Positions 1 to 64,000 of a stretch of DNA of 64,000 bases are shown here, in pieces; position 1 is the first letter of the stretch; each line of letters starts with the position of its first letter. Position numbers and translations under genes: made by a program. Source of the stretch: a virus (lineage: Duplodnaviria; Caudoviricetes); IMG/VR virus record IMGVR_UViG_3300021255_002891, positions 19,521 to 83,520 of that record; one strand, given 5' to 3'. The notes under the pieces were generated by a model that was not told where the DNA came from, did no database searches, and was given only the letters and a program-made list of their open reading frames with translations.

Positions 1-382
1 TATCCCATCGTATCCACTTGATAGAATATCTCCTATATTTATCGTAAACTTGGTAATCAATTTGCGCATTTATTTCGGAATCTATTTTTTTTATTAGTTC
101 AAAATCATAGTCAGTTATGTTGTTCAGTTTCAAATAGTCTTGGAACAATTTCAACTGAAACTGTGGTTCTTGTATATTTTGTATTATTTCATTGGTGATA
201 GAAACGTCATCACCACCATCTGACTTCATTATAAACTCAGGTATAACCTTAATCCTATCCTTTGGCAGTCCATACTTTTTACTAACCTTTGCTATAATTG
301 AGTTTAACTTCTCTTTTGAGTAGTCGTATGGTGATACATTCCAATGAATGTTTACTTTTGATTTACTTCCAACTTCAATCAT
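1..382 (-). CDS. SbcC/gp46-like recombination ATPase, 5' portion only (runs off the window)
   Basis: Not in the ORF track; translated by hand from ATG 382: MIEVGSKSKVNIHW...YDKYRRYSIKWIRWD, open to position 1. The last residues resemble the first strand of SbcC/gp46, just before the usual NFLSYG motif, which lies outside the window. Confidence 0.6.
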   Translation of the reverse strand, partial: MIEVGSKSKVNIHWNVSPYDYSKEKLNSIIAKVSKKYGLPKDRIKVIPEFIMKSDGGDDVSITNEIIQNIQEPQFQLKLFQDYLKLNNITDYDFELIKKIDSEINAQIDYQVYDKYRRYSIKWIRWD

Positions 383-384
383 AT

Positions 385-744
385 TTATTTTTTCTTGATT
401 ATTTGTATTTTCCTAACAGTTATTGGTTTTGCTGTAGTTGTTTCTTCTCTTGATACACTTTTTTCTTCTGGCTCTTCAGCTATTCTTTCTTCTCCTTTTT
501 TCTGTTCTCCTTCATTTTTTGTAGGAGTGTCTTTTTTCTTTGAATTCGTACCATTTTTTTTAATGTCTTTAATACCGTTATTTTCCCTTTCGATGTTGTC
601 CTTTGGGGAAACACCAAACTTTACTATGTTAAAACCTTGCGTAGCACACCTGTTTGCAAACGCATTAATGTCTTCAATTTCATTAAGTTCACAATAAGAC
701 CTAATTGCTTTTTCTAGTGTAGGATTGATGTATAATCTAGCCAT
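385..744 (-). CDS. hypothetical protein with a charged low-complexity C-terminus
   Basis: 119-aa ORF with a consensus promoter 14 nt upstream; its stop is 2 nt from the next ATG. Confidence 0.75.
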   Translation of the reverse strand: MARLYINPTLEKAIRSYCELNEIEDINAFANRCATQGFNIVKFGVSPKDNIERENNGIKDIKKNGTNSKKKDTPTKNEGEQKKGEERIAEEPEEKSVSREETTTAKPITVRKIQIIKKK

Positions 745-758
745 TTAACATATTTTTG

Positions 759-790
759 CAAAAATATAAAAAAAATATTAAAAAAACAAA
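759..790 (-). promoter_or_regulatory. Bacteroidota sigma-A-type promoter
   Basis: TTTG (787-790), 20-nt spacer, TATTTTTG (759-766). Confidence 0.75.
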
Positions 791-846
791 TCTTTTGTTT
801 ATTAATATTATTTAATATATTATTTTTTAATAAAAAATTATATATA

Positions 847-1620
847 ATGAATAAAAATAACAATAATATTATACTAGGCTTAGATGTGTCTACTCAGTGT
901 ATAGGAATCTGTATACTCATAGATGATGGGTCTGAGTATGGAAAAATTGTGGAACTTACTCACATAAACCCTAAAGTTCCAGCCAAAATAAAGGGCATTG
1001 AACAACTGTTCCTAAAGAAAAAAATATTTGAAGAGTTCCTAGTTAAATACAAAGACTTCGGAATAGACGATGTGATTATAGAAGAGCCTCTTCTAAGGTC
1101 TAACAATGTTTTAACTGTATCAACGCTTCTAAGGTTTAACGGTATGGTTTCAGACTGCGTGTATAATATTTTAGGCATTGTTCCACAGTACATTTCGTCA
1201 TATAACGCAAGAGAGTATTCATTCCCTGAACTGATGTCCATAAGGAAATACGGAAAAGATGAAAAACAATATGAATTTTCCAAAATATATAAAGAAATCA
1301 AAGACTGTAAACTAGTTTTGTTTGGAGGATACCCTTGGACTATTGACAAGAAAACTGTAATCCAAGGAAAAGTGGCTGAAATATTCCCAGACATTGAATG
1401 GTTATATGACAAAAAGGGCGAACTTAAAAAGGAGAACTTTGACGCTTGTGATGCTTATGTAGCTGTCCTAGGATGGCTTAACAACAAACGAAACGGCGAG
1501 CTTGAGTTTAAGAGCGAAATAGTTGGTGAGACAAACGATAGGAATGGCAATATAGAAATCATATATAACGTTAAATATTGGAATAAGATAGTTGAAAGAA
1601 AAACTTTTGTAAATAAATGA
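847..1620 (+). CDS. RuvC-like Holliday junction resolvase
   Basis: N-terminal IILGLDVST, DVIIEEP and C-terminal DACDA acidic motifs of the RNase H/RuvC fold. Confidence 0.75.
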   Translation: MNKNNNNIILGLDVSTQCIGICILIDDGSEYGKIVELTHINPKVPAKIKGIEQLFLKKKIFEEFLVKYKDFGIDDVIIEEPLLRSNNVLTVSTLLRFNGMVSDCVYNILGIVPQYISSYNAREYSFPELMSIRKYGKDEKQYEFSKIYKEIKDCKLVLFGGYPWTIDKKTVIQGKVAEIFPDIEWLYDKKGELKKENFDACDAYVAVLGWLNNKRNGELEFKSEIVGETNDRNGNIEIIYNVKYWNKIVERKTFVNK

Positions 1621-2777
1621 AAACATATATAAGTTTATTTAGTAGTGCTGGAGTTGGTTGCTATGGTTTTAAACTTAATGGCTTTGAATGCATAGCAACC
1701 AATGAACTTTTAGAATCTAGAATGAATGTTCAAAAAGCCAACAATAAATGTAAGTATCAATCTGGCTACATTCTTGGAGACATAACAACTGAAGAAATAC
1801 ATAAAAAATTATTAGATGAAATCAATATGTGGAAAGAAAAAGAAAACTTAACACAAGTTGATGTAGTATTTGCGACACCTCCTTGTCAAGGAATGTCTAC
1901 AGCTAATTATAAAAAAACTGATGATGAGCAAATACGAAACTCTTTGGTAGTACAAGCAATTAAGCTTATCTCACAAATCAAACCAAAGATTTTTATTTTT
2001 GAGAATGTCCGTGCTTTTATGAAAACCATATGTACGGATACTGATGGAACTGATAAACCTATAAGTGATAGCATCTTTAGCAATCTTGGAGAAAAATATA
2101 ATATTTATTATAAAGTTATTAATTTCAAAGATTATGGAGTGCCATCAAGTAGACCAAGGACAATTGTAATTGGAACAAGCAAAGAACTGAAAAATGTAAC
2201 GCCAGAAATGTTGTTCCCTTCAAAACAAAAAGAAATAACGCTTAAAGAAGCAATTGGCGATTTACCGCATTTGGAATATTGTCAAAAAGATGCACAAGAT
2301 TTTCTACATTTTGCAAGACCTTTTCCAAAGGAGCAATTAGATTGGATAAAACATCTTAAAGAAGGTCAAAGCGCTTTTGACCAACCCATTGAACATCAAC
2401 CTGGCCATTATGATAAAGATGGAAAGAAAGTTGTCAACAAGGGTGCATACATGGGCAATAAGTATCGCAGACTTGTGTGGGATAAAGTATGTTCTTGTAT
2501 TCATACAAGAAATGATGTGCTATCTAGCCAAGACACAATACACCCTACGGACAATAGGGTATTAAGCATTAGAGAACTCATGAGAGTTATGACAATTCCA
2601 CTATCTTTTCAGTGGACTGACCACGATGCAAGCGTTACAGCAGAAAATTCTGATAAATATTTGAAAGAAAATGAATTAAACATTAGAAAATGTATCGGAG
2701 AAGCAGTACCAACACAAATAATAATAGATATTTCAAATAAAATCAATAAAGTTTTATTAGACTCAATAAACAAATAA
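1617..2777 (+). CDS. dcm: DNA (cytosine-5) methyltransferase
   Basis: Motif I SLFSSAG, catalytic PPCQG, ENV, RPR, HP..R.LSIRE and motif X IGEAVP; ATGA overlap with the resolvase. Confidence 0.93.
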   Translation: MKTYISLFSSAGVGCYGFKLNGFECIATNELLESRMNVQKANNKCKYQSGYILGDITTEEIHKKLLDEINMWKEKENLTQVDVVFATPPCQGMSTANYKKTDDEQIRNSLVVQAIKLISQIKPKIFIFENVRAFMKTICTDTDGTDKPISDSIFSNLGEKYNIYYKVINFKDYGVPSSRPRTIVIGTSKELKNVTPEMLFPSKQKEITLKEAIGDLPHLEYCQKDAQDFLHFARPFPKEQLDWIKHLKEGQSAFDQPIEHQPGHYDKDGKKVVNKGAYMGNKYRRLVWDKVCSCIHTRNDVLSSQDTIHPTDNRVLSIRELMRVMTIPLSFQWTDHDASVTAENSDKYLKENELNIRKCIGEAVPTQIIIDISNKINKVLLDSINK

Positions 2778-2847
2778 AGTAATCATTGTTAAAAAAAAAT
2801 GGCATATATACTGAGCATTCATCATCTATTGTTTTATTGATAAAATC

Positions 2848-2883
2848 AAAAAAGGATGAACTTCAATTAGTTCATCCTTTTTT
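2848..2883. terminator. bidirectional intrinsic terminator
   Basis: AAAAAA-GGATGAAC-ttcaatta-GTTCATCC-TTTTTT between convergent genes. Confidence 0.85.
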
Positions 2884-2966
2884 ATGTGTAAATACACAGC
2901 CAAAGTATTGAGACTTGTATATGTATTGGTCTATATATTCAACCCTAACGTCTTAAATGACTTTTT

Positions 2967-4481
2967 TCATAACAATCTCATTTTTAAAGAATCCTTTACA
3001 ATATTTCTGCGTCTTTCTCTGATTTTATCTATAACTTTACTTTTTGTTTTTGTATTTTCGTTACTAACATTAGGCTTAATGTTATTGTTTGGCGTAGTAG
3101 AATTAATTCTACGAGAATGTGCGCCATTCCATAAGAAAAACTCAGATTTACATATTGTTTTACTCATATATGTTACTTTAACATCTTGATTTTTCCATAA
3201 AACATAATTAAATGACAACTGGTCTCTATGTGACCCATTCTTTAGTTCTTCAAACCAATCCTCCATTAACTTAATGCAATCAGCCTCATTGTGTTTTCTT
3301 AAAAGAATATTGCTTTGTAACAAACCATATTTCTTAGGAAACCCTTCATTTTTATATTTTTCGATTTGTGGGTTTACATTTTCAGCATTATCCTTTTTCA
3401 TTCTTATAACAATAGTGGCCTCATCGTATATGCAATCTCTACTTGGATGCTTGGGAACATATATCGAACAATCTGACTTAATATTTTGGTCAATAAACTT
3501 GTTTAAATCTCCTTTAATAGAAACACAGCCATCAACCCATATTGATAAATCATATTCACTAAGAACTTTGTGAGGGTTTATTTTAACATATCTTTGTTTT
3601 TTTACTTGAGATAAACCTTCAACTTCTTTTGGTAATGGTTTAATAATCCACACATTACTTTTAAAATTAGTATTGTCTGTAAAACAAATATAATCAAATC
3701 CATCACTTATATAAGTAGGTTCTCTTAAAAAGTCGTAATCTCCAGTTATGCAAGTATAAATTACTTTTTTGTTTTTCTCATTTGACCATAATTTTTTATT
3801 CAAAGAAAGCCATTCTTTATCAGTAACTTTCATTTTTTCACCAATTTTATTCCATGAACCGTGTCCATAATGCACTACATAATCATTAAAATTTATTTCT
3901 TCGTGTTTGTATTTTAAAGATTGAATGTAAAATGCGCCACCAGTATCATATCTATCTGCAACTCCATTTTTCCATAACCCATGCATATAGTTGTCATCAA
4001 AATAGTGTACTCCTTTTTCCTTACACATTTTCACATTGATGTAACATATGAATGGTAATACTCTCTTTATGGAAGATTTTGGTTGAGTTATGACATTACC
4101 AATATACATAAGGTCATCCCTGTATAAATTGGATATATCTCTCTTTAATAATACATCAGAATCCAATAAAACAAAATTTTCTTTAATAAGTTCCATACAT
4201 TTTTCTACACTGTAGCAATGCTTGGCACTTCCCCAAAGATTTGCTTTTCCAGGAGACTTCATCCTATTTGGATATTTCTCTAACCACTTATCAAAATCAA
4301 TTATCTGGCCTTTTGTATTATCAAAAACAGTAACATTGTCAAAGTGCGCAATAAATGGATTCTTATCACTATTGTCAAATATATATATTACTGCATCTTT
4401 GACAAACAAATTAATACTCCTCACCAAGCACTCAGTAAGGTAAGGAGTATTGTAGTGTATTATTAGGATATTTTTTTTCAT
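2967..4481 (-). CDS. two-domain glycosyltransferase (GT-A/GT2-like plus DUF616-like)
   Basis: N-domain ILIIHYN...DNSD...LDSD (DxD); C-domain VIYTCITGDYD, FTD, SIWVDG, HPSRDCIYDEA, RDQLSFNY. Confidence 0.8.
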   Translation of the reverse strand: MKKNILIIHYNTPYLTECLVRSINLFVKDAVIYIFDNSDKNPFIAHFDNVTVFDNTKGQIIDFDKWLEKYPNRMKSPGKANLWGSAKHCYSVEKCMELIKENFVLLDSDVLLKRDISNLYRDDLMYIGNVITQPKSSIKRVLPFICYINVKMCKEKGVHYFDDNYMHGLWKNGVADRYDTGGAFYIQSLKYKHEEINFNDYVVHYGHGSWNKIGEKMKVTDKEWLSLNKKLWSNEKNKKVIYTCITGDYDFLREPTYISDGFDYICFTDNTNFKSNVWIIKPLPKEVEGLSQVKKQRYVKINPHKVLSEYDLSIWVDGCVSIKGDLNKFIDQNIKSDCSIYVPKHPSRDCIYDEATIVIRMKKDNAENVNPQIEKYKNEGFPKKYGLLQSNILLRKHNEADCIKLMEDWFEELKNGSHRDQLSFNYVLWKNQDVKVTYMSKTICKSEFFLWNGAHSRRINSTTPNNNIKPNVSNENTKTKSKVIDKIRERRRNIVKDSLKMRLL

Positions 4482-4493
4482 AATATTAACCTT

Positions 4494-4670
4494 TTATTGA
4501 AACGCCATTTGTATCTTTTTTATAATCCAAAGAGGGATAACACAAATCCAAGATAAACTAATCATTACTTTTTCCCACATAGGGTGTTTCCATTTGCTTA
4601 CAATAAACTTATAAGTCATAAATGAAATAATTAAATATAATAAAATAATAATACCGATTAACATGTTCAT
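4494..4670 (-). CDS. small membrane protein (58 aa)
   Basis: Translated by hand: MNMLIGIIILLYLIISFMTYKFIVSKWKHPMWEKVMISLSWICVIPLWIIKKIQMAFQ. It fills the gap exactly and has two hydrophobic segments. Confidence 0.6.
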   Translation of the reverse strand: MNMLIGIIILLYLIISFMTYKFIVSKWKHPMWEKVMISLSWICVIPLWIIKKIQMAFQ

Positions 4671-4689
4671 TTAATTTTTATTTTTGTTA

Positions 4690-5967
4690 TTAACTATTTG
4701 CCCAATTACTATTATCGTCTGGGTCTATACCTTGTCTTAAAAGATGCTTTTTAGTAACAATTTTATATTGTTTAGGGTCTAAATCATAATCAATCAAATC
4801 TACAATAAAATAATCCTTTTTAAATTGTCTTAACTCTTCTGGGTCATATCCCTCATAATCCCATCCGTTAACTATCTTATTGGTTGACTTATTTACTGCA
4901 AAATGAGAATAATTTTGATTATTCCTAAAACTTTCAGTCATAATTTTTCTAACTGCATTTTTTACTATTGCATGTAAATCAGACTCAGTAAGTCTAACTA
5001 ATTTTTTATTGTTTCTATTTACAGATTCACCGTATATATCATAATATTTTTGTCTATCTACATGGGTAATTGGATAATTTTCATTATCTCCATCTAACGG
5101 ATTAAAATTTTTATCATATTTTTTATTAGCAAGCTTTAGGAATACATTAGGATTAATAGGTATTGAATTACTTCCACTTCCTATATGGTCTGTGAGCCTA
5201 TCATTAATGGCAAACTTCTTAACTCCGTCAATTGTGCAACTAACCCATAGTATTCTTTCATACATTAGTTTTAAAACACTAAAGTTCAAGTTTTTAAGGT
5301 CTTGAATATATTTTTTGATTTCGTTTTCTTGTACACCAAGTTCTCTTAATGCCTTAACGCCATCTGGGTCACTCTTTGATACAAGACTAGCAACGGCATT
5401 TTTATTAAGCCCGCCATAAAGTTTACCATCTTTAACCATAAAATATGAAGTGTCATACTTGTCCGTTGTAGCACCATTTTGGTGGGTATATAATCTTCCC
5501 ATAGTATTATCAGTTGCGCCTACAGAAACATTTCCACTTCCAAAATTTTGTTTTTTGTCATATTTCTCATCACGAGTACCTAGTTCAGCTCCATAAGGTT
5601 TCAATAAATTGTTTACACTATCTTTGTATTTTCCATAAGCCTTTCCATAGTTGTCTTCGGTCTGCCAATGAAAAGTAATGACTGAACGCTTTATGATACC
5701 AACTGGTAACTTATTTTTCCTATCAGCACCACCTTGATGAAATTTTTTCAACACATCATAGCCTCTAGTACTCTTTCTTTGGTACTGTTCAATATCGTTA
5801 CCAAATTTATCAATATCAATGTTCTTTCCAGTCAAAGTTTTGCCTATATTTGCTGAACTTATGTAACACAAAGTTAAATAAGTGCCACCTTTTGCAGTAG
5901 ACAAAGCATCAATTATACTGTTAAAACTTACCCTTTGTCTTCTCTCTTTTCCACCTTCTCCTATCAT
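4690..5967 (-). CDS. hypothetical protein with an internal RLTESDLH motif
   Basis: 425-aa ORF containing KKLVRLTESDLHAIVKNAVRKIMTES. Confidence 0.8.
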   Translation of the reverse strand: MIGEGGKERRQRVSFNSIIDALSTAKGGTYLTLCYISSANIGKTLTGKNIDIDKFGNDIEQYQRKSTRGYDVLKKFHQGGADRKNKLPVGIIKRSVITFHWQTEDNYGKAYGKYKDSVNNLLKPYGAELGTRDEKYDKKQNFGSGNVSVGATDNTMGRLYTHQNGATTDKYDTSYFMVKDGKLYGGLNKNAVASLVSKSDPDGVKALRELGVQENEIKKYIQDLKNLNFSVLKLMYERILWVSCTIDGVKKFAINDRLTDHIGSGSNSIPINPNVFLKLANKKYDKNFNPLDGDNENYPITHVDRQKYYDIYGESVNRNNKKLVRLTESDLHAIVKNAVRKIMTESFRNNQNYSHFAVNKSTNKIVNGWDYEGYDPEELRQFKKDYFIVDLIDYDLDPKQYKIVTKKHLLRQGIDPDDNSNWANS

Positions 5968-5971
5968 AGTA

Positions 5972-6244
5972 TTAATAGTTTTTTAGCCAATAAGCATTCT
6001 GAAGATTTTCATCAAACTCATCGTTATTTGTACGATATAGTTCTGCTGCCGTTGTTGCGCTAGCTGAATCTATATTGTCTTGACTGTTGTACTCTTTGTC
6101 ACCGAACACACTGCTCACTTGAGTAATGTCATAGTAAGCACCGATGGCATAATGACCATTTGCACCGAAAACAACAGAGTCTTCATCCAAATGCATTGCC
6201 ATTGCATTCAATATATCACTGTCTTTATATGCTTTAGTATCCAT
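5972..6244 (-). CDS. hypothetical acidic protein
   Basis: 90-aa ORF tightly packed with its neighbours. Confidence 0.65.
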   Translation of the reverse strand: MDTKAYKDSDILNAMAMHLDEDSVVFGANGHYAIGAYYDITQVSSVFGDKEYNSQDNIDSASATTAAELYRTNNDEFDENLQNAYWLKNY

Positions 6245-6265
6245 AGTTTTTTTAGATTTATTTTT

Positions 6266-6625
6266 TTATGTACCTACTTTCCTAATTTTTCCGTCTCTAT
6301 TATAGTAGAATATTTCACCATTATCCAAAATGATATTAGGCCATCTTTTTGTATAGCCATTATAATTAGCTTGCATTGCCCTCACCCACATTCCACCATC
6401 TAAAACTTTTTTTTCTAATGGTGATAAACGGTCTTGGTTATCATATAGGTCTTGCATTTCTTTTTCAGAATAGATGTGCTTTTGTGGCTTTTTATCTACA
6501 AGTTCATTCGGCTTTTTACTTTTCTTGCCAAAAAGCCATCCTTCATTAGCCAATATTCTATGTACGGATTCCTTCACAATACTATGCAAATCACTTTCCG
6601 TAAGTCTTATAATCTTTTTTGACAT
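6266..6625 (-). CDS. hypothetical protein with an N-terminal RLTESDLH leader
   Basis: Begins MSKKIIRLTESDLHSIVKESVHRILANEG; TATTTATA lies upstream. Confidence 0.8.
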   Translation of the reverse strand: MSKKIIRLTESDLHSIVKESVHRILANEGWLFGKKSKKPNELVDKKPQKHIYSEKEMQDLYDNQDRLSPLEKKVLDGGMWVRAMQANYNGYTKRWPNIILDNGEIFYYNRDGKIRKVGT

Positions 6626-6662
6626 AATAAAAAAAGTAATTTATTATAAATATCTTTTAACA

Positions 6663-6694
6663 TTTGTTTTTCTCATTTTTTTAACATATCTTTG
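6663..6694 (+). promoter_or_regulatory. Bacteroidota sigma-A-type promoter (primase)
   Basis: TTTG (6663-6666), 20 nt, TATCTTTG (6687-6694); ATG follows 4 nt later. Confidence 0.75.
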
Positions 6695-6698
6695 CAAT

Positions 6699-7736
6699 AT
6701 GAAACAAGAACTTGAAAAGTTATACAACATATTAACAGTTTTCCTAGGAGAGGCAAAGAATGGGTTTGATGAAAACACCTACCAATACCAATTCCCTTGC
6801 CCTAAGTGCATTGATAGGGATGGTATTATGGAAGCTAGGAAATACAACCTAGAGGTCAACATTCAGAAGCAAGTCTTCCAATGTTGGAAATGCTCATCAA
6901 TGGAAGATGACATGAAAGGTTCTATCACGAAACTAATCAGAATGTACGGAAATGAAAAGCTTCTTTCAGAATACAAGGAAATCATACGTTCAATTAGGGA
7001 AAGCGAATTGTACAAGCTCCATTTCAGTGATAGTGACTTCAATATAGACACTTCCATAATAGAAAAGGAAGACTTGAAATTTCCACCAAGCTTCAAACTG
7101 TTCAAAAAAGACGGCAAAAACAACTATGGTGCATTGAAATACCTTCAAAACAGAGGAATCGATTGGAACATCATAGAACAATACAAAATAGGCTTTACCG
7201 AAAGGGAAGAAGATGATAAGATGAGAAAGTATTCATATAGGGTCATTATACCGTCATATAACGCCCTAGGAGAGCTTAATTATTGGGTGGGTAGGGATTA
7301 CCTACCTACGTCAGATAAATTCGCTCTGAGGACAAAATATGCGAATCCTCAAGTAAAGAAAACTGAAATCATATTCAATGAAGAGAAGATTAATTGGGAT
7401 GCCGACATCACATTGGTTGAAGGTGCTTTCGACCATATTGTAGTTCCAAATTCAATTGCGTTGTTGGGTAAGGCACTAGACAAGGATTATAAGTTATATT
7501 GGGAATTAATTACTAAAGCTAATGCAAACGTGAATATATTTTTAGATAATGATATTAAAGATAATGGAAAAGAAATATATGCATTATTAAATCATGGTAG
7601 ACTATATAATAAAATCAGATATATATATTCAGATTTAGGGAAAGACCCAAGTGAAATTTATCAAGAATATGGCTACAAGGGAATAATCAAATGCTTACGA
7701 AATGCTAAACAAATTGAAGAGGTTTATTTACAATAA
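6699..7736 (+). CDS. DNA primase (T4 gp61/DnaG-like)
   Basis: Zn finger CPKC...CWKC, YWVGR, TOPRIM LVEGAFD and FLDND. Start moved to MKQELEK downstream of the promoter. Confidence 0.88.
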   Translation: MKQELEKLYNILTVFLGEAKNGFDENTYQYQFPCPKCIDRDGIMEARKYNLEVNIQKQVFQCWKCSSMEDDMKGSITKLIRMYGNEKLLSEYKEIIRSIRESELYKLHFSDSDFNIDTSIIEKEDLKFPPSFKLFKKDGKNNYGALKYLQNRGIDWNIIEQYKIGFTEREEDDKMRKYSYRVIIPSYNALGELNYWVGRDYLPTSDKFALRTKYANPQVKKTEIIFNEEKINWDADITLVEGAFDHIVVPNSIALLGKALDKDYKLYWELITKANANVNIFLDNDIKDNGKEIYALLNHGRLYNKIRYIYSDLGKDPSEIYQEYGYKGIIKCLRNAKQIEEVYLQ

Positions 7737-7755
7737 CATACTAAAGGAGTATCCA

Positions 7756-8172
7756 TTAATTTGGATGCTCCTTTGTCAAGTATTCTCTAAAATTATTCAC
7801 TCTATGCTCAAACATTTCGTCTGTTATCATTATATCTTCTTTGCCTTCCATTTCAGCTTCTCTAAATAAGTTATCAATGTCTTCATCTGTGACAAATTTT
7901 CTATTTAACTTGTCACAAATCCTTAGCATACATATACCACCACCATAAGAGTATCTTCCCTCAAACCTTGTTATTGTTATGTCATCTTCTGATAATGGAT
8001 TTTCTTCATCTTGATAAAAACGTAAAACGCCAACAGCACTATCATATTCACTATCTTCAACCATAAATGAATATGCTGACTCTTTTACATCCTCCATGTT
8101 AATGACTTTAAATCCGTTTTCTCTAAGTTCCCTAATCTTTATTGGGATGTTTAAAACATATGTTACACTCAT
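7756..8172 (-). CDS. hypothetical protein
   Basis: 138-aa ORF with protein-like composition. Confidence 0.7.
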   Translation of the reverse strand: MSVTYVLNIPIKIRELRENGFKVINMEDVKESAYSFMVEDSEYDSAVGVLRFYQDEENPLSEDDITITRFEGRYSYGGGICMLRICDKLNRKFVTDEDIDNLFREAEMEGKEDIMITDEMFEHRVNNFREYLTKEHPN

Positions 8173-8305
8173 ATTTTGTTTCTTTTAAAAAAATTATTTT
8201 ATCTAGTAAAATGTTCTAATAACACTGACCTTTAAAATATAAAAATTATATTATAAAAACCAAGCATAAAACCATATTTTATTATAAACATACTTTAAAA
8301 ATAAA

Positions 8306-8333
8306 AAAATGCAGCCATTTCTGACTGCATTTT
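8306..8333 (-). terminator. intrinsic terminator
   Basis: Minus-strand RNA AUGCAGUC-AGAAAU-GGCUGCAU followed by a U-tract. Confidence 0.7.
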
Positions 8334-8359
8334 ATAAATTATTTGTGCCAACTGCGATG

Positions 8360-8740
8360 TTATTGCCTTAAATAATTTCCATATTTCTCACATTTCATTT
8401 TCAAATCCTCAAAATATTTCATTGCCTCTTCATTGGTACTGAATTTTGCATATACATTGCTATCTGCATTATTGCAGCATACATCAACCCTTGCCTTGTA
8501 ATATAATTTATAACCTATTGGAACAACATAGTCATCCTCCCAAAAATGACATAGATTTAAAAAGGCGTTTTTTACTGTCGTAAAACGGCACAAGCGACAA
8601 GGGTTCTCATTCTTATATAAGTTATGCCTAGCACGAAGTGGGATGAGTGGGATAAGTCCGAACAATTTCCAATAATAAAGTTTACCTTTTGGAACTGCCA
8701 ACTCAATTCCGCCAATTTCCTTCAATGGAGTAAACTTCAT
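8360..8740 (-). CDS. hypothetical protein (may extend to ATG 8825 via a frameshift)
   Basis: 126-aa ORF whose frame stays open upstream to 8797. Confidence 0.65.
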   Translation of the reverse strand: MKFTPLKEIGGIELAVPKGKLYYWKLFGLIPLIPLRARHNLYKNENPCRLCRFTTVKNAFLNLCHFWEDDYVVPIGYKLYYKARVDVCCNNADSNVYAKFSTNEEAMKYFEDLKMKCEKYGNYLRQ

Positions 8741-8904
8741 GTTCTTAACACTCTCATAAAATACTTTTCCCTCAACCTTAATTGGCTGATAAGTTTTTTA
8801 CGCTAATTGACTGATAATTTTTCATATTATTTTATTTTTTTATTAATGTATAAATGCACAAAAATAAGCTTTACTATTAACATTGGTCACCCATTTCATT
8901 TTAC

Positions 8905-9168
8905 TTATGCTCCTGGTGCAAATCTATAGTCATTGTCTTCATACCAATCACCTGGTCCAAGCTCATTAGACTGTGAAATATTATGACTACAAGAGTGCTC
9001 AGAGGTTTTATGCCCAAGTTCATCCATTGGAATTCCAAGTTCATCCATAAGTCCCTCAGTTGTTTTTCTTGCTGCGTTAGCAAGTGCTTCTACCATACAT
9101 TGAAAAACACAACATTTTTTGCTTGGTATAAAAGCATTTGTCAAACCAAATAATTTACCTGTAATCAT
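8905..9168 (-). CDS. hypothetical protein
   Basis: 87-aa ORF within the small-gene block. Confidence 0.55.
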   Translation of the reverse strand: MITGKLFGLTNAFIPSKKCCVFQCMVEALANAARKTTEGLMDELGIPMDELGHKTSEHSCSHNISQSNELGPGDWYEDNDYRFAPGA

Positions 9169-9197
9169 ATTTATCTATATTATGTTATTGCCTTTAT

Positions 9198-9812
9198 TTA
9201 TACTTCGTAGCCTTTTAATTTTAACATAAATTCTTCTACTGCTGTACTCAACTCATATATAGATAATGAATTGAATTTTTTGTGCGAGTCATAATCTTCA
9301 CTTAGCACAAAATAATGCCTATTTTTTATATCTAAAATTATATTGAACAATAAATCAATGTCTGTAACACTTTCCAAATTTAACGTGCAACCATTCGTTA
9401 ATATTAATTTATGACAATTCAATCTTGACCAAGTTAAGCTATTAGAGTGCTTTATTTGATGCGCATTTGCAATAAATTGCTTTGGCTTTTCGCCAAACCC
9501 AACTTTTTTAAATATTTCTTGTATATATTCTACCATTTCTTCTGCATATGTAGAAATCAAGTAATCTGCTTTCAAAGTTAATAATTTTTTATACTTTTCG
9601 GCATCTTCCTCATTGTTAAAAACGTCACAAACTCTGCAAAACGGCCTCGTTCTGTCAGCACACTCAATATCGCACTTTGTAAATGAATTGAGACTTGACT
9701 GTCTTACTGTAACGTTTTCATACTCATCAACTAACACTTTTGGCTTGCGATAAACATCCATAGAAAGATGAACATACCACACTTTTTCATACTTTTCATT
9801 AAAACGTACCAT
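9198..9812 (-). CDS. hypothetical protein
   Basis: 204-aa ORF with an A-rich leader. Confidence 0.75.
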   Translation of the reverse strand: MVRFNEKYEKVWYVHLSMDVYRKPKVLVDEYENVTVRQSSLNSFTKCDIECADRTRPFCRVCDVFNNEEDAEKYKKLLTLKADYLISTYAEEMVEYIQEIFKKVGFGEKPKQFIANAHQIKHSNSLTWSRLNCHKLILTNGCTLNLESVTDIDLLFNIILDIKNRHYFVLSEDYDSHKKFNSLSIYELSTAVEEFMLKLKGYEV

Positions 9813-9845
9813 AATTTTTATATTTATAATTAAATTTTTTATCTA

Positions 9846-10055
9846 TTAGGAAGTTAGCGTTTCATCAAACTTATATTCGATGATAAGCTTTAACATCTTA
9901 CTATTCTCTGTCTTCATTTCAATTAGGCCATCACAAGCGAATGGATGCTTAATATTATCGGTGAAATACAGAGAAATTCCCTTATTATAAACATCCTCAA
10001 CTTCTCTCTCAATTACTGCACTTTTAATCTGATTGTAAAACTTACTTGTTGCCAT
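9846..10055 (-). pseudogene. short or truncated PD-(D/E)xK nuclease-like ORF
   Basis: 69 aa with EREVE...ACDGLI...LIIEYK; TAA TAG stops follow 7 codons after the ExK motif. Confidence 0.45.
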
Positions 10056-10081
10056 ATATTTTCTTTGTTTATTTTACGTTG

Positions 10082-10112
10082 CAAATATACGACAAAAAAA
10101 TGGATTGACAAA
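10082..10112 (-). promoter_or_regulatory. Bacteroidota sigma-A-type promoter
   Basis: TTTG (10109-10112), 19 nt, TATATTTG (10082-10089). Confidence 0.75.
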
Positions 10113-10128
10113 ATTAACCAATCCATTT
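10094..10128 (-). terminator. intrinsic terminator overlapping the promoter
   Basis: RNA UGGAUUGG-loop-UCAAUCCA followed by U7. Confidence 0.7.
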
Positions 10129-10203
10129 CTATTAAATACTTAACATATTTTAATAAAAAGTTAAAGCAACTATATAGGATTTGACCCCAAATAGTTTACA
10201 TTG

Positions 10204-10326
10204 TTATAATATAAATTCAAAAAATGGTATTCCATCTTTCCCAATAAGCCAAACAACCTTAGTATATGGTACATCTTTTTCAACCGATGACCATGTTAAA
10301 CCCATATCTCTATATACGCTTTCCAT
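10204..10326 (-). CDS. small hypothetical protein (40 aa)
   Basis: Translated by hand: MESVYRDMGLTWSSVEKDVPYTKVVWLIGKDGIPFFEFIL; starts 5 nt after the endolysin stop. Confidence 0.45.
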   Translation of the reverse strand: MESVYRDMGLTWSSVEKDVPYTKVVWLIGKDGIPFFEFIL

Positions 10327-10331
10327 AATTA

Positions 10332-10979
10332 TTATTTTTTCAAAGAGTTAAGATAATCTAGAATTCCTTCAATATGAGTCCTAACTGTAGCATGTACACC
10401 TATAGTTGAAGTTAAATACTCCAAGTCATCCTTGTTGTCATAGAAGAAATTCTCAGTCAATACTGCTGGACACTTTGATTTCTTGATGATATAGAAATCA
10501 GCTTCCTTATCCCTATCACCGTCAGTCCAATCAGTTCTTATTTTCCTACCTTCAAAGTTCTTTTCAGCCCTTTTGTAAAGATACTCAGCAAGTGTATCTG
10601 ACTTAGTTTTACCTCTTGTTGTATAAGCTTCCCATCCTTTTGCATTCATCCAGTCATTTCCAAGACCAACTGCATTAGAATGAATTGACACCAATATTAC
10701 ATTACTAGCCCCATACTTATTGCATAATGTATTGACCCTTCTAACTCTTTCAGAAAGCGAAATATCTGTGTCTTCAGGAACCAACAACCTTGCATCATAA
10801 CCATAGGCTTTCAATTCTTCAACAACATCGTCTGCTATGACTCTGTTGTATTTCCACTCACGGAATCTTCCCTTATTGGTAAACTCTGCATCAATTTTCA
10901 TGTCACTCTCTAATAAAGGACTGAATTTTCCGTTCTGCTCTGTATTAGAGCCATGTCCATTGTCAATTAGTATAATCAT
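10332..10979 (-). CDS. N-acetylmuramoyl-L-alanine amidase (Amidase_3), probable endolysin
   Basis: ILIDNGHG, E (REWKYN), SIHSNA, GWEAY and PAVLTENFF zinc-amidase motifs. Start set at MIILID. Confidence 0.9.
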   Translation of the reverse strand: MIILIDNGHGSNTEQNGKFSPLLESDMKIDAEFTNKGRFREWKYNRVIADDVVEELKAYGYDARLLVPEDTDISLSERVRRVNTLCNKYGASNVILVSIHSNAVGLGNDWMNAKGWEAYTTRGKTKSDTLAEYLYKRAEKNFEGRKIRTDWTDGDRDKEADFYIIKKSKCPAVLTENFFYDNKDDLEYLTSTIGVHATVRTHIEGILDYLNSLKK

Positions 10980-11008
10980 AATTTTTTTATATTTTATTAT
11001 TATAAATA

Positions 11009-11040
11009 TTTGCATTTTAACATTATTTTACATATCTTTG
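11009..11040 (+). promoter_or_regulatory. Bacteroidota sigma-A-type promoter
   Basis: TTTG (11009-11012), 20 nt, TATCTTTG (11033-11040). Confidence 0.75.
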
Positions 11041-11055
11041 CAGAAAGTTTAAAAT

Positions 11056-11874
11056 ATGATAAAATGCGTAATACATTGCAGCGATATTCACATAAGGAAC
11101 TTCCAAAGACTTTCAGAATACGCTGAACAGCTTACAAAATTTGTGGAAAAGTGTAATGAAATTGCACAAAACTATGAAAGGGAAGAAATAAGAATTGTGG
11201 TTGCTGGAGACTTGGTACATCAGAAAAACAATATTTCAAACGAACTAATGACTTTCAGCAGTTTCTTTCTAAGACAATTAGAAGAAATAGCCGATGTAAT
11301 AGTTATAGCTGGAAATCACGACCTTTTAGTAAACAACACCTCAAGAACCGACACATTGACGGCATTGTTTGACACTGCTAACTTTACAAACTGTAAGTTC
11401 TTTGACGGAATGCTTAACTATGAAAGCGGAATTATAGAGGACGAAAACATCACATGGGTACTATACTCAATATACAACGGATATAAAGCTCCTGACATCA
11501 GTGAAATCAACAGAGAAGGTAAAACGGTTATAGGGCTGTATCATGGAATGGTTGACGGTGCTAGTCTTAACAACGGAAGCGTTGTGGACAACGGAGTTGA
11601 AGGGTCTTTGTTTGAAGGGTGCGATTTTGTTATGGCTGGTGACATTCATAAACGACAAGTCCTCAAAAGAGGTGATTGTGAAATAGTATATCCAGGTTCT
11701 CTTATCCAACAGACATTCGGTGAAACGGTATCACAACATGGTTTTGTTGTTTGGGACATGGAAAATCTAACATATGAATTCGTTGATTTGGAAACGGATT
11801 ATGGATTATATGACATTGAAATTGAATCTATAGATGATATAGACGAAGACAAAGAAAAACTGATTAACTTTTAA
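11056..11874 (+). CDS. SbcD/Mre11/gp47-like metallophosphoesterase nuclease
   Basis: SDIH, AGDLVH, GNHD, YHG, GDIHK and YPGSLIQQ motifs. Confidence 0.88.
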   Translation: MIKCVIHCSDIHIRNFQRLSEYAEQLTKFVEKCNEIAQNYEREEIRIVVAGDLVHQKNNISNELMTFSSFFLRQLEEIADVIVIAGNHDLLVNNTSRTDTLTALFDTANFTNCKFFDGMLNYESGIIEDENITWVLYSIYNGYKAPDISEINREGKTVIGLYHGMVDGASLNNGSVVDNGVEGSLFEGCDFVMAGDIHKRQVLKRGDCEIVYPGSLIQQTFGETVSQHGFVVWDMENLTYEFVDLETDYGLYDIEIESIDDIDEDKEKLINF

Positions 11875-11876
11875 GG

Positions 11877-12461
11877 TTAATCAGTTTTTATTATTTCTAT
11901 AGTTCCGTTTGAATTATGCTTTAATGCAATTGTTAATTTGTTTTTTGATTTTTCTTGAGTAATAATAATCAAAAATTTAAATTCAAAACCACTTTCTTCT
12001 TCAGAAACTATATTGAGCTTAGTTTTAGTATATGATACATTCAAATTATAAGGCTTTCCGTCATATTCAACACTCCAAGGATGATTTTTTCCATTGACTT
12101 TTGACACTACATTAATTTTTATTGTTTCTGATTCTGTTGTAACTTTTCCTAGTTTAAATGTATACACCTTTTCTTTAATAGCTTCTTGATTAGGAAGTAT
12201 TTTTATTAAAATGGAATCTTTTTTACTATTTTTTAAAGTCACTAATGCTTCATTTTTAAAAGTTTCAAGATTATTAATTTTAATTGTTAATCTATTCCTA
12301 TAGTCAGTATAATATGAAACCCCCCCACCATTAGCAAACGAAACAGACCATGATAAAAACATATCACCATCAAAAGATTCAACGTTCAATATATATTCAT
12401 CATCAAATGATTGGTTTAAATCTAAAATATATTCTTTTATTGCATTATTAACTTTAATCAT
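11877..12461 (-). CDS. hypothetical protein (last gene of the structural block)
   Basis: Beta-rich ORF; ATG at 12461 preferred over the TTG at 12485. Confidence 0.7.
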   Translation of the reverse strand: MIKVNNAIKEYILDLNQSFDDEYILNVESFDGDMFLSWSVSFANGGGVSYYTDYRNRLTIKINNLETFKNEALVTLKNSKKDSILIKILPNQEAIKEKVYTFKLGKVTTESETIKINVVSKVNGKNHPWSVEYDGKPYNLNVSYTKTKLNIVSEEESGFEFKFLIIITQEKSKNKLTIALKHNSNGTIEIIKTD

Positions 12462-12472
12462 ATAACTAAATG

Positions 12473-14797
12473 TTATGGACAACAAACAGAACTATCTGTT
12501 TGTTTTATTCTTACATTTCTTATTTCTCCAGTAGGTATCCACTCGCCATGCTCATCTTGTATTTCTTCACGTTCAAATTCATAGAGGTTACAATCTGCAC
12601 TACCCAATTTAAATGCAACTGTTCCACCATTGTAATCCATCATATCAGAACCACTTTGAATTGTTAAGCTACAATTACAAGTTTCTTTTACAACTTCACA
12701 ACATCCTGTGTCAGCAGTCCATCTACTTGCAACTTCTCCGTTTAATTCTTTCATTTCGCCACACCAAATGCTAATTGTTGATGGGTTAAATGTATAACCA
12801 ACCCTATATGGTTCTGCCACCAAATAACGAGTAGTTACACTAGTTGAATATACTGCAATTCCATCCAAAACTGTTATTGTACCTAACAATGTCTTCGGAG
12901 TAGTTTCTGGATTATAAAATTTAACGCTAGTTGCATTTGTTTTTAATGTAACTGTACATACATAACCGCATTCAGTTGAATTTTCTTGAATAAGTCCACC
13001 AAGTCTAGTTTCAACTGGATTAGATGTATGCCAAATTAAATTATCATCCTCATCATAATCGCCATATGAAACTTCTTTAACTTCATTGTTGTGTAAATTT
13101 ACCCCATCGCAAGTAGTTCCACTAACAACCCATCTAGTTAATTGTCCTTCTGGTACAGGGCAACAAATAGGACTTTCTTCTTCAATAACTTTTCTTTCGC
13201 CAATTTCTTTTGTATCTGGATGTCTTATCTCACCAGTAGGCTTCCAATTTTCATTAATTGGGTCATACTTATATTCTTTTTCATAAGCATAATAGCCACA
13301 ATCACTATTACCTACAGCAAATGAAACTGTTCCGCCATAAAACTCCATCATTTCTTGTCCACTTTCAACTGTTAAACTACAGTTACAATCGTCACTTTCA
13401 CAGCACCCTTCATAATATTCCCATTTATTATCTGGCAACACTCCACAACAAACTGTATACGGTGGTTCATTTCCTTCCCAAGCTGAATGTTCTGGACTTT
13501 TCTTATCTTCAGGTTCCTCTCTTTCCCACTTCTCATAGGCAAGTATATAAGCTTCACAAGCTGTTGATGGATATAACACTCCATTAACAGTATGATGTTC
13601 CCTACTTTCGCCACTCCATACGTAGTAGCCATCACTTGCCTCCATCCAAGCAGCATAAGCTTCATCTAAAACCTCGTATTCAGCATAAGTATCCCACCAT
13701 TCTATGTGTTCTTTCCACCACTCTTGATGGTCAATTTCCCACTGAGGGTGCGCTACATCATGCCAATAGTTCCAATCTGTCTGCCATTGTGCATGGTCAA
13801 TTTCCCATTGAGCATATGCTGCTTCATATTCTTCTTGAGTAACATATTGGTATCTCTTCGGCTCAACAGGCTCTATTGGCTCAATCGGTTCAATAGGCTC
13901 ACTTTCAATCCATATCCTATATGACTCATAACACATTGGTGAATTTTGCCTTATAAGTGTGTCTCTATAATCGTCAGTCGTTTGCCAACATCTTTTTTCA
14001 CTACAGCTGCACTCACTAGTAGGGGTGCATGTTTTTAATACCTCTTTTTGGAATCTGTCACAGTTCTCTTCATTACAAAAGTATTCAACAACAATCCATT
14101 TGCTTTGTTCTCTAGCATATCCACAATGTTCAGAATTAACCTCAATCAATTTTCTATCAACGCCACCAGTATTTTCCCAAACACCTGTTTCTTTGTTTAA
14201 ACGTTGTTGCGTCCTTATTTCGTAAAAATCAAATCCTGTACACCCAGTATTAGTAACCCACCTATATTCTCCATCTGGAGGAACATCGGTACAATCACTT
14301 GAATGAACTTCAAGCAATTCTTTATTTACTGCTCCAGTATATACATAACTTAATCCACCATCATAAGAAACTTTTTGTGCATAAATTTTATACTTATCAT
14401 ATCCGATACATGTTGTGCCACTTTCATCCCATTTATATATAGGGGAGCTAGGTGAACCACAGCCACAATATGTTGAATTTGCCTCCACGAAATCGGTATA
14501 TTCTATCCCAGTAGGTCTATAGTTCTCACCATTATCATACGACACGGTTTGAGAACTAACTATATATTTATCACATCCAGAGCAAGTATATCCTGTATCC
14601 CATTTATATATAGGAGGAGTTGGAGTAACAATTTCAGGGCAATCGCTAGAATTTTCTTCAGTAGTTATTTTTTGTGATACAACTATCCATGACGCAAAAT
14701 CATCATAAGACACTAACGTTTGCGATGTTGTTACCTTAGTCTGGCGTGACGCACTCCCACTCCTCAACTTGTTTTTCTTGTTTATTGCTTTGCTCAT
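12473..14797 (-). CDS. Cys-rich repeat protein, probably a tail fibre or other virion appendage
   Basis: Repeats of about 50 aa (Y.W...C.G.DKY...Q.VSYD.G...TG...E.NS..C), a duplicated CNCSLT..SG..MM...GGTV module and an EPI tandem repeat; lies in the structural operon. Confidence 0.65.
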   Translation of the reverse strand: MSKAINKKNKLRSGSASRQTKVTTSQTLVSYDDFASWIVVSQKITTEENSSDCPEIVTPTPPIYKWDTGYTCSGCDKYIVSSQTVSYDNGENYRPTGIEYTDFVEANSTYCGCGSPSSPIYKWDESGTTCIGYDKYKIYAQKVSYDGGLSYVYTGAVNKELLEVHSSDCTDVPPDGEYRWVTNTGCTGFDFYEIRTQQRLNKETGVWENTGGVDRKLIEVNSEHCGYAREQSKWIVVEYFCNEENCDRFQKEVLKTCTPTSECSCSEKRCWQTTDDYRDTLIRQNSPMCYESYRIWIESEPIEPIEPIEPVEPKRYQYVTQEEYEAAYAQWEIDHAQWQTDWNYWHDVAHPQWEIDHQEWWKEHIEWWDTYAEYEVLDEAYAAWMEASDGYYVWSGESREHHTVNGVLYPSTACEAYILAYEKWEREEPEDKKSPEHSAWEGNEPPYTVCCGVLPDNKWEYYEGCCESDDCNCSLTVESGQEMMEFYGGTVSFAVGNSDCGYYAYEKEYKYDPINENWKPTGEIRHPDTKEIGERKVIEEESPICCPVPEGQLTRWVVSGTTCDGVNLHNNEVKEVSYGDYDEDDNLIWHTSNPVETRLGGLIQENSTECGYVCTVTLKTNATSVKFYNPETTPKTLLGTITVLDGIAVYSTSVTTRYLVAEPYRVGYTFNPSTISIWCGEMKELNGEVASRWTADTGCCEVVKETCNCSLTIQSGSDMMDYNGGTVAFKLGSADCNLYEFEREEIQDEHGEWIPTGEIRNVRIKQTDSSVCCP

Positions 14798-17700
14798 TAT
14801 CTTTATAGTATATATCAACAATTACTGTAGAAGGTAACATTTGTGTTAAATAATTCATCACAATGTTATCCAAATATTTGACTTCTGTTTGTCCAGAATT
14901 TGAATACCAATTCTTTGATTTCAAATTAAATATAATTGACAGCCTCTTGTTGTTCATAATTTGATTTGTGGATTCATCTATAATATCTTTGTTTATTACT
15001 TCTGCTGTCACAAGTTCATCATTCCATAGTTTAAACTTTTTATCAGTTTGAATATCAATGATTGGATTTGTGCTCGTTCCACTAGGTATTGTTAATGTAG
15101 TAGAAGGTGTTTCACTAGTAACTGCTTCCTTTGGAATCCATTTTTTTTTAGTTTCATCGAATACATGGTCTAGTTTAATGGTTTTATCACTAAAACCAAC
15201 AGCATAATCTTTCAATGTATAACTAATCACAGAACCACTATATTCACTATAATCATTTATATACCTTATTTCGTCATTATAGATTTTTTCTTGGTTTTCT
15301 CCATATATATAGATTTTACCTATCTCATTAGCATCTGTACCTACGCTACCTTTTCTAGTTTTATAATTTCCGAAATAACGTATTTTAGTATCACCAGATA
15401 TTAAAAATGGAGTATAATGTTTAATTAATTCGTTTTTGTCAATTAGCCCATTAAAACCGCAACTATTTATCTCAACTAAATAATCGCTATACTCTTCACC
15501 TGTATATTCATTTGTGTAACTAACATCATTAAAACATCTTTCATCAAATAGCCTATTATCATGAGCATGTTTGAATATTCTATTGAAATACGTGAAATAT
15601 TCATGTCCTGAATCGTAAATCATTTTACCATTATGAGGGTTATTTCCCTTATAATAGTTTTCAATTGTATTAACCTTCAAATAATCACAGTCATAGTTTT
15701 TTAACCTTTTCCAACCATATGTCCAACTCTCATTTTTCTTGTTAATCAAAGTGTCACTAAAATCAACATTCTCCAACAAGAAATAATTGGTATCATCATC
15801 TTCGCTTGTTACCATGTTAAATGAATTGGTAACATAATTACTTTCACTTGATTTGCAAACAAACTGTGGGCTTTGATTTTCAAAAATATACGCTTTCAAA
15901 ACCATTCCATCTTTCATGTTAGCCACGTCACGTTCAACCTCATGGCCATTTCTATCATATACGATAATATTTTTGTCGAAATACATTCCATAAGTGGCTC
16001 TAATAAACCCATCAGATTTAACTAACTCGATATATTTTAATGGCTCATTTTCATTAGTTTCATTATATTCATACTTGATGTCATAAACAGTATTTCCTAT
16101 AACTGCAATATCTTTCTCAATTTTAGCGACATATACAATTACACCATTATATAGTTCATTTTTTGGTATTGCTAATAATTCTTTAATATTATCAACCAAT
16201 CTTATATTTCTAATTGTCTCTTTAAATAATGGTCTGTTATCAATAATTGTGTTGTTTTCATCAGTATATCCACTATCTATTCTATTAGTAAAAACAACAT
16301 TATCATCTAAATCAAATTGGAAATTATAAATATTCTTATCGCTACCTATTGACTTAGAAAGCCATCCTCCATCCATCTGGAAATATGGATTACCGTCTAA
16401 TTGCTCATCTTTATTGAATTGAGGGTAAAGATACCTTCTCTTAACTGGAGCATTGTTTCTACTTATTTCTTTAAATGCTTCAGTTGAAGATGATGTTGTT
16501 TGAATTGTACCTGTCCATGAATAATCCAATGCTTGAACCTTAATATAAGGAGAATAATTAGTAGCAGAACTAACAAACTTATCACTATATTCATATTCAT
16601 CCCTATAAGCTACAGGAATTCCTTGATACGTCAAATAATTTAGTCTGTCTGCTCCATTAGTATTATACTTTGACACAGTTCTGTAATCGTAAGTGATTGT
16701 CTTAGTAGAGTTTAGCCAATCAATTCTATACATTTGGTGTGACGCATCCCATTGTTCTTCAATTCTATTGGTAAAAGAAGAATATTCTACAATTTCATAG
16801 TCGTAAGCATTTTTATTGTTTTTGTACTTACAATTATTGTTCGCTTCAACCCATCTTTTACTTTTTAAACCGAACATTCCTAATATCATTTCAATACCTT
16901 CAACTGTTCCTTTATTGCGCCAGATATAAGGAGAATTAATCTTTAACCTCCTCAAAAACTCATTGTTTGCTTCTAAATATGAATATTGCCTTTCATCAGT
17001 AAAAGATTTAACTCTATACTTTAAACGGTTATCAAGTTTACAACCGCATTCTTCTTCTTCATCTGATTCTTTGGCAGTTCCATCATAATAAGTTGAACCT
17101 GAAGCCTTTAAGAACTTGTACTGAGAACCAACATAACCGCAAGACACATCTTGTACAAAACTAGTATCACCGTCACAAGTAAGGACAAAATAGCCATCTT
17201 TAACGCTTGAAGGTAGGTTTTCTTTAGAATAAGGAATTACTTTTTCATCAGACGTTTGTGAAAATTGTCTCATGAAATATCTACTCCCAACAGAATTCTC
17301 TAATTGTGATTTTAAGGTATAAGTCGTATTTTCACTTCTATCATTTAAAAATACTTCCTTTAAACCATAAGGTATTACAAGTTTAACATCCCAACCAGAG
17401 TCAGTTACTGTATCAGTTAGGAAATAATCTGGTAAGTTGTTTCTTTCATCATATGATATGTTATTGGAATTTGCTATATTGTCTATATATGATTTAATTT
17501 CATCAAACTCTCTAGCAAAAAGTCTCAATGTTTTCTGTATTTTTTCGCCGCCAAAAACATATTCTTGCTCATCACCTTCATAGAACTCACGAGTAAATGT
17601 CCAGTCAAAATTCTTGATTGCCTCATGGGTCATAGACCTATATAAATTGTCGGTAAAATACTCGTCATAATATGCGCCTATCTCAGCTAATCTTGTTGTA

Positions 17701-18827
17701 TATGTATTAAATCCATACTCAGATATATCTAAGTTGTAACCACCTTCAGCAGTAGGAAATACGAACTCTTCCATTTCTCTGTAATAGCCGTAATCATTTT
17801 CTTTGATTACAGAGAAAATAGCTTTATATTTAGGAGTTGTTTTCCTGTTTAATATAATTTTTTCAAAATTATCACATTCGTTATAAAACTTAGAAATATA
17901 TTTCTCTGTTGGCCTTATGTGAATAGTAGTGTTTCCACTATAAAGGTAGCATAATTCATCACCCAACCAAGCTTCTATCTCAACATTTCCATCAGTAGTA
18001 CCAATAGTTATAACTGCCGCTTTCTCTCCCTTACAAGGATATGGTGTTCCACTAGTTTCACTTGTGACTTTGGTTTCGCTAGTGTCCTTTGTGGTTGCGC
18101 TATAGTTTATGTATTGTTTTGTCTTTTTATCATACTCAAAATAATAATAATCAACATCCCAACTAGTGATTTCAATAGGATTTTCTTCATCATCATTTTC
18201 GATAATTTCATAGTTTTTATATCCTTCCTCTGCAAAGTATTTTAAAAAATCACCATCTTTAGGCATAGATATACTATGAATGTTTATTCCATAAGGATTA
18301 AACACATACTTTAAGTTTTCATTACCCAATAAAGTCTTTTCAACATCATCGTAATATTCACCGATTTCTTTTGTTGTACCACTAGTATAATAAGCATTTG
18401 GATTGTCTTTTGACAAATACAATTCTCCAGGAAATCTTTGTGCCAAATCTATAATAGCAGCCCTAAACATTTCAGACAATGAACCATAATAAGCAAAATC
18501 ATTAAAGTCATAATAATCTTGCTTCAATACAATTTTTACATCATTTTCATCTTCAAATGGAGAAACCATTTCATCAACATTTTCAAGAGTCCATATAGTG
18601 CCCTCTGAGTTTTCATACCATTTTGGTTTATTGAATTGGTTTCTGATTCTTCCATCATTCCTTACAGAAATGATGAAATTGTTGCTACGATATATTGGCA
18701 CTTGTCCAGGAGAGAACTGGTTAACACCACCAATCGTTGTAATGTCACGTTCCCATATTGTTCCATCTGAAACTGTCTGATGTTTTGATTTCAAAACATA
18801 GTTTGAATGAGATTTAATTAAAGCCAT
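14736..18827 (-). CDS. large putative tail/baseplate structural protein (1363 aa)
   Basis: Long intact ORF co-oriented in the baseplate block. KGTVEGIEMIL and a C-terminal QMLPST resemble baseplate wedge-type segments. Confidence 0.65.
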   Translation of the reverse strand: MALIKSHSNYVLKSKHQTVSDGTIWERDITTIGGVNQFSPGQVPIYRSNNFIISVRNDGRIRNQFNKPKWYENSEGTIWTLENVDEMVSPFEDENDVKIVLKQDYYDFNDFAYYGSLSEMFRAAIIDLAQRFPGELYLSKDNPNAYYTSGTTKEIGEYYDDVEKTLLGNENLKYVFNPYGINIHSISMPKDGDFLKYFAEEGYKNYEIIENDDEENPIEITSWDVDYYYFEYDKKTKQYINYSATTKDTSETKVTSETSGTPYPCKGEKAAVITIGTTDGNVEIEAWLGDELCYLYSGNTTIHIRPTEKYISKFYNECDNFEKIILNRKTTPKYKAIFSVIKENDYGYYREMEEFVFPTAEGGYNLDISEYGFNTYTTRLAEIGAYYDEYFTDNLYRSMTHEAIKNFDWTFTREFYEGDEQEYVFGGEKIQKTLRLFAREFDEIKSYIDNIANSNNISYDERNNLPDYFLTDTVTDSGWDVKLVIPYGLKEVFLNDRSENTTYTLKSQLENSVGSRYFMRQFSQTSDEKVIPYSKENLPSSVKDGYFVLTCDGDTSFVQDVSCGYVGSQYKFLKASGSTYYDGTAKESDEEEECGCKLDNRLKYRVKSFTDERQYSYLEANNEFLRRLKINSPYIWRNKGTVEGIEMILGMFGLKSKRWVEANNNCKYKNNKNAYDYEIVEYSSFTNRIEEQWDASHQMYRIDWLNSTKTITYDYRTVSKYNTNGADRLNYLTYQGIPVAYRDEYEYSDKFVSSATNYSPYIKVQALDYSWTGTIQTTSSSTEAFKEISRNNAPVKRRYLYPQFNKDEQLDGNPYFQMDGGWLSKSIGSDKNIYNFQFDLDDNVVFTNRIDSGYTDENNTIIDNRPLFKETIRNIRLVDNIKELLAIPKNELYNGVIVYVAKIEKDIAVIGNTVYDIKYEYNETNENEPLKYIELVKSDGFIRATYGMYFDKNIIVYDRNGHEVERDVANMKDGMVLKAYIFENQSPQFVCKSSESNYVTNSFNMVTSEDDDTNYFLLENVDFSDTLINKKNESWTYGWKRLKNYDCDYLKVNTIENYYKGNNPHNGKMIYDSGHEYFTYFNRIFKHAHDNRLFDERCFNDVSYTNEYTGEEYSDYLVEINSCGFNGLIDKNELIKHYTPFLISGDTKIRYFGNYKTRKGSVGTDANEIGKIYIYGENQEKIYNDEIRYINDYSEYSGSVISYTLKDYAVGFSDKTIKLDHVFDETKKKWIPKEAVTSETPSTTLTIPSGTSTNPIIDIQTDKKFKLWNDELVTAEVINKDIIDESTNQIMNNKRLSIIFNLKSKNWYSNSGQTEVKYLDNIVMNYLTQMLPSTVIVDIYYKDNEQSNKQEKQVEEWECVTPD

Positions 18828-18829
18828 AA

Positions 18830-19747
18830 TTATCCTATTTTATCGCTAATGGTTTGACTGAAATCAATATTGTTATTTTTGTTTTGTTTTACCTCATAAA
18901 CTGGATTGCCAGTGTATTGGTCTTTAAGTGTAAAGTGTTCTGCTTGATGATATATTTCATTGTTATCATTATAAGTTGTAACAACTCCATTATCCAAATC
19001 TCTCAACTGGCTATTTTCAAGCATATAACTAATTGTATCTACATCATGCGTGGTTAACTCAATATCTATTTGTATTGGTTCAAACCAAGTATTTACCAAC
19101 AAAATCCTTTGTGTTGGTTTACCGATATAAGGCGCTGCATTATCTTTAAATGTTGGCGCAGATGAAGGAGAAACAGTAACGAATATTAAACTAGAGCTGT
19201 CTTCATAACGGTATGTATATGATTTATCACTAGAGCTGTTAGGAGCTTGTACTACTGGTTCACATTTATTATTGCTAGTAATTATTCTATAAAAATCTTG
19301 CCTTCTTGAACTTTCATCAAGATATATAATCCTGTATCCAACAAGTTCATTGTTAGACCTAGCTAAAACTTTAACAGTGTCATCTTTAATCTGTTCGGTA
19401 TCAATCACAAGACCCCTTACATTTGGAAATGCTGTAAGGTTGCCAACATCAGTTATAACAGTTTCTATCTCTCTTGGCTTGATATAAACAGTATAAAATC
19501 CCTTTTTATTGAACTCACTAATAGGAAGCTGTAAGTTATACATTCCCTCTATTATATTATCGGCATCTGTAGTAGATATATCTCTAACTGCTTGAGTTAA
19601 TAAAGTGCTATCCAATTCCTTATATCTCATATTAGTAATGGAATCATAAGACATACTTTCGTGATAACAATAAGAAATATCAACCAAGCTAGGTATATGT
19701 CCGTTGCTAATGTTTATTGGTATTGTCGTTCCATATGCTCCAATCAT
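18830..19747 (-). CDS. putative baseplate/tail structural protein (305 aa)
   Basis: Intact ORF with 2-12 nt gaps to its neighbours in the structural block. Confidence 0.6.
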   Translation of the reverse strand: MIGAYGTTIPINISNGHIPSLVDISYCYHESMSYDSITNMRYKELDSTLLTQAVRDISTTDADNIIEGMYNLQLPISEFNKKGFYTVYIKPREIETVITDVGNLTAFPNVRGLVIDTEQIKDDTVKVLARSNNELVGYRIIYLDESSRRQDFYRIITSNNKCEPVVQAPNSSSDKSYTYRYEDSSSLIFVTVSPSSAPTFKDNAAPYIGKPTQRILLVNTWFEPIQIDIELTTHDVDTISYMLENSQLRDLDNGVVTTYNDNNEIYHQAEHFTLKDQYTGNPVYEVKQNKNNNIDFSQTISDKIG

Positions 19748-19759
19748 ATTCGTTTGTTT

Positions 19760-22700
19760 TTATCCTTCAATTATTTTAAAATATCCATTTCCATATTGTT
19801 CTAACGCCTCCAAAGAATATACTTCTCCTAACTTCAAATGCTTTTCAAAAGAAGCGTTTATACCTCTGTCTATATAAATATCTGAATCTATTTTTTCAAT
19901 GGTAGAAATACCCATTTTATATTCTTCCCTAAATACTGGGAAAACCTCTAAATTGTTCCTCTTCGCCATATCTTTCCAATTGTCATATTCCCATTTACTA
20001 CCATTTTTTATGTTAATAGTGGCTTCAAAATTAGCAAGAGCAACTTCATATGATGTACCGTATAATGTGGAATTAATAGCAGTTTTATCTTGCTCTAATT
20101 TGTATATGTATATTGGAAAATACACGTCATTGTTACTTGGTTTCAATTCATCAATTGGCAATACCTTTTTATTTGGTTTTCTTAGGAAATATTTTTCTTC
20201 AGTTTTAACAAACCTAACTGTTTCAGTATATTTAACACCAGTGTTATATTCTGTGTTGTCTGCTAACTGATAATGGCCACCCTTCGTTCTAGACAAAGTA
20301 GCACCAACATAATACGTTATGTCGCATCTTATATCATCCAATAATGGATAATCTTGTTCAACATCTTCTTTTGCTTTAGTTGCTGATTTTATTGCCCCTA
20401 ATGAAGAAGTAATGGAAGTATCAGCAGTATCTGGAATTGTCTTCCTAGTTGATTCAATTGGTTTACCACTGCCATCACAATAATAGAACGACATTTCAGT
20501 TATAATATCACCAACAAAGTAGTTCGTATTTCCGCTTCCTATTTCATCTTCATCTTGAACAGTTAAACTAAATCGTCTTATATTGGCTGTATTTCCAACT
20601 TGATATATTGGTTCAATTTGTCCATATTGAGGCGGTTGCATATATTTTTTAATTTTGTATCGCTCAGGATGTTCTGCATCATAAGGTGTATCATAATCTG
20701 GTCTTACTTTGTATATACCCTCTAACTTTTGTCCAATATCATCAACCAATAAACTAGGATAACGCAAATCATAAAGTTTAGAAGCCGTTTTACCTGTAAC
20801 TATTTTAGCATCATATACTGTTGTGGTGACTGAATCTTTATACAAAATGCACCATTTACCATTTCCATCACCACTAATATTAGTGCTTTGTGTACAATAC
20901 CAATATAAATCAGTTTTTTTAAGCGTGCTAGTATCAGCTATATTTATTCTAGTACACCCACTTTCATAACCACTTGTATTACAATCAATTATAGGTACTG
21001 ATTCGCCACTGTAGACAGTTGAACCAGTGCAGTAATAATTAGTACCTTCTTTATCTTGGAAAATTCCATCAACCCTGAATACCAAGTTTTGATTTACAAC
21101 ATTATATAATGTTGGAACTGTACCATCATTTTCAACCACATAATCTAAACCATGATATGTAATATAGTTTTTAAACTTTGTGGCTTGTTTTCCCCACCTA
21201 GGGAAAGTTTGGAAATCAGTTATGTTGAATATCTCATTATTACAATAACTTACACCTTTTTTACATTTATTACTTTCACATTCATTGTTCTCGCAACAAT
21301 TGTTCTTTACTTTAAAGAACGTAAAATAATATACTGGAGTTGTACCACTGTAATACAATGTTCCATATGTTTTTTTACCATTTATAACAACATATGGTGT
21401 ATCAGTTTCTCTTTCTCTATATACAAAATATGTGTTTCCACTTAAAAATGGGTCATTATAGTCGTAAATACCATATTCATGCCTTTTTATTTCGTACAAA
21501 TAACCATCAATATACATTGAATTTGTTGATTCTATTTCATATACTTCAGCGCACAACTTTGCTTTAACTTGAGGGGTAATAGATGTGCCAGTCCACGTAA
21601 CCTTTCTATTGTCCTCAGTGAAACAATATTGGTTAAATTCTGTAATATTAAACTCGTCTTCGTGACTATCAATATATGCTTGCGAATAGCTAGTAAAAGC
21701 TGTATCATCATATTTTTTTTCCATAAGTACTGGGTCAAAATAGAATCCAGGACCACTATTATTTTTTAACATCATAGAATCGCCACTTACTGTTACAACA
21801 GTTCCACCATGTGTATTACCATTATCGTACTTAATGGTTGTTCTAACCTTACCGCTTACAGTCTCGACAGTTCTGTAATCAGTACCAAGTTCGTAGTCTT
21901 TAGAAAATATACTAAATTCTCCCAAATCATAAACAGAATTCTGAAGCTCAGTTGGCAAAATAATGGTAGGAATAAAAGAGTTTACTGAACCGCTAACAGT
22001 CTCGTTAATGGTTTTGATGTTTTTTTGTACATCCTTATACCATGCAACCATTGCATCATAAGTTCTTCTGCCACCTTTTCCAAAATATTTTTCACAGTCA
22101 CAGCAATCATCAACTTTTTTGTTTTTACAATCCCATAATTCTACCTCATTATCGGTATTTGGCTGATAATTTCCAAAATTAACCCCTTCTTTATCATAAT
22201 CAAGTCTTTCTGCGAACCACGCAAGTTCTTTTACTACATCTGGATAAAACAGCGTTGTCCTATTCCAATAATCTCTATACTCAAAAGGTATTGTAAATCT
22301 AGGAACAATATTCTCACACATCCATTTATAAAGTCCTGCATCTACATAAGATGTTTTAAAGTTTTCTGTGGAAGAAACTATACCACCTTTTTCAGTAAAT
22401 TCAATATCTAAATCTATATATGTTTGTTCATCTGTACCGTATATCATTTGGGTGGCATAATTTGATTTAGATTCATTAAGGTAATATTCAGTGGCACTAG
22501 AATATGTCATACTACAATGTCCGTAATTATTCAACAAATTATAGTATTCCTCAAAAAAATGATACCATTTACTAAACGTATCAAAAGACAATGTGTAACC
22601 AGACCCATCATCGCCATGTTCAAATTCGTCATATGGGTGTGGTATTAATTCCATTTCTCCATTAACTGAAATATTTCCATAGGAATGAGTTCCACTTACT

Positions 22701-22915
22701 AAATGATACTTGTCATATGTATAGCTAGAACTTGGTTTACGGTCTAGAACAATATTAACTGGCACCAAACCCCAATTACTAGTATATTCATATTTTCTTG
22801 CCCTTAATGAGTCATCATCAAAGTAATACAATTTATTATCCAAATAAGCTGGCAACACACTAGGCAATCTAGATGTCATTGGCTCTAATGAAATTGTTTT
22901 TTGTATCTTTCTCAT
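19760..22915 (-). CDS. large putative structural protein (1051 aa)
   Basis: Long intact ORF in the structural block. Confidence 0.6.
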   Translation of the reverse strand: MRKIQKTISLEPMTSRLPSVLPAYLDNKLYYFDDDSLRARKYEYTSNWGLVPVNIVLDRKPSSSYTYDKYHLVSGTHSYGNISVNGEMELIPHPYDEFEHGDDGSGYTLSFDTFSKWYHFFEEYYNLLNNYGHCSMTYSSATEYYLNESKSNYATQMIYGTDEQTYIDLDIEFTEKGGIVSSTENFKTSYVDAGLYKWMCENIVPRFTIPFEYRDYWNRTTLFYPDVVKELAWFAERLDYDKEGVNFGNYQPNTDNEVELWDCKNKKVDDCCDCEKYFGKGGRRTYDAMVAWYKDVQKNIKTINETVSGSVNSFIPTIILPTELQNSVYDLGEFSIFSKDYELGTDYRTVETVSGKVRTTIKYDNGNTHGGTVVTVSGDSMMLKNNSGPGFYFDPVLMEKKYDDTAFTSYSQAYIDSHEDEFNITEFNQYCFTEDNRKVTWTGTSITPQVKAKLCAEVYEIESTNSMYIDGYLYEIKRHEYGIYDYNDPFLSGNTYFVYRERETDTPYVVINGKKTYGTLYYSGTTPVYYFTFFKVKNNCCENNECESNKCKKGVSYCNNEIFNITDFQTFPRWGKQATKFKNYITYHGLDYVVENDGTVPTLYNVVNQNLVFRVDGIFQDKEGTNYYCTGSTVYSGESVPIIDCNTSGYESGCTRINIADTSTLKKTDLYWYCTQSTNISGDGNGKWCILYKDSVTTTVYDAKIVTGKTASKLYDLRYPSLLVDDIGQKLEGIYKVRPDYDTPYDAEHPERYKIKKYMQPPQYGQIEPIYQVGNTANIRRFSLTVQDEDEIGSGNTNYFVGDIITEMSFYYCDGSGKPIESTRKTIPDTADTSITSSLGAIKSATKAKEDVEQDYPLLDDIRCDITYYVGATLSRTKGGHYQLADNTEYNTGVKYTETVRFVKTEEKYFLRKPNKKVLPIDELKPSNNDVYFPIYIYKLEQDKTAINSTLYGTSYEVALANFEATINIKNGSKWEYDNWKDMAKRNNLEVFPVFREEYKMGISTIEKIDSDIYIDRGINASFEKHLKLGEVYSLEALEQYGNGYFKIIEG

Positions 22916-22921
22916 AATCTA

Positions 22922-25900
22922 TTATTTGTTAAAATAATTTATAGAAAACATATCTTCGTTGATATTAATTCTTCCTACTTTTTGTTTTCTAGGGTCAGTA
23001 GGTGGTGCGCTAGGATTTTCCTCAACTTCATCCATAATTTTCATTTCAAATAAATCAATATTCAAAATACCTTTTTTATGTAAAATATCTTTATTATTTT
23101 CTGTTAAATATCTTTCATCAATAACATAAACGTATTGTTTGTTGATAAAATCATACACAGCATAAAAAGGTATGTATAATTGTGAATATAAACAAGACAA
23201 TGGTATTCCTTTCTTTAAATCTTTTATATCATTGCTATCACTTAATGTTAATGCTGAAATTGGATTTATTTTAAGATTTTTATAATCATTTAAATCAGTT
23301 GATGTTTTACCAGAAGCCCATTTCATAGGAACTAACATTGGGATTATTTTACCAATACCAGCGTGATTATATTCTATTTTCATATAAATTGGCTTTGGAT
23401 GTAAATCCTCTGAATATTCCCTGAATATATAGTGATAGAAACCTTCTGAAGAAGTGTCTGTTTGATATTTGTTTTTAATTGTAAGTCTACTGCTTATTCT
23501 ATGAGACTCATCAAATGTAACTGCACTTGCACCTCTCCAACTGCCTTTATAATGATTTATCTTTGTATAATTTTCATTTTTATTTTCTCCTAAAAACTCA
23601 GTCATCAATGAAATTTTATACACAACATCTGGTTTTGATGTATCAGCACTACTAATCTGACCTTGAGTATTTGCTGTATACTCCATTTCAGGTGCTTTAA
23701 CTAATCCAAATGCATTAACATTTTTTCTAGAGTTATCAATTAATTTTTTGTATAACGAGTGTTCATCTACAAATACAGAAGAAGTATCCAATAATGATTG
23801 AGTCTGTGGGTCTATTGAATCATACAATGATAATCTAACAAAGGACTTTGCAACTTTTGATTTTTGATAGAATACATCATCATATGTAAAATTAAGCAAT
23901 CCCATCAAATCAGAAGAATCCATAAGCTGTTTTTTCCTCTCAATGATTTTTTTCATTTCCTCTTCATCTTCACTTTCAGCTTCTAGCATGTCTTTATATG
24001 GATGAAAGTCGGTAACAAACCAGTTGTCAGTATCAGCAGATAATGATTCTGCTGAATCATATCTTTCGTTAACTTTCCAATTATCTAAGGTTCTAGTTCT
24101 AAAATGGAAATTTAAATTAATCTCATATATCGGTTTAAATTCTGTTAAAGAACCAATGTATTTTTCTTTATATTCTTTTTTATTTTCATCTGTTAAATCA
24201 TTTAAAATAAAGTATTCATCTATTGCTTCATCAGAGTTGAAAATATACATTGGTGAATACACATCCTTTTCCATATCTACAATATCATTTATCGCTTTTT
24301 CTTTTTCCACCCTATAGAATTGGTCATTAACAATATCGTCTTGTATTGTGTTATTAGCATAATTGACATTCAAGTTTAATGGAATTAAAATGTGTCCACT
24401 TGGCACTAGTATTTTAGGATTATACTTCTCAGTATAAAACCACATCAAACTATCTTCAATGGTAGAATATGCATATCTATATTCCCAACCAGAGTATTCT
24501 GTAATTTCTTCATCACCGAACACCTTGTTTTTAACCATCAAACTCATAGTAGCTTGGTTAAGAACAACATCATTTACCATCAATTTGGACATATAGGATG
24601 AAAAACTTCTAGTTAAGTTGTTTGGTATAATTGGCTCACAAATTAACATAGAGCTACCAATCCTATCATTAACATTGAAAGAAATGTTTTTCCTTTCGCC
24701 AACAGAAACCACCTTTGTATATATTGGGTCTCCACTTATTATATCCTCTTTAATTACTAGTTTATAAGGTTTTCCATTAACTAATATACCATCGTGAGGG
24801 TTTATGTCGTAAAGAATATCAGATGCCCTCACTTCTCCATTGCCACATGTATCAACAGCAACCCTACCATATTTTCTCAACTGCCACTTAGTTGGGTCAT
24901 CAGGGTCTTGTTTTAGCCTCATTGGTATATTTTCGCCATAAAATTCTACTATTGCATCTTTACCATCTACTTTACCATTAATGTAGTCAATAACGAATTC
25001 GTTAGCTAACCCTTTTTTTATTTTTTCTTCTAATGGTAAAGCTTCTTGTTCATTTGTTAATGCACTAACTGGCACTACAGCCCTATCACATAAATTCTCA
25101 TAAACCTTACATTTTTTGCCATTATATAAGACGAATTCGTCTGTGTCTCCACTTTCTGCATCATAGTCTTGTAAGTTATAAACTACTTCCTCGTTTTCAG
25201 TTTTATATATGTCATAGAAAAACACTTCATCGTTTATATGTACTCCAGAATCATCGTTATTTATATAAACTATTATAAGATTACCATTATTACTGTTTTG
25301 TATGTCATGAGAAACAATTTTTTCAGCTTTCTCAATTATCACATAAGAAGAAATTTTATGTAAATCTTGAATTGTGAATATATTCAATTTTTCAGCATCT
25401 TCTTTTGTTAAAATTTTTTCACTGTCATAGTTTCTTATTGGGTATAATAATGGTTTTAATTGATTTTCCTTTCTATCAAATGGTTCAATGATATATTTTG
25501 GTATTTCGCACACAAACATAGGTCTAGCACTCGCTTCCCAATCTTCAAAAACAAATTCTGTATCTGATATATCCGTTTCTCTTACTTTAAGATAATTGTC
25601 TTTAAATGAAACATAGTAGTAATAATTACCACAACTAACATCTTCAAAGTTACATTCTGCGTATTCTTTTGATGTAATCGTGAATTTGCAAACCTCTTCA
25701 TAATTTTTAGTATCATAAGGATGAAGCACAATTTTTTCAGCCTCTGGAACAATTTCGTTGGCCTCGCCAGTATTAGGGTCTTTTTCCAATCTAAGAGGTG
25801 CTCCATTTTCAAAATATCTTAAAGTTCCATTAGAGCCTTCATTTGGGTTAAATAAATAAACATCACCATCTATATTAACTTGACCGTTTTCAATCCAATA

Positions 25901-26440
25901 TATCGTGTCTATTAAAAGTTTATTTACATTAGCATCACTTTTTATTTCTGTAGGATATATGGTTTTTTCAATTGGTTTGCCAACTTGGTCAACTAAAAAG
26001 TCAGTAATCATAAAACATTCGCTAGGATTAGGATTACCTTCTGTTGGGTTTGGCTTTATCTTATAGTAATATTTGCCATTGATGAATACACATTGGTATT
26101 TCTTACCATTTTCATCTGTAGCACCATAATGTACCTCTTTACCACTAGAATCAAATATTCCAGTTTTGTATGTGGTTACGCTTCCACTTATAATTTCATA
26201 TGGTTTCTTTTTAACAACAATATAGCCTTGTCTTGTTACTGTTTCACAATCTAACCTATTACCAGACTGAATACCGTAATAGTCATTTCTAACTATTAGA
26301 GAATTAAATCTTTCAAGATGATAATCCGTTGACGTAACGCCACTGATAAATGAAAGGTCTGGAGAGATATATTTTTCTCTCCAAATCAATTCATCTTGAT
26401 TTAAACCATTACCACTTACTTTAAATTTATATTTTAACAT
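22922..26440 (-). CDS. large putative structural protein (1172 aa)
   Basis: Long intact ORF overlapping the upstream gene by 7 nt. Confidence 0.6.
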   Translation of the reverse strand: MLKYKFKVSGNGLNQDELIWREKYISPDLSFISGVTSTDYHLERFNSLIVRNDYYGIQSGNRLDCETVTRQGYIVVKKKPYEIISGSVTTYKTGIFDSSGKEVHYGATDENGKKYQCVFINGKYYYKIKPNPTEGNPNPSECFMITDFLVDQVGKPIEKTIYPTEIKSDANVNKLLIDTIYWIENGQVNIDGDVYLFNPNEGSNGTLRYFENGAPLRLEKDPNTGEANEIVPEAEKIVLHPYDTKNYEEVCKFTITSKEYAECNFEDVSCGNYYYYVSFKDNYLKVRETDISDTEFVFEDWEASARPMFVCEIPKYIIEPFDRKENQLKPLLYPIRNYDSEKILTKEDAEKLNIFTIQDLHKISSYVIIEKAEKIVSHDIQNSNNGNLIIVYINNDDSGVHINDEVFFYDIYKTENEEVVYNLQDYDAESGDTDEFVLYNGKKCKVYENLCDRAVVPVSALTNEQEALPLEEKIKKGLANEFVIDYINGKVDGKDAIVEFYGENIPMRLKQDPDDPTKWQLRKYGRVAVDTCGNGEVRASDILYDINPHDGILVNGKPYKLVIKEDIISGDPIYTKVVSVGERKNISFNVNDRIGSSMLICEPIIPNNLTRSFSSYMSKLMVNDVVLNQATMSLMVKNKVFGDEEITEYSGWEYRYAYSTIEDSLMWFYTEKYNPKILVPSGHILIPLNLNVNYANNTIQDDIVNDQFYRVEKEKAINDIVDMEKDVYSPMYIFNSDEAIDEYFILNDLTDENKKEYKEKYIGSLTEFKPIYEINLNFHFRTRTLDNWKVNERYDSAESLSADTDNWFVTDFHPYKDMLEAESEDEEEMKKIIERKKQLMDSSDLMGLLNFTYDDVFYQKSKVAKSFVRLSLYDSIDPQTQSLLDTSSVFVDEHSLYKKLIDNSRKNVNAFGLVKAPEMEYTANTQGQISSADTSKPDVVYKISLMTEFLGENKNENYTKINHYKGSWRGASAVTFDESHRISSRLTIKNKYQTDTSSEGFYHYIFREYSEDLHPKPIYMKIEYNHAGIGKIIPMLVPMKWASGKTSTDLNDYKNLKINPISALTLSDSNDIKDLKKGIPLSCLYSQLYIPFYAVYDFINKQYVYVIDERYLTENNKDILHKKGILNIDLFEMKIMDEVEENPSAPPTDPRKQKVGRININEDMFSINYFNK

Positions 26441-29400
26441 ACTATTTCATCTTCTTTAGCGTAGTAATTTTCAGTTGCAGTATCCATTTCATTACCAAGA
26501 ATATCGACTTCAGAATAAAGCCCCCATTGATTGTGTGGGTCTTGTCTTCTAGTGTACAAATCAATTCTTTTGTTTACATAAAAAGCACCATTAGTAAAAG
26601 GATACTCTTCTATGGCATCTTTATTGATACTGTCACCATTGTTTAACAAATCTCTCCAAATGATTCTACATGTGCCATCTTTCAAAACTTTAGCATAACT
26701 AGGAACATCTAAATTGTCGATTTTAAATAGTTTATAAGCTGCATACAAATCATCTTTAGGTGTTAACGTATCAAGAATCGGATTGTTTTCATCTTTCATT
26801 ATATCACAAGCAAACTCTTCGTCAGAATCCAAATAAACAGTACAAGTGAACACATTATCATTTATGTTTTCAATTGTTTTAAGAATATAGTATTTTTCGT
26901 TGATTCTGTCATAAATCATTGATTTATCTCCGAATTTTAGAAAATGTTTCTGTAATGTTGTTATTTTATATGTTCCTGTAGACAACCAATGTAATTCTCT
27001 TATTACAAGAAAATCTGGCATCACCGTCTTAACTTTATCGAAAGTTTTAATTGGTATTTCATAATGAGGGTTATAATAATATCCTTCTTTAAATGAACAT
27101 AAATTAGTTTTTTTAATGTCTATATATCCATAACTTCCCAACACAAATGCATCGCCAATATCATAATCATCTTTTTCTATTTCATCATAATTAAAATTCA
27201 AGTAGTATTTTTGCGAATTAGTTGATGTACACTCCCTTTGGCTTGTGTTAAACCTATGAAGAATTGGTTGTATACTCCTTTCAATTGCGTTATAAGCATC
27301 GTAATAGCATAAATCTCCATAGAAATGCTTGTCTGTTTCATAAGACACCTCAAAATCATTTATCCTCAAATTAGAGTCTCTAGTATACAGATACCTTCTT
27401 TCTTCTCCTCCGTTAATAACGCTGACATCATATCCGTTTTTTCCATCAACATTGTTTATTTTTTTAATTGATACAACATCTTCATTATATATTGACTCTT
27501 CCGATGCATCTATCCCACAAGTTATCATACCAAAACAATGTGAAAACTCTACATTTTCAGCTTTAGTTCTTATAAGTTGCCCAGACCAATAATCATTAGG
27601 GGCATCAAATCCATACCATTCTTTATAACCTTGATTGTTTTTTATTGCTGTAAAATAAAGGCTAGATAAAGGTCTACCTAAGTTGTCTTTTAAGTATGAT
27701 AAATCTATGTCATCTGTGAAAACGATTTCTGAAATATCATCGCCATAAATGTTTTTAGCAAAAGCAAGCTTACTCAAATGATTTTCAAATTCATATTCTT
27801 TAGCTTGATAATATGATATGGTTTCTCCTGAGTTTTTATATATTTCATATTCATTTGACGTGCTAGCACTAGCATATTTAAAATTAGGCAATTTAGAAAA
27901 AATCCTTACATAATATTCACACTCAATATCACCTACCACTTTTTTATAGGATATTTGTTGAGCTTTGTCATCAAGATTAACATATCTATCATTAACAATA
28001 TAGTATTTAAAAGACTCCTCTGGTTTGCCTTTAGTATAATATTTTCTAGTTATTGAATCTATGTTATATATAACATAATTATCATCGTCATCATTTGTTT
28101 TAGCAGAAATATCTTCACTGTATAAATCTTTATCATCCAAATAAACCCAATATTTACTTATCTGAAAATAAGAATTGAATACTGTGAATATATAATCATC
28201 AACAACTTCTGCTACCTCCGCATTATCAATTATCTTTCTTGTTACAAGAACATCTTTTTCGTTTTTAACAGAATACTTATTATTAGGATTTTTGTCCTCT
28301 TTTTGCAATTCGGCTGACAAATAACTAGCTTCATCTTTACTTTCAAATTTTTCACTAACAATAGTTCCGTTTTTCTCAACCCAGTATAAATCAGTGGTAT
28401 ACGTTTTATATATGTTAACGTAATCACCAACATCTAAACCATGCTTCGCAATACTGTATATGACAAGTTGTGATGTTCCGTTATCTGACCTTGTGTTCTC
28501 ATCAAAATATATGGCTTTCATTGAATTAACGCCATCATTACATTCAATAATATCAGTAAATGGACTGTATATCTTTGTTTCTTTACCTTCCACCTTAACA
28601 GTTTTTATATAAGGTGTAAATGATGAGCTAGGATATGTTATGCAATAGTTCCAATTCTTTTCCAATCTATTCTGATATTCATTATATTTAGGAACAAATG
28701 AAAACAAATCATGAGAAGGGTACATGTCAACAAAATCACCAGAATTATAATACATTAAAGGTCTTTCCATATTAAGCTCTTTATCAAGTTTAAAATTAGA
28801 ATAAGACTTAATTTTAGATGTATTTTCAAAGCCAACCCAACCATCATATTTATAAATTAGTTTTTTCTTAACAGTATCTTCAAATGTATCTATGTTATCG
28901 GCATCGTATAAATGCATAGCCACAAATTTTGCCCCATCTGGAACGTTTGCTTTAATAGGAAAATAATATTTCTCGCAAATTTTATGTCCAGTCACATCCC
29001 TCATTAAATCTGCAATGGTATTAAAAGCTGAATAAGTTGCATTAGAGCCGCCATCAGGCATTTTGCAGACAGTTCTGAACGTATTACTTCTAATTAAATG
29101 GCTATTCAAAAAATCTAATCCACAATGATATACAAAACCTAAATTCGATAATTGTGTATCTCTAATAGAGTTTGTAGGATGTAGCCAGTCAGTAGTAGGA
29201 TTAATCCTTCCATCATCATTATGCTTAAGGTCATTAGTAAGGGCTGAAATTGGTTTACTTCTATCATTATTTAATGAGTTTTTTACTTTCCAGTCTTCTG
29301 ATTGGTATGTCATACCATTACTGCCCCAAAATCCCATTTCTTCATTCTTGTAGAGAACGCCACTAAACTCAGTATTATCACCGACACCATAATTTACATT

Positions 29401-29667
29401 AACGACATCGTTACTTCCTTCTCTCTTAACTATCTCAGTTATTTTATTGAATAAAACATTAGAACACAATGTATTAACTTGACAAGTTAATCTTATTTTG
29501 TTACAATTTCTTCTTTCTTCAAGATACTGGTCATATTGGCTAATAACTTCGGCAACGTCATTGAAGGGTAATAATTTCCTATTACCCCTCAAATTAACGC
29601 TTACACTACTACTAGTGTTGACAGATTTTTTACTGTCATATGAATTAAGAAATATTTGTTTATCCAT
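26434..29667 (-). CDS. large putative structural protein (1077 aa)
   Basis: Long intact ORF overlapping both neighbours. Confidence 0.6.
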   Translation of the reverse strand: MDKQIFLNSYDSKKSVNTSSSVSVNLRGNRKLLPFNDVAEVISQYDQYLEERRNCNKIRLTCQVNTLCSNVLFNKITEIVKREGSNDVVNVNYGVGDNTEFSGVLYKNEEMGFWGSNGMTYQSEDWKVKNSLNNDRSKPISALTNDLKHNDDGRINPTTDWLHPTNSIRDTQLSNLGFVYHCGLDFLNSHLIRSNTFRTVCKMPDGGSNATYSAFNTIADLMRDVTGHKICEKYYFPIKANVPDGAKFVAMHLYDADNIDTFEDTVKKKLIYKYDGWVGFENTSKIKSYSNFKLDKELNMERPLMYYNSGDFVDMYPSHDLFSFVPKYNEYQNRLEKNWNYCITYPSSSFTPYIKTVKVEGKETKIYSPFTDIIECNDGVNSMKAIYFDENTRSDNGTSQLVIYSIAKHGLDVGDYVNIYKTYTTDLYWVEKNGTIVSEKFESKDEASYLSAELQKEDKNPNNKYSVKNEKDVLVTRKIIDNAEVAEVVDDYIFTVFNSYFQISKYWVYLDDKDLYSEDISAKTNDDDDNYVIYNIDSITRKYYTKGKPEESFKYYIVNDRYVNLDDKAQQISYKKVVGDIECEYYVRIFSKLPNFKYASASTSNEYEIYKNSGETISYYQAKEYEFENHLSKLAFAKNIYGDDISEIVFTDDIDLSYLKDNLGRPLSSLYFTAIKNNQGYKEWYGFDAPNDYWSGQLIRTKAENVEFSHCFGMITCGIDASEESIYNEDVVSIKKINNVDGKNGYDVSVINGGEERRYLYTRDSNLRINDFEVSYETDKHFYGDLCYYDAYNAIERSIQPILHRFNTSQRECTSTNSQKYYLNFNYDEIEKDDYDIGDAFVLGSYGYIDIKKTNLCSFKEGYYYNPHYEIPIKTFDKVKTVMPDFLVIRELHWLSTGTYKITTLQKHFLKFGDKSMIYDRINEKYYILKTIENINDNVFTCTVYLDSDEEFACDIMKDENNPILDTLTPKDDLYAAYKLFKIDNLDVPSYAKVLKDGTCRIIWRDLLNNGDSINKDAIEEYPFTNGAFYVNKRIDLYTRRQDPHNQWGLYSEVDILGNEMDTATENYYAKEDEIVC

Positions 29668-32600
29668 TTTTAATACTGAAATCTGTTTTTAGTTTTTTAC
29701 CTATTGTCATTTTATCTTTACTGTGCTCTGCCTCAATAATACATTCACCTCTGTCATTCACTTGATAACACTGGTTATCTAATGCTATTGTGAACTCAGA
29801 CAATTTATATGTGAAATTAGATGGAGTTTTAGCATAAATTTCAACTAATGCTCCACTACTCCAATTATTATCTATCATAATACCCATATTCTGCGTCCAT
29901 TTAACAACAAAGTCTAAGAAATATACGTCATCTCTACTTTTCTTTGAAAAATAAAATTCATTACAATTTACATAATATATATTATTTGCATTATCCGTAA
30001 ACTTAAATATATATGACATCATTTCATAATTAGCAAAAGCTTGACATTGCCATGCCGTAGGAAGGCCAGTAGTAGAGAATTTCATTCTAAATGCTAATAC
30101 TTGAATATGTATCTTGGTGTTAGCACTAGCGTTGGCAGCTTCTGTAGCAGCACTAGATACCATTACATAAGATGCTGGGGTGTCATAACTAGTTGCGACC
30201 CCCTCATCATTAATCTCTACTGGAATACCTGGGTTATTAGGCGTTGGTTTAAGTAGCACATGTCTTGCATCAAATAAATCAGAACATTCTACCGTTCTAA
30301 ATCTTCTATTAAGCATATCCTCAGATTTATAAAGATACTCTCTATCAATAACTATTGCAAAAACAGAAGCGCCATTGTCTTCGTTTACATCAATTGTATA
30401 TCCGAATAAAATGTTAGCAAAATCAGTGTCATCAGATTTAAGCCATTCTTTATCTCCTTCAACAGTTTTATAATAGAACTGACCCTTAGTGGGAGCACCA
30501 TTTTTCAACGTAAAGCCATCACTAATCTTCACTCCATTAGGTAATGTTGTGTCTTTATTAATGAACCAAAATGTTTGATTAGGATGGTTAAATTTATGTA
30601 ATTTAATAGCTCTATCTGTTAATATGTTATATATATCAACGCCCCTTATACAAGCATCTTGAGTTGTTGGATTATTCAATGATGCTGTTTTATAGTATGT
30701 AATACCATCTACATAATGACCATTAGCTCGGCAAATATATCCTAAGTCTCCTGTGTTTGTATCTCTAGTTAATACTTTAATCATTATAGGAACTCTAGTG
30801 TATATATCAAAATCGTCACTTTCCCTAGGTGTAAACTTAAAGTTTAAAGATACACTATCAGCCACAAACTTTACATAATTATCGTCTTCTACTGACAATT
30901 TCTTAAATACGACATTTCCATAGTCATCATTGCCCTCAGTAGGCGGTATAAACTGTATTGGAGAAGAGAAATCGAAACTAAAATCAAATGATTCACCATT
31001 ACTTGCCTTTATTTCAAGTGAATTATCTGGATTTATATCCACATTAGTTCCATAGCCACATGAAATATATGAAAAATCATATCTTTCAGCAGGATAAATG
31101 TTTCCAACATCCAAATATCTAATGGTAGGATAGTTTTTATCAACTGCCACCCTTTCTCTATTAAATTCCCAGTTATAACCTAATTGGTTTTGGCTGCTAT
31201 ACGGATAACAATATACATAGAAAGGTAGACTCGGTTCGTACATTCCAGCTGGGCCACCTTGTTCGTTATTACAATAATATCCTAATCGTGTTCTGTTAAA
31301 CGCTGACCAATATAAGTTTCTTATATCAAGAGTACCAAACGTAGATTCATAAGGACGTTTTATTATTTGAGAATCGCCCTCATCAGTCTCCCATACAGAA
31401 TCGGTAAGAGCCGCATTATAATATGTTTTGGCATCTTCATAAGGTGAATCAGATGAAGAATAAGAATATTCTAGTCTATTATTCTTAGTGAAACCATTGT
31501 CACTTGTGTTTGCAGAAACTATATTATAGTCTTTGTCATAAGACATTTCAATTCCATTATATGTAAAACCGTATATTCTAGTAGATTTCCACACTCTATC
31601 TACAGCTGGGTTCTCATGTAAAGAAAAACTATCACCAAAACAAGGCCCTAATACAGTTAAGTCAAAATCAAATCTCCTATCAACGAATAAAGACCTTAAA
31701 TATGGTTGAGTTTTACTCATACGCTGACAATCAGCAGTTTGATTATCTTTTGAGTTATATGCCCTTATAAAATTAGTAATAGGTCCAGTTATATCTTGAC
31801 CTAATTTTTTAACACTAACGTTATCACCATAAGGAAACTGCGTAGTATAATTTGGAAGTCTCATTGTGTTTATATCACAATTTATAGCAGACGTAGACAC
31901 ATATCTTCCGTTTTGCGTGAATGCAGCAAAATAATTACCCAATTTGTCGCTGTTCTCATACTGTTCGTTCCATAGTGGACCCATGCTGCTTCCAGTTCTG
32001 CCAGAATATATTCTAGGTACTATATGAGGGAATGATGAATCTGGTAGTGTTGCAGTATTATAATCGTTAAGAACGTATTGACTAAACATTAAATCCATTT
32101 CCTCATAACGAGGTACTACGCTTCTATATAATATCCTAGAGCCACCTCCAGTTGCAGTATATTCAAACGTAAGGTCTGAATTTTCAGTTACATAAGCCGC
32201 ATCAGAAAGGCTAAACATTGTATTGAATTTATACTGTAATATTCTTTGTCTAGTATCCAAAGAATCAATACCTAAATCCAAATCAACAAAATCTTCCCAC
32301 GTTCTTTCATTATCAGGAGTTGTCGGAACAAACCTATATGTGTCTTCTTGATGCAAACCATACCAACCCTTTATATGTGAATCTGTTTCAGAACTACTAT
32401 AGAAATAACTTTGATTTGCTACAGTAGCTTGTTGATTGTCATTTGTAGTTCCAAGCATAAACTTAACTGGCATTGTGTTCAAATATGTGTTGAAGTTTTC
32501 ACCATTGTTAATTTGTACTGAAATTGATGTAGTATTATCAACTAAAATACAAGCATCTTCGAAACAGCCACAATATTGGGATATTGTAAGAACAAAACTA

Positions 32601-35600
32601 GTTGGTTGATAAACATTAAACACAATGGCATATGTTCCAGTTCCATTCCCATATTCATCTAAATTTTCAACCACACTAACCCAATAATGTGCTATGCTAG
32701 CCAAATCCCAAGATAAACCACCTGTTGAGGCTGCAATTGAGGACGGACGATTATTCTGGTCACATAAACAGTCCATAGTTGTTAACCCAGACTCAACATT
32801 AGCTTGTAATGTGATTAAAACATTAACATCTAACATTGGAACTTCCTCGTTTTGCCTTTCAGCATGAACATTTAATCTATAAAGATTATTTACATATGGA
32901 AGCGCAGTGACATTAGTAACATTTTTTATGACAAAAATATAGCCGTCTACGGAAATATTAGTTATCTTTATTTTACCATACAAATTGTTTTTATCATTAC
33001 AAATAAAATCAATTCTACTAGTAGCTTCATCATAAAACTTAGTACCCAATTCTTCAGTTTCTACAGTTGCATTTATTTTTGTTTTCTCCAAATTAACTTT
33101 TTCAGAAACCATTTTACCCTCTCTATCTATGAGTTCAAGTACATATATTTGGTTATCTAAGTGTTCGATGATTGTTCCTGTTCCATTACTTTCGATTTGG
33201 TATTTAACATTACCATTTTCGTTAACTTTAACACATTTCTTACCACCATCTTCTATAAAAGTTCCACCTATGACGAAATCTGTCATAGTCATTCCACTTT
33301 CCCTAATTATTTCTATATTATTTGAATCATATAGAGCATAGGTATATGGAGCTTTAATATCGTCAACCATGACCCTTATATATCCATAAGCATAGTTTTG
33401 ACTGTAATCACATACTGTAGTAGTAGTGTTAGCATCATATTCTATTGGGCAATATGATTTGCCTTGTGTTTCTATTATTGGCGTAAACGGCATTTTAACA
33501 TTTTTGAAACATACAGCATTAAACATTTCATTAAACTTATCAATTGCAGTACTTCCAGGTTTTATACCAAAATAAAAATAGAATGAGTTATTATACAAAG
33601 GCATATGATGGTCATTATCATCTTTATGAATGTAGAAATGCCTTATTCTACCTTCAGGATTATCATTTTTGTTTCCGCTTTCAGCACCCAATCTAAATGT
33701 TAAGTATTGTTCATCCCTTTCATCAAAAAGAGCTTGCCTAAAACTTTTTTTATATTTTTTCATGGGTATTTGAAGCCTTCCATCAAAATCGACTGGATAA
33801 ATAAACTTAAACTTAGGAATTAAATAATTCGTATTATCATCAAGTACTTGTGTTGTGTATCCACTAACTGAATCTTGGTAATCTTGTGGAATAAAGCCAA
33901 TATGATTCATTGTTGCAAACATAGCGCGATTTTCCATGTCATCAAGTTCTAATTTGTTTATAAAGCCATCAGTCTCGAAAGGTGCTACTTCGGGCTGTTT
34001 TGCCGTGCTTGAATTTACATAACTCATATCGTATGACATATCAAGATTAACACCATACTCGCTAAGTCTTTCAACATTAAAACAAGATTTTGGTCTAGTT
34101 TTTGCATATGTACATGCCAAATCCATAAACAATCCAGTTCTATAAACTGGAACTTGTTTATTTCCGTTATGACCCCAATCCATTCCTGTTGTTATCGTTG
34201 TACCTGAATCTTCTCCACCGCCAGTATCAACATTAGAATCTTCATCATCACCCTTGGTAATAGACTCCTCTTCAATTGTAGCAATTGGAGGTACATTAGC
34301 TGTGGTTGATGGTAATGATTTGAAGAACTGAGGGATGCCATATAGGTTATTTTCTCTTAAATTACCTAAAAGTATAATATCAGTAGCATAAAGTCTTATT
34401 GCTGGGAAAGGATTTATCCTTTCTAGCATTGCCAAATCTTGATTAGTAACATCTGTTGTTGGTTGTAATGCAACATAATAATATGCTGTTAATCCATCTT
34501 TATTTTCAACAGGTTTAATCAACCCATTAAAATATCTAACTCGGCTTTTTTTAAACTTGTGCCATCTTTCTTCTTTATCTGGAATATCACTTTCATTTAT
34601 TTCCAAAGAATTGTTTTTATAGTTAACATCACAAGTTACATATGTTTTAAGCTTACCATATTTCTTATCACAACTGCAATACTCGTTTTTAGCCCTAGAC
34701 TTAATTAGTCCAAATAACCAAGACTTCTTTTTCCTTTTTCTCCAATACCATAATGGCATATAAAGGCATCCATTAACCCAATCTTGATATAGGTCTAATT
34801 TAACCACTTTAAAATCTTGTGCTAATTTTTGCTGTATTTTATCTATTAACTCTTCATTGTTAGAGCTTTTAGTACAGTTATTTCCCATGTCTGTTGGACA
34901 ATCAGTATGCCTACAGTCAATGCTACCAGGACATCCACATCCTGGATAATATGCTACATTACCTCCATCAATTCCACCTTGTATGTTTATACATCCTATA
35001 AGTTTTATATCAGGTATTACCTTTTTAAGACCTTTACCAACCAAAGGTAGTTTACCAATTAATCTTCTAAACTCTCTAAAAATGTTAAGTATTTTATTAA
35101 TCGGTCTTATAATGAACTCATTAATAAAATATATCACATAAGTTACTATGATAAACACGAGACAAATTACCATATAAGTAAATGGTAAATCTATATTAAG
35201 TTTATTAAATGGTATTTGGTTTTGGTCTGCTGCTAGGTTTGCTCCTTTTAATGCGCTATAATTCTTAGAATAAGCTCTGTGAGCAACTTGTGTTTTAGGA
35301 ATATAGTTTTTAATGCTGTACACATTATTCCAATACAAGTCACGGAAACAACTCTGAGGGGTAGACGTGCCAAATGTATACATCCTTTCAACTTCTTTAC
35401 CACTAATATTAATGGTTGGAACGACTTTTGTCTCGTCAAACATAGGATTCATAGGCACAAGATACTTGGCAGTGTGTCTTGAAATAGCCTCATCACCAGT
35501 TTCATCCTTGCTTATTCTAAACCTAACTTGAGTTCTAGTTGCTATACCCTTATTTGGATTGTCGGTTGGAACTATATTTCCATATTCATCAGTTCCGATA

Positions 35601-36571
35601 TAGTCCAAATTCATTGGAATCTGATAACACCAGACTCCATCGTTATTTATTAGTCTATTTCCTTTAATCTGGTATTCCTCAATAAAACCATCAACAGTCT
35701 TACGAATCATTTCAATAGTACCCTCACTAGCCACCAACTGGTCATTCATACCATTGTTTACGCTTGGGGCGCATTTATGACCAATTGAATTGCTTCCATT
35801 GTCTGACACAATAGAACCCATAAACACACAAGTTGGTTCAAACTTATATTGAACTTGTATGTCACTTCTAGTTATTGCAGCAACACCATTATCAACATCA
35901 CCCCAGAATGGATACACAAAAACGCTTTTATTTTGTGAAATAATCTGTGCTAAATTGTCTAAGTTGGTACTCTCCTTAAATTGCTTTGGGCTATCGAACA
36001 TTTCAAGATTATAACCCTTGTATGTAAAATCAGTAGGTGTCTGAGATAATATACCAATATCTGACAAATCAATGTCAACATGTAATTTTTGACTTCCACT
36101 AGGAACGCCAAAAATCATATAGTCACCAGCGTTATTAGTAACTGTAGTGTATTTCCAATACTTGTCATATATTTCTAACTGAATGCTATCATCTAGTACT
36201 AATCTTTTGTTTGGGAATGTTCCAACAACCCTATAGCAATCATTATCGCTATAGTCTGGCAATATATTATACCTCCTACCTTCTCTGTCCTTAGACATTA
36301 CATCTGAATATGGGTAAATGGACTCTATTAGTGTAGAATCATTTTCGTCTCTTTCAATGAACAGCGATATTTTTGCATTAGAAATACCAAATGCATCATT
36401 AGCAAGAACCCTTCCAATTATAACACCATAATTGGAAGAGTGTAATCTGTAAGCATCTTTCTGTCTTAACTTCAATGACAAGATTTCCATGAAATCGAAA
36501 TCTTGTTTCATGTTTACATTAAGAACAGTATCACTTGCTATGTTTGTATGTATTCTATAGTTTTTTTCCAT
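29660..36571 (-). CDS. very large putative tail/baseplate protein (2303 aa)
   Basis: N-terminal GVIIGRV...GISNAKISLF...TNNAGDYMIFGVPSG resembles a carboxypeptidase-regulatory/transthyretin-like beta domain. Also has a Cys-rich segment and a hydrophobic stretch around residues 465-490. Confidence 0.65.
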   Translation of the reverse strand: MEKNYRIHTNIASDTVLNVNMKQDFDFMEILSLKLRQKDAYRLHSSNYGVIIGRVLANDAFGISNAKISLFIERDENDSTLIESIYPYSDVMSKDREGRRYNILPDYSDNDCYRVVGTFPNKRLVLDDSIQLEIYDKYWKYTTVTNNAGDYMIFGVPSGSQKLHVDIDLSDIGILSQTPTDFTYKGYNLEMFDSPKQFKESTNLDNLAQIISQNKSVFVYPFWGDVDNGVAAITRSDIQVQYKFEPTCVFMGSIVSDNGSNSIGHKCAPSVNNGMNDQLVASEGTIEMIRKTVDGFIEEYQIKGNRLINNDGVWCYQIPMNLDYIGTDEYGNIVPTDNPNKGIATRTQVRFRISKDETGDEAISRHTAKYLVPMNPMFDETKVVPTINISGKEVERMYTFGTSTPQSCFRDLYWNNVYSIKNYIPKTQVAHRAYSKNYSALKGANLAADQNQIPFNKLNIDLPFTYMVICLVFIIVTYVIYFINEFIIRPINKILNIFREFRRLIGKLPLVGKGLKKVIPDIKLIGCINIQGGIDGGNVAYYPGCGCPGSIDCRHTDCPTDMGNNCTKSSNNEELIDKIQQKLAQDFKVVKLDLYQDWVNGCLYMPLWYWRKRKKKSWLFGLIKSRAKNEYCSCDKKYGKLKTYVTCDVNYKNNSLEINESDIPDKEERWHKFKKSRVRYFNGLIKPVENKDGLTAYYYVALQPTTDVTNQDLAMLERINPFPAIRLYATDIILLGNLRENNLYGIPQFFKSLPSTTANVPPIATIEEESITKGDDEDSNVDTGGGEDSGTTITTGMDWGHNGNKQVPVYRTGLFMDLACTYAKTRPKSCFNVERLSEYGVNLDMSYDMSYVNSSTAKQPEVAPFETDGFINKLELDDMENRAMFATMNHIGFIPQDYQDSVSGYTTQVLDDNTNYLIPKFKFIYPVDFDGRLQIPMKKYKKSFRQALFDERDEQYLTFRLGAESGNKNDNPEGRIRHFYIHKDDNDHHMPLYNNSFYFYFGIKPGSTAIDKFNEMFNAVCFKNVKMPFTPIIETQGKSYCPIEYDANTTTTVCDYSQNYAYGYIRVMVDDIKAPYTYALYDSNNIEIIRESGMTMTDFVIGGTFIEDGGKKCVKVNENGNVKYQIESNGTGTIIEHLDNQIYVLELIDREGKMVSEKVNLEKTKINATVETEELGTKFYDEATSRIDFICNDKNNLYGKIKITNISVDGYIFVIKNVTNVTALPYVNNLYRLNVHAERQNEEVPMLDVNVLITLQANVESGLTTMDCLCDQNNRPSSIAASTGGLSWDLASIAHYWVSVVENLDEYGNGTGTYAIVFNVYQPTSFVLTISQYCGCFEDACILVDNTTSISVQINNGENFNTYLNTMPVKFMLGTTNDNQQATVANQSYFYSSSETDSHIKGWYGLHQEDTYRFVPTTPDNERTWEDFVDLDLGIDSLDTRQRILQYKFNTMFSLSDAAYVTENSDLTFEYTATGGGSRILYRSVVPRYEEMDLMFSQYVLNDYNTATLPDSSFPHIVPRIYSGRTGSSMGPLWNEQYENSDKLGNYFAAFTQNGRYVSTSAINCDINTMRLPNYTTQFPYGDNVSVKKLGQDITGPITNFIRAYNSKDNQTADCQRMSKTQPYLRSLFVDRRFDFDLTVLGPCFGDSFSLHENPAVDRVWKSTRIYGFTYNGIEMSYDKDYNIVSANTSDNGFTKNNRLEYSYSSSDSPYEDAKTYYNAALTDSVWETDEGDSQIIKRPYESTFGTLDIRNLYWSAFNRTRLGYYCNNEQGGPAGMYEPSLPFYVYCYPYSSQNQLGYNWEFNRERVAVDKNYPTIRYLDVGNIYPAERYDFSYISCGYGTNVDINPDNSLEIKASNGESFDFSFDFSSPIQFIPPTEGNDDYGNVVFKKLSVEDDNYVKFVADSVSLNFKFTPRESDDFDIYTRVPIMIKVLTRDTNTGDLGYICRANGHYVDGITYYKTASLNNPTTQDACIRGVDIYNILTDRAIKLHKFNHPNQTFWFINKDTTLPNGVKISDGFTLKNGAPTKGQFYYKTVEGDKEWLKSDDTDFANILFGYTIDVNEDNGASVFAIVIDREYLYKSEDMLNRRFRTVECSDLFDARHVLLKPTPNNPGIPVEINDEGVATSYDTPASYVMVSSAATEAANASANTKIHIQVLAFRMKFSTTGLPTAWQCQAFANYEMMSYIFKFTDNANNIYYVNCNEFYFSKKSRDDVYFLDFVVKWTQNMGIMIDNNWSSGALVEIYAKTPSNFTYKLSEFTIALDNQCYQVNDRGECIIEAEHSKDKMTIGKKLKTDFSIKNG

Positions 36572-36806
36572 TACTTAACTTTTCTATAAATTTACTTGGA
36601 ACTTTAATACCCATTGTCTTTCCGACCAATAATTGGTAAGACAGTATAATAATGATAATAGGAACAGTCAATACCATAAGAGGCATAATTAAAAGGCCAA
36701 CTATAATTCTTTTGATGGCTTTTACCAACTTTCCAAAATAACTATCATTTTGATTTTCGTTTTGCTTATTCTGAAGCTCCGTAACTTTTTTACAATTACA
36801 TCCCAT
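36555..36806 (-). CDS. small membrane protein
   Basis: MGCNCKK N-terminus and a long hydrophobic segment IIVGLLIMPLMVLTVPIIIIILSYQLLVG. Confidence 0.7.
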   Translation of the reverse strand: MGCNCKKVTELQNKQNENQNDSYFGKLVKAIKRIIVGLLIMPLMVLTVPIIIIILSYQLLVGKTMGIKVPSKFIEKLSNGKKL

Positions 36807-36810
36807 AACA

Positions 36811-38820
36811 TTAAACTAATCTACATTGAACTTGAATATCGTTCTTAGGATTTCTTATCTCATACATCGAGTTATAATCACCATACAATACCTTATCTAT
36901 TGCCATAAGGTCTATTTCTGCTGACATTGATGCGTTATCTTTAAGTATAAATGGTGTAGAACTCACTACCTCACACGTTCCCTCTGTTACTTCTGGAAGA
37001 GGGCATTTATCGCTGCTGTAACCTCCGAACCATATCTTATATACTCTTAGACTAATTAAGCTGACAACACCATCAAGCAATGTTATTTCCTTTTCCAAGT
37101 CACCAACAAATATGTCATCACCCATATCGTGTTTATTAACATCAAAATATGCTGCCACTTTATTAATGATTGTTTCTATAACGTTACCTGCATTATAGTT
37201 TTTGTCTATAAACACATCAATTGATATTCCAATATTATAGATGAGCCCACTTTTTATTTCAATATAATCATTAATTTGTTTATAATGAGACAAATACTCT
37301 ATAACGTTTCTAACTAGCCTATCTGGTAAAGCTGAATCCAATTTTCCGCTAGCGTTAAGACCCAAGAAATCCATTTCTACCTTATTATTGGTCTCAATGG
37401 CACAAGAACGGAAAGGAGCACCATATTTAGGAGGCATCTGCATCAGTTTTACTTTATAATCTTTAACTGTAACAGCACGATTCTGTGCGGCAGTATTATA
37501 CCTCATTAAGTGTTTTATCTCTTCTTCAGATGGCATATCCTTACCAGCGACAGCAGTTGATAGGTTTGTAACTTTCAAAGAAGAAATAACTCTACCACCC
37601 ATATTTCCATTCCATCCTTGTAGTTCAGTGCTTCCGCCCCACTCTATGTTTGCAAGAGAAATGGTGTTAATTGAACCAGGACCTAAATTACTTGATATGC
37701 CGCCACCAACACGATAAAGGATAAACATACTCCATCCAGCTTTAGGCAATATACCTAACATATTATTGTTAATTAAATTAGAAGCAACGCTGTCTGAATA
37801 GCTTGTTGCACTCTCAGGCACTGAATCATACCCATTTCCTGCCCCAAAAATAATTTTTATATAACCATTATCAGTAAATTCAGTAATGTATTTTTGCGTT
37901 AATGGCTTCCATCTTCCAATGTAATATCTACTAGTTCTTTGAGTATCACCACTTTCTGTGAATTCTGTGTAATCTTCGTAGAGTTCAGGTTGATATTTGT
38001 CTTTTATAACAAAATTGTCTATGTTACTATCTGTACCAAATCTCCATTGGTCTGCCAAAGAATCACATTCAAAAAACCTATATGTCATAACTGCTTGACT
38101 GCTTTTTCTATACTCCTCTTCGTCAACATAAAATTCCCACAACTCAGGCGCACTAGAAAAGTCACTAGACTCTTTAAAAATGATTGATTCAACATTCATC
38201 ACATCATTTTCTGGAAGTACAAATTCCATAAATGGTTTTAAATCGTCAGCATTAATAATTTTCTTATATATTTTTGATATACCATTAATGGCAACTACAG
38301 ATTTTGACACAGTATAACTAGTTATATTACCATTGCTATCTCTAGATGGGGTAATGGTTCTATTTGAAAAACCATTGCTATTAAACTGATTTTTAAAATT
38401 AACATCCTCGGTTAATTCAAAGTTAAAAGCCCCAGCAGAAACAATACTAGATTTAAGCAATATTGGAGCATAATTCCAATCAGGAATGCTTATATTCGTT
38501 GAATTTAATGGTAATTCACAACTAATTTCCACCTCACACATTGATGCTTTACGTCCAGGAATCTTAAAACCATTAGCCCTAGCTTGATTAAAAATAGTGC
38601 TCCTTAAATTTGCACTATCAATATTTGTCTCTTGATACATTCTATCTGTATGGTAAGACAAATCATCACCTACTGCTGATACAAGGTCTATAAACCAAGC
38701 ACCAACACTAGAATCGTTAAAACTATCAGAAAGTTCAGGATAATATCTATTGCTAAACTTTATAAGTTCTTCTTTAATGCTATTAAAATCTCTGCTTAAA
38801 TAATTAATTTTCTTTTCCAT
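36811..38820 (-). CDS. baseplate wedge protein (T4 gp6/baseplate J-like)
   Basis: INYLSRDFNSIKEELIKF...DSSVGAWFIDL, LYRVGGG..SN and AQNRAVTVKDY; directly downstream of the gp25-like gene (TAATG overlap). Confidence 0.85.
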   Translation of the reverse strand: MEKKINYLSRDFNSIKEELIKFSNRYYPELSDSFNDSSVGAWFIDLVSAVGDDLSYHTDRMYQETNIDSANLRSTIFNQARANGFKIPGRKASMCEVEISCELPLNSTNISIPDWNYAPILLKSSIVSAGAFNFELTEDVNFKNQFNSNGFSNRTITPSRDSNGNITSYTVSKSVVAINGISKIYKKIINADDLKPFMEFVLPENDVMNVESIIFKESSDFSSAPELWEFYVDEEEYRKSSQAVMTYRFFECDSLADQWRFGTDSNIDNFVIKDKYQPELYEDYTEFTESGDTQRTSRYYIGRWKPLTQKYITEFTDNGYIKIIFGAGNGYDSVPESATSYSDSVASNLINNNMLGILPKAGWSMFILYRVGGGISSNLGPGSINTISLANIEWGGSTELQGWNGNMGGRVISSLKVTNLSTAVAGKDMPSEEEIKHLMRYNTAAQNRAVTVKDYKVKLMQMPPKYGAPFRSCAIETNNKVEMDFLGLNASGKLDSALPDRLVRNVIEYLSHYKQINDYIEIKSGLIYNIGISIDVFIDKNYNAGNVIETIINKVAAYFDVNKHDMGDDIFVGDLEKEITLLDGVVSLISLRVYKIWFGGYSSDKCPLPEVTEGTCEVVSSTPFILKDNASMSAEIDLMAIDKVLYGDYNSMYEIRNPKNDIQVQCRLV

Positions 38821-39209
38821 TATAATTGTACTGCTATGCTATCATTAGTTACTTTATTCCCTTCCACAACGCTATAATCCAATCTAATGAATACTTCAGA
38901 TTCATCTTCTGCGTTTTTTACTACATGTATGTCTCGTAAAGATATATTAGTTGCCCATCTGTTAACTGAATCTCTTATTTCATTCTTAACAGATTCCCAA
39001 GTCATACCATCACTCTGCTCAAAAATATACTTAATTAAATCAGTTCCAAACTCTGGATTTCTTATTCTTTGCCCCTTTGGAGTAAAGACAATATGCATTA
39101 ACTGACTTTTAACTTTATCCTTTAAAGTGTTGTTGGCATCAACAAAAAAATGTTGAAAGCCATCAGACGTAAAGGGATATTTAATACCGAAATACTGTTT
39201 TTTTGCCAT
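38820..39209 (-). CDS. baseplate wedge protein, gp25/GPW-like
   Basis: GIKYPF...L..TPKGQRIRNPEFGTDL..YIFE. Confidence 0.88.
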   Translation of the reverse strand: MAKKQYFGIKYPFTSDGFQHFFVDANNTLKDKVKSQLMHIVFTPKGQRIRNPEFGTDLIKYIFEQSDGMTWESVKNEIRDSVNRWATNISLRDIHVVKNAEDESEVFIRLDYSVVEGNKVTNDSIAVQL

Positions 39210-39268
39210 TAGTTAAAATTATTTCTTATAAGTATCTAAAAAATAATAATTTTAATGATTTTATAAAT

Positions 39269-39297
39269 AAAAAAGGTGACGATTACTCGCCACCTTT
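39269..39297 (-). terminator. intrinsic terminator after nrdG
   Basis: RNA GGUGGCGA-GUAA-UCGUCACC followed by a U-tract. Confidence 0.75.
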
Positions 39298-39753
39298 CTT
39301 CTTCCAAAACAAAAAAGTATTGTCTTCCATTTCGTCATCTTTTATGACGTAAAACCTCTGATTTGTGGTTTCCTTATCCAAACCACCCAAGTCTTCTTTA
39401 TACTCTCCAAGTTTAATAAAATCAAAGTTCTTCAAAGAAATGTCTTTGGATAACTCGTTTCTACCACTGTACCACCCTACTTTTAACTTCTTAAAATGCT
39501 TTAAATAAAATGCATATCCATTGATATATTTGGGTTCTCTGTCACCACCCATAAAACAAACACACGTTATACCACTGTTTTTCTCAAGCAAACTGTTAAG
39601 TTCCTTTGCCGTTAATTCTGTTCCTTTATCTTCCCATAAAAACTGTGAATGACATCCCTTACAATGACAAGGGCAATTTGTAATGTTAATCGCTAAAGTA
39701 ATTTCGTTAGGTATCTCTTCAAATACCACCATTGCATTATAATATTTTACCAT
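39283..39753 (-). CDS. nrdG: anaerobic ribonucleotide reductase activase (radical SAM)
   Basis: EIPNEITL, CxxxCxxC (CPCHCKGC), FMGGD, GGL...TNQRFY. Confidence 0.92.
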   Translation of the reverse strand: MVKYYNAMVVFEEIPNEITLAINITNCPCHCKGCHSQFLWEDKGTELTAKELNSLLEKNSGITCVCFMGGDREPKYINGYAFYLKHFKKLKVGWYSGRNELSKDISLKNFDFIKLGEYKEDLGGLDKETTNQRFYVIKDDEMEDNTFLFWKKKGGE

Positions 39754-39757
39754 AAAT

Positions 39758-39991
39758 TTACCTTTTTGTTATGTAATCCCAATTTGAATCTTTTACATAC
39801 AACCCACATTCACATTTATTTTTCATTGTGTAGTCAGTGCAAGGGCAGTGCAAATCTTTACCCTCATAGTCCTCAGAATTATGCACACAAGGGCATAAAC
39901 CATCGTTCTTCTCACACCTCTTGAGTATTGCATTGACAATTTTGTCATTTGGGTTTAAAACCCACCCATCTTTACGCAATATTGAAATCAT
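39758..39991 (-). CDS. ferredoxin:thioredoxin reductase catalytic-subunit-like protein
   Basis: LNP...CPC...CPC...CECGLY cysteine pattern. Confidence 0.8.
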   Translation of the reverse strand: MISILRKDGWVLNPNDKIVNAILKRCEKNDGLCPCVHNSEDYEGKDLHCPCTDYTMKNKCECGLYVKDSNWDYITKR

Positions 39992-39995
39992 CTTC

Positions 39996-40691
39996 TTAAA
40001 TCTTTAGTTTCATTATGTAATCAAAACTCACCTTCTCGCACTTTATGACATTAATGACATTCTCATCTATTATTACCACATTCTTCTCACCGCTCAAGTC
40101 TCTCTTTGAAAGCTTTCTTGTGTTCATGTCATATATAATTCCGTTGTACCCTTTTGACAACAGCAATTCATTCATTTGGTCATCCGAAAAGCCGTTAGTC
40201 TTTTGTATTCTGATATACTCATCCCTGCTGATATAATTAGGGTTCTGTATTTCAACGGTATAAATGTATGCATACCTTCTAACGGAATCTATTTCTTTTA
40301 AGAAATTAACCCATTCTTCCCTATTTCCGACACCATCGTTTATAAACTTGTTTACAAGCCTCTTAACAGACACTGTGTAGTTGTTGTTAAGATATGACGT
40401 TAAAATGCCGTTAGGGTCATCATATGAGTGTACACATGCGTTGTATTTATCCATTAGGGTTTCAGTATGTGACAATTCATCAGCATAAAACATTGCCGTT
40501 TCCTTATCAGTTGTAAAATAGAGACCCTTTCCGAAATCTTGCGAATGCTGTCCAGTGTTTATTTTGGACATCAAGAACTTGTCAAATTTGTGTGGAGAAC
40601 CATGATACAACAGTGTAGGGAGCATGTTTTTACTCTCTAGTGCCTCTTCGATTACTTTTTTTATTATATTATTAATTCTTTTATTTATCAT
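39996..40691 (-). CDS. ADP-ribosyltransferase-like protein (ART-PolyVal-like)
   Basis: LYHGS..F..F...G...FGKGLYFT.....A..YA, followed by GYNGIIY and a terminal VVII strand. Confidence 0.65.
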   Translation of the reverse strand: MINKRINNIIKKVIEEALESKNMLPTLLYHGSPHKFDKFLMSKINTGQHSQDFGKGLYFTTDKETAMFYADELSHTETLMDKYNACVHSYDDPNGILTSYLNNNYTVSVKRLVNKFINDGVGNREEWVNFLKEIDSVRRYAYIYTVEIQNPNYISRDEYIRIQKTNGFSDDQMNELLLSKGYNGIIYDMNTRKLSKRDLSGEKNVVIIDENVINVIKCEKVSFDYIMKLKI

Positions 40692-40696
40692 AATAA

Positions 40697-42889
40697 TCAC
40701 ACGTTATTGTAATTTCTCATACTTTCCTCAACTTGTCTAGCTTCGTTGAACGAACTCACCCTCTTCAAGTATCCAATTATCCTGGTTAAGTAATCTATAT
40801 TATGACTGCCGCATTTAGGACACGTATCAATAGTATCTTTACTTATATAGCCGCAATCATTGCAAATGCTGTTTTTACAATTAAAAGTAAAATATGAACA
40901 GCCATATTCAGAAGCAACTTTCAAAAGTTGTCTATATTGCGCAAAAGATAAATGTTCATTTATATTAATATGACAAGCTTGTCCTCCATCTAACCATTTA
41001 ACGAAGTCATTACCATGTAACTTCATTTTATCTAAAATAGATAATGAATCATCTTCTGGGTTGAAAAAATAGCTGCTATACATAATGTGTTTTGGTGATA
41101 CATAGTATCCGTCTTTCTTATCCCAATTATAGTTCTTGTTTGAAAGGTTCTCACCAGGGACAAATTCACAGTTGTACATGCAGTCTCTAGTCTTATCCTT
41201 TCTATTTGAAATGTTGATGGTTTCAAGAACATTGTTCACAAACTCCTCATAATCAGCATTTAGATTAGGCTCTATGCCAAGGAATTCTGCTGCATCTGTC
41301 AAACCATTTACACCAACTGTAAGGTATTGCTTACGCATATTAATGAATCCAGCTCTATACACATCTAGCATCTTGGCATTGAGGAAATCCTTTATAATGT
41401 CATTAAATGCCCTTTGATACTTGTGTACTCTTTCAGTCATTTCGGTGATGCCGTTTGAAATGTACTCATACAGCACCTTTTTATCACTAACTTTATTGAT
41501 GTCAACCTTTGCACCGTTCTCTAGTTTAATACTTTCTATCTCTTCAAAATACTGTCTTGTAGCGTTCTGTATAACACGGTTAAGATTGATGGTCATAACT
41601 GACTTTGAACCAGTTGCTACGGACGCAGTACCCATAGAGAATTGGTGTGTGGTGTGGTTATGCTCATCATCCTCACCATCTTTAAGAGAGTTTCTAAGTC
41701 TGCAACATGAACTCAATGAATCTGGTGAGTCACTTAAATAGCAGAAGAACGAATGCCCTTCAGCCCACATTTCAGCAGTGAAATCAGCATATTCCTTATC
41801 AACTATATCATGGCCATCTGTAAGCATTGCCATTGTCTCTACTGGGAACGTCAACACATATTTGTTTCTTTCCTCATTAAACCACTTCATAAACTTCTTT
41901 TGAAGCCAAGACAGTGTTTCCCACTTTGGTGCTGTTCCATCTGGGAATCTGAATTCCCCAAATACTCCATCAAAATAGTTCTTGTCGAAATATCCGACAT
42001 TCCAAAATACAGTTTGATAACCACGATTACCTGCTGGCATGTTCATTGAATGAACTACTTGTTGGAATGCATTTTCAATGACTTGTTCAAGTGTTCTACC
42101 CTTTCTGTTTAGTTCAACAACCTTATCTAATATTGTTAGATAATCGTCACCATAGTCTTTTCTGATGAAATAATCCATATACATTAGGAATTCAGGTGTA
42201 GCCACAGCACCCATAAACTGTGATGACACAGAATATACAAGGTTTATAAACTCTCCACAATATGATTTAAGGTCGGTTGGGGCTTTTGACTGGCCACCTA
42301 GATTTCTTAATCCATCCACCAAGAACGGATACATTGTGATTGCCACGCAGTATGGGTATCCTGGAGTTCCACTCTCGTCATGCTTATATAACACATGACT
42401 TTCCAAGTCTTTAATGTACTGGTCTGCAAGTTTTTTAGAATATAATGCTCTAATTTTGTTGTGCATTATATATCTGTTCTGCATAATATTTTTCCCTTTA
42501 TGAAGCTCTTGGCCTAGGGTTACAACATTTTTGTTTTCTACATTGGCATTTGAGTCGTATTTTGAACCAGTTGATGCATTTGATGCGTTGATGTAATCTT
42601 GAATGAAATCTCTGTCTTTCTGCAACACATGCTGCTTACCTTCTTTTTCCTCATAGTTCTTAATGTAAGCTCTAGCCACTTTTTTGTTTACTGACATCAA
42701 AGCTTCTTCAACTTGTCTGCGTATTTCCTTTGAGCTTATCTTGTCATAAATGAAAAGATTCTTAATTAATGATTCAATAAGTCCATCAGGACAGACCTCA
42801 TTTACAGCTACATATGCCTCGCAAATTCCATGCTTTACCTTCGAAGGGTTATATTCTTCAAAGTATCCTTCGCTTTTTCGTACTTCCAT
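40697..42889 (-). CDS. nrdD: class III (anaerobic) ribonucleoside-triphosphate reductase
   Basis: N-terminal ATP cone, YC, SCCRL, Zn ribbon CNDC...CPKC and glycyl-radical loop RIIGYL. Confidence 0.95.
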   Translation of the reverse strand: MEVRKSEGYFEEYNPSKVKHGICEAYVAVNEVCPDGLIESLIKNLFIYDKISSKEIRRQVEEALMSVNKKVARAYIKNYEEKEGKQHVLQKDRDFIQDYINASNASTGSKYDSNANVENKNVVTLGQELHKGKNIMQNRYIMHNKIRALYSKKLADQYIKDLESHVLYKHDESGTPGYPYCVAITMYPFLVDGLRNLGGQSKAPTDLKSYCGEFINLVYSVSSQFMGAVATPEFLMYMDYFIRKDYGDDYLTILDKVVELNRKGRTLEQVIENAFQQVVHSMNMPAGNRGYQTVFWNVGYFDKNYFDGVFGEFRFPDGTAPKWETLSWLQKKFMKWFNEERNKYVLTFPVETMAMLTDGHDIVDKEYADFTAEMWAEGHSFFCYLSDSPDSLSSCCRLRNSLKDGEDDEHNHTTHQFSMGTASVATGSKSVMTINLNRVIQNATRQYFEEIESIKLENGAKVDINKVSDKKVLYEYISNGITEMTERVHKYQRAFNDIIKDFLNAKMLDVYRAGFINMRKQYLTVGVNGLTDAAEFLGIEPNLNADYEEFVNNVLETINISNRKDKTRDCMYNCEFVPGENLSNKNYNWDKKDGYYVSPKHIMYSSYFFNPEDDSLSILDKMKLHGNDFVKWLDGGQACHININEHLSFAQYRQLLKVASEYGCSYFTFNCKNSICNDCGYISKDTIDTCPKCGSHNIDYLTRIIGYLKRVSSFNEARQVEESMRNYNNV

Positions 42890-43010
42890 TAAAGCAAAAC
42901 GTTTTTATTCATTATTTTCATGTTCAATCGGTTAACCTTTTAAATTTTTTTCAATCTAGATGTAAGAATAAATATGCCAAAATCATTCAAAATTTTCCAA
43001 AAAATAAAAA

Positions 43011-43047
43011 AAAATTGGCCATCAAATTGTAAACCTTTGATAGCCAA
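43011..43047 (-). terminator. intrinsic terminator after the helicase
   Basis: RNA UUGGCUAUCAAA-loop-UUUGAUGGCCAA followed by a U-tract. Confidence 0.7.
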
Positions 43048-43109
43048 AATAATCTCTGAAAAAAAAATTTTTTTTAATTTTAGCACCAAAAAAACTATTT
43101 TTAGTATAT

Positions 43110-45599
43110 TTAATTAGTCTTTTTTGAAAAGCTTTTCACTATTTCAGCTTGGAGTTTTATCTTATCATCTTCCTTCTTTTTCTTAACCTCTAAAAGACTG
43201 TCCATTTCATTGACATTATCAGTGCTGATACGGCATGTACCGTTGTTGAACTCAACGTTATCAAAGACTTTTCCGCTCTTTCCTGCACGATTTTTAAGGA
43301 TAGCTATTGTTGCCTTATTGTCAGCGATGTCTTCTACAGTTCTTGCGATTGACATGATTACGTGAGCTATCTGTGCTTTCTTCACAGAACCGCCTATCTT
43401 ATCCATTGTAACCAACTCTAAGTTGATTGAGTCTTTTGTTCCTTGCGATGGAATCCAAATGGCCATATCAAGCTCGCCAGCCATTGCTTCAAACCTACGC
43501 ATGGTTTTACCTTCCTTTTCAAACTCGTTGGTGATTGACTTGTCAGTTTCATGCTCCAAACACTCGAAATAGTCAATAATTGTTAAGTCTGGTTTAAAAC
43601 CACTGTTTATCAACCTTTTGATATACCTTTCAATTTGCCTAGCTGTTTTTTCGCCACTTGGAAACTTAACAATTCTTAAATTCTTTTGAAGTTCTTCCTT
43701 CTGTGGAAAACTATCAATTGTAGCCCTTACATAATCTATGTTACTAGGTTTTGAAAGGTCTTTGGCTTCAATACCTGTAATACGTCCTATGTGCTTCCTT
43801 TGAATTTGCTTAATTCTATCCTCAAATACAATCTGCAAAACCTTATATCCGCTACAAGCTGCATGTGAAGCCATTGCAGTTGTTAAAGATGTGTTATGAG
43901 TCACAATGAAATTATCTGTTAAATAAAGTTCATCTTCAGCATCCACTTTAATACATTGCCCATCACATATTCTTGACTTCTCAACTCTATCAAAAAACCT
44001 TTCATCGCTACGCAATGTTCTATAAACAACTCTGTCTTGCTTCCTCTTTAATCTGAAAATTGGTATTGAACTATCACACAATGTAATAGTTACTTCATAA
44101 TGAGTGCCACAGTCTCTAATCTCATTATACTTTTTGTTAAAATATTTAGCTCGCTTTTCTCTAACTTTCGCAAAGCCACCAAGTGATAATACAAGAATTT
44201 TAATATCTTCTGCAAGTTGTTTTGACTTGGTATTAAAGCAAGAACACCCATTTTTCATGCAAGTACCGTCACTATCCATAAGTCCATTAAGAATCGCAAT
44301 TCTATCCTCTAATGAGCTATATAGATAATCTTCTGGAATATATTTTCCACTAGATGTTAAAGATAAATCAAAATATTTCGACAATTCTTTTTTCAAATTA
44401 GCGCCATAGCTCAATGAAAATGCCCTATTTTTTCTTTCATACAAATTGAATTTAAAATTACATTCTGACAATAATTTAGAAGATTCATCAATATCTTCTT
44501 TTCCAACAGTTATTGTTGCACCATTAAAATTACCATCGCCTATTAAATACCCCATCAAATATGAGTCAATGGAAAGGTTTCTTTTTTCGAATTCGACAGG
44601 ACTACACATTGGAATTTTAAAATTGTGCCTACCTCTTTTAAAAAGACCCTTTTTGACAATATCTTCCAAAGATAATACCTTAAATGAATGGTCTTGAACA
44701 TAACGTTTATCATTCCTATTCTTAGATACACCGCGTATGTATTTCTTTCCACTTCTTTGATAATAAGAATTTACTGCCCACAAATGTTCTTTTCCGCATT
44801 CACACGAAACACCATCTGAAAATGTAACTTTATAGAATTGCCAATTTTTATGAGGATAAACACCAATAACTTTAGTTGGTTTACCATTACTTCCAATTAC
44901 ATAATCACCAACCTTAATATCACCCATATTCTTAAAACCATTTGGCGTAACTATCTTAGAATCAAAAGGTTGTACTTTACCAAAACTCGTTGGGCCGATG
45001 ATAACTCCTAACTCACCTTTACCTAGACCACCCTCTAATACCTCGTCAATTTTACCAATACCTGTTGGAATTGGAACTCTATAATCATCCGAAAGAGTTT
45101 CATTCAAATGGTCAAACAAACTCTCCCCAAAATCATTGTGAATGCCCTTTGCCATTGCATCGTTCAAAAGGCCGACACAAGCCTCATATTTATCGGTATC
45201 GCCATTACCAGCTATTTTCAGTATTTCATTGGCAGTTTTGATTATGTTTTGTTGCCTAAAGAATTTTTCTGCCAACTCTCTTATCCTTTCCACACCATCA
45301 CTTTCTGTAGTCTTGACTTTTTCAAGAATTGCGAGATAAATTTCAGTCTCTTTTTCTGAGTGTGAAATATCTCGCAATTCAATTTCCATCATTCCATATG
45401 AGGGAACATTACCTTTCCTCTCATAGTAGTTTTTCATAACTCCTACAAATGTTTTCAGATTTGGGTCAGTAAACATATTTTGGTCTAATATGGCGCTCAA
45501 ATCCTCAAAAAATGTGTGGTTTTCCATGAACTCATGGGCAAGTCTATACTGAAATCCTTCACCTAGATACCCTAAGTTGTTTTTATTTTGAGCCATCAA
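43110..45599 (-). CDS. dnaB: replicative DnaB/gp41-like helicase with intein
   Basis: PTG...D..L.GG...GEL; Walker A GPTSFGK/T split by the intein; IIDY; SQG; KNR.G. Confidence 0.92.
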   Translation of the reverse strand: MMAQNKNNLGYLGEGFQYRLAHEFMENHTFFEDLSAILDQNMFTDPNLKTFVGVMKNYYERKGNVPSYGMMEIELRDISHSEKETEIYLAILEKVKTTESDGVERIRELAEKFFRQQNIIKTANEILKIAGNGDTDKYEACVGLLNDAMAKGIHNDFGESLFDHLNETLSDDYRVPIPTGIGKIDEVLEGGLGKGELGVIIGPTSFGKVQPFDSKIVTPNGFKNMGDIKVGDYVIGSNGKPTKVIGVYPHKNWQFYKVTFSDGVSCECGKEHLWAVNSYYQRSGKKYIRGVSKNRNDKRYVQDHSFKVLSLEDIVKKGLFKRGRHNFKIPMCSPVEFEKRNLSIDSYLMGYLIGDGNFNGATITVGKEDIDESSKLLSECNFKFNLYERKNRAFSLSYGANLKKELSKYFDLSLTSSGKYIPEDYLYSSLEDRIAILNGLMDSDGTCMKNGCSCFNTKSKQLAEDIKILVLSLGGFAKVREKRAKYFNKKYNEIRDCGTHYEVTITLCDSSIPIFRLKRKQDRVVYRTLRSDERFFDRVEKSRICDGQCIKVDAEDELYLTDNFIVTHNTSLTTAMASHAACSGYKVLQIVFEDRIKQIQRKHIGRITGIEAKDLSKPSNIDYVRATIDSFPQKEELQKNLRIVKFPSGEKTARQIERYIKRLINSGFKPDLTIIDYFECLEHETDKSITNEFEKEGKTMRRFEAMAGELDMAIWIPSQGTKDSINLELVTMDKIGGSVKKAQIAHVIMSIARTVEDIADNKATIAILKNRAGKSGKVFDNVEFNNGTCRISTDNVNEMDSLLEVKKKKEDDKIKLQAEIVKSFSKKTN
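43893..44975 (-). mobile_element. intein (361 aa) with LAGLIDADG homing endonuclease, class-3 type
   Basis: Begins VQPFDSKIVTP immediately after GK and ends VTHN|T. LAGLIDADG motifs GYLIGDG and GLMDSDG; block B EHLW; block F GQCIKV. Confidence 0.92.
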
Positions 45600-45620
45600 A
45601 AACCAATTTACTATGATTAT

Positions 45621-46415
45621 TTAGTATAAATTCTTAAAATATTTGTCTGTTTTCCTTTGAACTGAACGTTCCCAATCCCTTTCCATCTTCTTATTGGCAA
45701 GGTACAAGCTGTATGAATACTTCTTAGGTTTTGATGGGTCTCCAGACTTTTTGTCATTTCCATACTCTTCAATGACAGTGTAGTTACTCAAATATTTGTT
45801 GTTGTCTTTAGGGTCAAAATAACCCTTCTGACTGTTCTTAATCTCCTCCTTTGACGGAGAACAAGCCTCACAAATCTTCTTGGTAATCTGCAACAACACA
45901 TCAGGCTTGTCAATTATCATAGCCCTCAACACCTCATGCTCAAATGAAAGACGGTCTTCGTTTGACTTAAAGAACGAATCCTTGTCATAAGCATACGTCT
46001 GTCCTTCCTTTGTAGTGACCTTTACAGTCTTGTTGCCCAAATCAACCTTTTCACGAATATACTTAGGATAAGCATATCCATCCCAAATCTTAGTGATTAC
46101 ATCACGCTTGTTGTCAGAAATGACAAGCTTGAAAGTGCAAACCCAAGGGTCAATTAGCGGAGAATGGAACTCATCGGTCTCATCTTGCATCTGTGGATTA
46201 TAGTAATACCACGTGTAAACCCTACTCTTTGACTTCAAATCGTCATCAATAATTTTCACGATTTCATCTACCTTTTCCTTGAACTCCAACGTGTTCATGC
46301 TGTTTTCAATGAAATTGTAGATTCTAAAATTTCTCTTACAAATGATGTTGTCGTTTACATAGACGGTAAACTCAAACCTCTCTTCTTTGTAATCTTTGAT
46401 TTCTTTGTTTTCCAT
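45621..46415 (-). CDS. hypothetical protein upstream of the helicase
   Basis: 264-aa ORF with its own promoter and C-ending codon bias. Confidence 0.8.
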   Translation of the reverse strand: MENKEIKDYKEERFEFTVYVNDNIICKRNFRIYNFIENSMNTLEFKEKVDEIVKIIDDDLKSKSRVYTWYYYNPQMQDETDEFHSPLIDPWVCTFKLVISDNKRDVITKIWDGYAYPKYIREKVDLGNKTVKVTTKEGQTYAYDKDSFFKSNEDRLSFEHEVLRAMIIDKPDVLLQITKKICEACSPSKEEIKNSQKGYFDPKDNNKYLSNYTVIEEYGNDKKSGDPSKPKKYSYSLYLANKKMERDWERSVQRKTDKYFKNLY

Positions 46416-46472
46416 AAAAAAATTGTTAAAAGTTAAACATATGTGAATACTCTCGTTTTTTAAATTTCAATG

Positions 46473-46504
46473 CAAAGATATGAAAAAAAATGTTAAAATC
46501 CAAA
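46473..46504 (-). promoter_or_regulatory. Bacteroidota sigma-A-type promoter
   Basis: TTTG (46501-46504), 20 nt, TATCTTTG (46473-46480). Confidence 0.75.
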
Positions 46505-46511
46505 ATTTAAT

Positions 46512-47672
46512 TTAACTTTTTTTAAAAAATTCTTGGAAGCGCCTTTTTTCCATCATTATTATCCTAGAGTATGGCGAAAACACTTCACTGAACTTATTTT
46601 CATCTGAAAGTTGACTCATTTCGTTTTCATTTATTATCATATATACATTCTTCATATCCCTATCACTTGTATCTATGGGAGCATATAGTACATCCGAAAG
46701 TTCCTTAACAGCCTCATCGGTCATTAACGGTTCGGACAAATCAATTATTTTTTGATTGATTTCATACAGCTTATCTCCTTGACACCCATCTGTGATTCCG
46801 TTAACGATGTTTTCAAGCGATTTGAGCGGTTTTTTCTTGGCTTCCTTCCTCTCTTCCAACAACTCCTTAGAACGCGCTATAACGGCCTTTAAATCCATTT
46901 TTTCAGTCTTAATCTGAGGAAAGAGTTTAATCAATGTCTGCTCACCAATACCCTTAACACCTTTTATGTTATCAGACACATCACCACACAGAACTTTTTC
47001 AAGCACAACATTCTCATGTGTAATGCCTATCTTCTCAACTGAGTTATCCTTTGTTACGAAATCCTTCATTCTAGGGTTGTACACTATGACATCTTCGCAT
47101 ATCAACTGTGTTAGGTCTTTGTCAGAAGAGACAATTACAATCTTTTCATTCTCTTGCCTATTCTTGACACAATAGCTTATTATATCATCACCCTCTACGT
47201 TCTCAAATTCGTATTGTCTGACACAAAGTTCTTCCAATATGCTGTTTATTATGGATTTTTGCCTCTTGAAGGACAATTCCTCTTCTTTCTTCAGCTTATT
47301 GGCGTTATAATCCAAAACCATTTTTTGGTAGGCTATCAGTTTTTTTTCATAATCACTTAAATTTGGGTCATGCAACTCATAGTGCTTGTCTCTGTTGGCT
47401 TTATAGTCCTCGTACAGCTTCCATCTGAGCACGCCACTACCTGTACCATCCCAACACACTGTACAATAATTGAAATCCTTCTTATTCAATATAGTGCCTA
47501 GTATTCTTAGGAATGACACAACTGCACCATACTCTTGGCCGCTACTGTTCATGGTTTTATCAACTAGGGATATTTTCAATAGGTTGTTTCCATCAACAAC
47601 TAAACTGTATATGGCTTCCTTATTGGAAACACTATTTGCCACTGCTCTACTTTTCTTTATCGGTTGTTTCAT
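46512..47672 (-). CDS. 5'-3' exonuclease / flap endonuclease (T4 RNase H-like)
   Basis: VDGNN, CWDG, YKANR, EGDD, SSDKDLTQL, GDVSDNIKGVKGIGE. Confidence 0.92.
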   Translation of the reverse strand: MKQPIKKSRAVANSVSNKEAIYSLVVDGNNLLKISLVDKTMNSSGQEYGAVVSFLRILGTILNKKDFNYCTVCWDGTGSGVLRWKLYEDYKANRDKHYELHDPNLSDYEKKLIAYQKMVLDYNANKLKKEEELSFKRQKSIINSILEELCVRQYEFENVEGDDIISYCVKNRQENEKIVIVSSDKDLTQLICEDVIVYNPRMKDFVTKDNSVEKIGITHENVVLEKVLCGDVSDNIKGVKGIGEQTLIKLFPQIKTEKMDLKAVIARSKELLEERKEAKKKPLKSLENIVNGITDGCQGDKLYEINQKIIDLSEPLMTDEAVKELSDVLYAPIDTSDRDMKNVYMIINENEMSQLSDENKFSEVFSPYSRIIMMEKRRFQEFFKKS

Positions 47673-48033
47673 ACTCTACTACTCTAACTGAAAGATTCTT
47701 CTCTTTCATTATATCTATCATATGCTTAGTTCCATGAGACTTGCCATCCCAAAATGCAATTAAAGCATCTGCAATTTTAGCCATCTGTTCGTTTCTGCGA
47801 AAGCCAGCAGACTTGCCATATTTATCCCATTGGGCAGGATATACCTCCAAGTCAAAACCCTCTTCTTTGGCATATTTTTCACCCAACGTATCAGCACCGC
47901 GTGCATTACCACTTATCACAACAATATTGGAATTTTGCCTCTTATCCCTAAGATATTTGTTGCACTGTTCCTTCAACAGTTTGTAATTGCTGAAACCACG
48001 TGAGCCAGCTATGATTACTTTAAAGTTTTCCAT
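47647..48033 (-). CDS. SLOG-family protein (DUF2493/YspA-like)
   Basis: VIIAGSR, SGNARGAD, WDKYGKSAG.RRN, AFWDGKS.GT. Start set at MENFK. Confidence 0.85.
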   Translation of the reverse strand: MENFKVIIAGSRGFSNYKLLKEQCNKYLRDKRQNSNIVVISGNARGADTLGEKYAKEEGFDLEVYPAQWDKYGKSAGFRRNEQMAKIADALIAFWDGKSHGTKHMIDIMKEKNLSVRVVEYETTDKEK

Positions 48034-48048
48034 AATTACTAGTTTACG

Positions 48049-48080
48049 CAAAAATATGTAAAAAATGTTTAAAATCCAAA
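48049..48080 (-). promoter_or_regulatory. Bacteroidota sigma-A-type promoter
   Basis: TTTG (48077-48080), 20 nt, TATTTTTG (48049-48056). Confidence 0.75.
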
Positions 48081-48118
48081 TTATTTTAATATTTATTATC
48101 AAAAATAGTATAATAAAT

Positions 48119-50536
48119 ATGAATAAAAAGACTCTTTTTGAAGAAATTGTCGAAAAAGTATTTGAGGGGAGCGACCCAAAACTTATCAAAGAAGGTGATA
48201 GTGTTTATTCCTATGCTGCAAAACAAGCACTCAGCGATAGGTTAAATGCCTACAATGATAAAAATGGATTTAATATGGGTAGCTATGCAAAAAATTTCGG
48301 CATAAGCTTAGACAATGGGGCAGCTAGAAACAAATATGGAGAAGACATGCTAAAGAAGCATGGCTCTTACGAAGCAGCAATTAAGTCAATGAATCCTGAA
48401 ATTAAAGCTGCCATAGATGCAATTAGAAAACTTAAAGACCCAACAGTGTCAAAAGAAGAAAAAAATGCCATATACAGACGTTACGGTGGTGCTAGCGGAT
48501 TGCAGAGATACAAAGATATGTTGGATAAAATGAGTTTGACCCCAACATATGACATTAACAACCCCAAAGAAAGTGGAATAAATGTTGCACCATTTGGAAC
48601 TAACTATAAGGCTGTAAACTCAGATGGAGAAGAATATTTGTCAAAAGAAAAGCCAATGGCAACGCCAGAGAAACCAGCTGACAAAATTGTTGGATATGAT
48701 TATGAAAACATTGATTTAACGGATGTGCCTATTGATGATATATTAAAGTACTTTAAAAGTGGAACAAGGTCAAAAAAATATGGTAATATGGTTGATATGA
48801 TTAGGGCAGCAATGGAAGAGGCAGAAAAAAATGGTGGAGAAATAGACGAAAACACACAAAATATGTTGGATGGATTAAAAAATCTATATTTCAAAGCTGA
48901 ATTCAATAAGCTATTAAATAGTAAATTCGGCTACGATTTTAGAATCCCTACATCAATCTACACATATGGTAACTCAAAACTTCCAGATGACACATTGGTT
49001 ATCAATTTCACTAGCGCGCATAGATGCCCTGCATGGAATGAATGTCTTGTAGGTTACGCTTGCTATGCAAGAGGCTCTGAGCATAACTATGAAGGGCTTC
49101 ATAATAAAAACTCAAACCTACACTTAATGTGGGCTGCTTCACATGATGACCCAGAGTTGTTAAAAGCAATGTTTAGAGTCATTAAAATGTATCTAGTAAA
49201 CCCAGGTATAATGGCATCAACATTACTTAATAATCCTTTAACTAGTGAAAAATGGATTAATTTCTTAAACAACTATCAAGGCGAACTAGGTGCTATAAAT
49301 GCAAAATCAATCAACGCAAATATAAACAATAACTCAATAGTTAAATTAGCACCATTTAAAGTGCCATCCAAAAAAGACAAAAATGTTGCTGCTGACGATG
49401 ATGAAATGTATGAAAACACCAAAAAAGGTAAGCTAATCGAAGCTAGCAGAAGGCCACCAAAACCAAAAAGGCCAAAAGGTGCTTCTGATATGCTAGGAAG
49501 GTATATATACAACAGTAATTTCTCAGACATTTTTGATAAGAAAGACTTAAAAGTCATCAGAACAAACCCAAGATGTTTAAAAGGACATTTCATAAGGCTT
49601 AATGAGGAAGGTGACTTTATAGGGCAATGGCTTCTAGATGCCGTAGATGATTTGGCAGGAGAACTCAAACTTTTAGGCATTTCTACGACAGCTTACACTT
49701 GCAGAAACCTTAACTACACCAAAATTAAAAATATTATCCTTAATGCATCTACATTAAACGTAGGTACTAAAGGCGAAAAAGAAGGTGAAGTATCAAACTC
49801 AATCGCTAGAAGATTCTTTGCCGTAAGCACTGAACTATACAACAAATTGGAAGACACTTATGTTCCAAGTGGAAGGAAACTTAGAATTCAAAGACCAGAA
49901 AATCCTAAAGATGTTGAAAAAGGTGACTGGGATGGTACAAAAGAACTTATACCTTTAAGTAGTAATGGAAGAGTCAAATATGATTTGAAGCCATTTACCT
50001 TGACAAACCTAGAGACAAATGCCACATCAGTAGTCCAATATACTGATAGATTTGACCCTAGCGGTAATCCTACAGTTAAAAATAGACTATACTATAAATG
50101 TCCTTGTGGAAGACACGGAGACGTTTTGAAAAATGGAAAACCAATCAAAATGAACTGTTACCTATGCAGAATGTGTTATGAACCAAAAAATCAAAATGTA
50201 GGTGAAATATATGTATTGGTTGAAGTTCATGGTGACAACATCGACTCATTCAACATGAACAAAGCAAATAATGCAAGAGGAATTGATAACACTATGTCAA
50301 CATACAGAGAAGCTAGGGAAATCTTCAATAACAGACTAAGTGAACAACATGCAATGTCTGAAAAACTTGGAATGAAGATGATAAGCCAATACGGTATAAA
50401 CAGTGTTAAAACGCATCTTTCAGAAATTGCAGCAAACGATTCAATTAACAGAGAAATGGCAGAAAACACTTTCAAAAACTTTATAAATAGAATTAATGAA
50501 AGTGACAAGAAAAACCAAATGACAATAATTGACTAA
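48119..50536 (+). CDS. large GP88-like Cys-cluster protein with long N-terminal extension
   Basis: CPAWNECLVGYACYARG, IRLNEEGDF...AYT and a C-terminal CPC...CYLCRMC. Start set at MNKKTLF. Confidence 0.6.
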   Translation: MNKKTLFEEIVEKVFEGSDPKLIKEGDSVYSYAAKQALSDRLNAYNDKNGFNMGSYAKNFGISLDNGAARNKYGEDMLKKHGSYEAAIKSMNPEIKAAIDAIRKLKDPTVSKEEKNAIYRRYGGASGLQRYKDMLDKMSLTPTYDINNPKESGINVAPFGTNYKAVNSDGEEYLSKEKPMATPEKPADKIVGYDYENIDLTDVPIDDILKYFKSGTRSKKYGNMVDMIRAAMEEAEKNGGEIDENTQNMLDGLKNLYFKAEFNKLLNSKFGYDFRIPTSIYTYGNSKLPDDTLVINFTSAHRCPAWNECLVGYACYARGSEHNYEGLHNKNSNLHLMWAASHDDPELLKAMFRVIKMYLVNPGIMASTLLNNPLTSEKWINFLNNYQGELGAINAKSINANINNNSIVKLAPFKVPSKKDKNVAADDDEMYENTKKGKLIEASRRPPKPKRPKGASDMLGRYIYNSNFSDIFDKKDLKVIRTNPRCLKGHFIRLNEEGDFIGQWLLDAVDDLAGELKLLGISTTAYTCRNLNYTKIKNIILNASTLNVGTKGEKEGEVSNSIARRFFAVSTELYNKLEDTYVPSGRKLRIQRPENPKDVEKGDWDGTKELIPLSSNGRVKYDLKPFTLTNLETNATSVVQYTDRFDPSGNPTVKNRLYYKCPCGRHGDVLKNGKPIKMNCYLCRMCYEPKNQNVGEIYVLVEVHGDNIDSFNMNKANNARGIDNTMSTYREAREIFNNRLSEQHAMSEKLGMKMISQYGINSVKTHLSEIAANDSINREMAENTFKNFINRINESDKKNQMTIID

Positions 50537-50538
50537 AC

Positions 50539-50573
50539 AAAATGAGTGAACTTTAATAGTTCACTCATTTTTA
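50539..50573. terminator. bidirectional intrinsic terminator
   Basis: AAAATGAGTGAAC-tttaata-GTTCACTCATTTT between convergent genes. Confidence 0.85.
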
Positions 50574-51188
50574 TTATCTGTATGCTGCTACACAAGCATA
50601 TTCCATAGGATTCTTACCCTTCTTCATAATGGCCTCTAGTTTTGCAATCTGCTCGGATATTTCGTATAGGTTGCTGTTTGCTCTAAGCACAATGTCACGA
50701 AGACCAACCAACCTACCATCTGGAGAACCGTTAATTGCCTCCGTATGCCCAAACAGCCTAGTGCACTCTGACTTGCTTATTCCGACCAAAAGGCACTGCA
50801 CGTCCTCAACAATGGCCTTAAGCTTCCAACTGACTCTTTCAATAAGCTCAGTTCCAACATACTGTTTCTGCTCATATATGAGGTTAAGAAGCTCAGAATG
50901 CTTCATCGTCAAACTAGCAATTGCCTTACGGACATCTGCTTGGCTCTTGAGGTACTTTACAAGGTCAGCAGAGCCTCCACGTCCATGACGAAGAACACCA
51001 CTTTCCTTGTCAAAGAACTTCACCAACATTCTAACTGGAACATACGGTGATTTTCTATCATACACGTCTGCCGAAATAACAGACTTTACAAAACACATGG
51101 CACTCTTAATGTCAATGTACTCAATGCCATCAAGCAGATGAGGGTCGTAGGATATTTTATCCCTCTTGGTAACTTTAACTTTTTTCAT
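50574..51188 (-). CDS. hypothetical protein
   Basis: 204-aa ORF, visibly GC-richer than its surroundings. Confidence 0.75.
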   Translation of the reverse strand: MKKVKVTKRDKISYDPHLLDGIEYIDIKSAMCFVKSVISADVYDRKSPYVPVRMLVKFFDKESGVLRHGRGGSADLVKYLKSQADVRKAIASLTMKHSELLNLIYEQKQYVGTELIERVSWKLKAIVEDVQCLLVGISKSECTRLFGHTEAINGSPDGRLVGLRDIVLRANSNLYEISEQIAKLEAIMKKGKNPMEYACVAAYR

Positions 51189-51344
51189 TTATCTAACGTA
51201 TTCACAATCTTCCCAATATGAAGGTAAATTAAGTGCGCATCTTTTTTCATTAGGACTAGATGTCTTAAAACCATTTATCAACAAATCCCTTATTTCAACA
51301 TTTTCGTAACTGTTGAAAATATCCATTAATTCTTTAACTCTCAT
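51189..51344 (-). CDS. small hypothetical protein (51 aa)
   Basis: MRVKELMD..., 18 nt downstream of a promoter; its stop abuts the next ATG. Confidence 0.6.
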   Translation of the reverse strand: MRVKELMDIFNSYENVEIRDLLINGFKTSSPNEKRCALNLPSYWEDCEYVR

Positions 51345-51362
51345 AATTAATCTTTTTTTTTG

Positions 51363-51393
51363 CAAATATACGAAAAAAAATTGAATTACCAAA
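51363..51393 (-). promoter_or_regulatory. Bacteroidota sigma-A-type promoter
   Basis: TTTG (51390-51393), 19 nt, TATATTTG (51363-51370). Confidence 0.75.
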
Positions 51394-51410
51394 ACGATAA
51401 TCCAATTTTT
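51373..51410 (-). terminator. intrinsic terminator overlapping the promoter
   Basis: RNA UUGGAUUAUC-GUUUU-GGUAAUUCAA followed by U8. Confidence 0.7.
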
Positions 51411-51420
51411 TAACATTTTT

Positions 51421-52572
51421 TTATCTAACATATAAACCTAATGGCTTATTTTTCAACACCTTGATGAGTTGTTCATTCATTGTGGACTGTTTTTCCATCA
51501 AGTTCCAAGGTGTCATTCTTTCTAATCTTTCCTTTAATTCGTTAAGAACAGTTTCCTTCTCAGACTTTCCTTGTTCAAGTAGCATGTTATAGTCCATCTG
51601 CATTTCTGCCTCTGGAATCTTTACCGTTCCACTATATGTACCTCTTATGATACCAAGCAAAATCTTAGCCTCTGCCACAAGTAAACGTCTGATAATCTGC
51701 TGTGTAGGATTGTTCATCAACTCATACCTCATCTTATCTAATGGAACTTCATCTGGCGTCAATATCACGTCATCCTTATTCTCAAGTCTGCAAAGTTCAG
51801 CAGCATCATCGCTTCCACTTACATCATAATATGTGTACCATACATAACAATTTGCATATCTATTCCAACCCCAAGTATCATCGGCAGCAATACCACCAAC
51901 CATATTTGGAGAGCCTGGAACTGATAGCAAATGTACCAAGTGTGTGCCCTCTGGGCCAGCTGTAACTTGATAAGCCAAATCACCTCTCAATAGAGAGTTT
52001 TTATATTTTAAGTCAGCAGCCATTAACGCTGTGTCATAAGCAGAACCGACATAGAAACCAGTAATTCCCATGCCATTTCCCATATTACCGTACTGACCAA
52101 ATCCGCCACCAATACCTGTGTCTAGAGTACCTAGATTACCATAAAGTGCTGCCTTGGTTGTTGATGGGGTAACATACATAACCTTGTTGATTTCACGTCC
52201 TGCTGGTATGACATATACTTGTTTCCCTCTCTCAACTTGGAAAAAATCTTTTTTTAACTCATATGGACCTCTCTGTTGTAAACCAACCTCACGAGAGAAC
52301 CAATATGAATAATCTCTTGACCAATCCATAGTCCTAATAGTCATTGCATATGCTAGCTCATTTGCATTCTGAAACTGAATCGTGTTCTTATTCTGTATGT
52401 TGAGCCATTGTGTTTCAAGCACCCAGTTCTGTACCTTCTCAGCATAGTCTCCGACAGCCACATCTAATAAATCACATAACTGCTCATCCTCTAACTGGAC
52501 CGCCCTTATAGGACTACCCAACATCGTCCTTACAGTCCTAAATAAAGCTTTTACATCTTCTGTTAATACCAT
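51421..52572 (-). CDS. neck / head-tail adaptor protein (T4 gp13-like)
   Basis: VRTMLGSPIRAVQLEDEQL...AV.DY at the N-terminus; AKILLG.IRG.Y...L...G..EK..L at the C-terminus. Start set at MVLTED. Confidence 0.75.
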   Translation of the reverse strand: MVLTEDVKALFRTVRTMLGSPIRAVQLEDEQLCDLLDVAVGDYAEKVQNWVLETQWLNIQNKNTIQFQNANELAYAMTIRTMDWSRDYSYWFSREVGLQQRGPYELKKDFFQVERGKQVYVIPAGREINKVMYVTPSTTKAALYGNLGTLDTGIGGGFGQYGNMGNGMGITGFYVGSAYDTALMAADLKYKNSLLRGDLAYQVTAGPEGTHLVHLLSVPGSPNMVGGIAADDTWGWNRYANCYVWYTYYDVSGSDDAAELCRLENKDDVILTPDEVPLDKMRYELMNNPTQQIIRRLLVAEAKILLGIIRGTYSGTVKIPEAEMQMDYNMLLEQGKSEKETVLNELKERLERMTPWNLMEKQSTMNEQLIKVLKNKPLGLYVR

Positions 52573-52633
52573 AGTATAGTTATTTATACTATAAATATTA
52601 TCACCATTCTTATTTTTATACTTGATATAATAC

Positions 52634-52664
52634 AAAAAAATCCTAAGAAATTATCTTAGGATTT
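52634..52664 (-). terminator. intrinsic terminator ending the R-M island
   Basis: AAATCCTAAGA-aatta-TCTTAGGATTT with an A/T tract. Confidence 0.75.
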
Positions 52665-52738
52665 AATTTGCAGCCACTTCTGCCGCAATTAATTCTTTCT
52701 TTAATCTTTTAAAGTTCAAAAGAAATTAATCTAAGGTT

Positions 52739-53120
52739 TTATACAGCAGATTCTGCCATAGCTAGTTCTTGTTCGTCACTAATAGTCATTCCAATATCTT
52801 CGCTACTAATTCCAACACCAATGCAATTTTTAGATTTTAAAATAGACTCAGCAATATTTTTATTTATACTTTTATGCCTATTAAAAACAGCATTTTGCAT
52901 ATCTATTCTATATTCGTCTATACGAGTCAGCTATGTATATTCTAGTAATTTTACTAGTATTTTCATCATAGTCAACAGTTACAGAAATTTTTGTTGCTCC
53001 AACCTCATTTTCCATTGCATTGTCAATGCATTCCATAATTGCAGCATAACTACTATTATATCCAGCACCTCTGAGTGCTGTATATATGTTAGGTGATGGG
53101 TAAATTGTTAACTTTTTCAT
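52739..53120 (-). pseudogene. internally deleted GHKL (MORC/HATPase_c_3-like) ATPase remnant
   Basis: PSPNIYTALRGAGY...AIMECIDNA...IYIAD breaks off just before the G-box. A second frame (TRIDEYRIDMQ...AMAESAV*) continues to TAA at 52739. Confidence 0.7.
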
Positions 53121-53121
53121 T

Positions 53122-53646
53122 TTATCTATCAATTAATAAATTTCCAACAAACGTATTTATATTATTACAAAAAAATATTGATTTAAACGGTATTTTATTA
53201 TCGCATCCGATATATTTTATGCGATTTCTAAATTGTATAGTCTGCATACCATTAGGGTTATATTTCATATATAAATCTACTGGAGCTGCATCATTAAACC
53301 ATTGTGCTGTCATCAGTAACATAAAAGGTTTTCCCAACTGAAAAGCCCTTTCGAAAATTTGTTTTTTATTAGTAAAAGGTGGGTTTGAGATTATAATATC
53401 CCAATGTTCTTTTGGCTCATAATCGTAAAAATTTTGTCCCATAGAGATATGAGAATAAATGACTTTAAAACCATTCTCTTTTAATACTTTGACAAAAAAA
53501 CTCTCCTCTGTGTCGAAAGGACACCATATTACAAATGACTTTGGCACAAATGGAATTATAGATTCGACAACATATTTAGGAGTATAGCATTCATCATTTT
53601 TACCACTTGTTTTGTAAATCGCATTATTAATTGTAAATTCTTTCAT
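53122..53646 (-). CDS. DNA amino (N6-adenine-type) methyltransferase
   Basis: DECYTP, WCPFD, and catalytic DIIISNPPF. Start set at MKEFT. Confidence 0.8.
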   Translation of the reverse strand: MKEFTINNAIYKTSGKNDECYTPKYVVESIIPFVPKSFVIWCPFDTEESFFVKVLKENGFKVIYSHISMGQNFYDYEPKEHWDIIISNPPFTNKKQIFERAFQLGKPFMLLMTAQWFNDAAPVDLYMKYNPNGMQTIQFRNRIKYIGCDNKIPFKSIFFCNNINTFVGNLLIDR

Positions 53647-53663
53647 ATCTGTATATTTTTTTG

Positions 53664-53695
53664 CAAATATATATAAAATTAATGAGATACACAAC
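53664..53695 (-). promoter_or_regulatory. Bacteroidota sigma-A-type promoter (one mismatch at -33)
   Basis: GTTG, 20 nt, TATATTTG (53664-53671). Confidence 0.6.
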
Positions 53696-54336
53696 TAATT
53701 AACATATTTTAACTTGTCATTTAATTTATCCCTCCATTTATTCCCATCATACCAACCACATCCTTCGCACGTACCATCATATTTACTGTCTCCGCTATAC
53801 CAAAAGTTTATTCCAAAAAGTCCTTCTCTAATACCCTCATTTTTACATTTTGTGCAAACTCTATCCTTTAATAGGTTGTGTTCTCTTGTCAGCAGTTGAA
53901 AACTATTTCGTATTTCTTCCTCACTGATGTTATCTGTATTTATATCAGAATCTAATCTAGTCCAAGGCGTTTTATGGTCTATTTCTAGCGTAGACGTTAT
54001 TGTTGCATTAGTAAAAGCATCCTTATTTTTATAAAATGATAGAATTTTTTTTCTAACTTTGCCACTTATTTTGTTTCTCTGGTGTGTTTCTAATCTAGGT
54101 TCAATTTCAAGTAGTTTATAATGAGTAGTCTCTCTACCGCATATTGGGCAATACACCTTTTTGCCCCACCTATTTGGCGCAACTTCTTCAAAAACATATC
54201 CTTGGTTTTTGATTTCCCTAAATATCGCAGCTGGTTGACCGCTTTCAGAGTTATGAGTTGAACAAACCCATTTACCACAATTTGTCTTAAATGCGTTTAA
54301 AAGTTTTTTATATTTTGAACTACTTATTATATTCAC
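53695..54336 (-). CDS. HNH/Zn-finger endonuclease, type II restriction enzyme-like
   Basis: CPIC, EIDHK.P...QLL.REHN..K..C..C and C-terminal CEGC.W. Confidence 0.7.
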   Translation of the reverse strand: MNIISSSKYKKLLNAFKTNCGKWVCSTHNSESGQPAAIFREIKNQGYVFEEVAPNRWGKKVYCPICGRETTHYKLLEIEPRLETHQRNKISGKVRKKILSFYKNKDAFTNATITSTLEIDHKTPWTRLDSDINTDNISEEEIRNSFQLLTREHNLLKDRVCTKCKNEGIREGLFGINFWYSGDSKYDGTCEGCGWYDGNKWRDKLNDKLKYVN

Positions 54337-55111
54337 ATTTTACAAGTTTATAATCTATTTTATTCTCTGAAACTTCATTTATTATCATAATACTACTCTT
54401 GGTAGAGTAGAATTTGTAATCATTATTATTTTGTACCTTATTACAAAAAATGTGCTCTTCGGAAAGGTTTTTAGCAAGATATTCTAATGCTTCCCACCTC
54501 TTTCTGTAACCGCATTCAACCATAAACCTATTTAAATATGCAAAATCCGAATTACTGACTATGAACAATCTATTATTAATACTGTCGGCGTGTCCTCTTT
54601 CAGATGGGTCTTTTGCATTAATTGACGAGCCTTTTGTATACATATTCTCTATGTAACCCTTGGGGTTATCCAATATACCTTTAACAGTACTGTAACTACC
54701 ATTAATCTTAGGGTATGTAGTCTTTAAATCAAATTCAATACCATTGATAATATTATCCCATTTGTGGTCTTTAAGATTTGAGTTGTGTTTGCAGCCCAAT
54801 AAATCAAGATACCACTCATCTGTATATGATACACGAGTCTTAAAAATCCTTGAAACTGCATATTCTCGTTCAGTTTTGTCCTCTATGGCAATAACCTTAT
54901 CAAATAATTCATCACTCGTTATATTAAAATTGTTGACACCTTTAAACCAGTCACTAAAACCCATAGCCTTAGTAACAGCATCATTCATTTTTTTGCTTTG
55001 TTTTATTCCCGAAAACGGAACAAAAGAATCATCTATAATCCCTTCATCTATTATCTTAAAGCAAAATTTACGAGTGTTTTTAGCATAATTTAATAATTTC
55101 TCTTTGTCCAT
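54320..55111 (-). CDS. PD-(D/E)xK-type putative restriction endonuclease
   Basis: WD.II.GIEFDLKTT (D...DxK variant) and NRLFIV; overlaps both the MTase and the HNH gene. Confidence 0.55.
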   Translation of the reverse strand: MDKEKLLNYAKNTRKFCFKIIDEGIIDDSFVPFSGIKQSKKMNDAVTKAMGFSDWFKGVNNFNITSDELFDKVIAIEDKTEREYAVSRIFKTRVSYTDEWYLDLLGCKHNSNLKDHKWDNIINGIEFDLKTTYPKINGSYSTVKGILDNPKGYIENMYTKGSSINAKDPSERGHADSINNRLFIVSNSDFAYLNRFMVECGYRKRWEALEYLAKNLSEEHIFCNKVQNNNDYKFYSTKSSIMIINEVSENKIDYKLVKCEYNK

Positions 55112-56111
55112 TATATCCGCATTTTATAATAGCCAATGCTATGGCTTTAGCTAAATTGCAAGGAACTGCATTTCCAATCTGTACCAATTGGTCTTTTTTT
55201 GACCCGCAAAATATAAAATCGTCTGGAAAACTTTGCAACCTTGCCATTTCTCTTGGAGTTATCACCCTAGGCAATTTTGGGTGTATATTAACTGCTCCAT
55301 GATTTTCTTTTATCGTGCAACTAGGTTCATCCCAAGGACTTTTCCTCCACGATTCTGGATATTTTTCATACAACGATTTACCTTCTTCAACAGCTAAAAG
55401 TCTTTCTTTCATTTCATCACTATGTTTAGTAAACACGTGATTGAATTCTTTGTTTTCTTCCAACTCCATTAAATCGCCTATTGCTTGCCCAACTGTAACA
55501 TAATGCTCTTTATCCGTTAATGGTTCTGGAAATTCTATTTCCTTTCCAACCCTATTGCCAATCAAAATCCATCTTTGCCTAGTTTGAGGCGTTAAATAAT
55601 CAGCAGCATTTAAAACTTTCCATTTAACGCAATATCCTATATTCTCCAAATCTTCGCAAACTTGCTTGACAATATCACCATTTAGCATTGAAACCATACC
55701 TGGAACATTTTCCATTGTAATCCACTTCGGTTTCAGTTTAGAAATAATTTCAACGGCTTCCTTGTATAATATATTTCTTGGGTCATCAATCATTCTTCTA
55801 CCAGCCATTGAAAAGCCTTGACAAGGAGGCGATGCATGGAGTATATCAAGTTCGTTTCCATTTAATTTGTTTTTAACAACTTCGTACAGCCTTTCTTTTG
55901 TTTCATCAAGAGTTATGTCTCCATTGATAACCTCACAATCAATATTTCTACTATGTGTATCGCAAGCAGATTTAAAAAAGTCAACTGCTGCTATTGGTTT
56001 TAAATTGGCCATTTCATAACCTTTTGATACACCACCAGCTCCACAAAATAAATCTACGAAAGTAATTTCCGTTTTTTTAGGCGATTCCCAAATATCCTTT
56101 ATATTAATCAT
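55080..56111 (-). CDS. dcm: DNA (cytosine-5) methyltransferase
   Basis: DLFCGAGG, SPPCQGFS, ENV, QTRQR, HP...R.ITPRE.ARLQSFPD, QIGNAVP. Start set at MINIKD. Confidence 0.95.
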   Translation of the reverse strand: MINIKDIWESPKKTEITFVDLFCGAGGVSKGYEMANLKPIAAVDFFKSACDTHSRNIDCEVINGDITLDETKERLYEVVKNKLNGNELDILHASPPCQGFSMAGRRMIDDPRNILYKEAVEIISKLKPKWITMENVPGMVSMLNGDIVKQVCEDLENIGYCVKWKVLNAADYLTPQTRQRWILIGNRVGKEIEFPEPLTDKEHYVTVGQAIGDLMELEENKEFNHVFTKHSDEMKERLLAVEEGKSLYEKYPESWRKSPWDEPSCTIKENHGAVNIHPKLPRVITPREMARLQSFPDDFIFCGSKKDQLVQIGNAVPCNLAKAIALAIIKCGYNGQREIIKLC

Positions 56112-56126
56112 ATCTAAAACTTTTTG

Positions 56127-56158
56127 CAAATATATAAAAATTTTTTTAAAAAAACAAA
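56127..56158 (-). promoter_or_regulatory. Bacteroidota sigma-A-type promoter
   Basis: TTTG (56155-56158), 20 nt, TATATTTG (56127-56134). Confidence 0.75.
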
Positions 56159-56188
56159 AAAAAATGAGAGATTTTTTATCTCTCATTT
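56156..56188 (-). terminator. intrinsic terminator abutting the promoter
   Basis: AAATGAGAGAT-ttttt-ATCTCTCATTT with an A/T tract. Confidence 0.75.
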
Positions 56189-56193
56189 CTTAT

Positions 56194-57003
56194 TTATCCC
56201 CAAGTATCTACCATTGCATCAGCAATTCCTTGGAACGTCTTAGACCTTAATCTTCGTCTAGCCTCATCATAATATTTCTTCTTAGCCAATTTTCCTTCCT
56301 TTGTGGATATATCTATATTATTGTCTACAACCCATTGGCTTGTCTCATCTGCCGCTTGCTGCAATGCCTTATACATCCATTCAGAATACTTATACTTGCC
56401 GCCTTTAAGATTAATATCTAACCCACTAGGTTCTGTTTTAACTTGAGGTGCTAATGGAGGCAGATTCTTAAGCCATAAACAAGTAAGCTTCTTTGCCATA
56501 TCGCCAAATTGCCAAGGTTGTATCATTTGGTCTGGCTTTCTCCATCTTGTGCTCATCACACCAACTGGATTCTCTATCGCAACCTTATCAACATCAGCAT
56601 TAGCAACTTTCATAAAGAATGCTGCACCATCTTCAAGGTTCTTCATCCTTTCAGCATTTATCGACCCATCCTTATTATATAACCATCTAGCCCCTGACAC
56701 AGCAAGATATGTGCAAGGTGGATGGGCAATCAATAAATTCCACTTGTCAACCTTTACTTTCTTTCCTCCTTGTGTAACTCCACCACGATTATTAATTATA
56801 TCAAATATATCAGCCTTGAAATGCCATTCTGGATGTCCACCACTACAGTCTTGCAAGTCACAACTATAAGCATTATGACCTTTTTTCCTAAATGCAAGAC
56901 AAACCGCTTGACTTTCTTCACACCCTATAAGCACATTCATTGGCTTAAATTCAGACTCTAGAATAATGTTATACTTTTCTTCTGTAATGTGTATCTTTTT
57001 CAT
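56194..57003 (-). CDS. phage-type C5 cytosine methyltransferase-like protein with an N-terminal leader
   Basis: VLIGCEESQ, AYSCD, IAHPPCTYL (catalytic PC), IENP, QPWQFG, RSKTF.GIA.AM. Start set at MKKIHIT. Confidence 0.75.
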   Translation of the reverse strand: MKKIHITEEKYNIILESEFKPMNVLIGCEESQAVCLAFRKKGHNAYSCDLQDCSGGHPEWHFKADIFDIINNRGGVTQGGKKVKVDKWNLLIAHPPCTYLAVSGARWLYNKDGSINAERMKNLEDGAAFFMKVANADVDKVAIENPVGVMSTRWRKPDQMIQPWQFGDMAKKLTCLWLKNLPPLAPQVKTEPSGLDINLKGGKYKYSEWMYKALQQAADETSQWVVDNNIDISTKEGKLAKKKYYDEARRRLRSKTFQGIADAMVDTWG

Positions 57004-57047
57004 AACGGAAAAACAAAATCTTATTATATATAAATATTTTAACATTG

Positions 57048-57078
57048 CAAATATACGAAAAAAAAATGGATTGGCAAA
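57048..57078 (-). promoter_or_regulatory. Bacteroidota sigma-A-type promoter
   Basis: TTTG (57075-57078), 19 nt, TATATTTG (57048-57055). Confidence 0.75.
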
Positions 57079-57097
57079 AATCCAACCCAATTTTTTT
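57058..57097 (-). terminator. intrinsic terminator overlapping the promoter
   Basis: RNA UGGGUUGG-AUUUUUG-CCAAUCCA followed by U9. Confidence 0.7.
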
Positions 57098-57683
57098 AGC
57101 ATTTATTAATACTTTTTTCTTTTCTCAACTCATTTATTGGCCTCAACAAGTCTTGAAACCCATCTATCTTGTCTCCGATATATTCTTTGCAATAGGAAAC
57201 TCTTGTAAGTCTATTTCTATATCTTTGGTTGTCAGCAGATTTCTTGTCTCTGCCTTTTCCGTCAAACACAGTACCTCTAACGTTTGGATTCCTTGAAAGT
57301 GCCTCTCCAAACTTTCTATGTGCTGTCTTTATATACAACTTATAATCATGTTCCTCGTCCGACAGTGACTTAACTATGCCACCAACGAAATTGAATATAA
57401 TTGTGCTAAGTCCTAGTCCTTGATAGTCTGGCAGTATTACAATTCTACTTATTGAACACCCATAAGGAATGCCCTTTCTAGGTGTGTTAAGAATTCCAAC
57501 AAAACCTACTGGAACACCATCCCATTCAAACAATAAACACTTGCAAGACTTATTCAATTCTGCCGTCAAATAATGGCATTTTGAAAATCCTAAGCTTTTC
57601 CACACACTAGGTTCACAACGTCTCACTGTCAGTTGTATGTACGGCCTTTCTCCTTTTTTATGATTAATTTGAATTGTTTTCAC
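57096..57683 (-). CDS. GNAT-family acetyltransferase
   Basis: CHYL, F.W.G.PVGF, and the acetyl-CoA motif SRIVILPDYQGLGL. Confidence 0.8.
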   Translation of the reverse strand: MKTIQINHKKGERPYIQLTVRRCEPSVWKSLGFSKCHYLTAELNKSCKCLLFEWDGVPVGFVGILNTPRKGIPYGCSISRIVILPDYQGLGLSTIIFNFVGGIVKSLSDEEHDYKLYIKTAHRKFGEALSRNPNVRGTVFDGKGRDKKSADNQRYRNRLTRVSYCKEYIGDKIDGFQDLLRPINELRKEKSINKC

Positions 57684-58164
57684 TATCTTTTGTCTTTTCC
57701 TTCAACTTATTTTCATAAGCCTCCATAGCTTTCTGTCTGTTTTCCTTCCACTTGTTGTGACAATCCTCACATTCAGCATAAATCCAATAATTTTCATTTA
57801 TTGGCTTGACAATGTGTTTTCCGCACACTTCACAAGTGTGATATGATTTCTCTTCGGCATCCCTAATCATCTGCCTAAGTTCATCATTATACTTGTTAAC
57901 GTAGAAACACAAAAAACCAAATTTTTCTTTTATTTGGTGTATTTCGAACTTATCATCATGCTCTTCGTTATACTTGTTAATGTAGTCTATGATTGGCTGA
58001 TACAACTCTTTCCATCCTTCACCGCACTCTATGCCAAATAGCTCATAAGGCCATTGTGGAGTGAATCTCTCAGGATGTTCTTTTTTTTCAAGTTCCTTTT
58101 CCTTTCTGTACTTCTCAATTATTTTTTGCAATTCTTGCAATCTTTCTTTTTTAGTCTGTTCCAT
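57664..58164 (-). CDS. phage hypothetical protein with a Zn-ribbon
   Basis: ECGEGW...QIKEKFG..FY...CEVCG...CEDC. Confidence 0.75.
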   Translation of the reverse strand: MEQTKKERLQELQKIIEKYRKEKELEKKEHPERFTPQWPYELFGIECGEGWKELYQPIIDYINKYNEEHDDKFEIHQIKEKFGFLCFYVNKYNDELRQMIRDAEEKSYHTCEVCGKHIVKPINENYWIYAECEDCHNKWKENRQKAMEAYENKLKEKTKDSENNSN

Positions 58165-58291
58165 TTTTGTATGTATTAACTATCAAATCTATTGCCTCAC
58201 CTAGATACTTAGGGTCTACCATAGGAATGTCAGCACCCCTTCTCCATTTATTGTGATGCTCCAATAGCATAAGTGCCTCTTGTACTTCCAT
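58151..58291 (-). CDS. small phage protein (46 aa)
   Basis: Translated by hand: MEVQEALMLLEHHNKWRRGADIPMVDPKYLGEAIDLIVNTYKNGTD; overlaps both neighbours. Confidence 0.65.
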   Translation of the reverse strand: MEVQEALMLLEHHNKWRRGADIPMVDPKYLGEAIDLIVNTYKNGTD

Positions 58292-59204
58292 ATTTAATAA
58301 AATTAACTAAGTCATTAGCATTATTGAAAAAACGGTTATCAAATTCATAATATTTATTAAATTTTTCTTTAAAATAGTAAACTAATATTAAACCATTTTC
58401 ATTGCAAATTTTATTTTTATTCTTATCCCTATTCTTGATTGTTTCTATCCCACCCATAAACTTCTCATCAATAAAATGCTGTCCACCTTGGCATTCTATA
58501 CCAATATTATAATTTTTGATATAAAAATCTAATGTTTGTTTTCCTAACCAACTAAAATGTTTCCATTGTTCATATTCAATACCGCTATCACATAAAGCAA
58601 GCCTAACTTCATTCTCCAAATGGCTTTCGTTACAAATTGGGCATCCTTTACCGTTTAAATGATTATTTGGCGTTTGCCAAAATTTACCATGTTCTGGACA
58701 TATTATACAGACATTTTTTTGAGATTTATCATATTTCACTTCTGAATAATCGTATTTGTCTCCGTGAATTTTCCTTGCCTTATCAATAAACTCTTCATTT
58801 GTTATACTTTTATTTGCGCACTTAGGACAACCAACGCCTCTATACAATGCTAATGCATATTGTTCGAATTCACCATGCTTCGAGCATATTACTTTGACTT
58901 TATTTTTCATTTTTGAATATTTAGTCAAAGAGAAATCATATTTATCGCCAAATTTATCTTTGCACCTTTTTAAAAATTCAATTTCATTAAGTGCTCTATT
59001 TTCACTTCTTTTTACAATTCCACATTTTCTACATCCATATTTATAATGATTAGTTGGTAATTGTGAAAATTCTCCATGAACTGGGCATATTATACAAACT
59101 TTAGTCGAACTGTCTATATAATTAACTTTAGAATAATCATATTTATCACCATGAATTTGTTTGGCTTTTTTAATAAATTCATCACTTGTTAATCTTTTAT
59201 TCAT
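58248..59204 (-). mobile_element. free-standing putative homing endonuclease (repeated Zn modules plus Vsr/PD-(D/E)xK-like C-terminal domain)
   Basis: Three repeats of F..KA..IHG.KYDYS.V.Y....V.IIC..HG.F.Q....H..G.GC..C, then LDFYI...IGIECQGGQHF; markedly AT-rich. Confidence 0.75.
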
Positions 59205-59915
59205 TTAATTAATTGGTTTAGCATCACTTAATATTTGCTCATCTTTTATATACTGTGAAGCCTTATATTCTGCATCATCAGTATAAACTATTTTTTCTAA
59301 CTCAACATTACCATTTTCGTCTTTATGATTCAAATTAAATATGTAATTTGGATTTAGCCATTCAATAATGTCAAAATGACACGATGCAATTATTATCTTC
59401 AAATTGTTCTGTCTTATATATCTCTGCAATGCATAACTCATTGACTTTGCAACGTCTCTGTTCACAACCGATGTAAACTCATCCACATAGATTATTTGCC
59501 CCTTTCCAGCCTCGTAGATGGCTTTGCATAGGTCTAGCCTTGCTCTTTCACCATTTGATAATTCTTGAGGCTTACGAAGCCATGTAGGAACTGATGCAAG
59601 GCCAACTCCACATAGAAGGTCGCACGCTTCTTCCTCTGTCAAATTGGGGAATTGGCTTATGACAGCCTTTTGATAATCATACTCTATAGGTTTAATATCA
59701 CCTATTTCCCTTAAAATAGTGGATTTTCCGCTTCCACTCTTTCCACATATCAGCATTATATTCCATTCGCTAGCATTCATTGCATCCATATCTTCCTTTG
59801 ATGGAATGGGAACTTCTGTCATCGTAAGTTCCTTATTCTGAATGTCATAGTTATCATATAGATACTGTGTGTAGTTATCATTTACGATTTTAGACTCTAA
59901 TAGTATTTTTCCCAT
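59205..59915 (-). CDS. soluble ABC-type ATPase
   Basis: Walker A GKSGSGKST, signature LSNGE, Walker B/D-loop VDEFTSVV, H-loop SCH; no transmembrane segment. Confidence 0.85.
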   Translation of the reverse strand: MGKILLESKIVNDNYTQYLYDNYDIQNKELTMTEVPIPSKEDMDAMNASEWNIMLICGKSGSGKSTILREIGDIKPIEYDYQKAVISQFPNLTEEEACDLLCGVGLASVPTWLRKPQELSNGERARLDLCKAIYEAGKGQIIYVDEFTSVVNRDVAKSMSYALQRYIRQNNLKIIIASCHFDIIEWLNPNYIFNLNHKDENGNVELEKIVYTDDAEYKASQYIKDEQILSDAKPIN

Positions 59916-59935
59916 GTTAGAATTGTTATTTTTTG

Positions 59936-59967
59936 CAAATATATAAAAAATATGTTAAAATCCCAAA
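59936..59967 (-). promoter_or_regulatory. Bacteroidota sigma-A-type promoter
   Basis: TTTG (59964-59967), 20 nt, TATATTTG (59936-59943). Confidence 0.75.
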
Positions 59968-60000
59968 AAAAATGAGGAAATATTTCTATTTCCTCACTTT
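59965..60000 (-). terminator. intrinsic terminator after recA, abutting the promoter
   Basis: TGAGGAAAT-atttct-ATTTCCTCA with an A/T tract. Confidence 0.75.
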
Positions 60001-60003
60001 TTT

Positions 60004-61185
60004 TTAATCATCACTATCTTCTTCACTAAATTCAATGTCAGATTCGTTAATATTTGTTCCTCCATCGTCCAATTTTGCCAATATATCCTTAATATATGTC
60101 TTTTTATATTCCTCTAGTTTACTAGGACTTACTAGGCCGTTATGTACACATGACATTTCACCTTCATATGTTATATTCCAAGGTGTTGGCAGTTGATTCT
60201 TAGTTGTCCTAATTTTTGTCGTAATACCATAGACATACTTAGAACCCTTTGCAGTTGCATCAAGTTTCTTTGTTGATGCCTTACCTATACCTCCAAGGTG
60301 AATAATCAGCCTAGCACCATAGAAGAACGTCTTACCGCCCTTTAATTCTATTGAAGGTACACCACCCATAGAATTCATTGAATCGTTCCATATTTTATTC
60401 ACACAGAAGAATGTGTTTGTATATGGTTCACTTATCTTCTTTGAAGACGGAATTCTGTTGTTTATAATGTTACTGAAAGCTTGTGAAATAGCTCCTGCAT
60501 CAAACATGTTATTTCCAGTCTTACTTTCAAGAGACTTAAACGACTGTATTGAGCCTATTGAATCCCAAATGAAACACATTGGATAAGGCATTTCTCCACT
60601 TTCTTGTTTGTCAAGGAATTCATTTATAGAATAAGCAATGTCCTCAAGAACTGCTTGCTTACGCTTTACTTTGGACTCTTTGCCAGTGTTATAATCACGA
60701 TTACCATATCTATCTGCAAGCATCTTAGTGTCGAAATAGAAGAAATCACCTGTATAGTTGATGATTCTCTTTTCAGTGTGTGTTGTTATTTCGCCAGTTT
60801 CTTCATCAACATCCTCAACTTCAATATCACCGTATACTGGGGTTGCTTTTACTCCGCAATCAATTGCATACTTGAAATCAAAGTTATTTTCCGTTTCATA
60901 TATGATTGGAATGATACCATTGTTGATGCAAGACGCTATAAGACAGTTCTTAATGGTTGATTTACCTGTGTTAGACCATCCTGTTACAATGGTGAGATAA
61001 CCCTTTGGTATTCCTGGCAATTTGACCGCATCAGAAAACGCTTGTGGCAGTGGTATGAAATCCATTTCCTTGTCGGCAACAGACTTGTCAAAGTCTGTGC
61101 TGTCTTTCATTGTAAGCTGAAATTTCTCTTTCAACTCACTAATGCTAGGTTTTTTAAATTCCTTTTTCTTGATTGGTTGTTTCAT
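60004..61185 (-). CDS. recA: RecA/UvsX-like recombinase
   Basis: G.PKG....GWSNTGKST, FIWDSIGS, VNKIW, GG....Y. Start set at MKQPIKK. Confidence 0.85.
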   Translation of the reverse strand: MKQPIKKKEFKKPSISELKEKFQLTMKDSTDFDKSVADKEMDFIPLPQAFSDAVKLPGIPKGYLTIVTGWSNTGKSTIKNCLIASCINNGIIPIIYETENNFDFKYAIDCGVKATPVYGDIEVEDVDEETGEITTHTEKRIINYTGDFFYFDTKMLADRYGNRDYNTGKESKVKRKQAVLEDIAYSINEFLDKQESGEMPYPMCFIWDSIGSIQSFKSLESKTGNNMFDAGAISQAFSNIINNRIPSSKKISEPYTNTFFCVNKIWNDSMNSMGGVPSIELKGGKTFFYGARLIIHLGGIGKASTKKLDATAKGSKYVYGITTKIRTTKNQLPTPWNITYEGEMSCVHNGLVSPSKLEEYKKTYIKDILAKLDDGGTNINESDIEFSEEDSDD

Positions 61186-61187
61186 AA

Positions 61188-61808
61188 CTATTCTGTTTTT
61201 TCTTTGTTTATTTTCTCTCTGATTTTCTCTTTCCAACACTTTCTACAAATGGCTCTGTACTTGTCGTTTCCACCTATCATTACTTGTGCACCTTCTGTAA
61301 TTATATTGCCGTCCTCATCAAACCTTGCGTTTATTGACGTTTTCCTATCACCGCACTCACAAGTTGACTTTATTTCTTCGATGTCATCTGCAAGTTCAAA
61401 AAGACGTTTGGAACTTGGAAATAACTTTGATTGGAAATCGGTTCTCAACCCAAAACACATCACATTGACACCCAAAAAGTCAACCACATCAGATAACTGG
61501 TCTACTTGGTCTTCCGTTAAGAATTGACACTCATCTATTATAACCCATTTAAGTGTTTCAAACTGTAACGCTAGGACATTTCTGTATGCTTTAACTGCTT
61601 TATATAAATTAACGTCTTGGTCAACCATTATGCATTTGCGCTCAAGTCCTGCTCTAGAACGAATGATACCTTCCCCATCCCTTGTATCCAATGATGGTTT
61701 GAAAACCATTATTTGTACACCCTTTTCCTCAAAGTTATAAGCTGTGCTCAATAGCCTCAGTGTTTTGGCCGAAGCCATTGAGCCGTAATAGTAGAACAAT
61801 TTACTCAT
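61188..61808 (-). CDS. tdk: thymidine kinase
   Basis: GSMASAKT, FKPSLDTR, IDECQF, FGLRTDF, C.CG, IGGNDKYRAICRKC. Confidence 0.95.
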   Translation of the reverse strand: MSKLFYYYGSMASAKTLRLLSTAYNFEEKGVQIMVFKPSLDTRDGEGIIRSRAGLERKCIMVDQDVNLYKAVKAYRNVLALQFETLKWVIIDECQFLTEDQVDQLSDVVDFLGVNVMCFGLRTDFQSKLFPSSKRLFELADDIEEIKSTCECGDRKTSINARFDEDGNIITEGAQVMIGGNDKYRAICRKCWKEKIREKINKEKTE

Positions 61809-61822
61809 ATTAAATTATTTAA

Positions 61823-62824
61823 TTAGAATGGCAAATCGTCATCTGCCTCATTTGCAGCCTCTTCCGCATCATTGACGATTATCGTGTCTGAATTTGCAAT
61901 CTTTGAAAAATCAGTAGTTTCTTCCTTCAATTCCTCTTCAACTCTTGCTTGTTCAGCCTCTTCCTTAATCTTATTCATTTCGTCCTTATCAACATATTTG
62001 TTAAGCTCCTTGTTGAAAATTGGAACTCCACCCATAGCGATAATTGTCATGTAATCATAAGACTTAACGGTGTACACGTCATACCACTTCTTCTCATCCT
62101 CAATCCATTTCATGCCAAGGTCATAGTCTTCCGTAAGTGGTGATGGTGAACCTGCGTCAAGAACTTGAATCGTTGTCTTGCCATCAGTTGTCTTTGTTAA
62201 CGTAATGTCAAGGTCAAGACCATTATTAAGGTCGAAAATACTATAAACATTGCCTTTCTTGGCTGCACTAGCCGCACGTCTGTTTGCAAGGTTCATAATC
62301 TTGTCATACACACCATCCTTCTTTTTTGATGAATTGAAGAGCCAAAATTTAACACCGTCTTCCTCATGGTCACGTTCAATACAGCGCACAATCCACATTT
62401 CCTTAACCTTGTTAAGGAATTCAATATCACCGTACTTCTTCTTTGTTGGCTCATCCAAAGACTTTGACTTCAATTCCCTAGCCTTTGCAGATGTCTCACA
62501 AAATGGGCATTTATCTCCCATTGAAGAGCCATTTTTCATGTTGTGAGTAGGGCACACGAAAGTCTTCCATCCACTAGATGAAACCTCCTTATTAACCTTT
62601 ACGGTATGCATAAAAACTTTCTTGAAAGGGCTACCACCTTCTGGGGAGAATGGTAACAGTCTGATTGTTAATGTTTTAGTAGTTTCATTATCACCAAGTC
62701 TTGCTTGTAGATAATTTTTTTCATTAAATTGTGTTTTCTTAGGGGTAAATGTCTTTTGTTCTTCTTCGTACTGGTTTTTTACCTCTTCTGCGTCAATGTT
62801 GACACTAAAATTTTTGTTGTTCAT
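61823..62824 (-). CDS. single-stranded DNA-binding protein (T4 gp32-like)
   Basis: TIRLLPF, FMH, CP...CPFC Zn site, GLDLDITL and acidic tail DDDLPF. Confidence 0.85.
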   Translation of the reverse strand: MNNKNFSVNIDAEEVKNQYEEEQKTFTPKKTQFNEKNYLQARLGDNETTKTLTIRLLPFSPEGGSPFKKVFMHTVKVNKEVSSSGWKTFVCPTHNMKNGSSMGDKCPFCETSAKARELKSKSLDEPTKKKYGDIEFLNKVKEMWIVRCIERDHEEDGVKFWLFNSSKKKDGVYDKIMNLANRRAASAAKKGNVYSIFDLNNGLDLDITLTKTTDGKTTIQVLDAGSPSPLTEDYDLGMKWIEDEKKWYDVYTVKSYDYMTIIAMGGVPIFNKELNKYVDKDEMNKIKEEAEQARVEEELKEETTDFSKIANSDTIIVNDAEEAANEADDDLPF

Positions 62825-62886
62825 AAGTTAAATTGTTTAAACAAATTATTTTAAATGTACGCCAAAACGTACTTAAATTGTTATTG

Positions 62887-62918
62887 CAAAGATATATAAA
62901 AAAAGTTAAAAAAGCAAA
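62887..62918 (-). promoter_or_regulatory. Bacteroidota sigma-A-type promoter (SSB operon)
   Basis: TTTG (62915-62918), 20 nt, TATCTTTG (62887-62894). Confidence 0.75.
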
Positions 62919-62952
62919 AAATTCCTAGTTATTTTTTATTCATAACTAGGAA
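62916..62952 (-). terminator. intrinsic terminator abutting the promoter
   Basis: TTCCTAGTTAT-loop-ATAACTAGGAA with an A/T tract. Confidence 0.75.
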
Positions 62953-62963
62953 AATATAAATCA

Positions 62964-63476
62964 TTAGCGTTCATCAGATTCCCAATCTGGTTCGTAATCA
63001 TTATCATAAAGTTCAAAATCCTCTTCAGTCAAGCCATTAAGTATTTCTTTTAATGTTTGTGTTGCTAACTGTGCAACTTTTTGGTTTGGATATTGTGCTA
63101 CATATTGTAATGCTTCTTTATCACCGATTGTGCTTTCAAGTGAAGTAACTGGTGAATAAGCACTTCCATAGCCAGTTGACTCATCATATACAGAACTAAT
63201 CACTCCCTCTATAACAAATACATTTGGATTTTGTTCACAATAATTCTTAAACTCCTCCCATTCCTCGTCTGTTATATCAGGAATATTCTCAAGTAAATCG
63301 TTCATAACGTCTTTTTCTCCGCTTAACTCATTACGTCCATAATATCCACCAACCATAGGGTTTCCGTCACTTGGAACATAACCACGTCTAGTCCAACCTT
63401 CTTTAAGAATCCTATTCACTGACTCTTTCACAATTCTGTGAAGGTCTGATTCTGTTAATCTTATAATCTTTTTCAT
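62964..63476 (-). CDS. hypothetical acidic protein with an N-terminal RLTESDLH leader
   Basis: Begins MKKIIRLTESDLHRIVKESVNRILKEG. Confidence 0.8.
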   Translation of the reverse strand: MKKIIRLTESDLHRIVKESVNRILKEGWTRRGYVPSDGNPMVGGYYGRNELSGEKDVMNDLLENIPDITDEEWEEFKNYCEQNPNVFVIEGVISSVYDESTGYGSAYSPVTSLESTIGDKEALQYVAQYPNQKVAQLATQTLKEILNGLTEEDFELYDNDYEPDWESDER

Positions 63477-63499
63477 TTCGGATAACTTTACCTTTTTTA

Positions 63500-64000
63500 T
63501 TATAATTTGAACAACTTCTCTAATGTCTGAATGTCATCGTCTTCAACTTTAAAGAAGGTGTTTGCTATATCATCATCTGGATTATCTACATCATCATTCG
63601 TAATCACATATTCCTTTGTCGTAGGTTCTGAGTTGTCAGAATATGCCTCATATCCACCTTGTTTTGCCTTTTCAGCCCAAAAATCATTAGGCTTTACGTT
63701 GAAAGGGTAGGAATCTAATGAACGAAGGTTCAGTTTTTCAGTCTGTGTAGGATTTCTCTTTTCAAACTCAGCTTTCAACGCTTCGATTTCGTTGTTATTG
63801 TCCTCTACCTTTGAAAGTAGATTTTTTATCGTGTCAATCAACGAATTCATTCTAGTATCGACCTTTGCCAAATCCCTTCCTATGTGATTCTGCTTAACAT
63901 TAAGTTTATCTTGCGCTTTTGTAAGCCCATCAATGTCAATAGTATCACCATCTTCATCAGCAGATTCTTCTTCTCCCATAGGTGCTTCGGCCATTGGGTC
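63500..64000 (-). CDS. hypothetical acidic/coiled-coil protein, 3' portion (start lies beyond the window)
   Basis: Frame open to the window end (GAC CCA ATG GCC...); acidic segment followed by a predicted coiled coil. Confidence 0.7.
   Translation of the reverse strand, partial: DPMAEAPMGEEESADEDGDTIDIDGLTKAQDKLNVKQNHIGRDLAKVDTRMNSLIDTIKNLLSKVEDNNNEIEALKAEFEKRNPTQTEKLNLRSLDSYPFNVKPNDFWAEKAKQGGYEAYSDNSEPTTKEYVITNDDVDNPDDDIANTFFKVEDDDIQTLEKLFKL

Follow-up and report, generated by a model that had tools for sequence, protein, structure and literature searches.

A conserved 26-residue peptide on unrelated small proteins of huge rumen Prevotella phages, and its possible role as a T4-style head-loading tag

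Genes and features at the locus

The window analysed here is a 64,000-nucleotide stretch of an 83.5-kb contig from a tailed phage (Caudoviricetes). A first-pass annotation reported near-identical peptides on three of its minus-strand genes (6266-6625, 62964-63476 and 4690-5967), and all three are present as quoted. Two stand at the start of their protein and one is internal. The genes and features concerned are:

62964..63476, minus strand: D_170, a 170-aa acidic protein; motif at residues 1-26 (window 63399-63476), then a well-folded alpha/beta domain
6644..6653, minus strand: ATATTTATA box, 27 nt upstream of the C_119 start codon
6266..6625, minus strand: C_119, a 119-aa basic protein; motif at residues 1-28 (window 6542-6625), ending ILANE before a G
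5972..6244, minus strand: orf90, a 90-aa acidic ORF without the motif, between C_119 and B_425
4690..5967, minus strand: B_425, 425 aa; N-domain (residues 10-290), disordered linker, motif helix and 80-aa C-domain
4933..5007, minus strand: internal motif copy of B_425, KKLVRLTESDLHAIVKNAVRKIMTE, residues 321-345

C_119 is the first gene of a unit that runs from C_119 through orf90 to B_425, and orf90 appears to belong to the same transcription unit. The ATATTTATA box upstream of C_119 is a candidate phage late promoter. At the other end of the window, D_170 has orthologues that are 63-88% identical over their full length, and its exact sequence also occurs on a 201-kb contig. The gene directly downstream of D_170 is SSB-like, judging from sequence features alone, and is 75-78% identical to genes of 409-412 kb genomes that carry a Peptidase_S77 (gp21-type) prohead protease.

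The structures of D_170 and B_425 were modelled with AF2. In D_170 the motif forms a helix at residues 9-26 with a pLDDT of 56-62, whereas blocks within residues 51-150 reach 84-96. In B_425 it is a helix at residues 328-345 (pLDDT 57-78) between two folded domains. The motif helix has lower confidence than the neighbouring folded domains in both models, with flexible linkers, so in these two models it seems to be a free, loose helix that does not pack against its cargo. Foldseek found no fold match in the PDB for either model at E <= 0.001. Within the B_425 family, of the 120 homologues listed, with N-domain identity down to 24%, 110 keep the motif in the same place; the linker that follows it is anywhere between 0 and about 230 aa long, and some proteins stop right after the motif. 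A complex prediction for a pair of 40-residue N-terminal segments, with an 88-row alignment, scored 0.05, which gave no answer and weighs neither way.

The motif and its spread

The shared peptide is 26 residues long, KKIIRLTESDLHxIVKESVxRILKE, with the fuller consensus M-(N)-K-K-[LI]-I-R-L-T-E-S-D-L-H-R-I-V-K-E-S-V-N-R-I-L-K-E, and takes the form of a short strand followed by an amphipathic helix. The first-pass annotation had proposed scanning with an HMM of the motif. A six-frame scan of the 83.5-kb contig recovered the three copies and a fourth, which is N-terminal and lies outside the window (L001:14012-14761:-); these four had E values of about 1e-20 and the next best match had 1.6. Between copies, 6-15 identical residues are written with different codons (15/22 for the pair A/D); therefore the constraint acts on the protein, as first claimed, and an origin as a DNA repeat or MITE was rejected for the same reason. 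The description of the remainders as unrelated also stands, with no BLASTP similarity among the non-motif parts (best E 0.09). The weaker leaders that had been noted on a MTase, an ART-like ORF and a GP88-like ORF turned out not to be the motif, scoring at most 1.6 bits against the HMM. Of the contig's 68 ORFs, 16 have an [LI]-x-E-[SGA] sequence among their 40 N-terminal residues, and the endings of those leaders are therefore what chance would be expected to give.

Beyond the contig, huge rumen phages of Prevotella, with genomes of about 280-412 kb and T4-type heads, carry the motif on a wide range of small late proteins that are otherwise unrelated. About 5,000 protein clusters contain it, and each of these phage genomes holds 8-17 copies. 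The non-motif parts of 195 motif ORFs from fetched loci fall into 123 clusters, and the proteins have a median of 99 aa after the motif. Among 204 copies, 81% start at the initiator Met, 6% are plainly internal and another 13% may be; some proteins carry the motif at the C-terminus and others carry it twice, in tandem. An N-terminal leader, as originally described, thus fits most copies, but the internal, C-terminal and doubled copies, together with the transposon pairing described below, were unforeseen and fit a simple leader poorly.

Conservation is strong up to the last residue and then stops. Across 350 copies, 93% have L or I at position 24 and 93-98% have E at position 26; one residue further, at position 27, G and S are most frequent and the conservation of the motif is gone. 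The polar residues R6, T8, E9, S10, D11 and H13 are very highly conserved. In the window, the motif ends of C_119 (A-N-E) and B_425 (M-T-E) are both off the strict L/I-x-E form.

Pfam, PHROG and NCBIfam hold no family for the four motif proteins of the contig. Pfam searches of 150 motif proteins returned a few zinc ribbons and otherwise almost no known domain, and the earlier description of the cargoes as diverse effectors was not borne out. The motif profile gave chance-level matches to PDB sequences. A tblastn search of 50,697 deposited phage genomes returned nothing at E <= 0.01, and no cultured phage among them has the motif; megablast of window positions 60000-64000 against deposited phage genomes gave no match. 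A full-text literature search for 'RLTESDL' found no paper, and the ESM Atlas returned unnamed viral clusters only (score 0.76). The motif is a very common mini-domain without a catalogue entry, and it merits a family entry even if the head-related reading below is wrong. A RiPP-type leader was set aside because the bodies after the motif are proteins of 60-400 aa, and a signal peptide on account of the motif's high charge.

A candidate late promoter box and head genes

A ATATTTAT box lies 25-30 nt upstream of 73/138 motif ORFs, compared with 228/992 (23%) of the other ORFs. In the relatives, the late box precedes portal genes in 16/20 cases, S77 protease genes in 15/17 and scaffold-like genes in 16/16; the genomes behind these promoter counts are related, and the counts are not independent. 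Tagged proteins appear to be expressed late, perhaps together with the prohead components. Motif genes are often ordered as a terminator, the late box, the tag and a variable body. The phage late box is also retained by 26 of the 40 motif genes at loci from bacterial assemblies, and the expression of these genes would therefore be tied to phage infection.

The motif loci also contain Peptidase_S77 and T4-type portal and terminase genes, and the capsid protein of the relatives is a homologue of T4 gp23. Of the 9 motif-bearing genomes that are at least 90% complete, 8 encode S77, and in 8/9 genomes the distance between the S77 gene and a motif gene is 5 nt to 1.4 kb. We estimate from copy density that a motif copy would lie so near by chance in about 7% of cases per genome, with the caution that these genomes are related and are not independent samples. 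No S77 gene is found on the 83.5-kb contig, where the sole protease is of the ClpP type. The first-pass proposal of capsid targeting and prohead-protease processing therefore draws its gp21-type protease and T4-type head genes from the relatives and finds no such protease on the contig.

In three relatives, scaffold-like and capsid proteins have [LI]-x-E sites at matching N-terminal positions. To our reading these sites may resemble the ILKE end of the motif. The sub-threshold matches of the HMM search held no diverged motif copy in the scaffold-like protein.

Linkage to an IS1595 transposon

In bacterial and some phage loci, the gene beside the motif gene encodes a DDE_Tnp_IS1595 transposase with an N-terminal zinc ribbon (158 bits and 36 bits). 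Across five Prevotella genomes, 7/7 motif genes are paired with 7/7 copies of this transposase. The two genes stand tail to tail in 23 loci, with gaps of -90 to 379 bp, under 100 bp in 20 of the 23. At the DNA level, conservation between elements is limited to the transposase and about 90 nt that encode the motif, and bodies have been swapped between copies with transposases of 92% identity. A convincing pair of terminal inverted repeats flanks the unit at locus L098 alone, where the start of the motif ORF and the far end of the element form a 26-nt inverted repeat; the other loci gave weak AT-rich matches. No IS1595 transposase lies next to a motif gene in the window. The huge phages carry 8-17 motif genes but 0 or 1 transposase gene, and the one transposase of genome G001 has no motif partner. 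In the bacterial loci, neighbouring genes carry at their ends a helix similar to that of the motif, II-x-E-V-L-N-Q-Y-L-R-x-N-L-I.

Interpretation and alternatives

We propose, at about an even chance of being right, that the motif is a portable T4-style tag of this phage clade for head loading and protease processing. Considering the distribution of the motif, the constraint on its protein sequence, the late box, the linkage to head genes, the S77 protease and the IS1595 pairing, we infer binding to the prohead core, cleavage, packaging and ejection as follows. Late in infection, the tag would draw otherwise unrelated small accessory proteins into the core of the assembling prohead. The gp21-type (S77) prohead protease would then cut after the last Glu of the motif, at [L/I]-x-E, and release the cargo within the head, possibly to be ejected with the DNA. 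The motif genes would act as self-contained late cassettes, carried between phage genomes by the IS1595-family transposon, with host chromosomes as spill-over. The end of conservation at [L/I]-x-E seems to fit the cleavage rule of gp21. Against a head tag, the motif of the B_425 family stays between two domains over deep divergence. The T4 protein Alt has propeptides at both ends, which softens the objection from non-N-terminal copies but does not remove it. Another objection is that the pairing with IS1595 in Prevotella places the motif outside any virion, where it could act for the transposon or for some general partner.

Three other explanations were weighed. An uncleaved docking helix is unlikely in our view. 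The motif would here bind some other late structure or hub, such as the capsid exterior, the neck, the tail or a phage or host partner, and its [L/I]-x-E would simply be where an amphipathic helix ends before a capping Gly, a residue that commonly forms a C-cap after a helix. The late box and the linkage to morphogenesis genes suit any virion-associated role, the conserved polar residues suggest a specific interface, and a docking module accounts more readily than a cleaved leader for internal, C-terminal and doubled copies. This explanation names no partner, however, and the precise L/I-x-E ending and abrupt stop in conservation match the rule of the clade's own protease family. Most cargoes are also small and, in the examples read, often of low complexity, unlike known decoration or fibre proteins. 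A generic element for self-association or nucleic-acid binding, such as a ribbon-helix-helix half or a coiled coil, is improbable; it would serve dimerisation or DNA/RNA binding with no link to packaging. The motif shares its basic strand, S/T-x-x-D/E N-cap, amphipathic helix and Gly with the N-terminus of ribbon-helix-helix proteins (Arc/MetJ/CopG), and we take its K-K-I-I-R-L and T-E-S-D, with the helix and Gly, to be similar to the strand and helix A of Arc/CopG-type proteins. The tandem copies inside one protein would suit this explanation, and the similar helix at the ends of neighbouring genes in bacterial loci could mean helix-helix pairing. On the other side, the motif has no conserved second helix after it and no Pfam, NCBIfam or PDB match, with no profile match to any ribbon-helix-helix family, and the late box, the protease linkage and the restriction to one phage clade would be left unexplained.

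It is very improbable that the motif protein serves the IS1595 lineage as an accessory factor, for example a cofactor or regulator of transposition that recognises the transposase or the element ends through its N-terminus, with the many phage copies as relics of insertion. The one-to-one pairing in Prevotella, the tail-to-tail arrangement, the DNA-level conservation confined to the motif stretch and transposase, and the inverted repeat at one locus all favour such a factor. The huge phages speak against it with their many motif genes and at most one transposase, which is unpartnered in G001, as does purifying selection on the peptide in phage copies without a transposase. The cassettes moreover keep the phage late-promoter box, and body swapping between elements with such similar transposases would be odd for a cofactor. 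The head-tag reading can be extended to the transposon, in a form that we think probably goes too far. The motif genes would then be cargo cassettes, made of a late promoter, a head-loading tag and an exchangeable body, that IS1595 shuttles among huge phages and Prevotella hosts. Chromosomal copies keep the phage late box, so that an infecting phage alone would turn them on, and their products might be loaded into its heads as hitch-hikers or as a host- or transposon-side 'Trojan horse'.

If the head tag is real, it would define the repertoire of packaged and ejected proteins of abundant uncultured huge rumen phages, and thousands of orphan proteins could be listed directly with a 26-residue profile. 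It would extend the capsid-targeting principle of T4 to a much longer and stricter tag, give a ready means of putting foreign proteins into the heads of Prevotella phages, and uncover a transposon by which phages and hosts exchange cargo cassettes.

Comparison with known systems

The closest parallel is the capsid-targeting sequence (CTS) of T4. T4 gp21 cleaves after L/I-x-E, and the T4 internal proteins share just a cleavable capsid-targeting sequence (PMC9026906, PMC3012670). As with the motif, the CTS of IPI, IPII, IPIII and Alt is a short N-terminal peptide that is the sole common part of unrelated, fast-changing small proteins, and its L/I-x-E ending is also seen in most motif copies. The phage clade studied here also has a gp21-family protease and a T4-type portal, terminase and capsid protein, apparently with late expression. 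The T4 CTS is about 10 residues long, whereas the motif has 26 and is far more conserved. The two have no sequence likeness by eye, which would make the motif an analogue and not a homologue. T4 CTS genes lie in the ip locus, whereas motif genes are scattered, 8-17 per genome, and the motif, unlike the CTS, can also be internal, C-terminal or present twice in a protein, on genes borne by an IS1595 transposon.

The proteases phiKZ gp175 and SPN3US gp245 are diverged gp21 homologues that cut after S/A/G-x-E, and many packaged proteins are processed (PMC9026906). Processing of head and ejection proteins in these phiKZ-like giant phages is after Glu, as proposed here. We know of no conserved sequence shared by phiKZ-like propeptides, whereas here one near-identical module recurs. 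Encapsulin cargo-loading peptides offer an analogy only, as short conserved peptides that send diverse cargo into an HK97-fold shell, much as the motif may do. Encapsulin peptides are C-terminal, uncleaved and non-viral, and have no sequence likeness to the motif.

IS1595 elements with a passenger gene resemble the units described here, in which a DDE_Tnp_IS1595 transposase with a zinc ribbon adjoins one extra gene. We found no description in the literature of an IS1595 passenger with a conserved head and a swapped body. The passenger here keeps a 26-codon head and the late box, and its body is swapped between copies.

Shared Peptide on Dissimilar Proteins

The first-pass annotation had quoted near-identical peptides on three open reading frames (ORFs) of an 83.5-kb viral contig (G+C about 32%; the window is its bases 19521-83520), and all three are present as quoted. 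Scanning every frame of the contig with a four-copy motif profile gave four copies at E ~1e-20, and the next match had an E of 1.6. The proteins are named here with their length in residues.

Motif genes (window coordinates; L001 is the whole contig)
6266-6625, minus strand: C_119, peptide as first quoted
62964-63476, minus strand: D_170, peptide as first quoted
4690-5967, minus strand: B_425, peptide as first quoted
L001:14012-14761, minus strand: A_249, fourth copy, N-terminal, upstream of the window

The proteins were said to be unrelated after the motif, and outside it they are mutually dissimilar. The synonymous divergence held as well: 6-15 identical residues differ in codon between copies, which indicates selection on the peptide and rules out a DNA repeat as its origin. 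The "weaker leaders" proposed for the MTase, ART-like and GP88-like ORFs did not survive, scoring at most 1.6 bits against the profile; since [LI]-x-E-[SGA] falls within the first 40 residues of 16 of 68 contig ORFs, their endings are put down to chance.

Searched against 1.84 billion cluster representatives, the profile had 4,969 matches at E <= 1e-3 and 808 at E <= 1e-10. The consensus of 350 copies is M-(N)-K-K-[LI]-I-R-L-T-E-S-D-L-H-R-I-V-K-E-S-V-N-R-I-L-K-E, with L/I at position 24 in 93% and E at position 26 in 93-98%; conservation is gone at the next position, 27, whose most frequent residues are G and S. Of 204 copies in the fetched loci, 81% run from the initiator Met, 6% lie clearly inside the protein and 13% are ambiguous in placement, and doubled and C-terminal copies also occur. 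Grouped by their non-motif parts, 195 motif ORFs form 123 clusters, and known domains are nearly absent among 150 motif proteins. The motif or its proteins had no matching entry in Pfam, PHROG, NCBIfam or PDB, a full-text literature search for the motif string found no paper, and none of 50,697 deposited phage genomes carries the motif (tblastn, E <= 0.01).

One phage genome, G004, has three motif genes in a row (L119:908-4084; 281, 667 and 99 aa), and the 667-aa protein bears the motif at residues 1-26 and 641-664. In G005 and G001, a 607-aa and a 649-aa protein each hold two diverged internal copies reading x-V/L-T/S-E-x-E-L-K-x-V/I-V/I-K-E-A-A.

Phages That Carry the Motif

IMG/VR matches come from a few metagenome sample series, which we take from their IDs to be rumen, and many lie on 280-412 kb contigs. 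Matches in genome collections are nearly all from rumen Prevotella or Prevotellaceae. Near-complete genomes hold 8-17 dispersed copies, with some tandem arrays. CheckV puts the present contig at 38% completeness; its SSB-like gene shares 75-78% identity with genes of four complete 409-412 kb genomes, so the contig is a fragment of a phage of the same clade.

61823-62824 of the window, minus strand: SSB-like protein, 333 aa, directly downstream of D_170; zinc-finger-like stretch CPFCETS, acidic tail DDDLPF

By its sequence this protein looks like a gp32-type single-strand DNA-binding protein. It matched no model in Pfam, PHROG or NCBIfam, and many rumen viral contigs encode it at 75-82% identity.

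Head Genes and Prohead Protease

T4 gp21 cleaves after L/I-x-E, the diverse T4 internal proteins have a cleavable capsid-targeting sequence as their sole common part, and in T4 Alt both termini are processed (PMC3012670, PMC9026906). The 10-kb surroundings of motif genes contain a portal of T4 type (266 bits), a terminase of the same type and a Peptidase_S77 (S77) protease of the gp21 family (83 bits), and the clade's capsid protein is homologous to T4 gp23 (104 bits). Conserved [IL]-L-x-E sites lie near the N-terminus of scaffold-like proteins in three relatives (ALLGE / ALLSE / DLLKE and KLLSE / SILNE / KILTE). Where the delta piece is expected to end, the gp23-like capsid proteins of three relatives have LIYE|A or LLKE|A, possible cleavage sites whose position is inferred from the T4 sequence.

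S77 is present in 8 of 9 motif-bearing genomes of at least 90% completeness. A motif gene follows it by 5 nt in G001, 32 nt in G004 and ~95 nt in G013, and lies 0.6-1.4 kb away in G003, G010, G020, G026 and G028; G002 is the only genome without one nearby. So close a copy would occur by chance in an estimated ~7% of genomes, given one motif gene per 35-40 kb. Because the genomes are kin to one another, the linkage counts as five of about six lineages. These neighbors are mutually non-orthologous and resemble variable insertions within a hyperplastic zone, a likeness to the ip genes of T-even phages, which are such inserts.

S77 was not found on the present 83.5-kb fragment, whose sole protease is of ClpP type, among nucleotide-metabolism genes.

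L001:5201-5881, outside the window on its upstream side: ClpP-type protease (PF00574, 202 bits)

Its neighbors are a nucleoside 2-deoxyribosyltransferase-like and a Mom-like gene, outside any head module, and its PHROGs annotation is 'head maturation protease'. The gp21-type gene of some relatives reaches 600-odd aa (L115:3810-5633 in G004), and split S77 matches also occur in G003, G043 and G054. The ~380-aa insertion starts with Cys, ends in ...HWTKN|C, and looks, by these residues, like an intein with a homing endonuclease.

Putative Late-Promoter Box

The octamer ATATTTAT (often GATATTTAT) stands 25-30 nt 5' of the start codon in 73 of 138 motif ORFs, 24-fold over background, often with a terminator-like hairpin 5' of it. 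This late box stands ahead of 16/20 portal genes, 15/17 protease genes and 16/16 scaffold-like genes; the count for sigma-factor-like genes is 0/12, and among all remaining ORFs the share is 23%. These counts in relatives bear out TATTTATA as a putative virion-gene promoter. In the window the box also precedes a baseplate gene.

Late box of the window: 27 nt ahead of C_119, which opens the unit C_119 > orf90 (a 90-aa acidic ORF) > B_425

Of the 138 viral motif ORFs, 17 have a second box, AATACGTAT, between late box and start codon (a 53-fold enrichment), giving a stereotyped ~45-nt leader, GATATTTATTATTAAAATAACGAATTAATACGTATTATAAT-ATG.

L087:4950-4994: second-box example, upstream of a motif ORF

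Predicted Structures

The D_170 model shows the motif as a helix over residues 9-26 (pLDDT 56-62), ahead of a well-folded domain (pLDDT 84-96 in blocks of residues 51-150). In the B_425 model it is a helix at 328-345 (pLDDT 57-78), tied by disordered linkers to an N-domain of 280 aa, modelled with confidence, and to a C-domain of 80 aa. The models predict a free, exposed helix, which fits an address or docking element. A PDB fold search with the two models matched neither cargo. The motif sits between two domains in 110 of 120 B_425 homologues among the matches listed, with N-domain identity down to 24%; the post-motif linker runs from 0 to ~230 aa, and some members stop right after the motif.

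The 80-aa C-domain (window 4690-5967, minus strand, residues 345-425) moves as a separate module. Proteins of 236-737 aa carry it at their C-terminus with 63-85% identity, and where their N-terminal parts can be aligned to B_425 at all, identity there is only 24-36%.

Pairing with IS1595 Transposases

Two-gene mobile unit of Prevotella chromosomes: L081:4392-6520, L098:4560-6540, L087:4995-5400 and ~20 other loci; motif gene and ~328-aa IS1595 transposase, tail to tail

The two genes stand tail to tail in 23 loci, with gaps of -90 to 379 bp (under 100 bp in 20 of the 23). Across five Prevotella genomes, of which three are from isolates, 7/7 transposase copies are paired with 7/7 motif genes. 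Between elements with 92% identical transposases, the only conserved DNA outside the transposase is the ~90-nt motif-coding stretch, and the ORF body after it is replaced. Segatella bryantii DSM 11371 retains only a 56-aa transposase remnant.

Function of the Motif

We give an even chance to the motif being a head-loading and processing tag, with the IS1595 transposon perhaps serving as a vehicle carrying late cargo cassettes. The T4 capsid-targeting system is likened to it by analogy, not homology, and the motif system has several new features relative to T4. The two-domain placement in the B_425 family, the copies at both ends and the IS1595 pairing complicate the tag reading.

An uncleaved tag docking onto another late structure or partner would also suit the exposed helix, the late box and the closeness to the head genes; we think it rather unlikely, and the L/I-x-E ending with its sharp stop of conservation speaks against it. 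Slightly less likely again is a generic self-association or nucleic-acid-binding helix. The pairing raises the thought that the motif may have a role in the transposon's own biology. That the motif protein is a transposon cofactor seems very improbable: huge phages have none or one IS1595 transposase gene, that of G001 is without a motif partner, and of 40 motif genes from bacterial-assembly loci, 26 have retained the phage late box. The remaining weight goes to explanations not listed here.

In bacterial loci, another, related amphipathic helix, approximately I-N-x-I-I-x-E-V-L-N-Q-Y-L-R-x-N-L-I-L-N, stands at the end (or the start) of neighbors of motif genes; it could be either a helix that pairs with the motif or a divergent form of it.

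Second-helix genes, each beside a motif gene: L084:4062-4739, L087:4317-4694, L103:4180-4638, L105:138-581, L090:116-940
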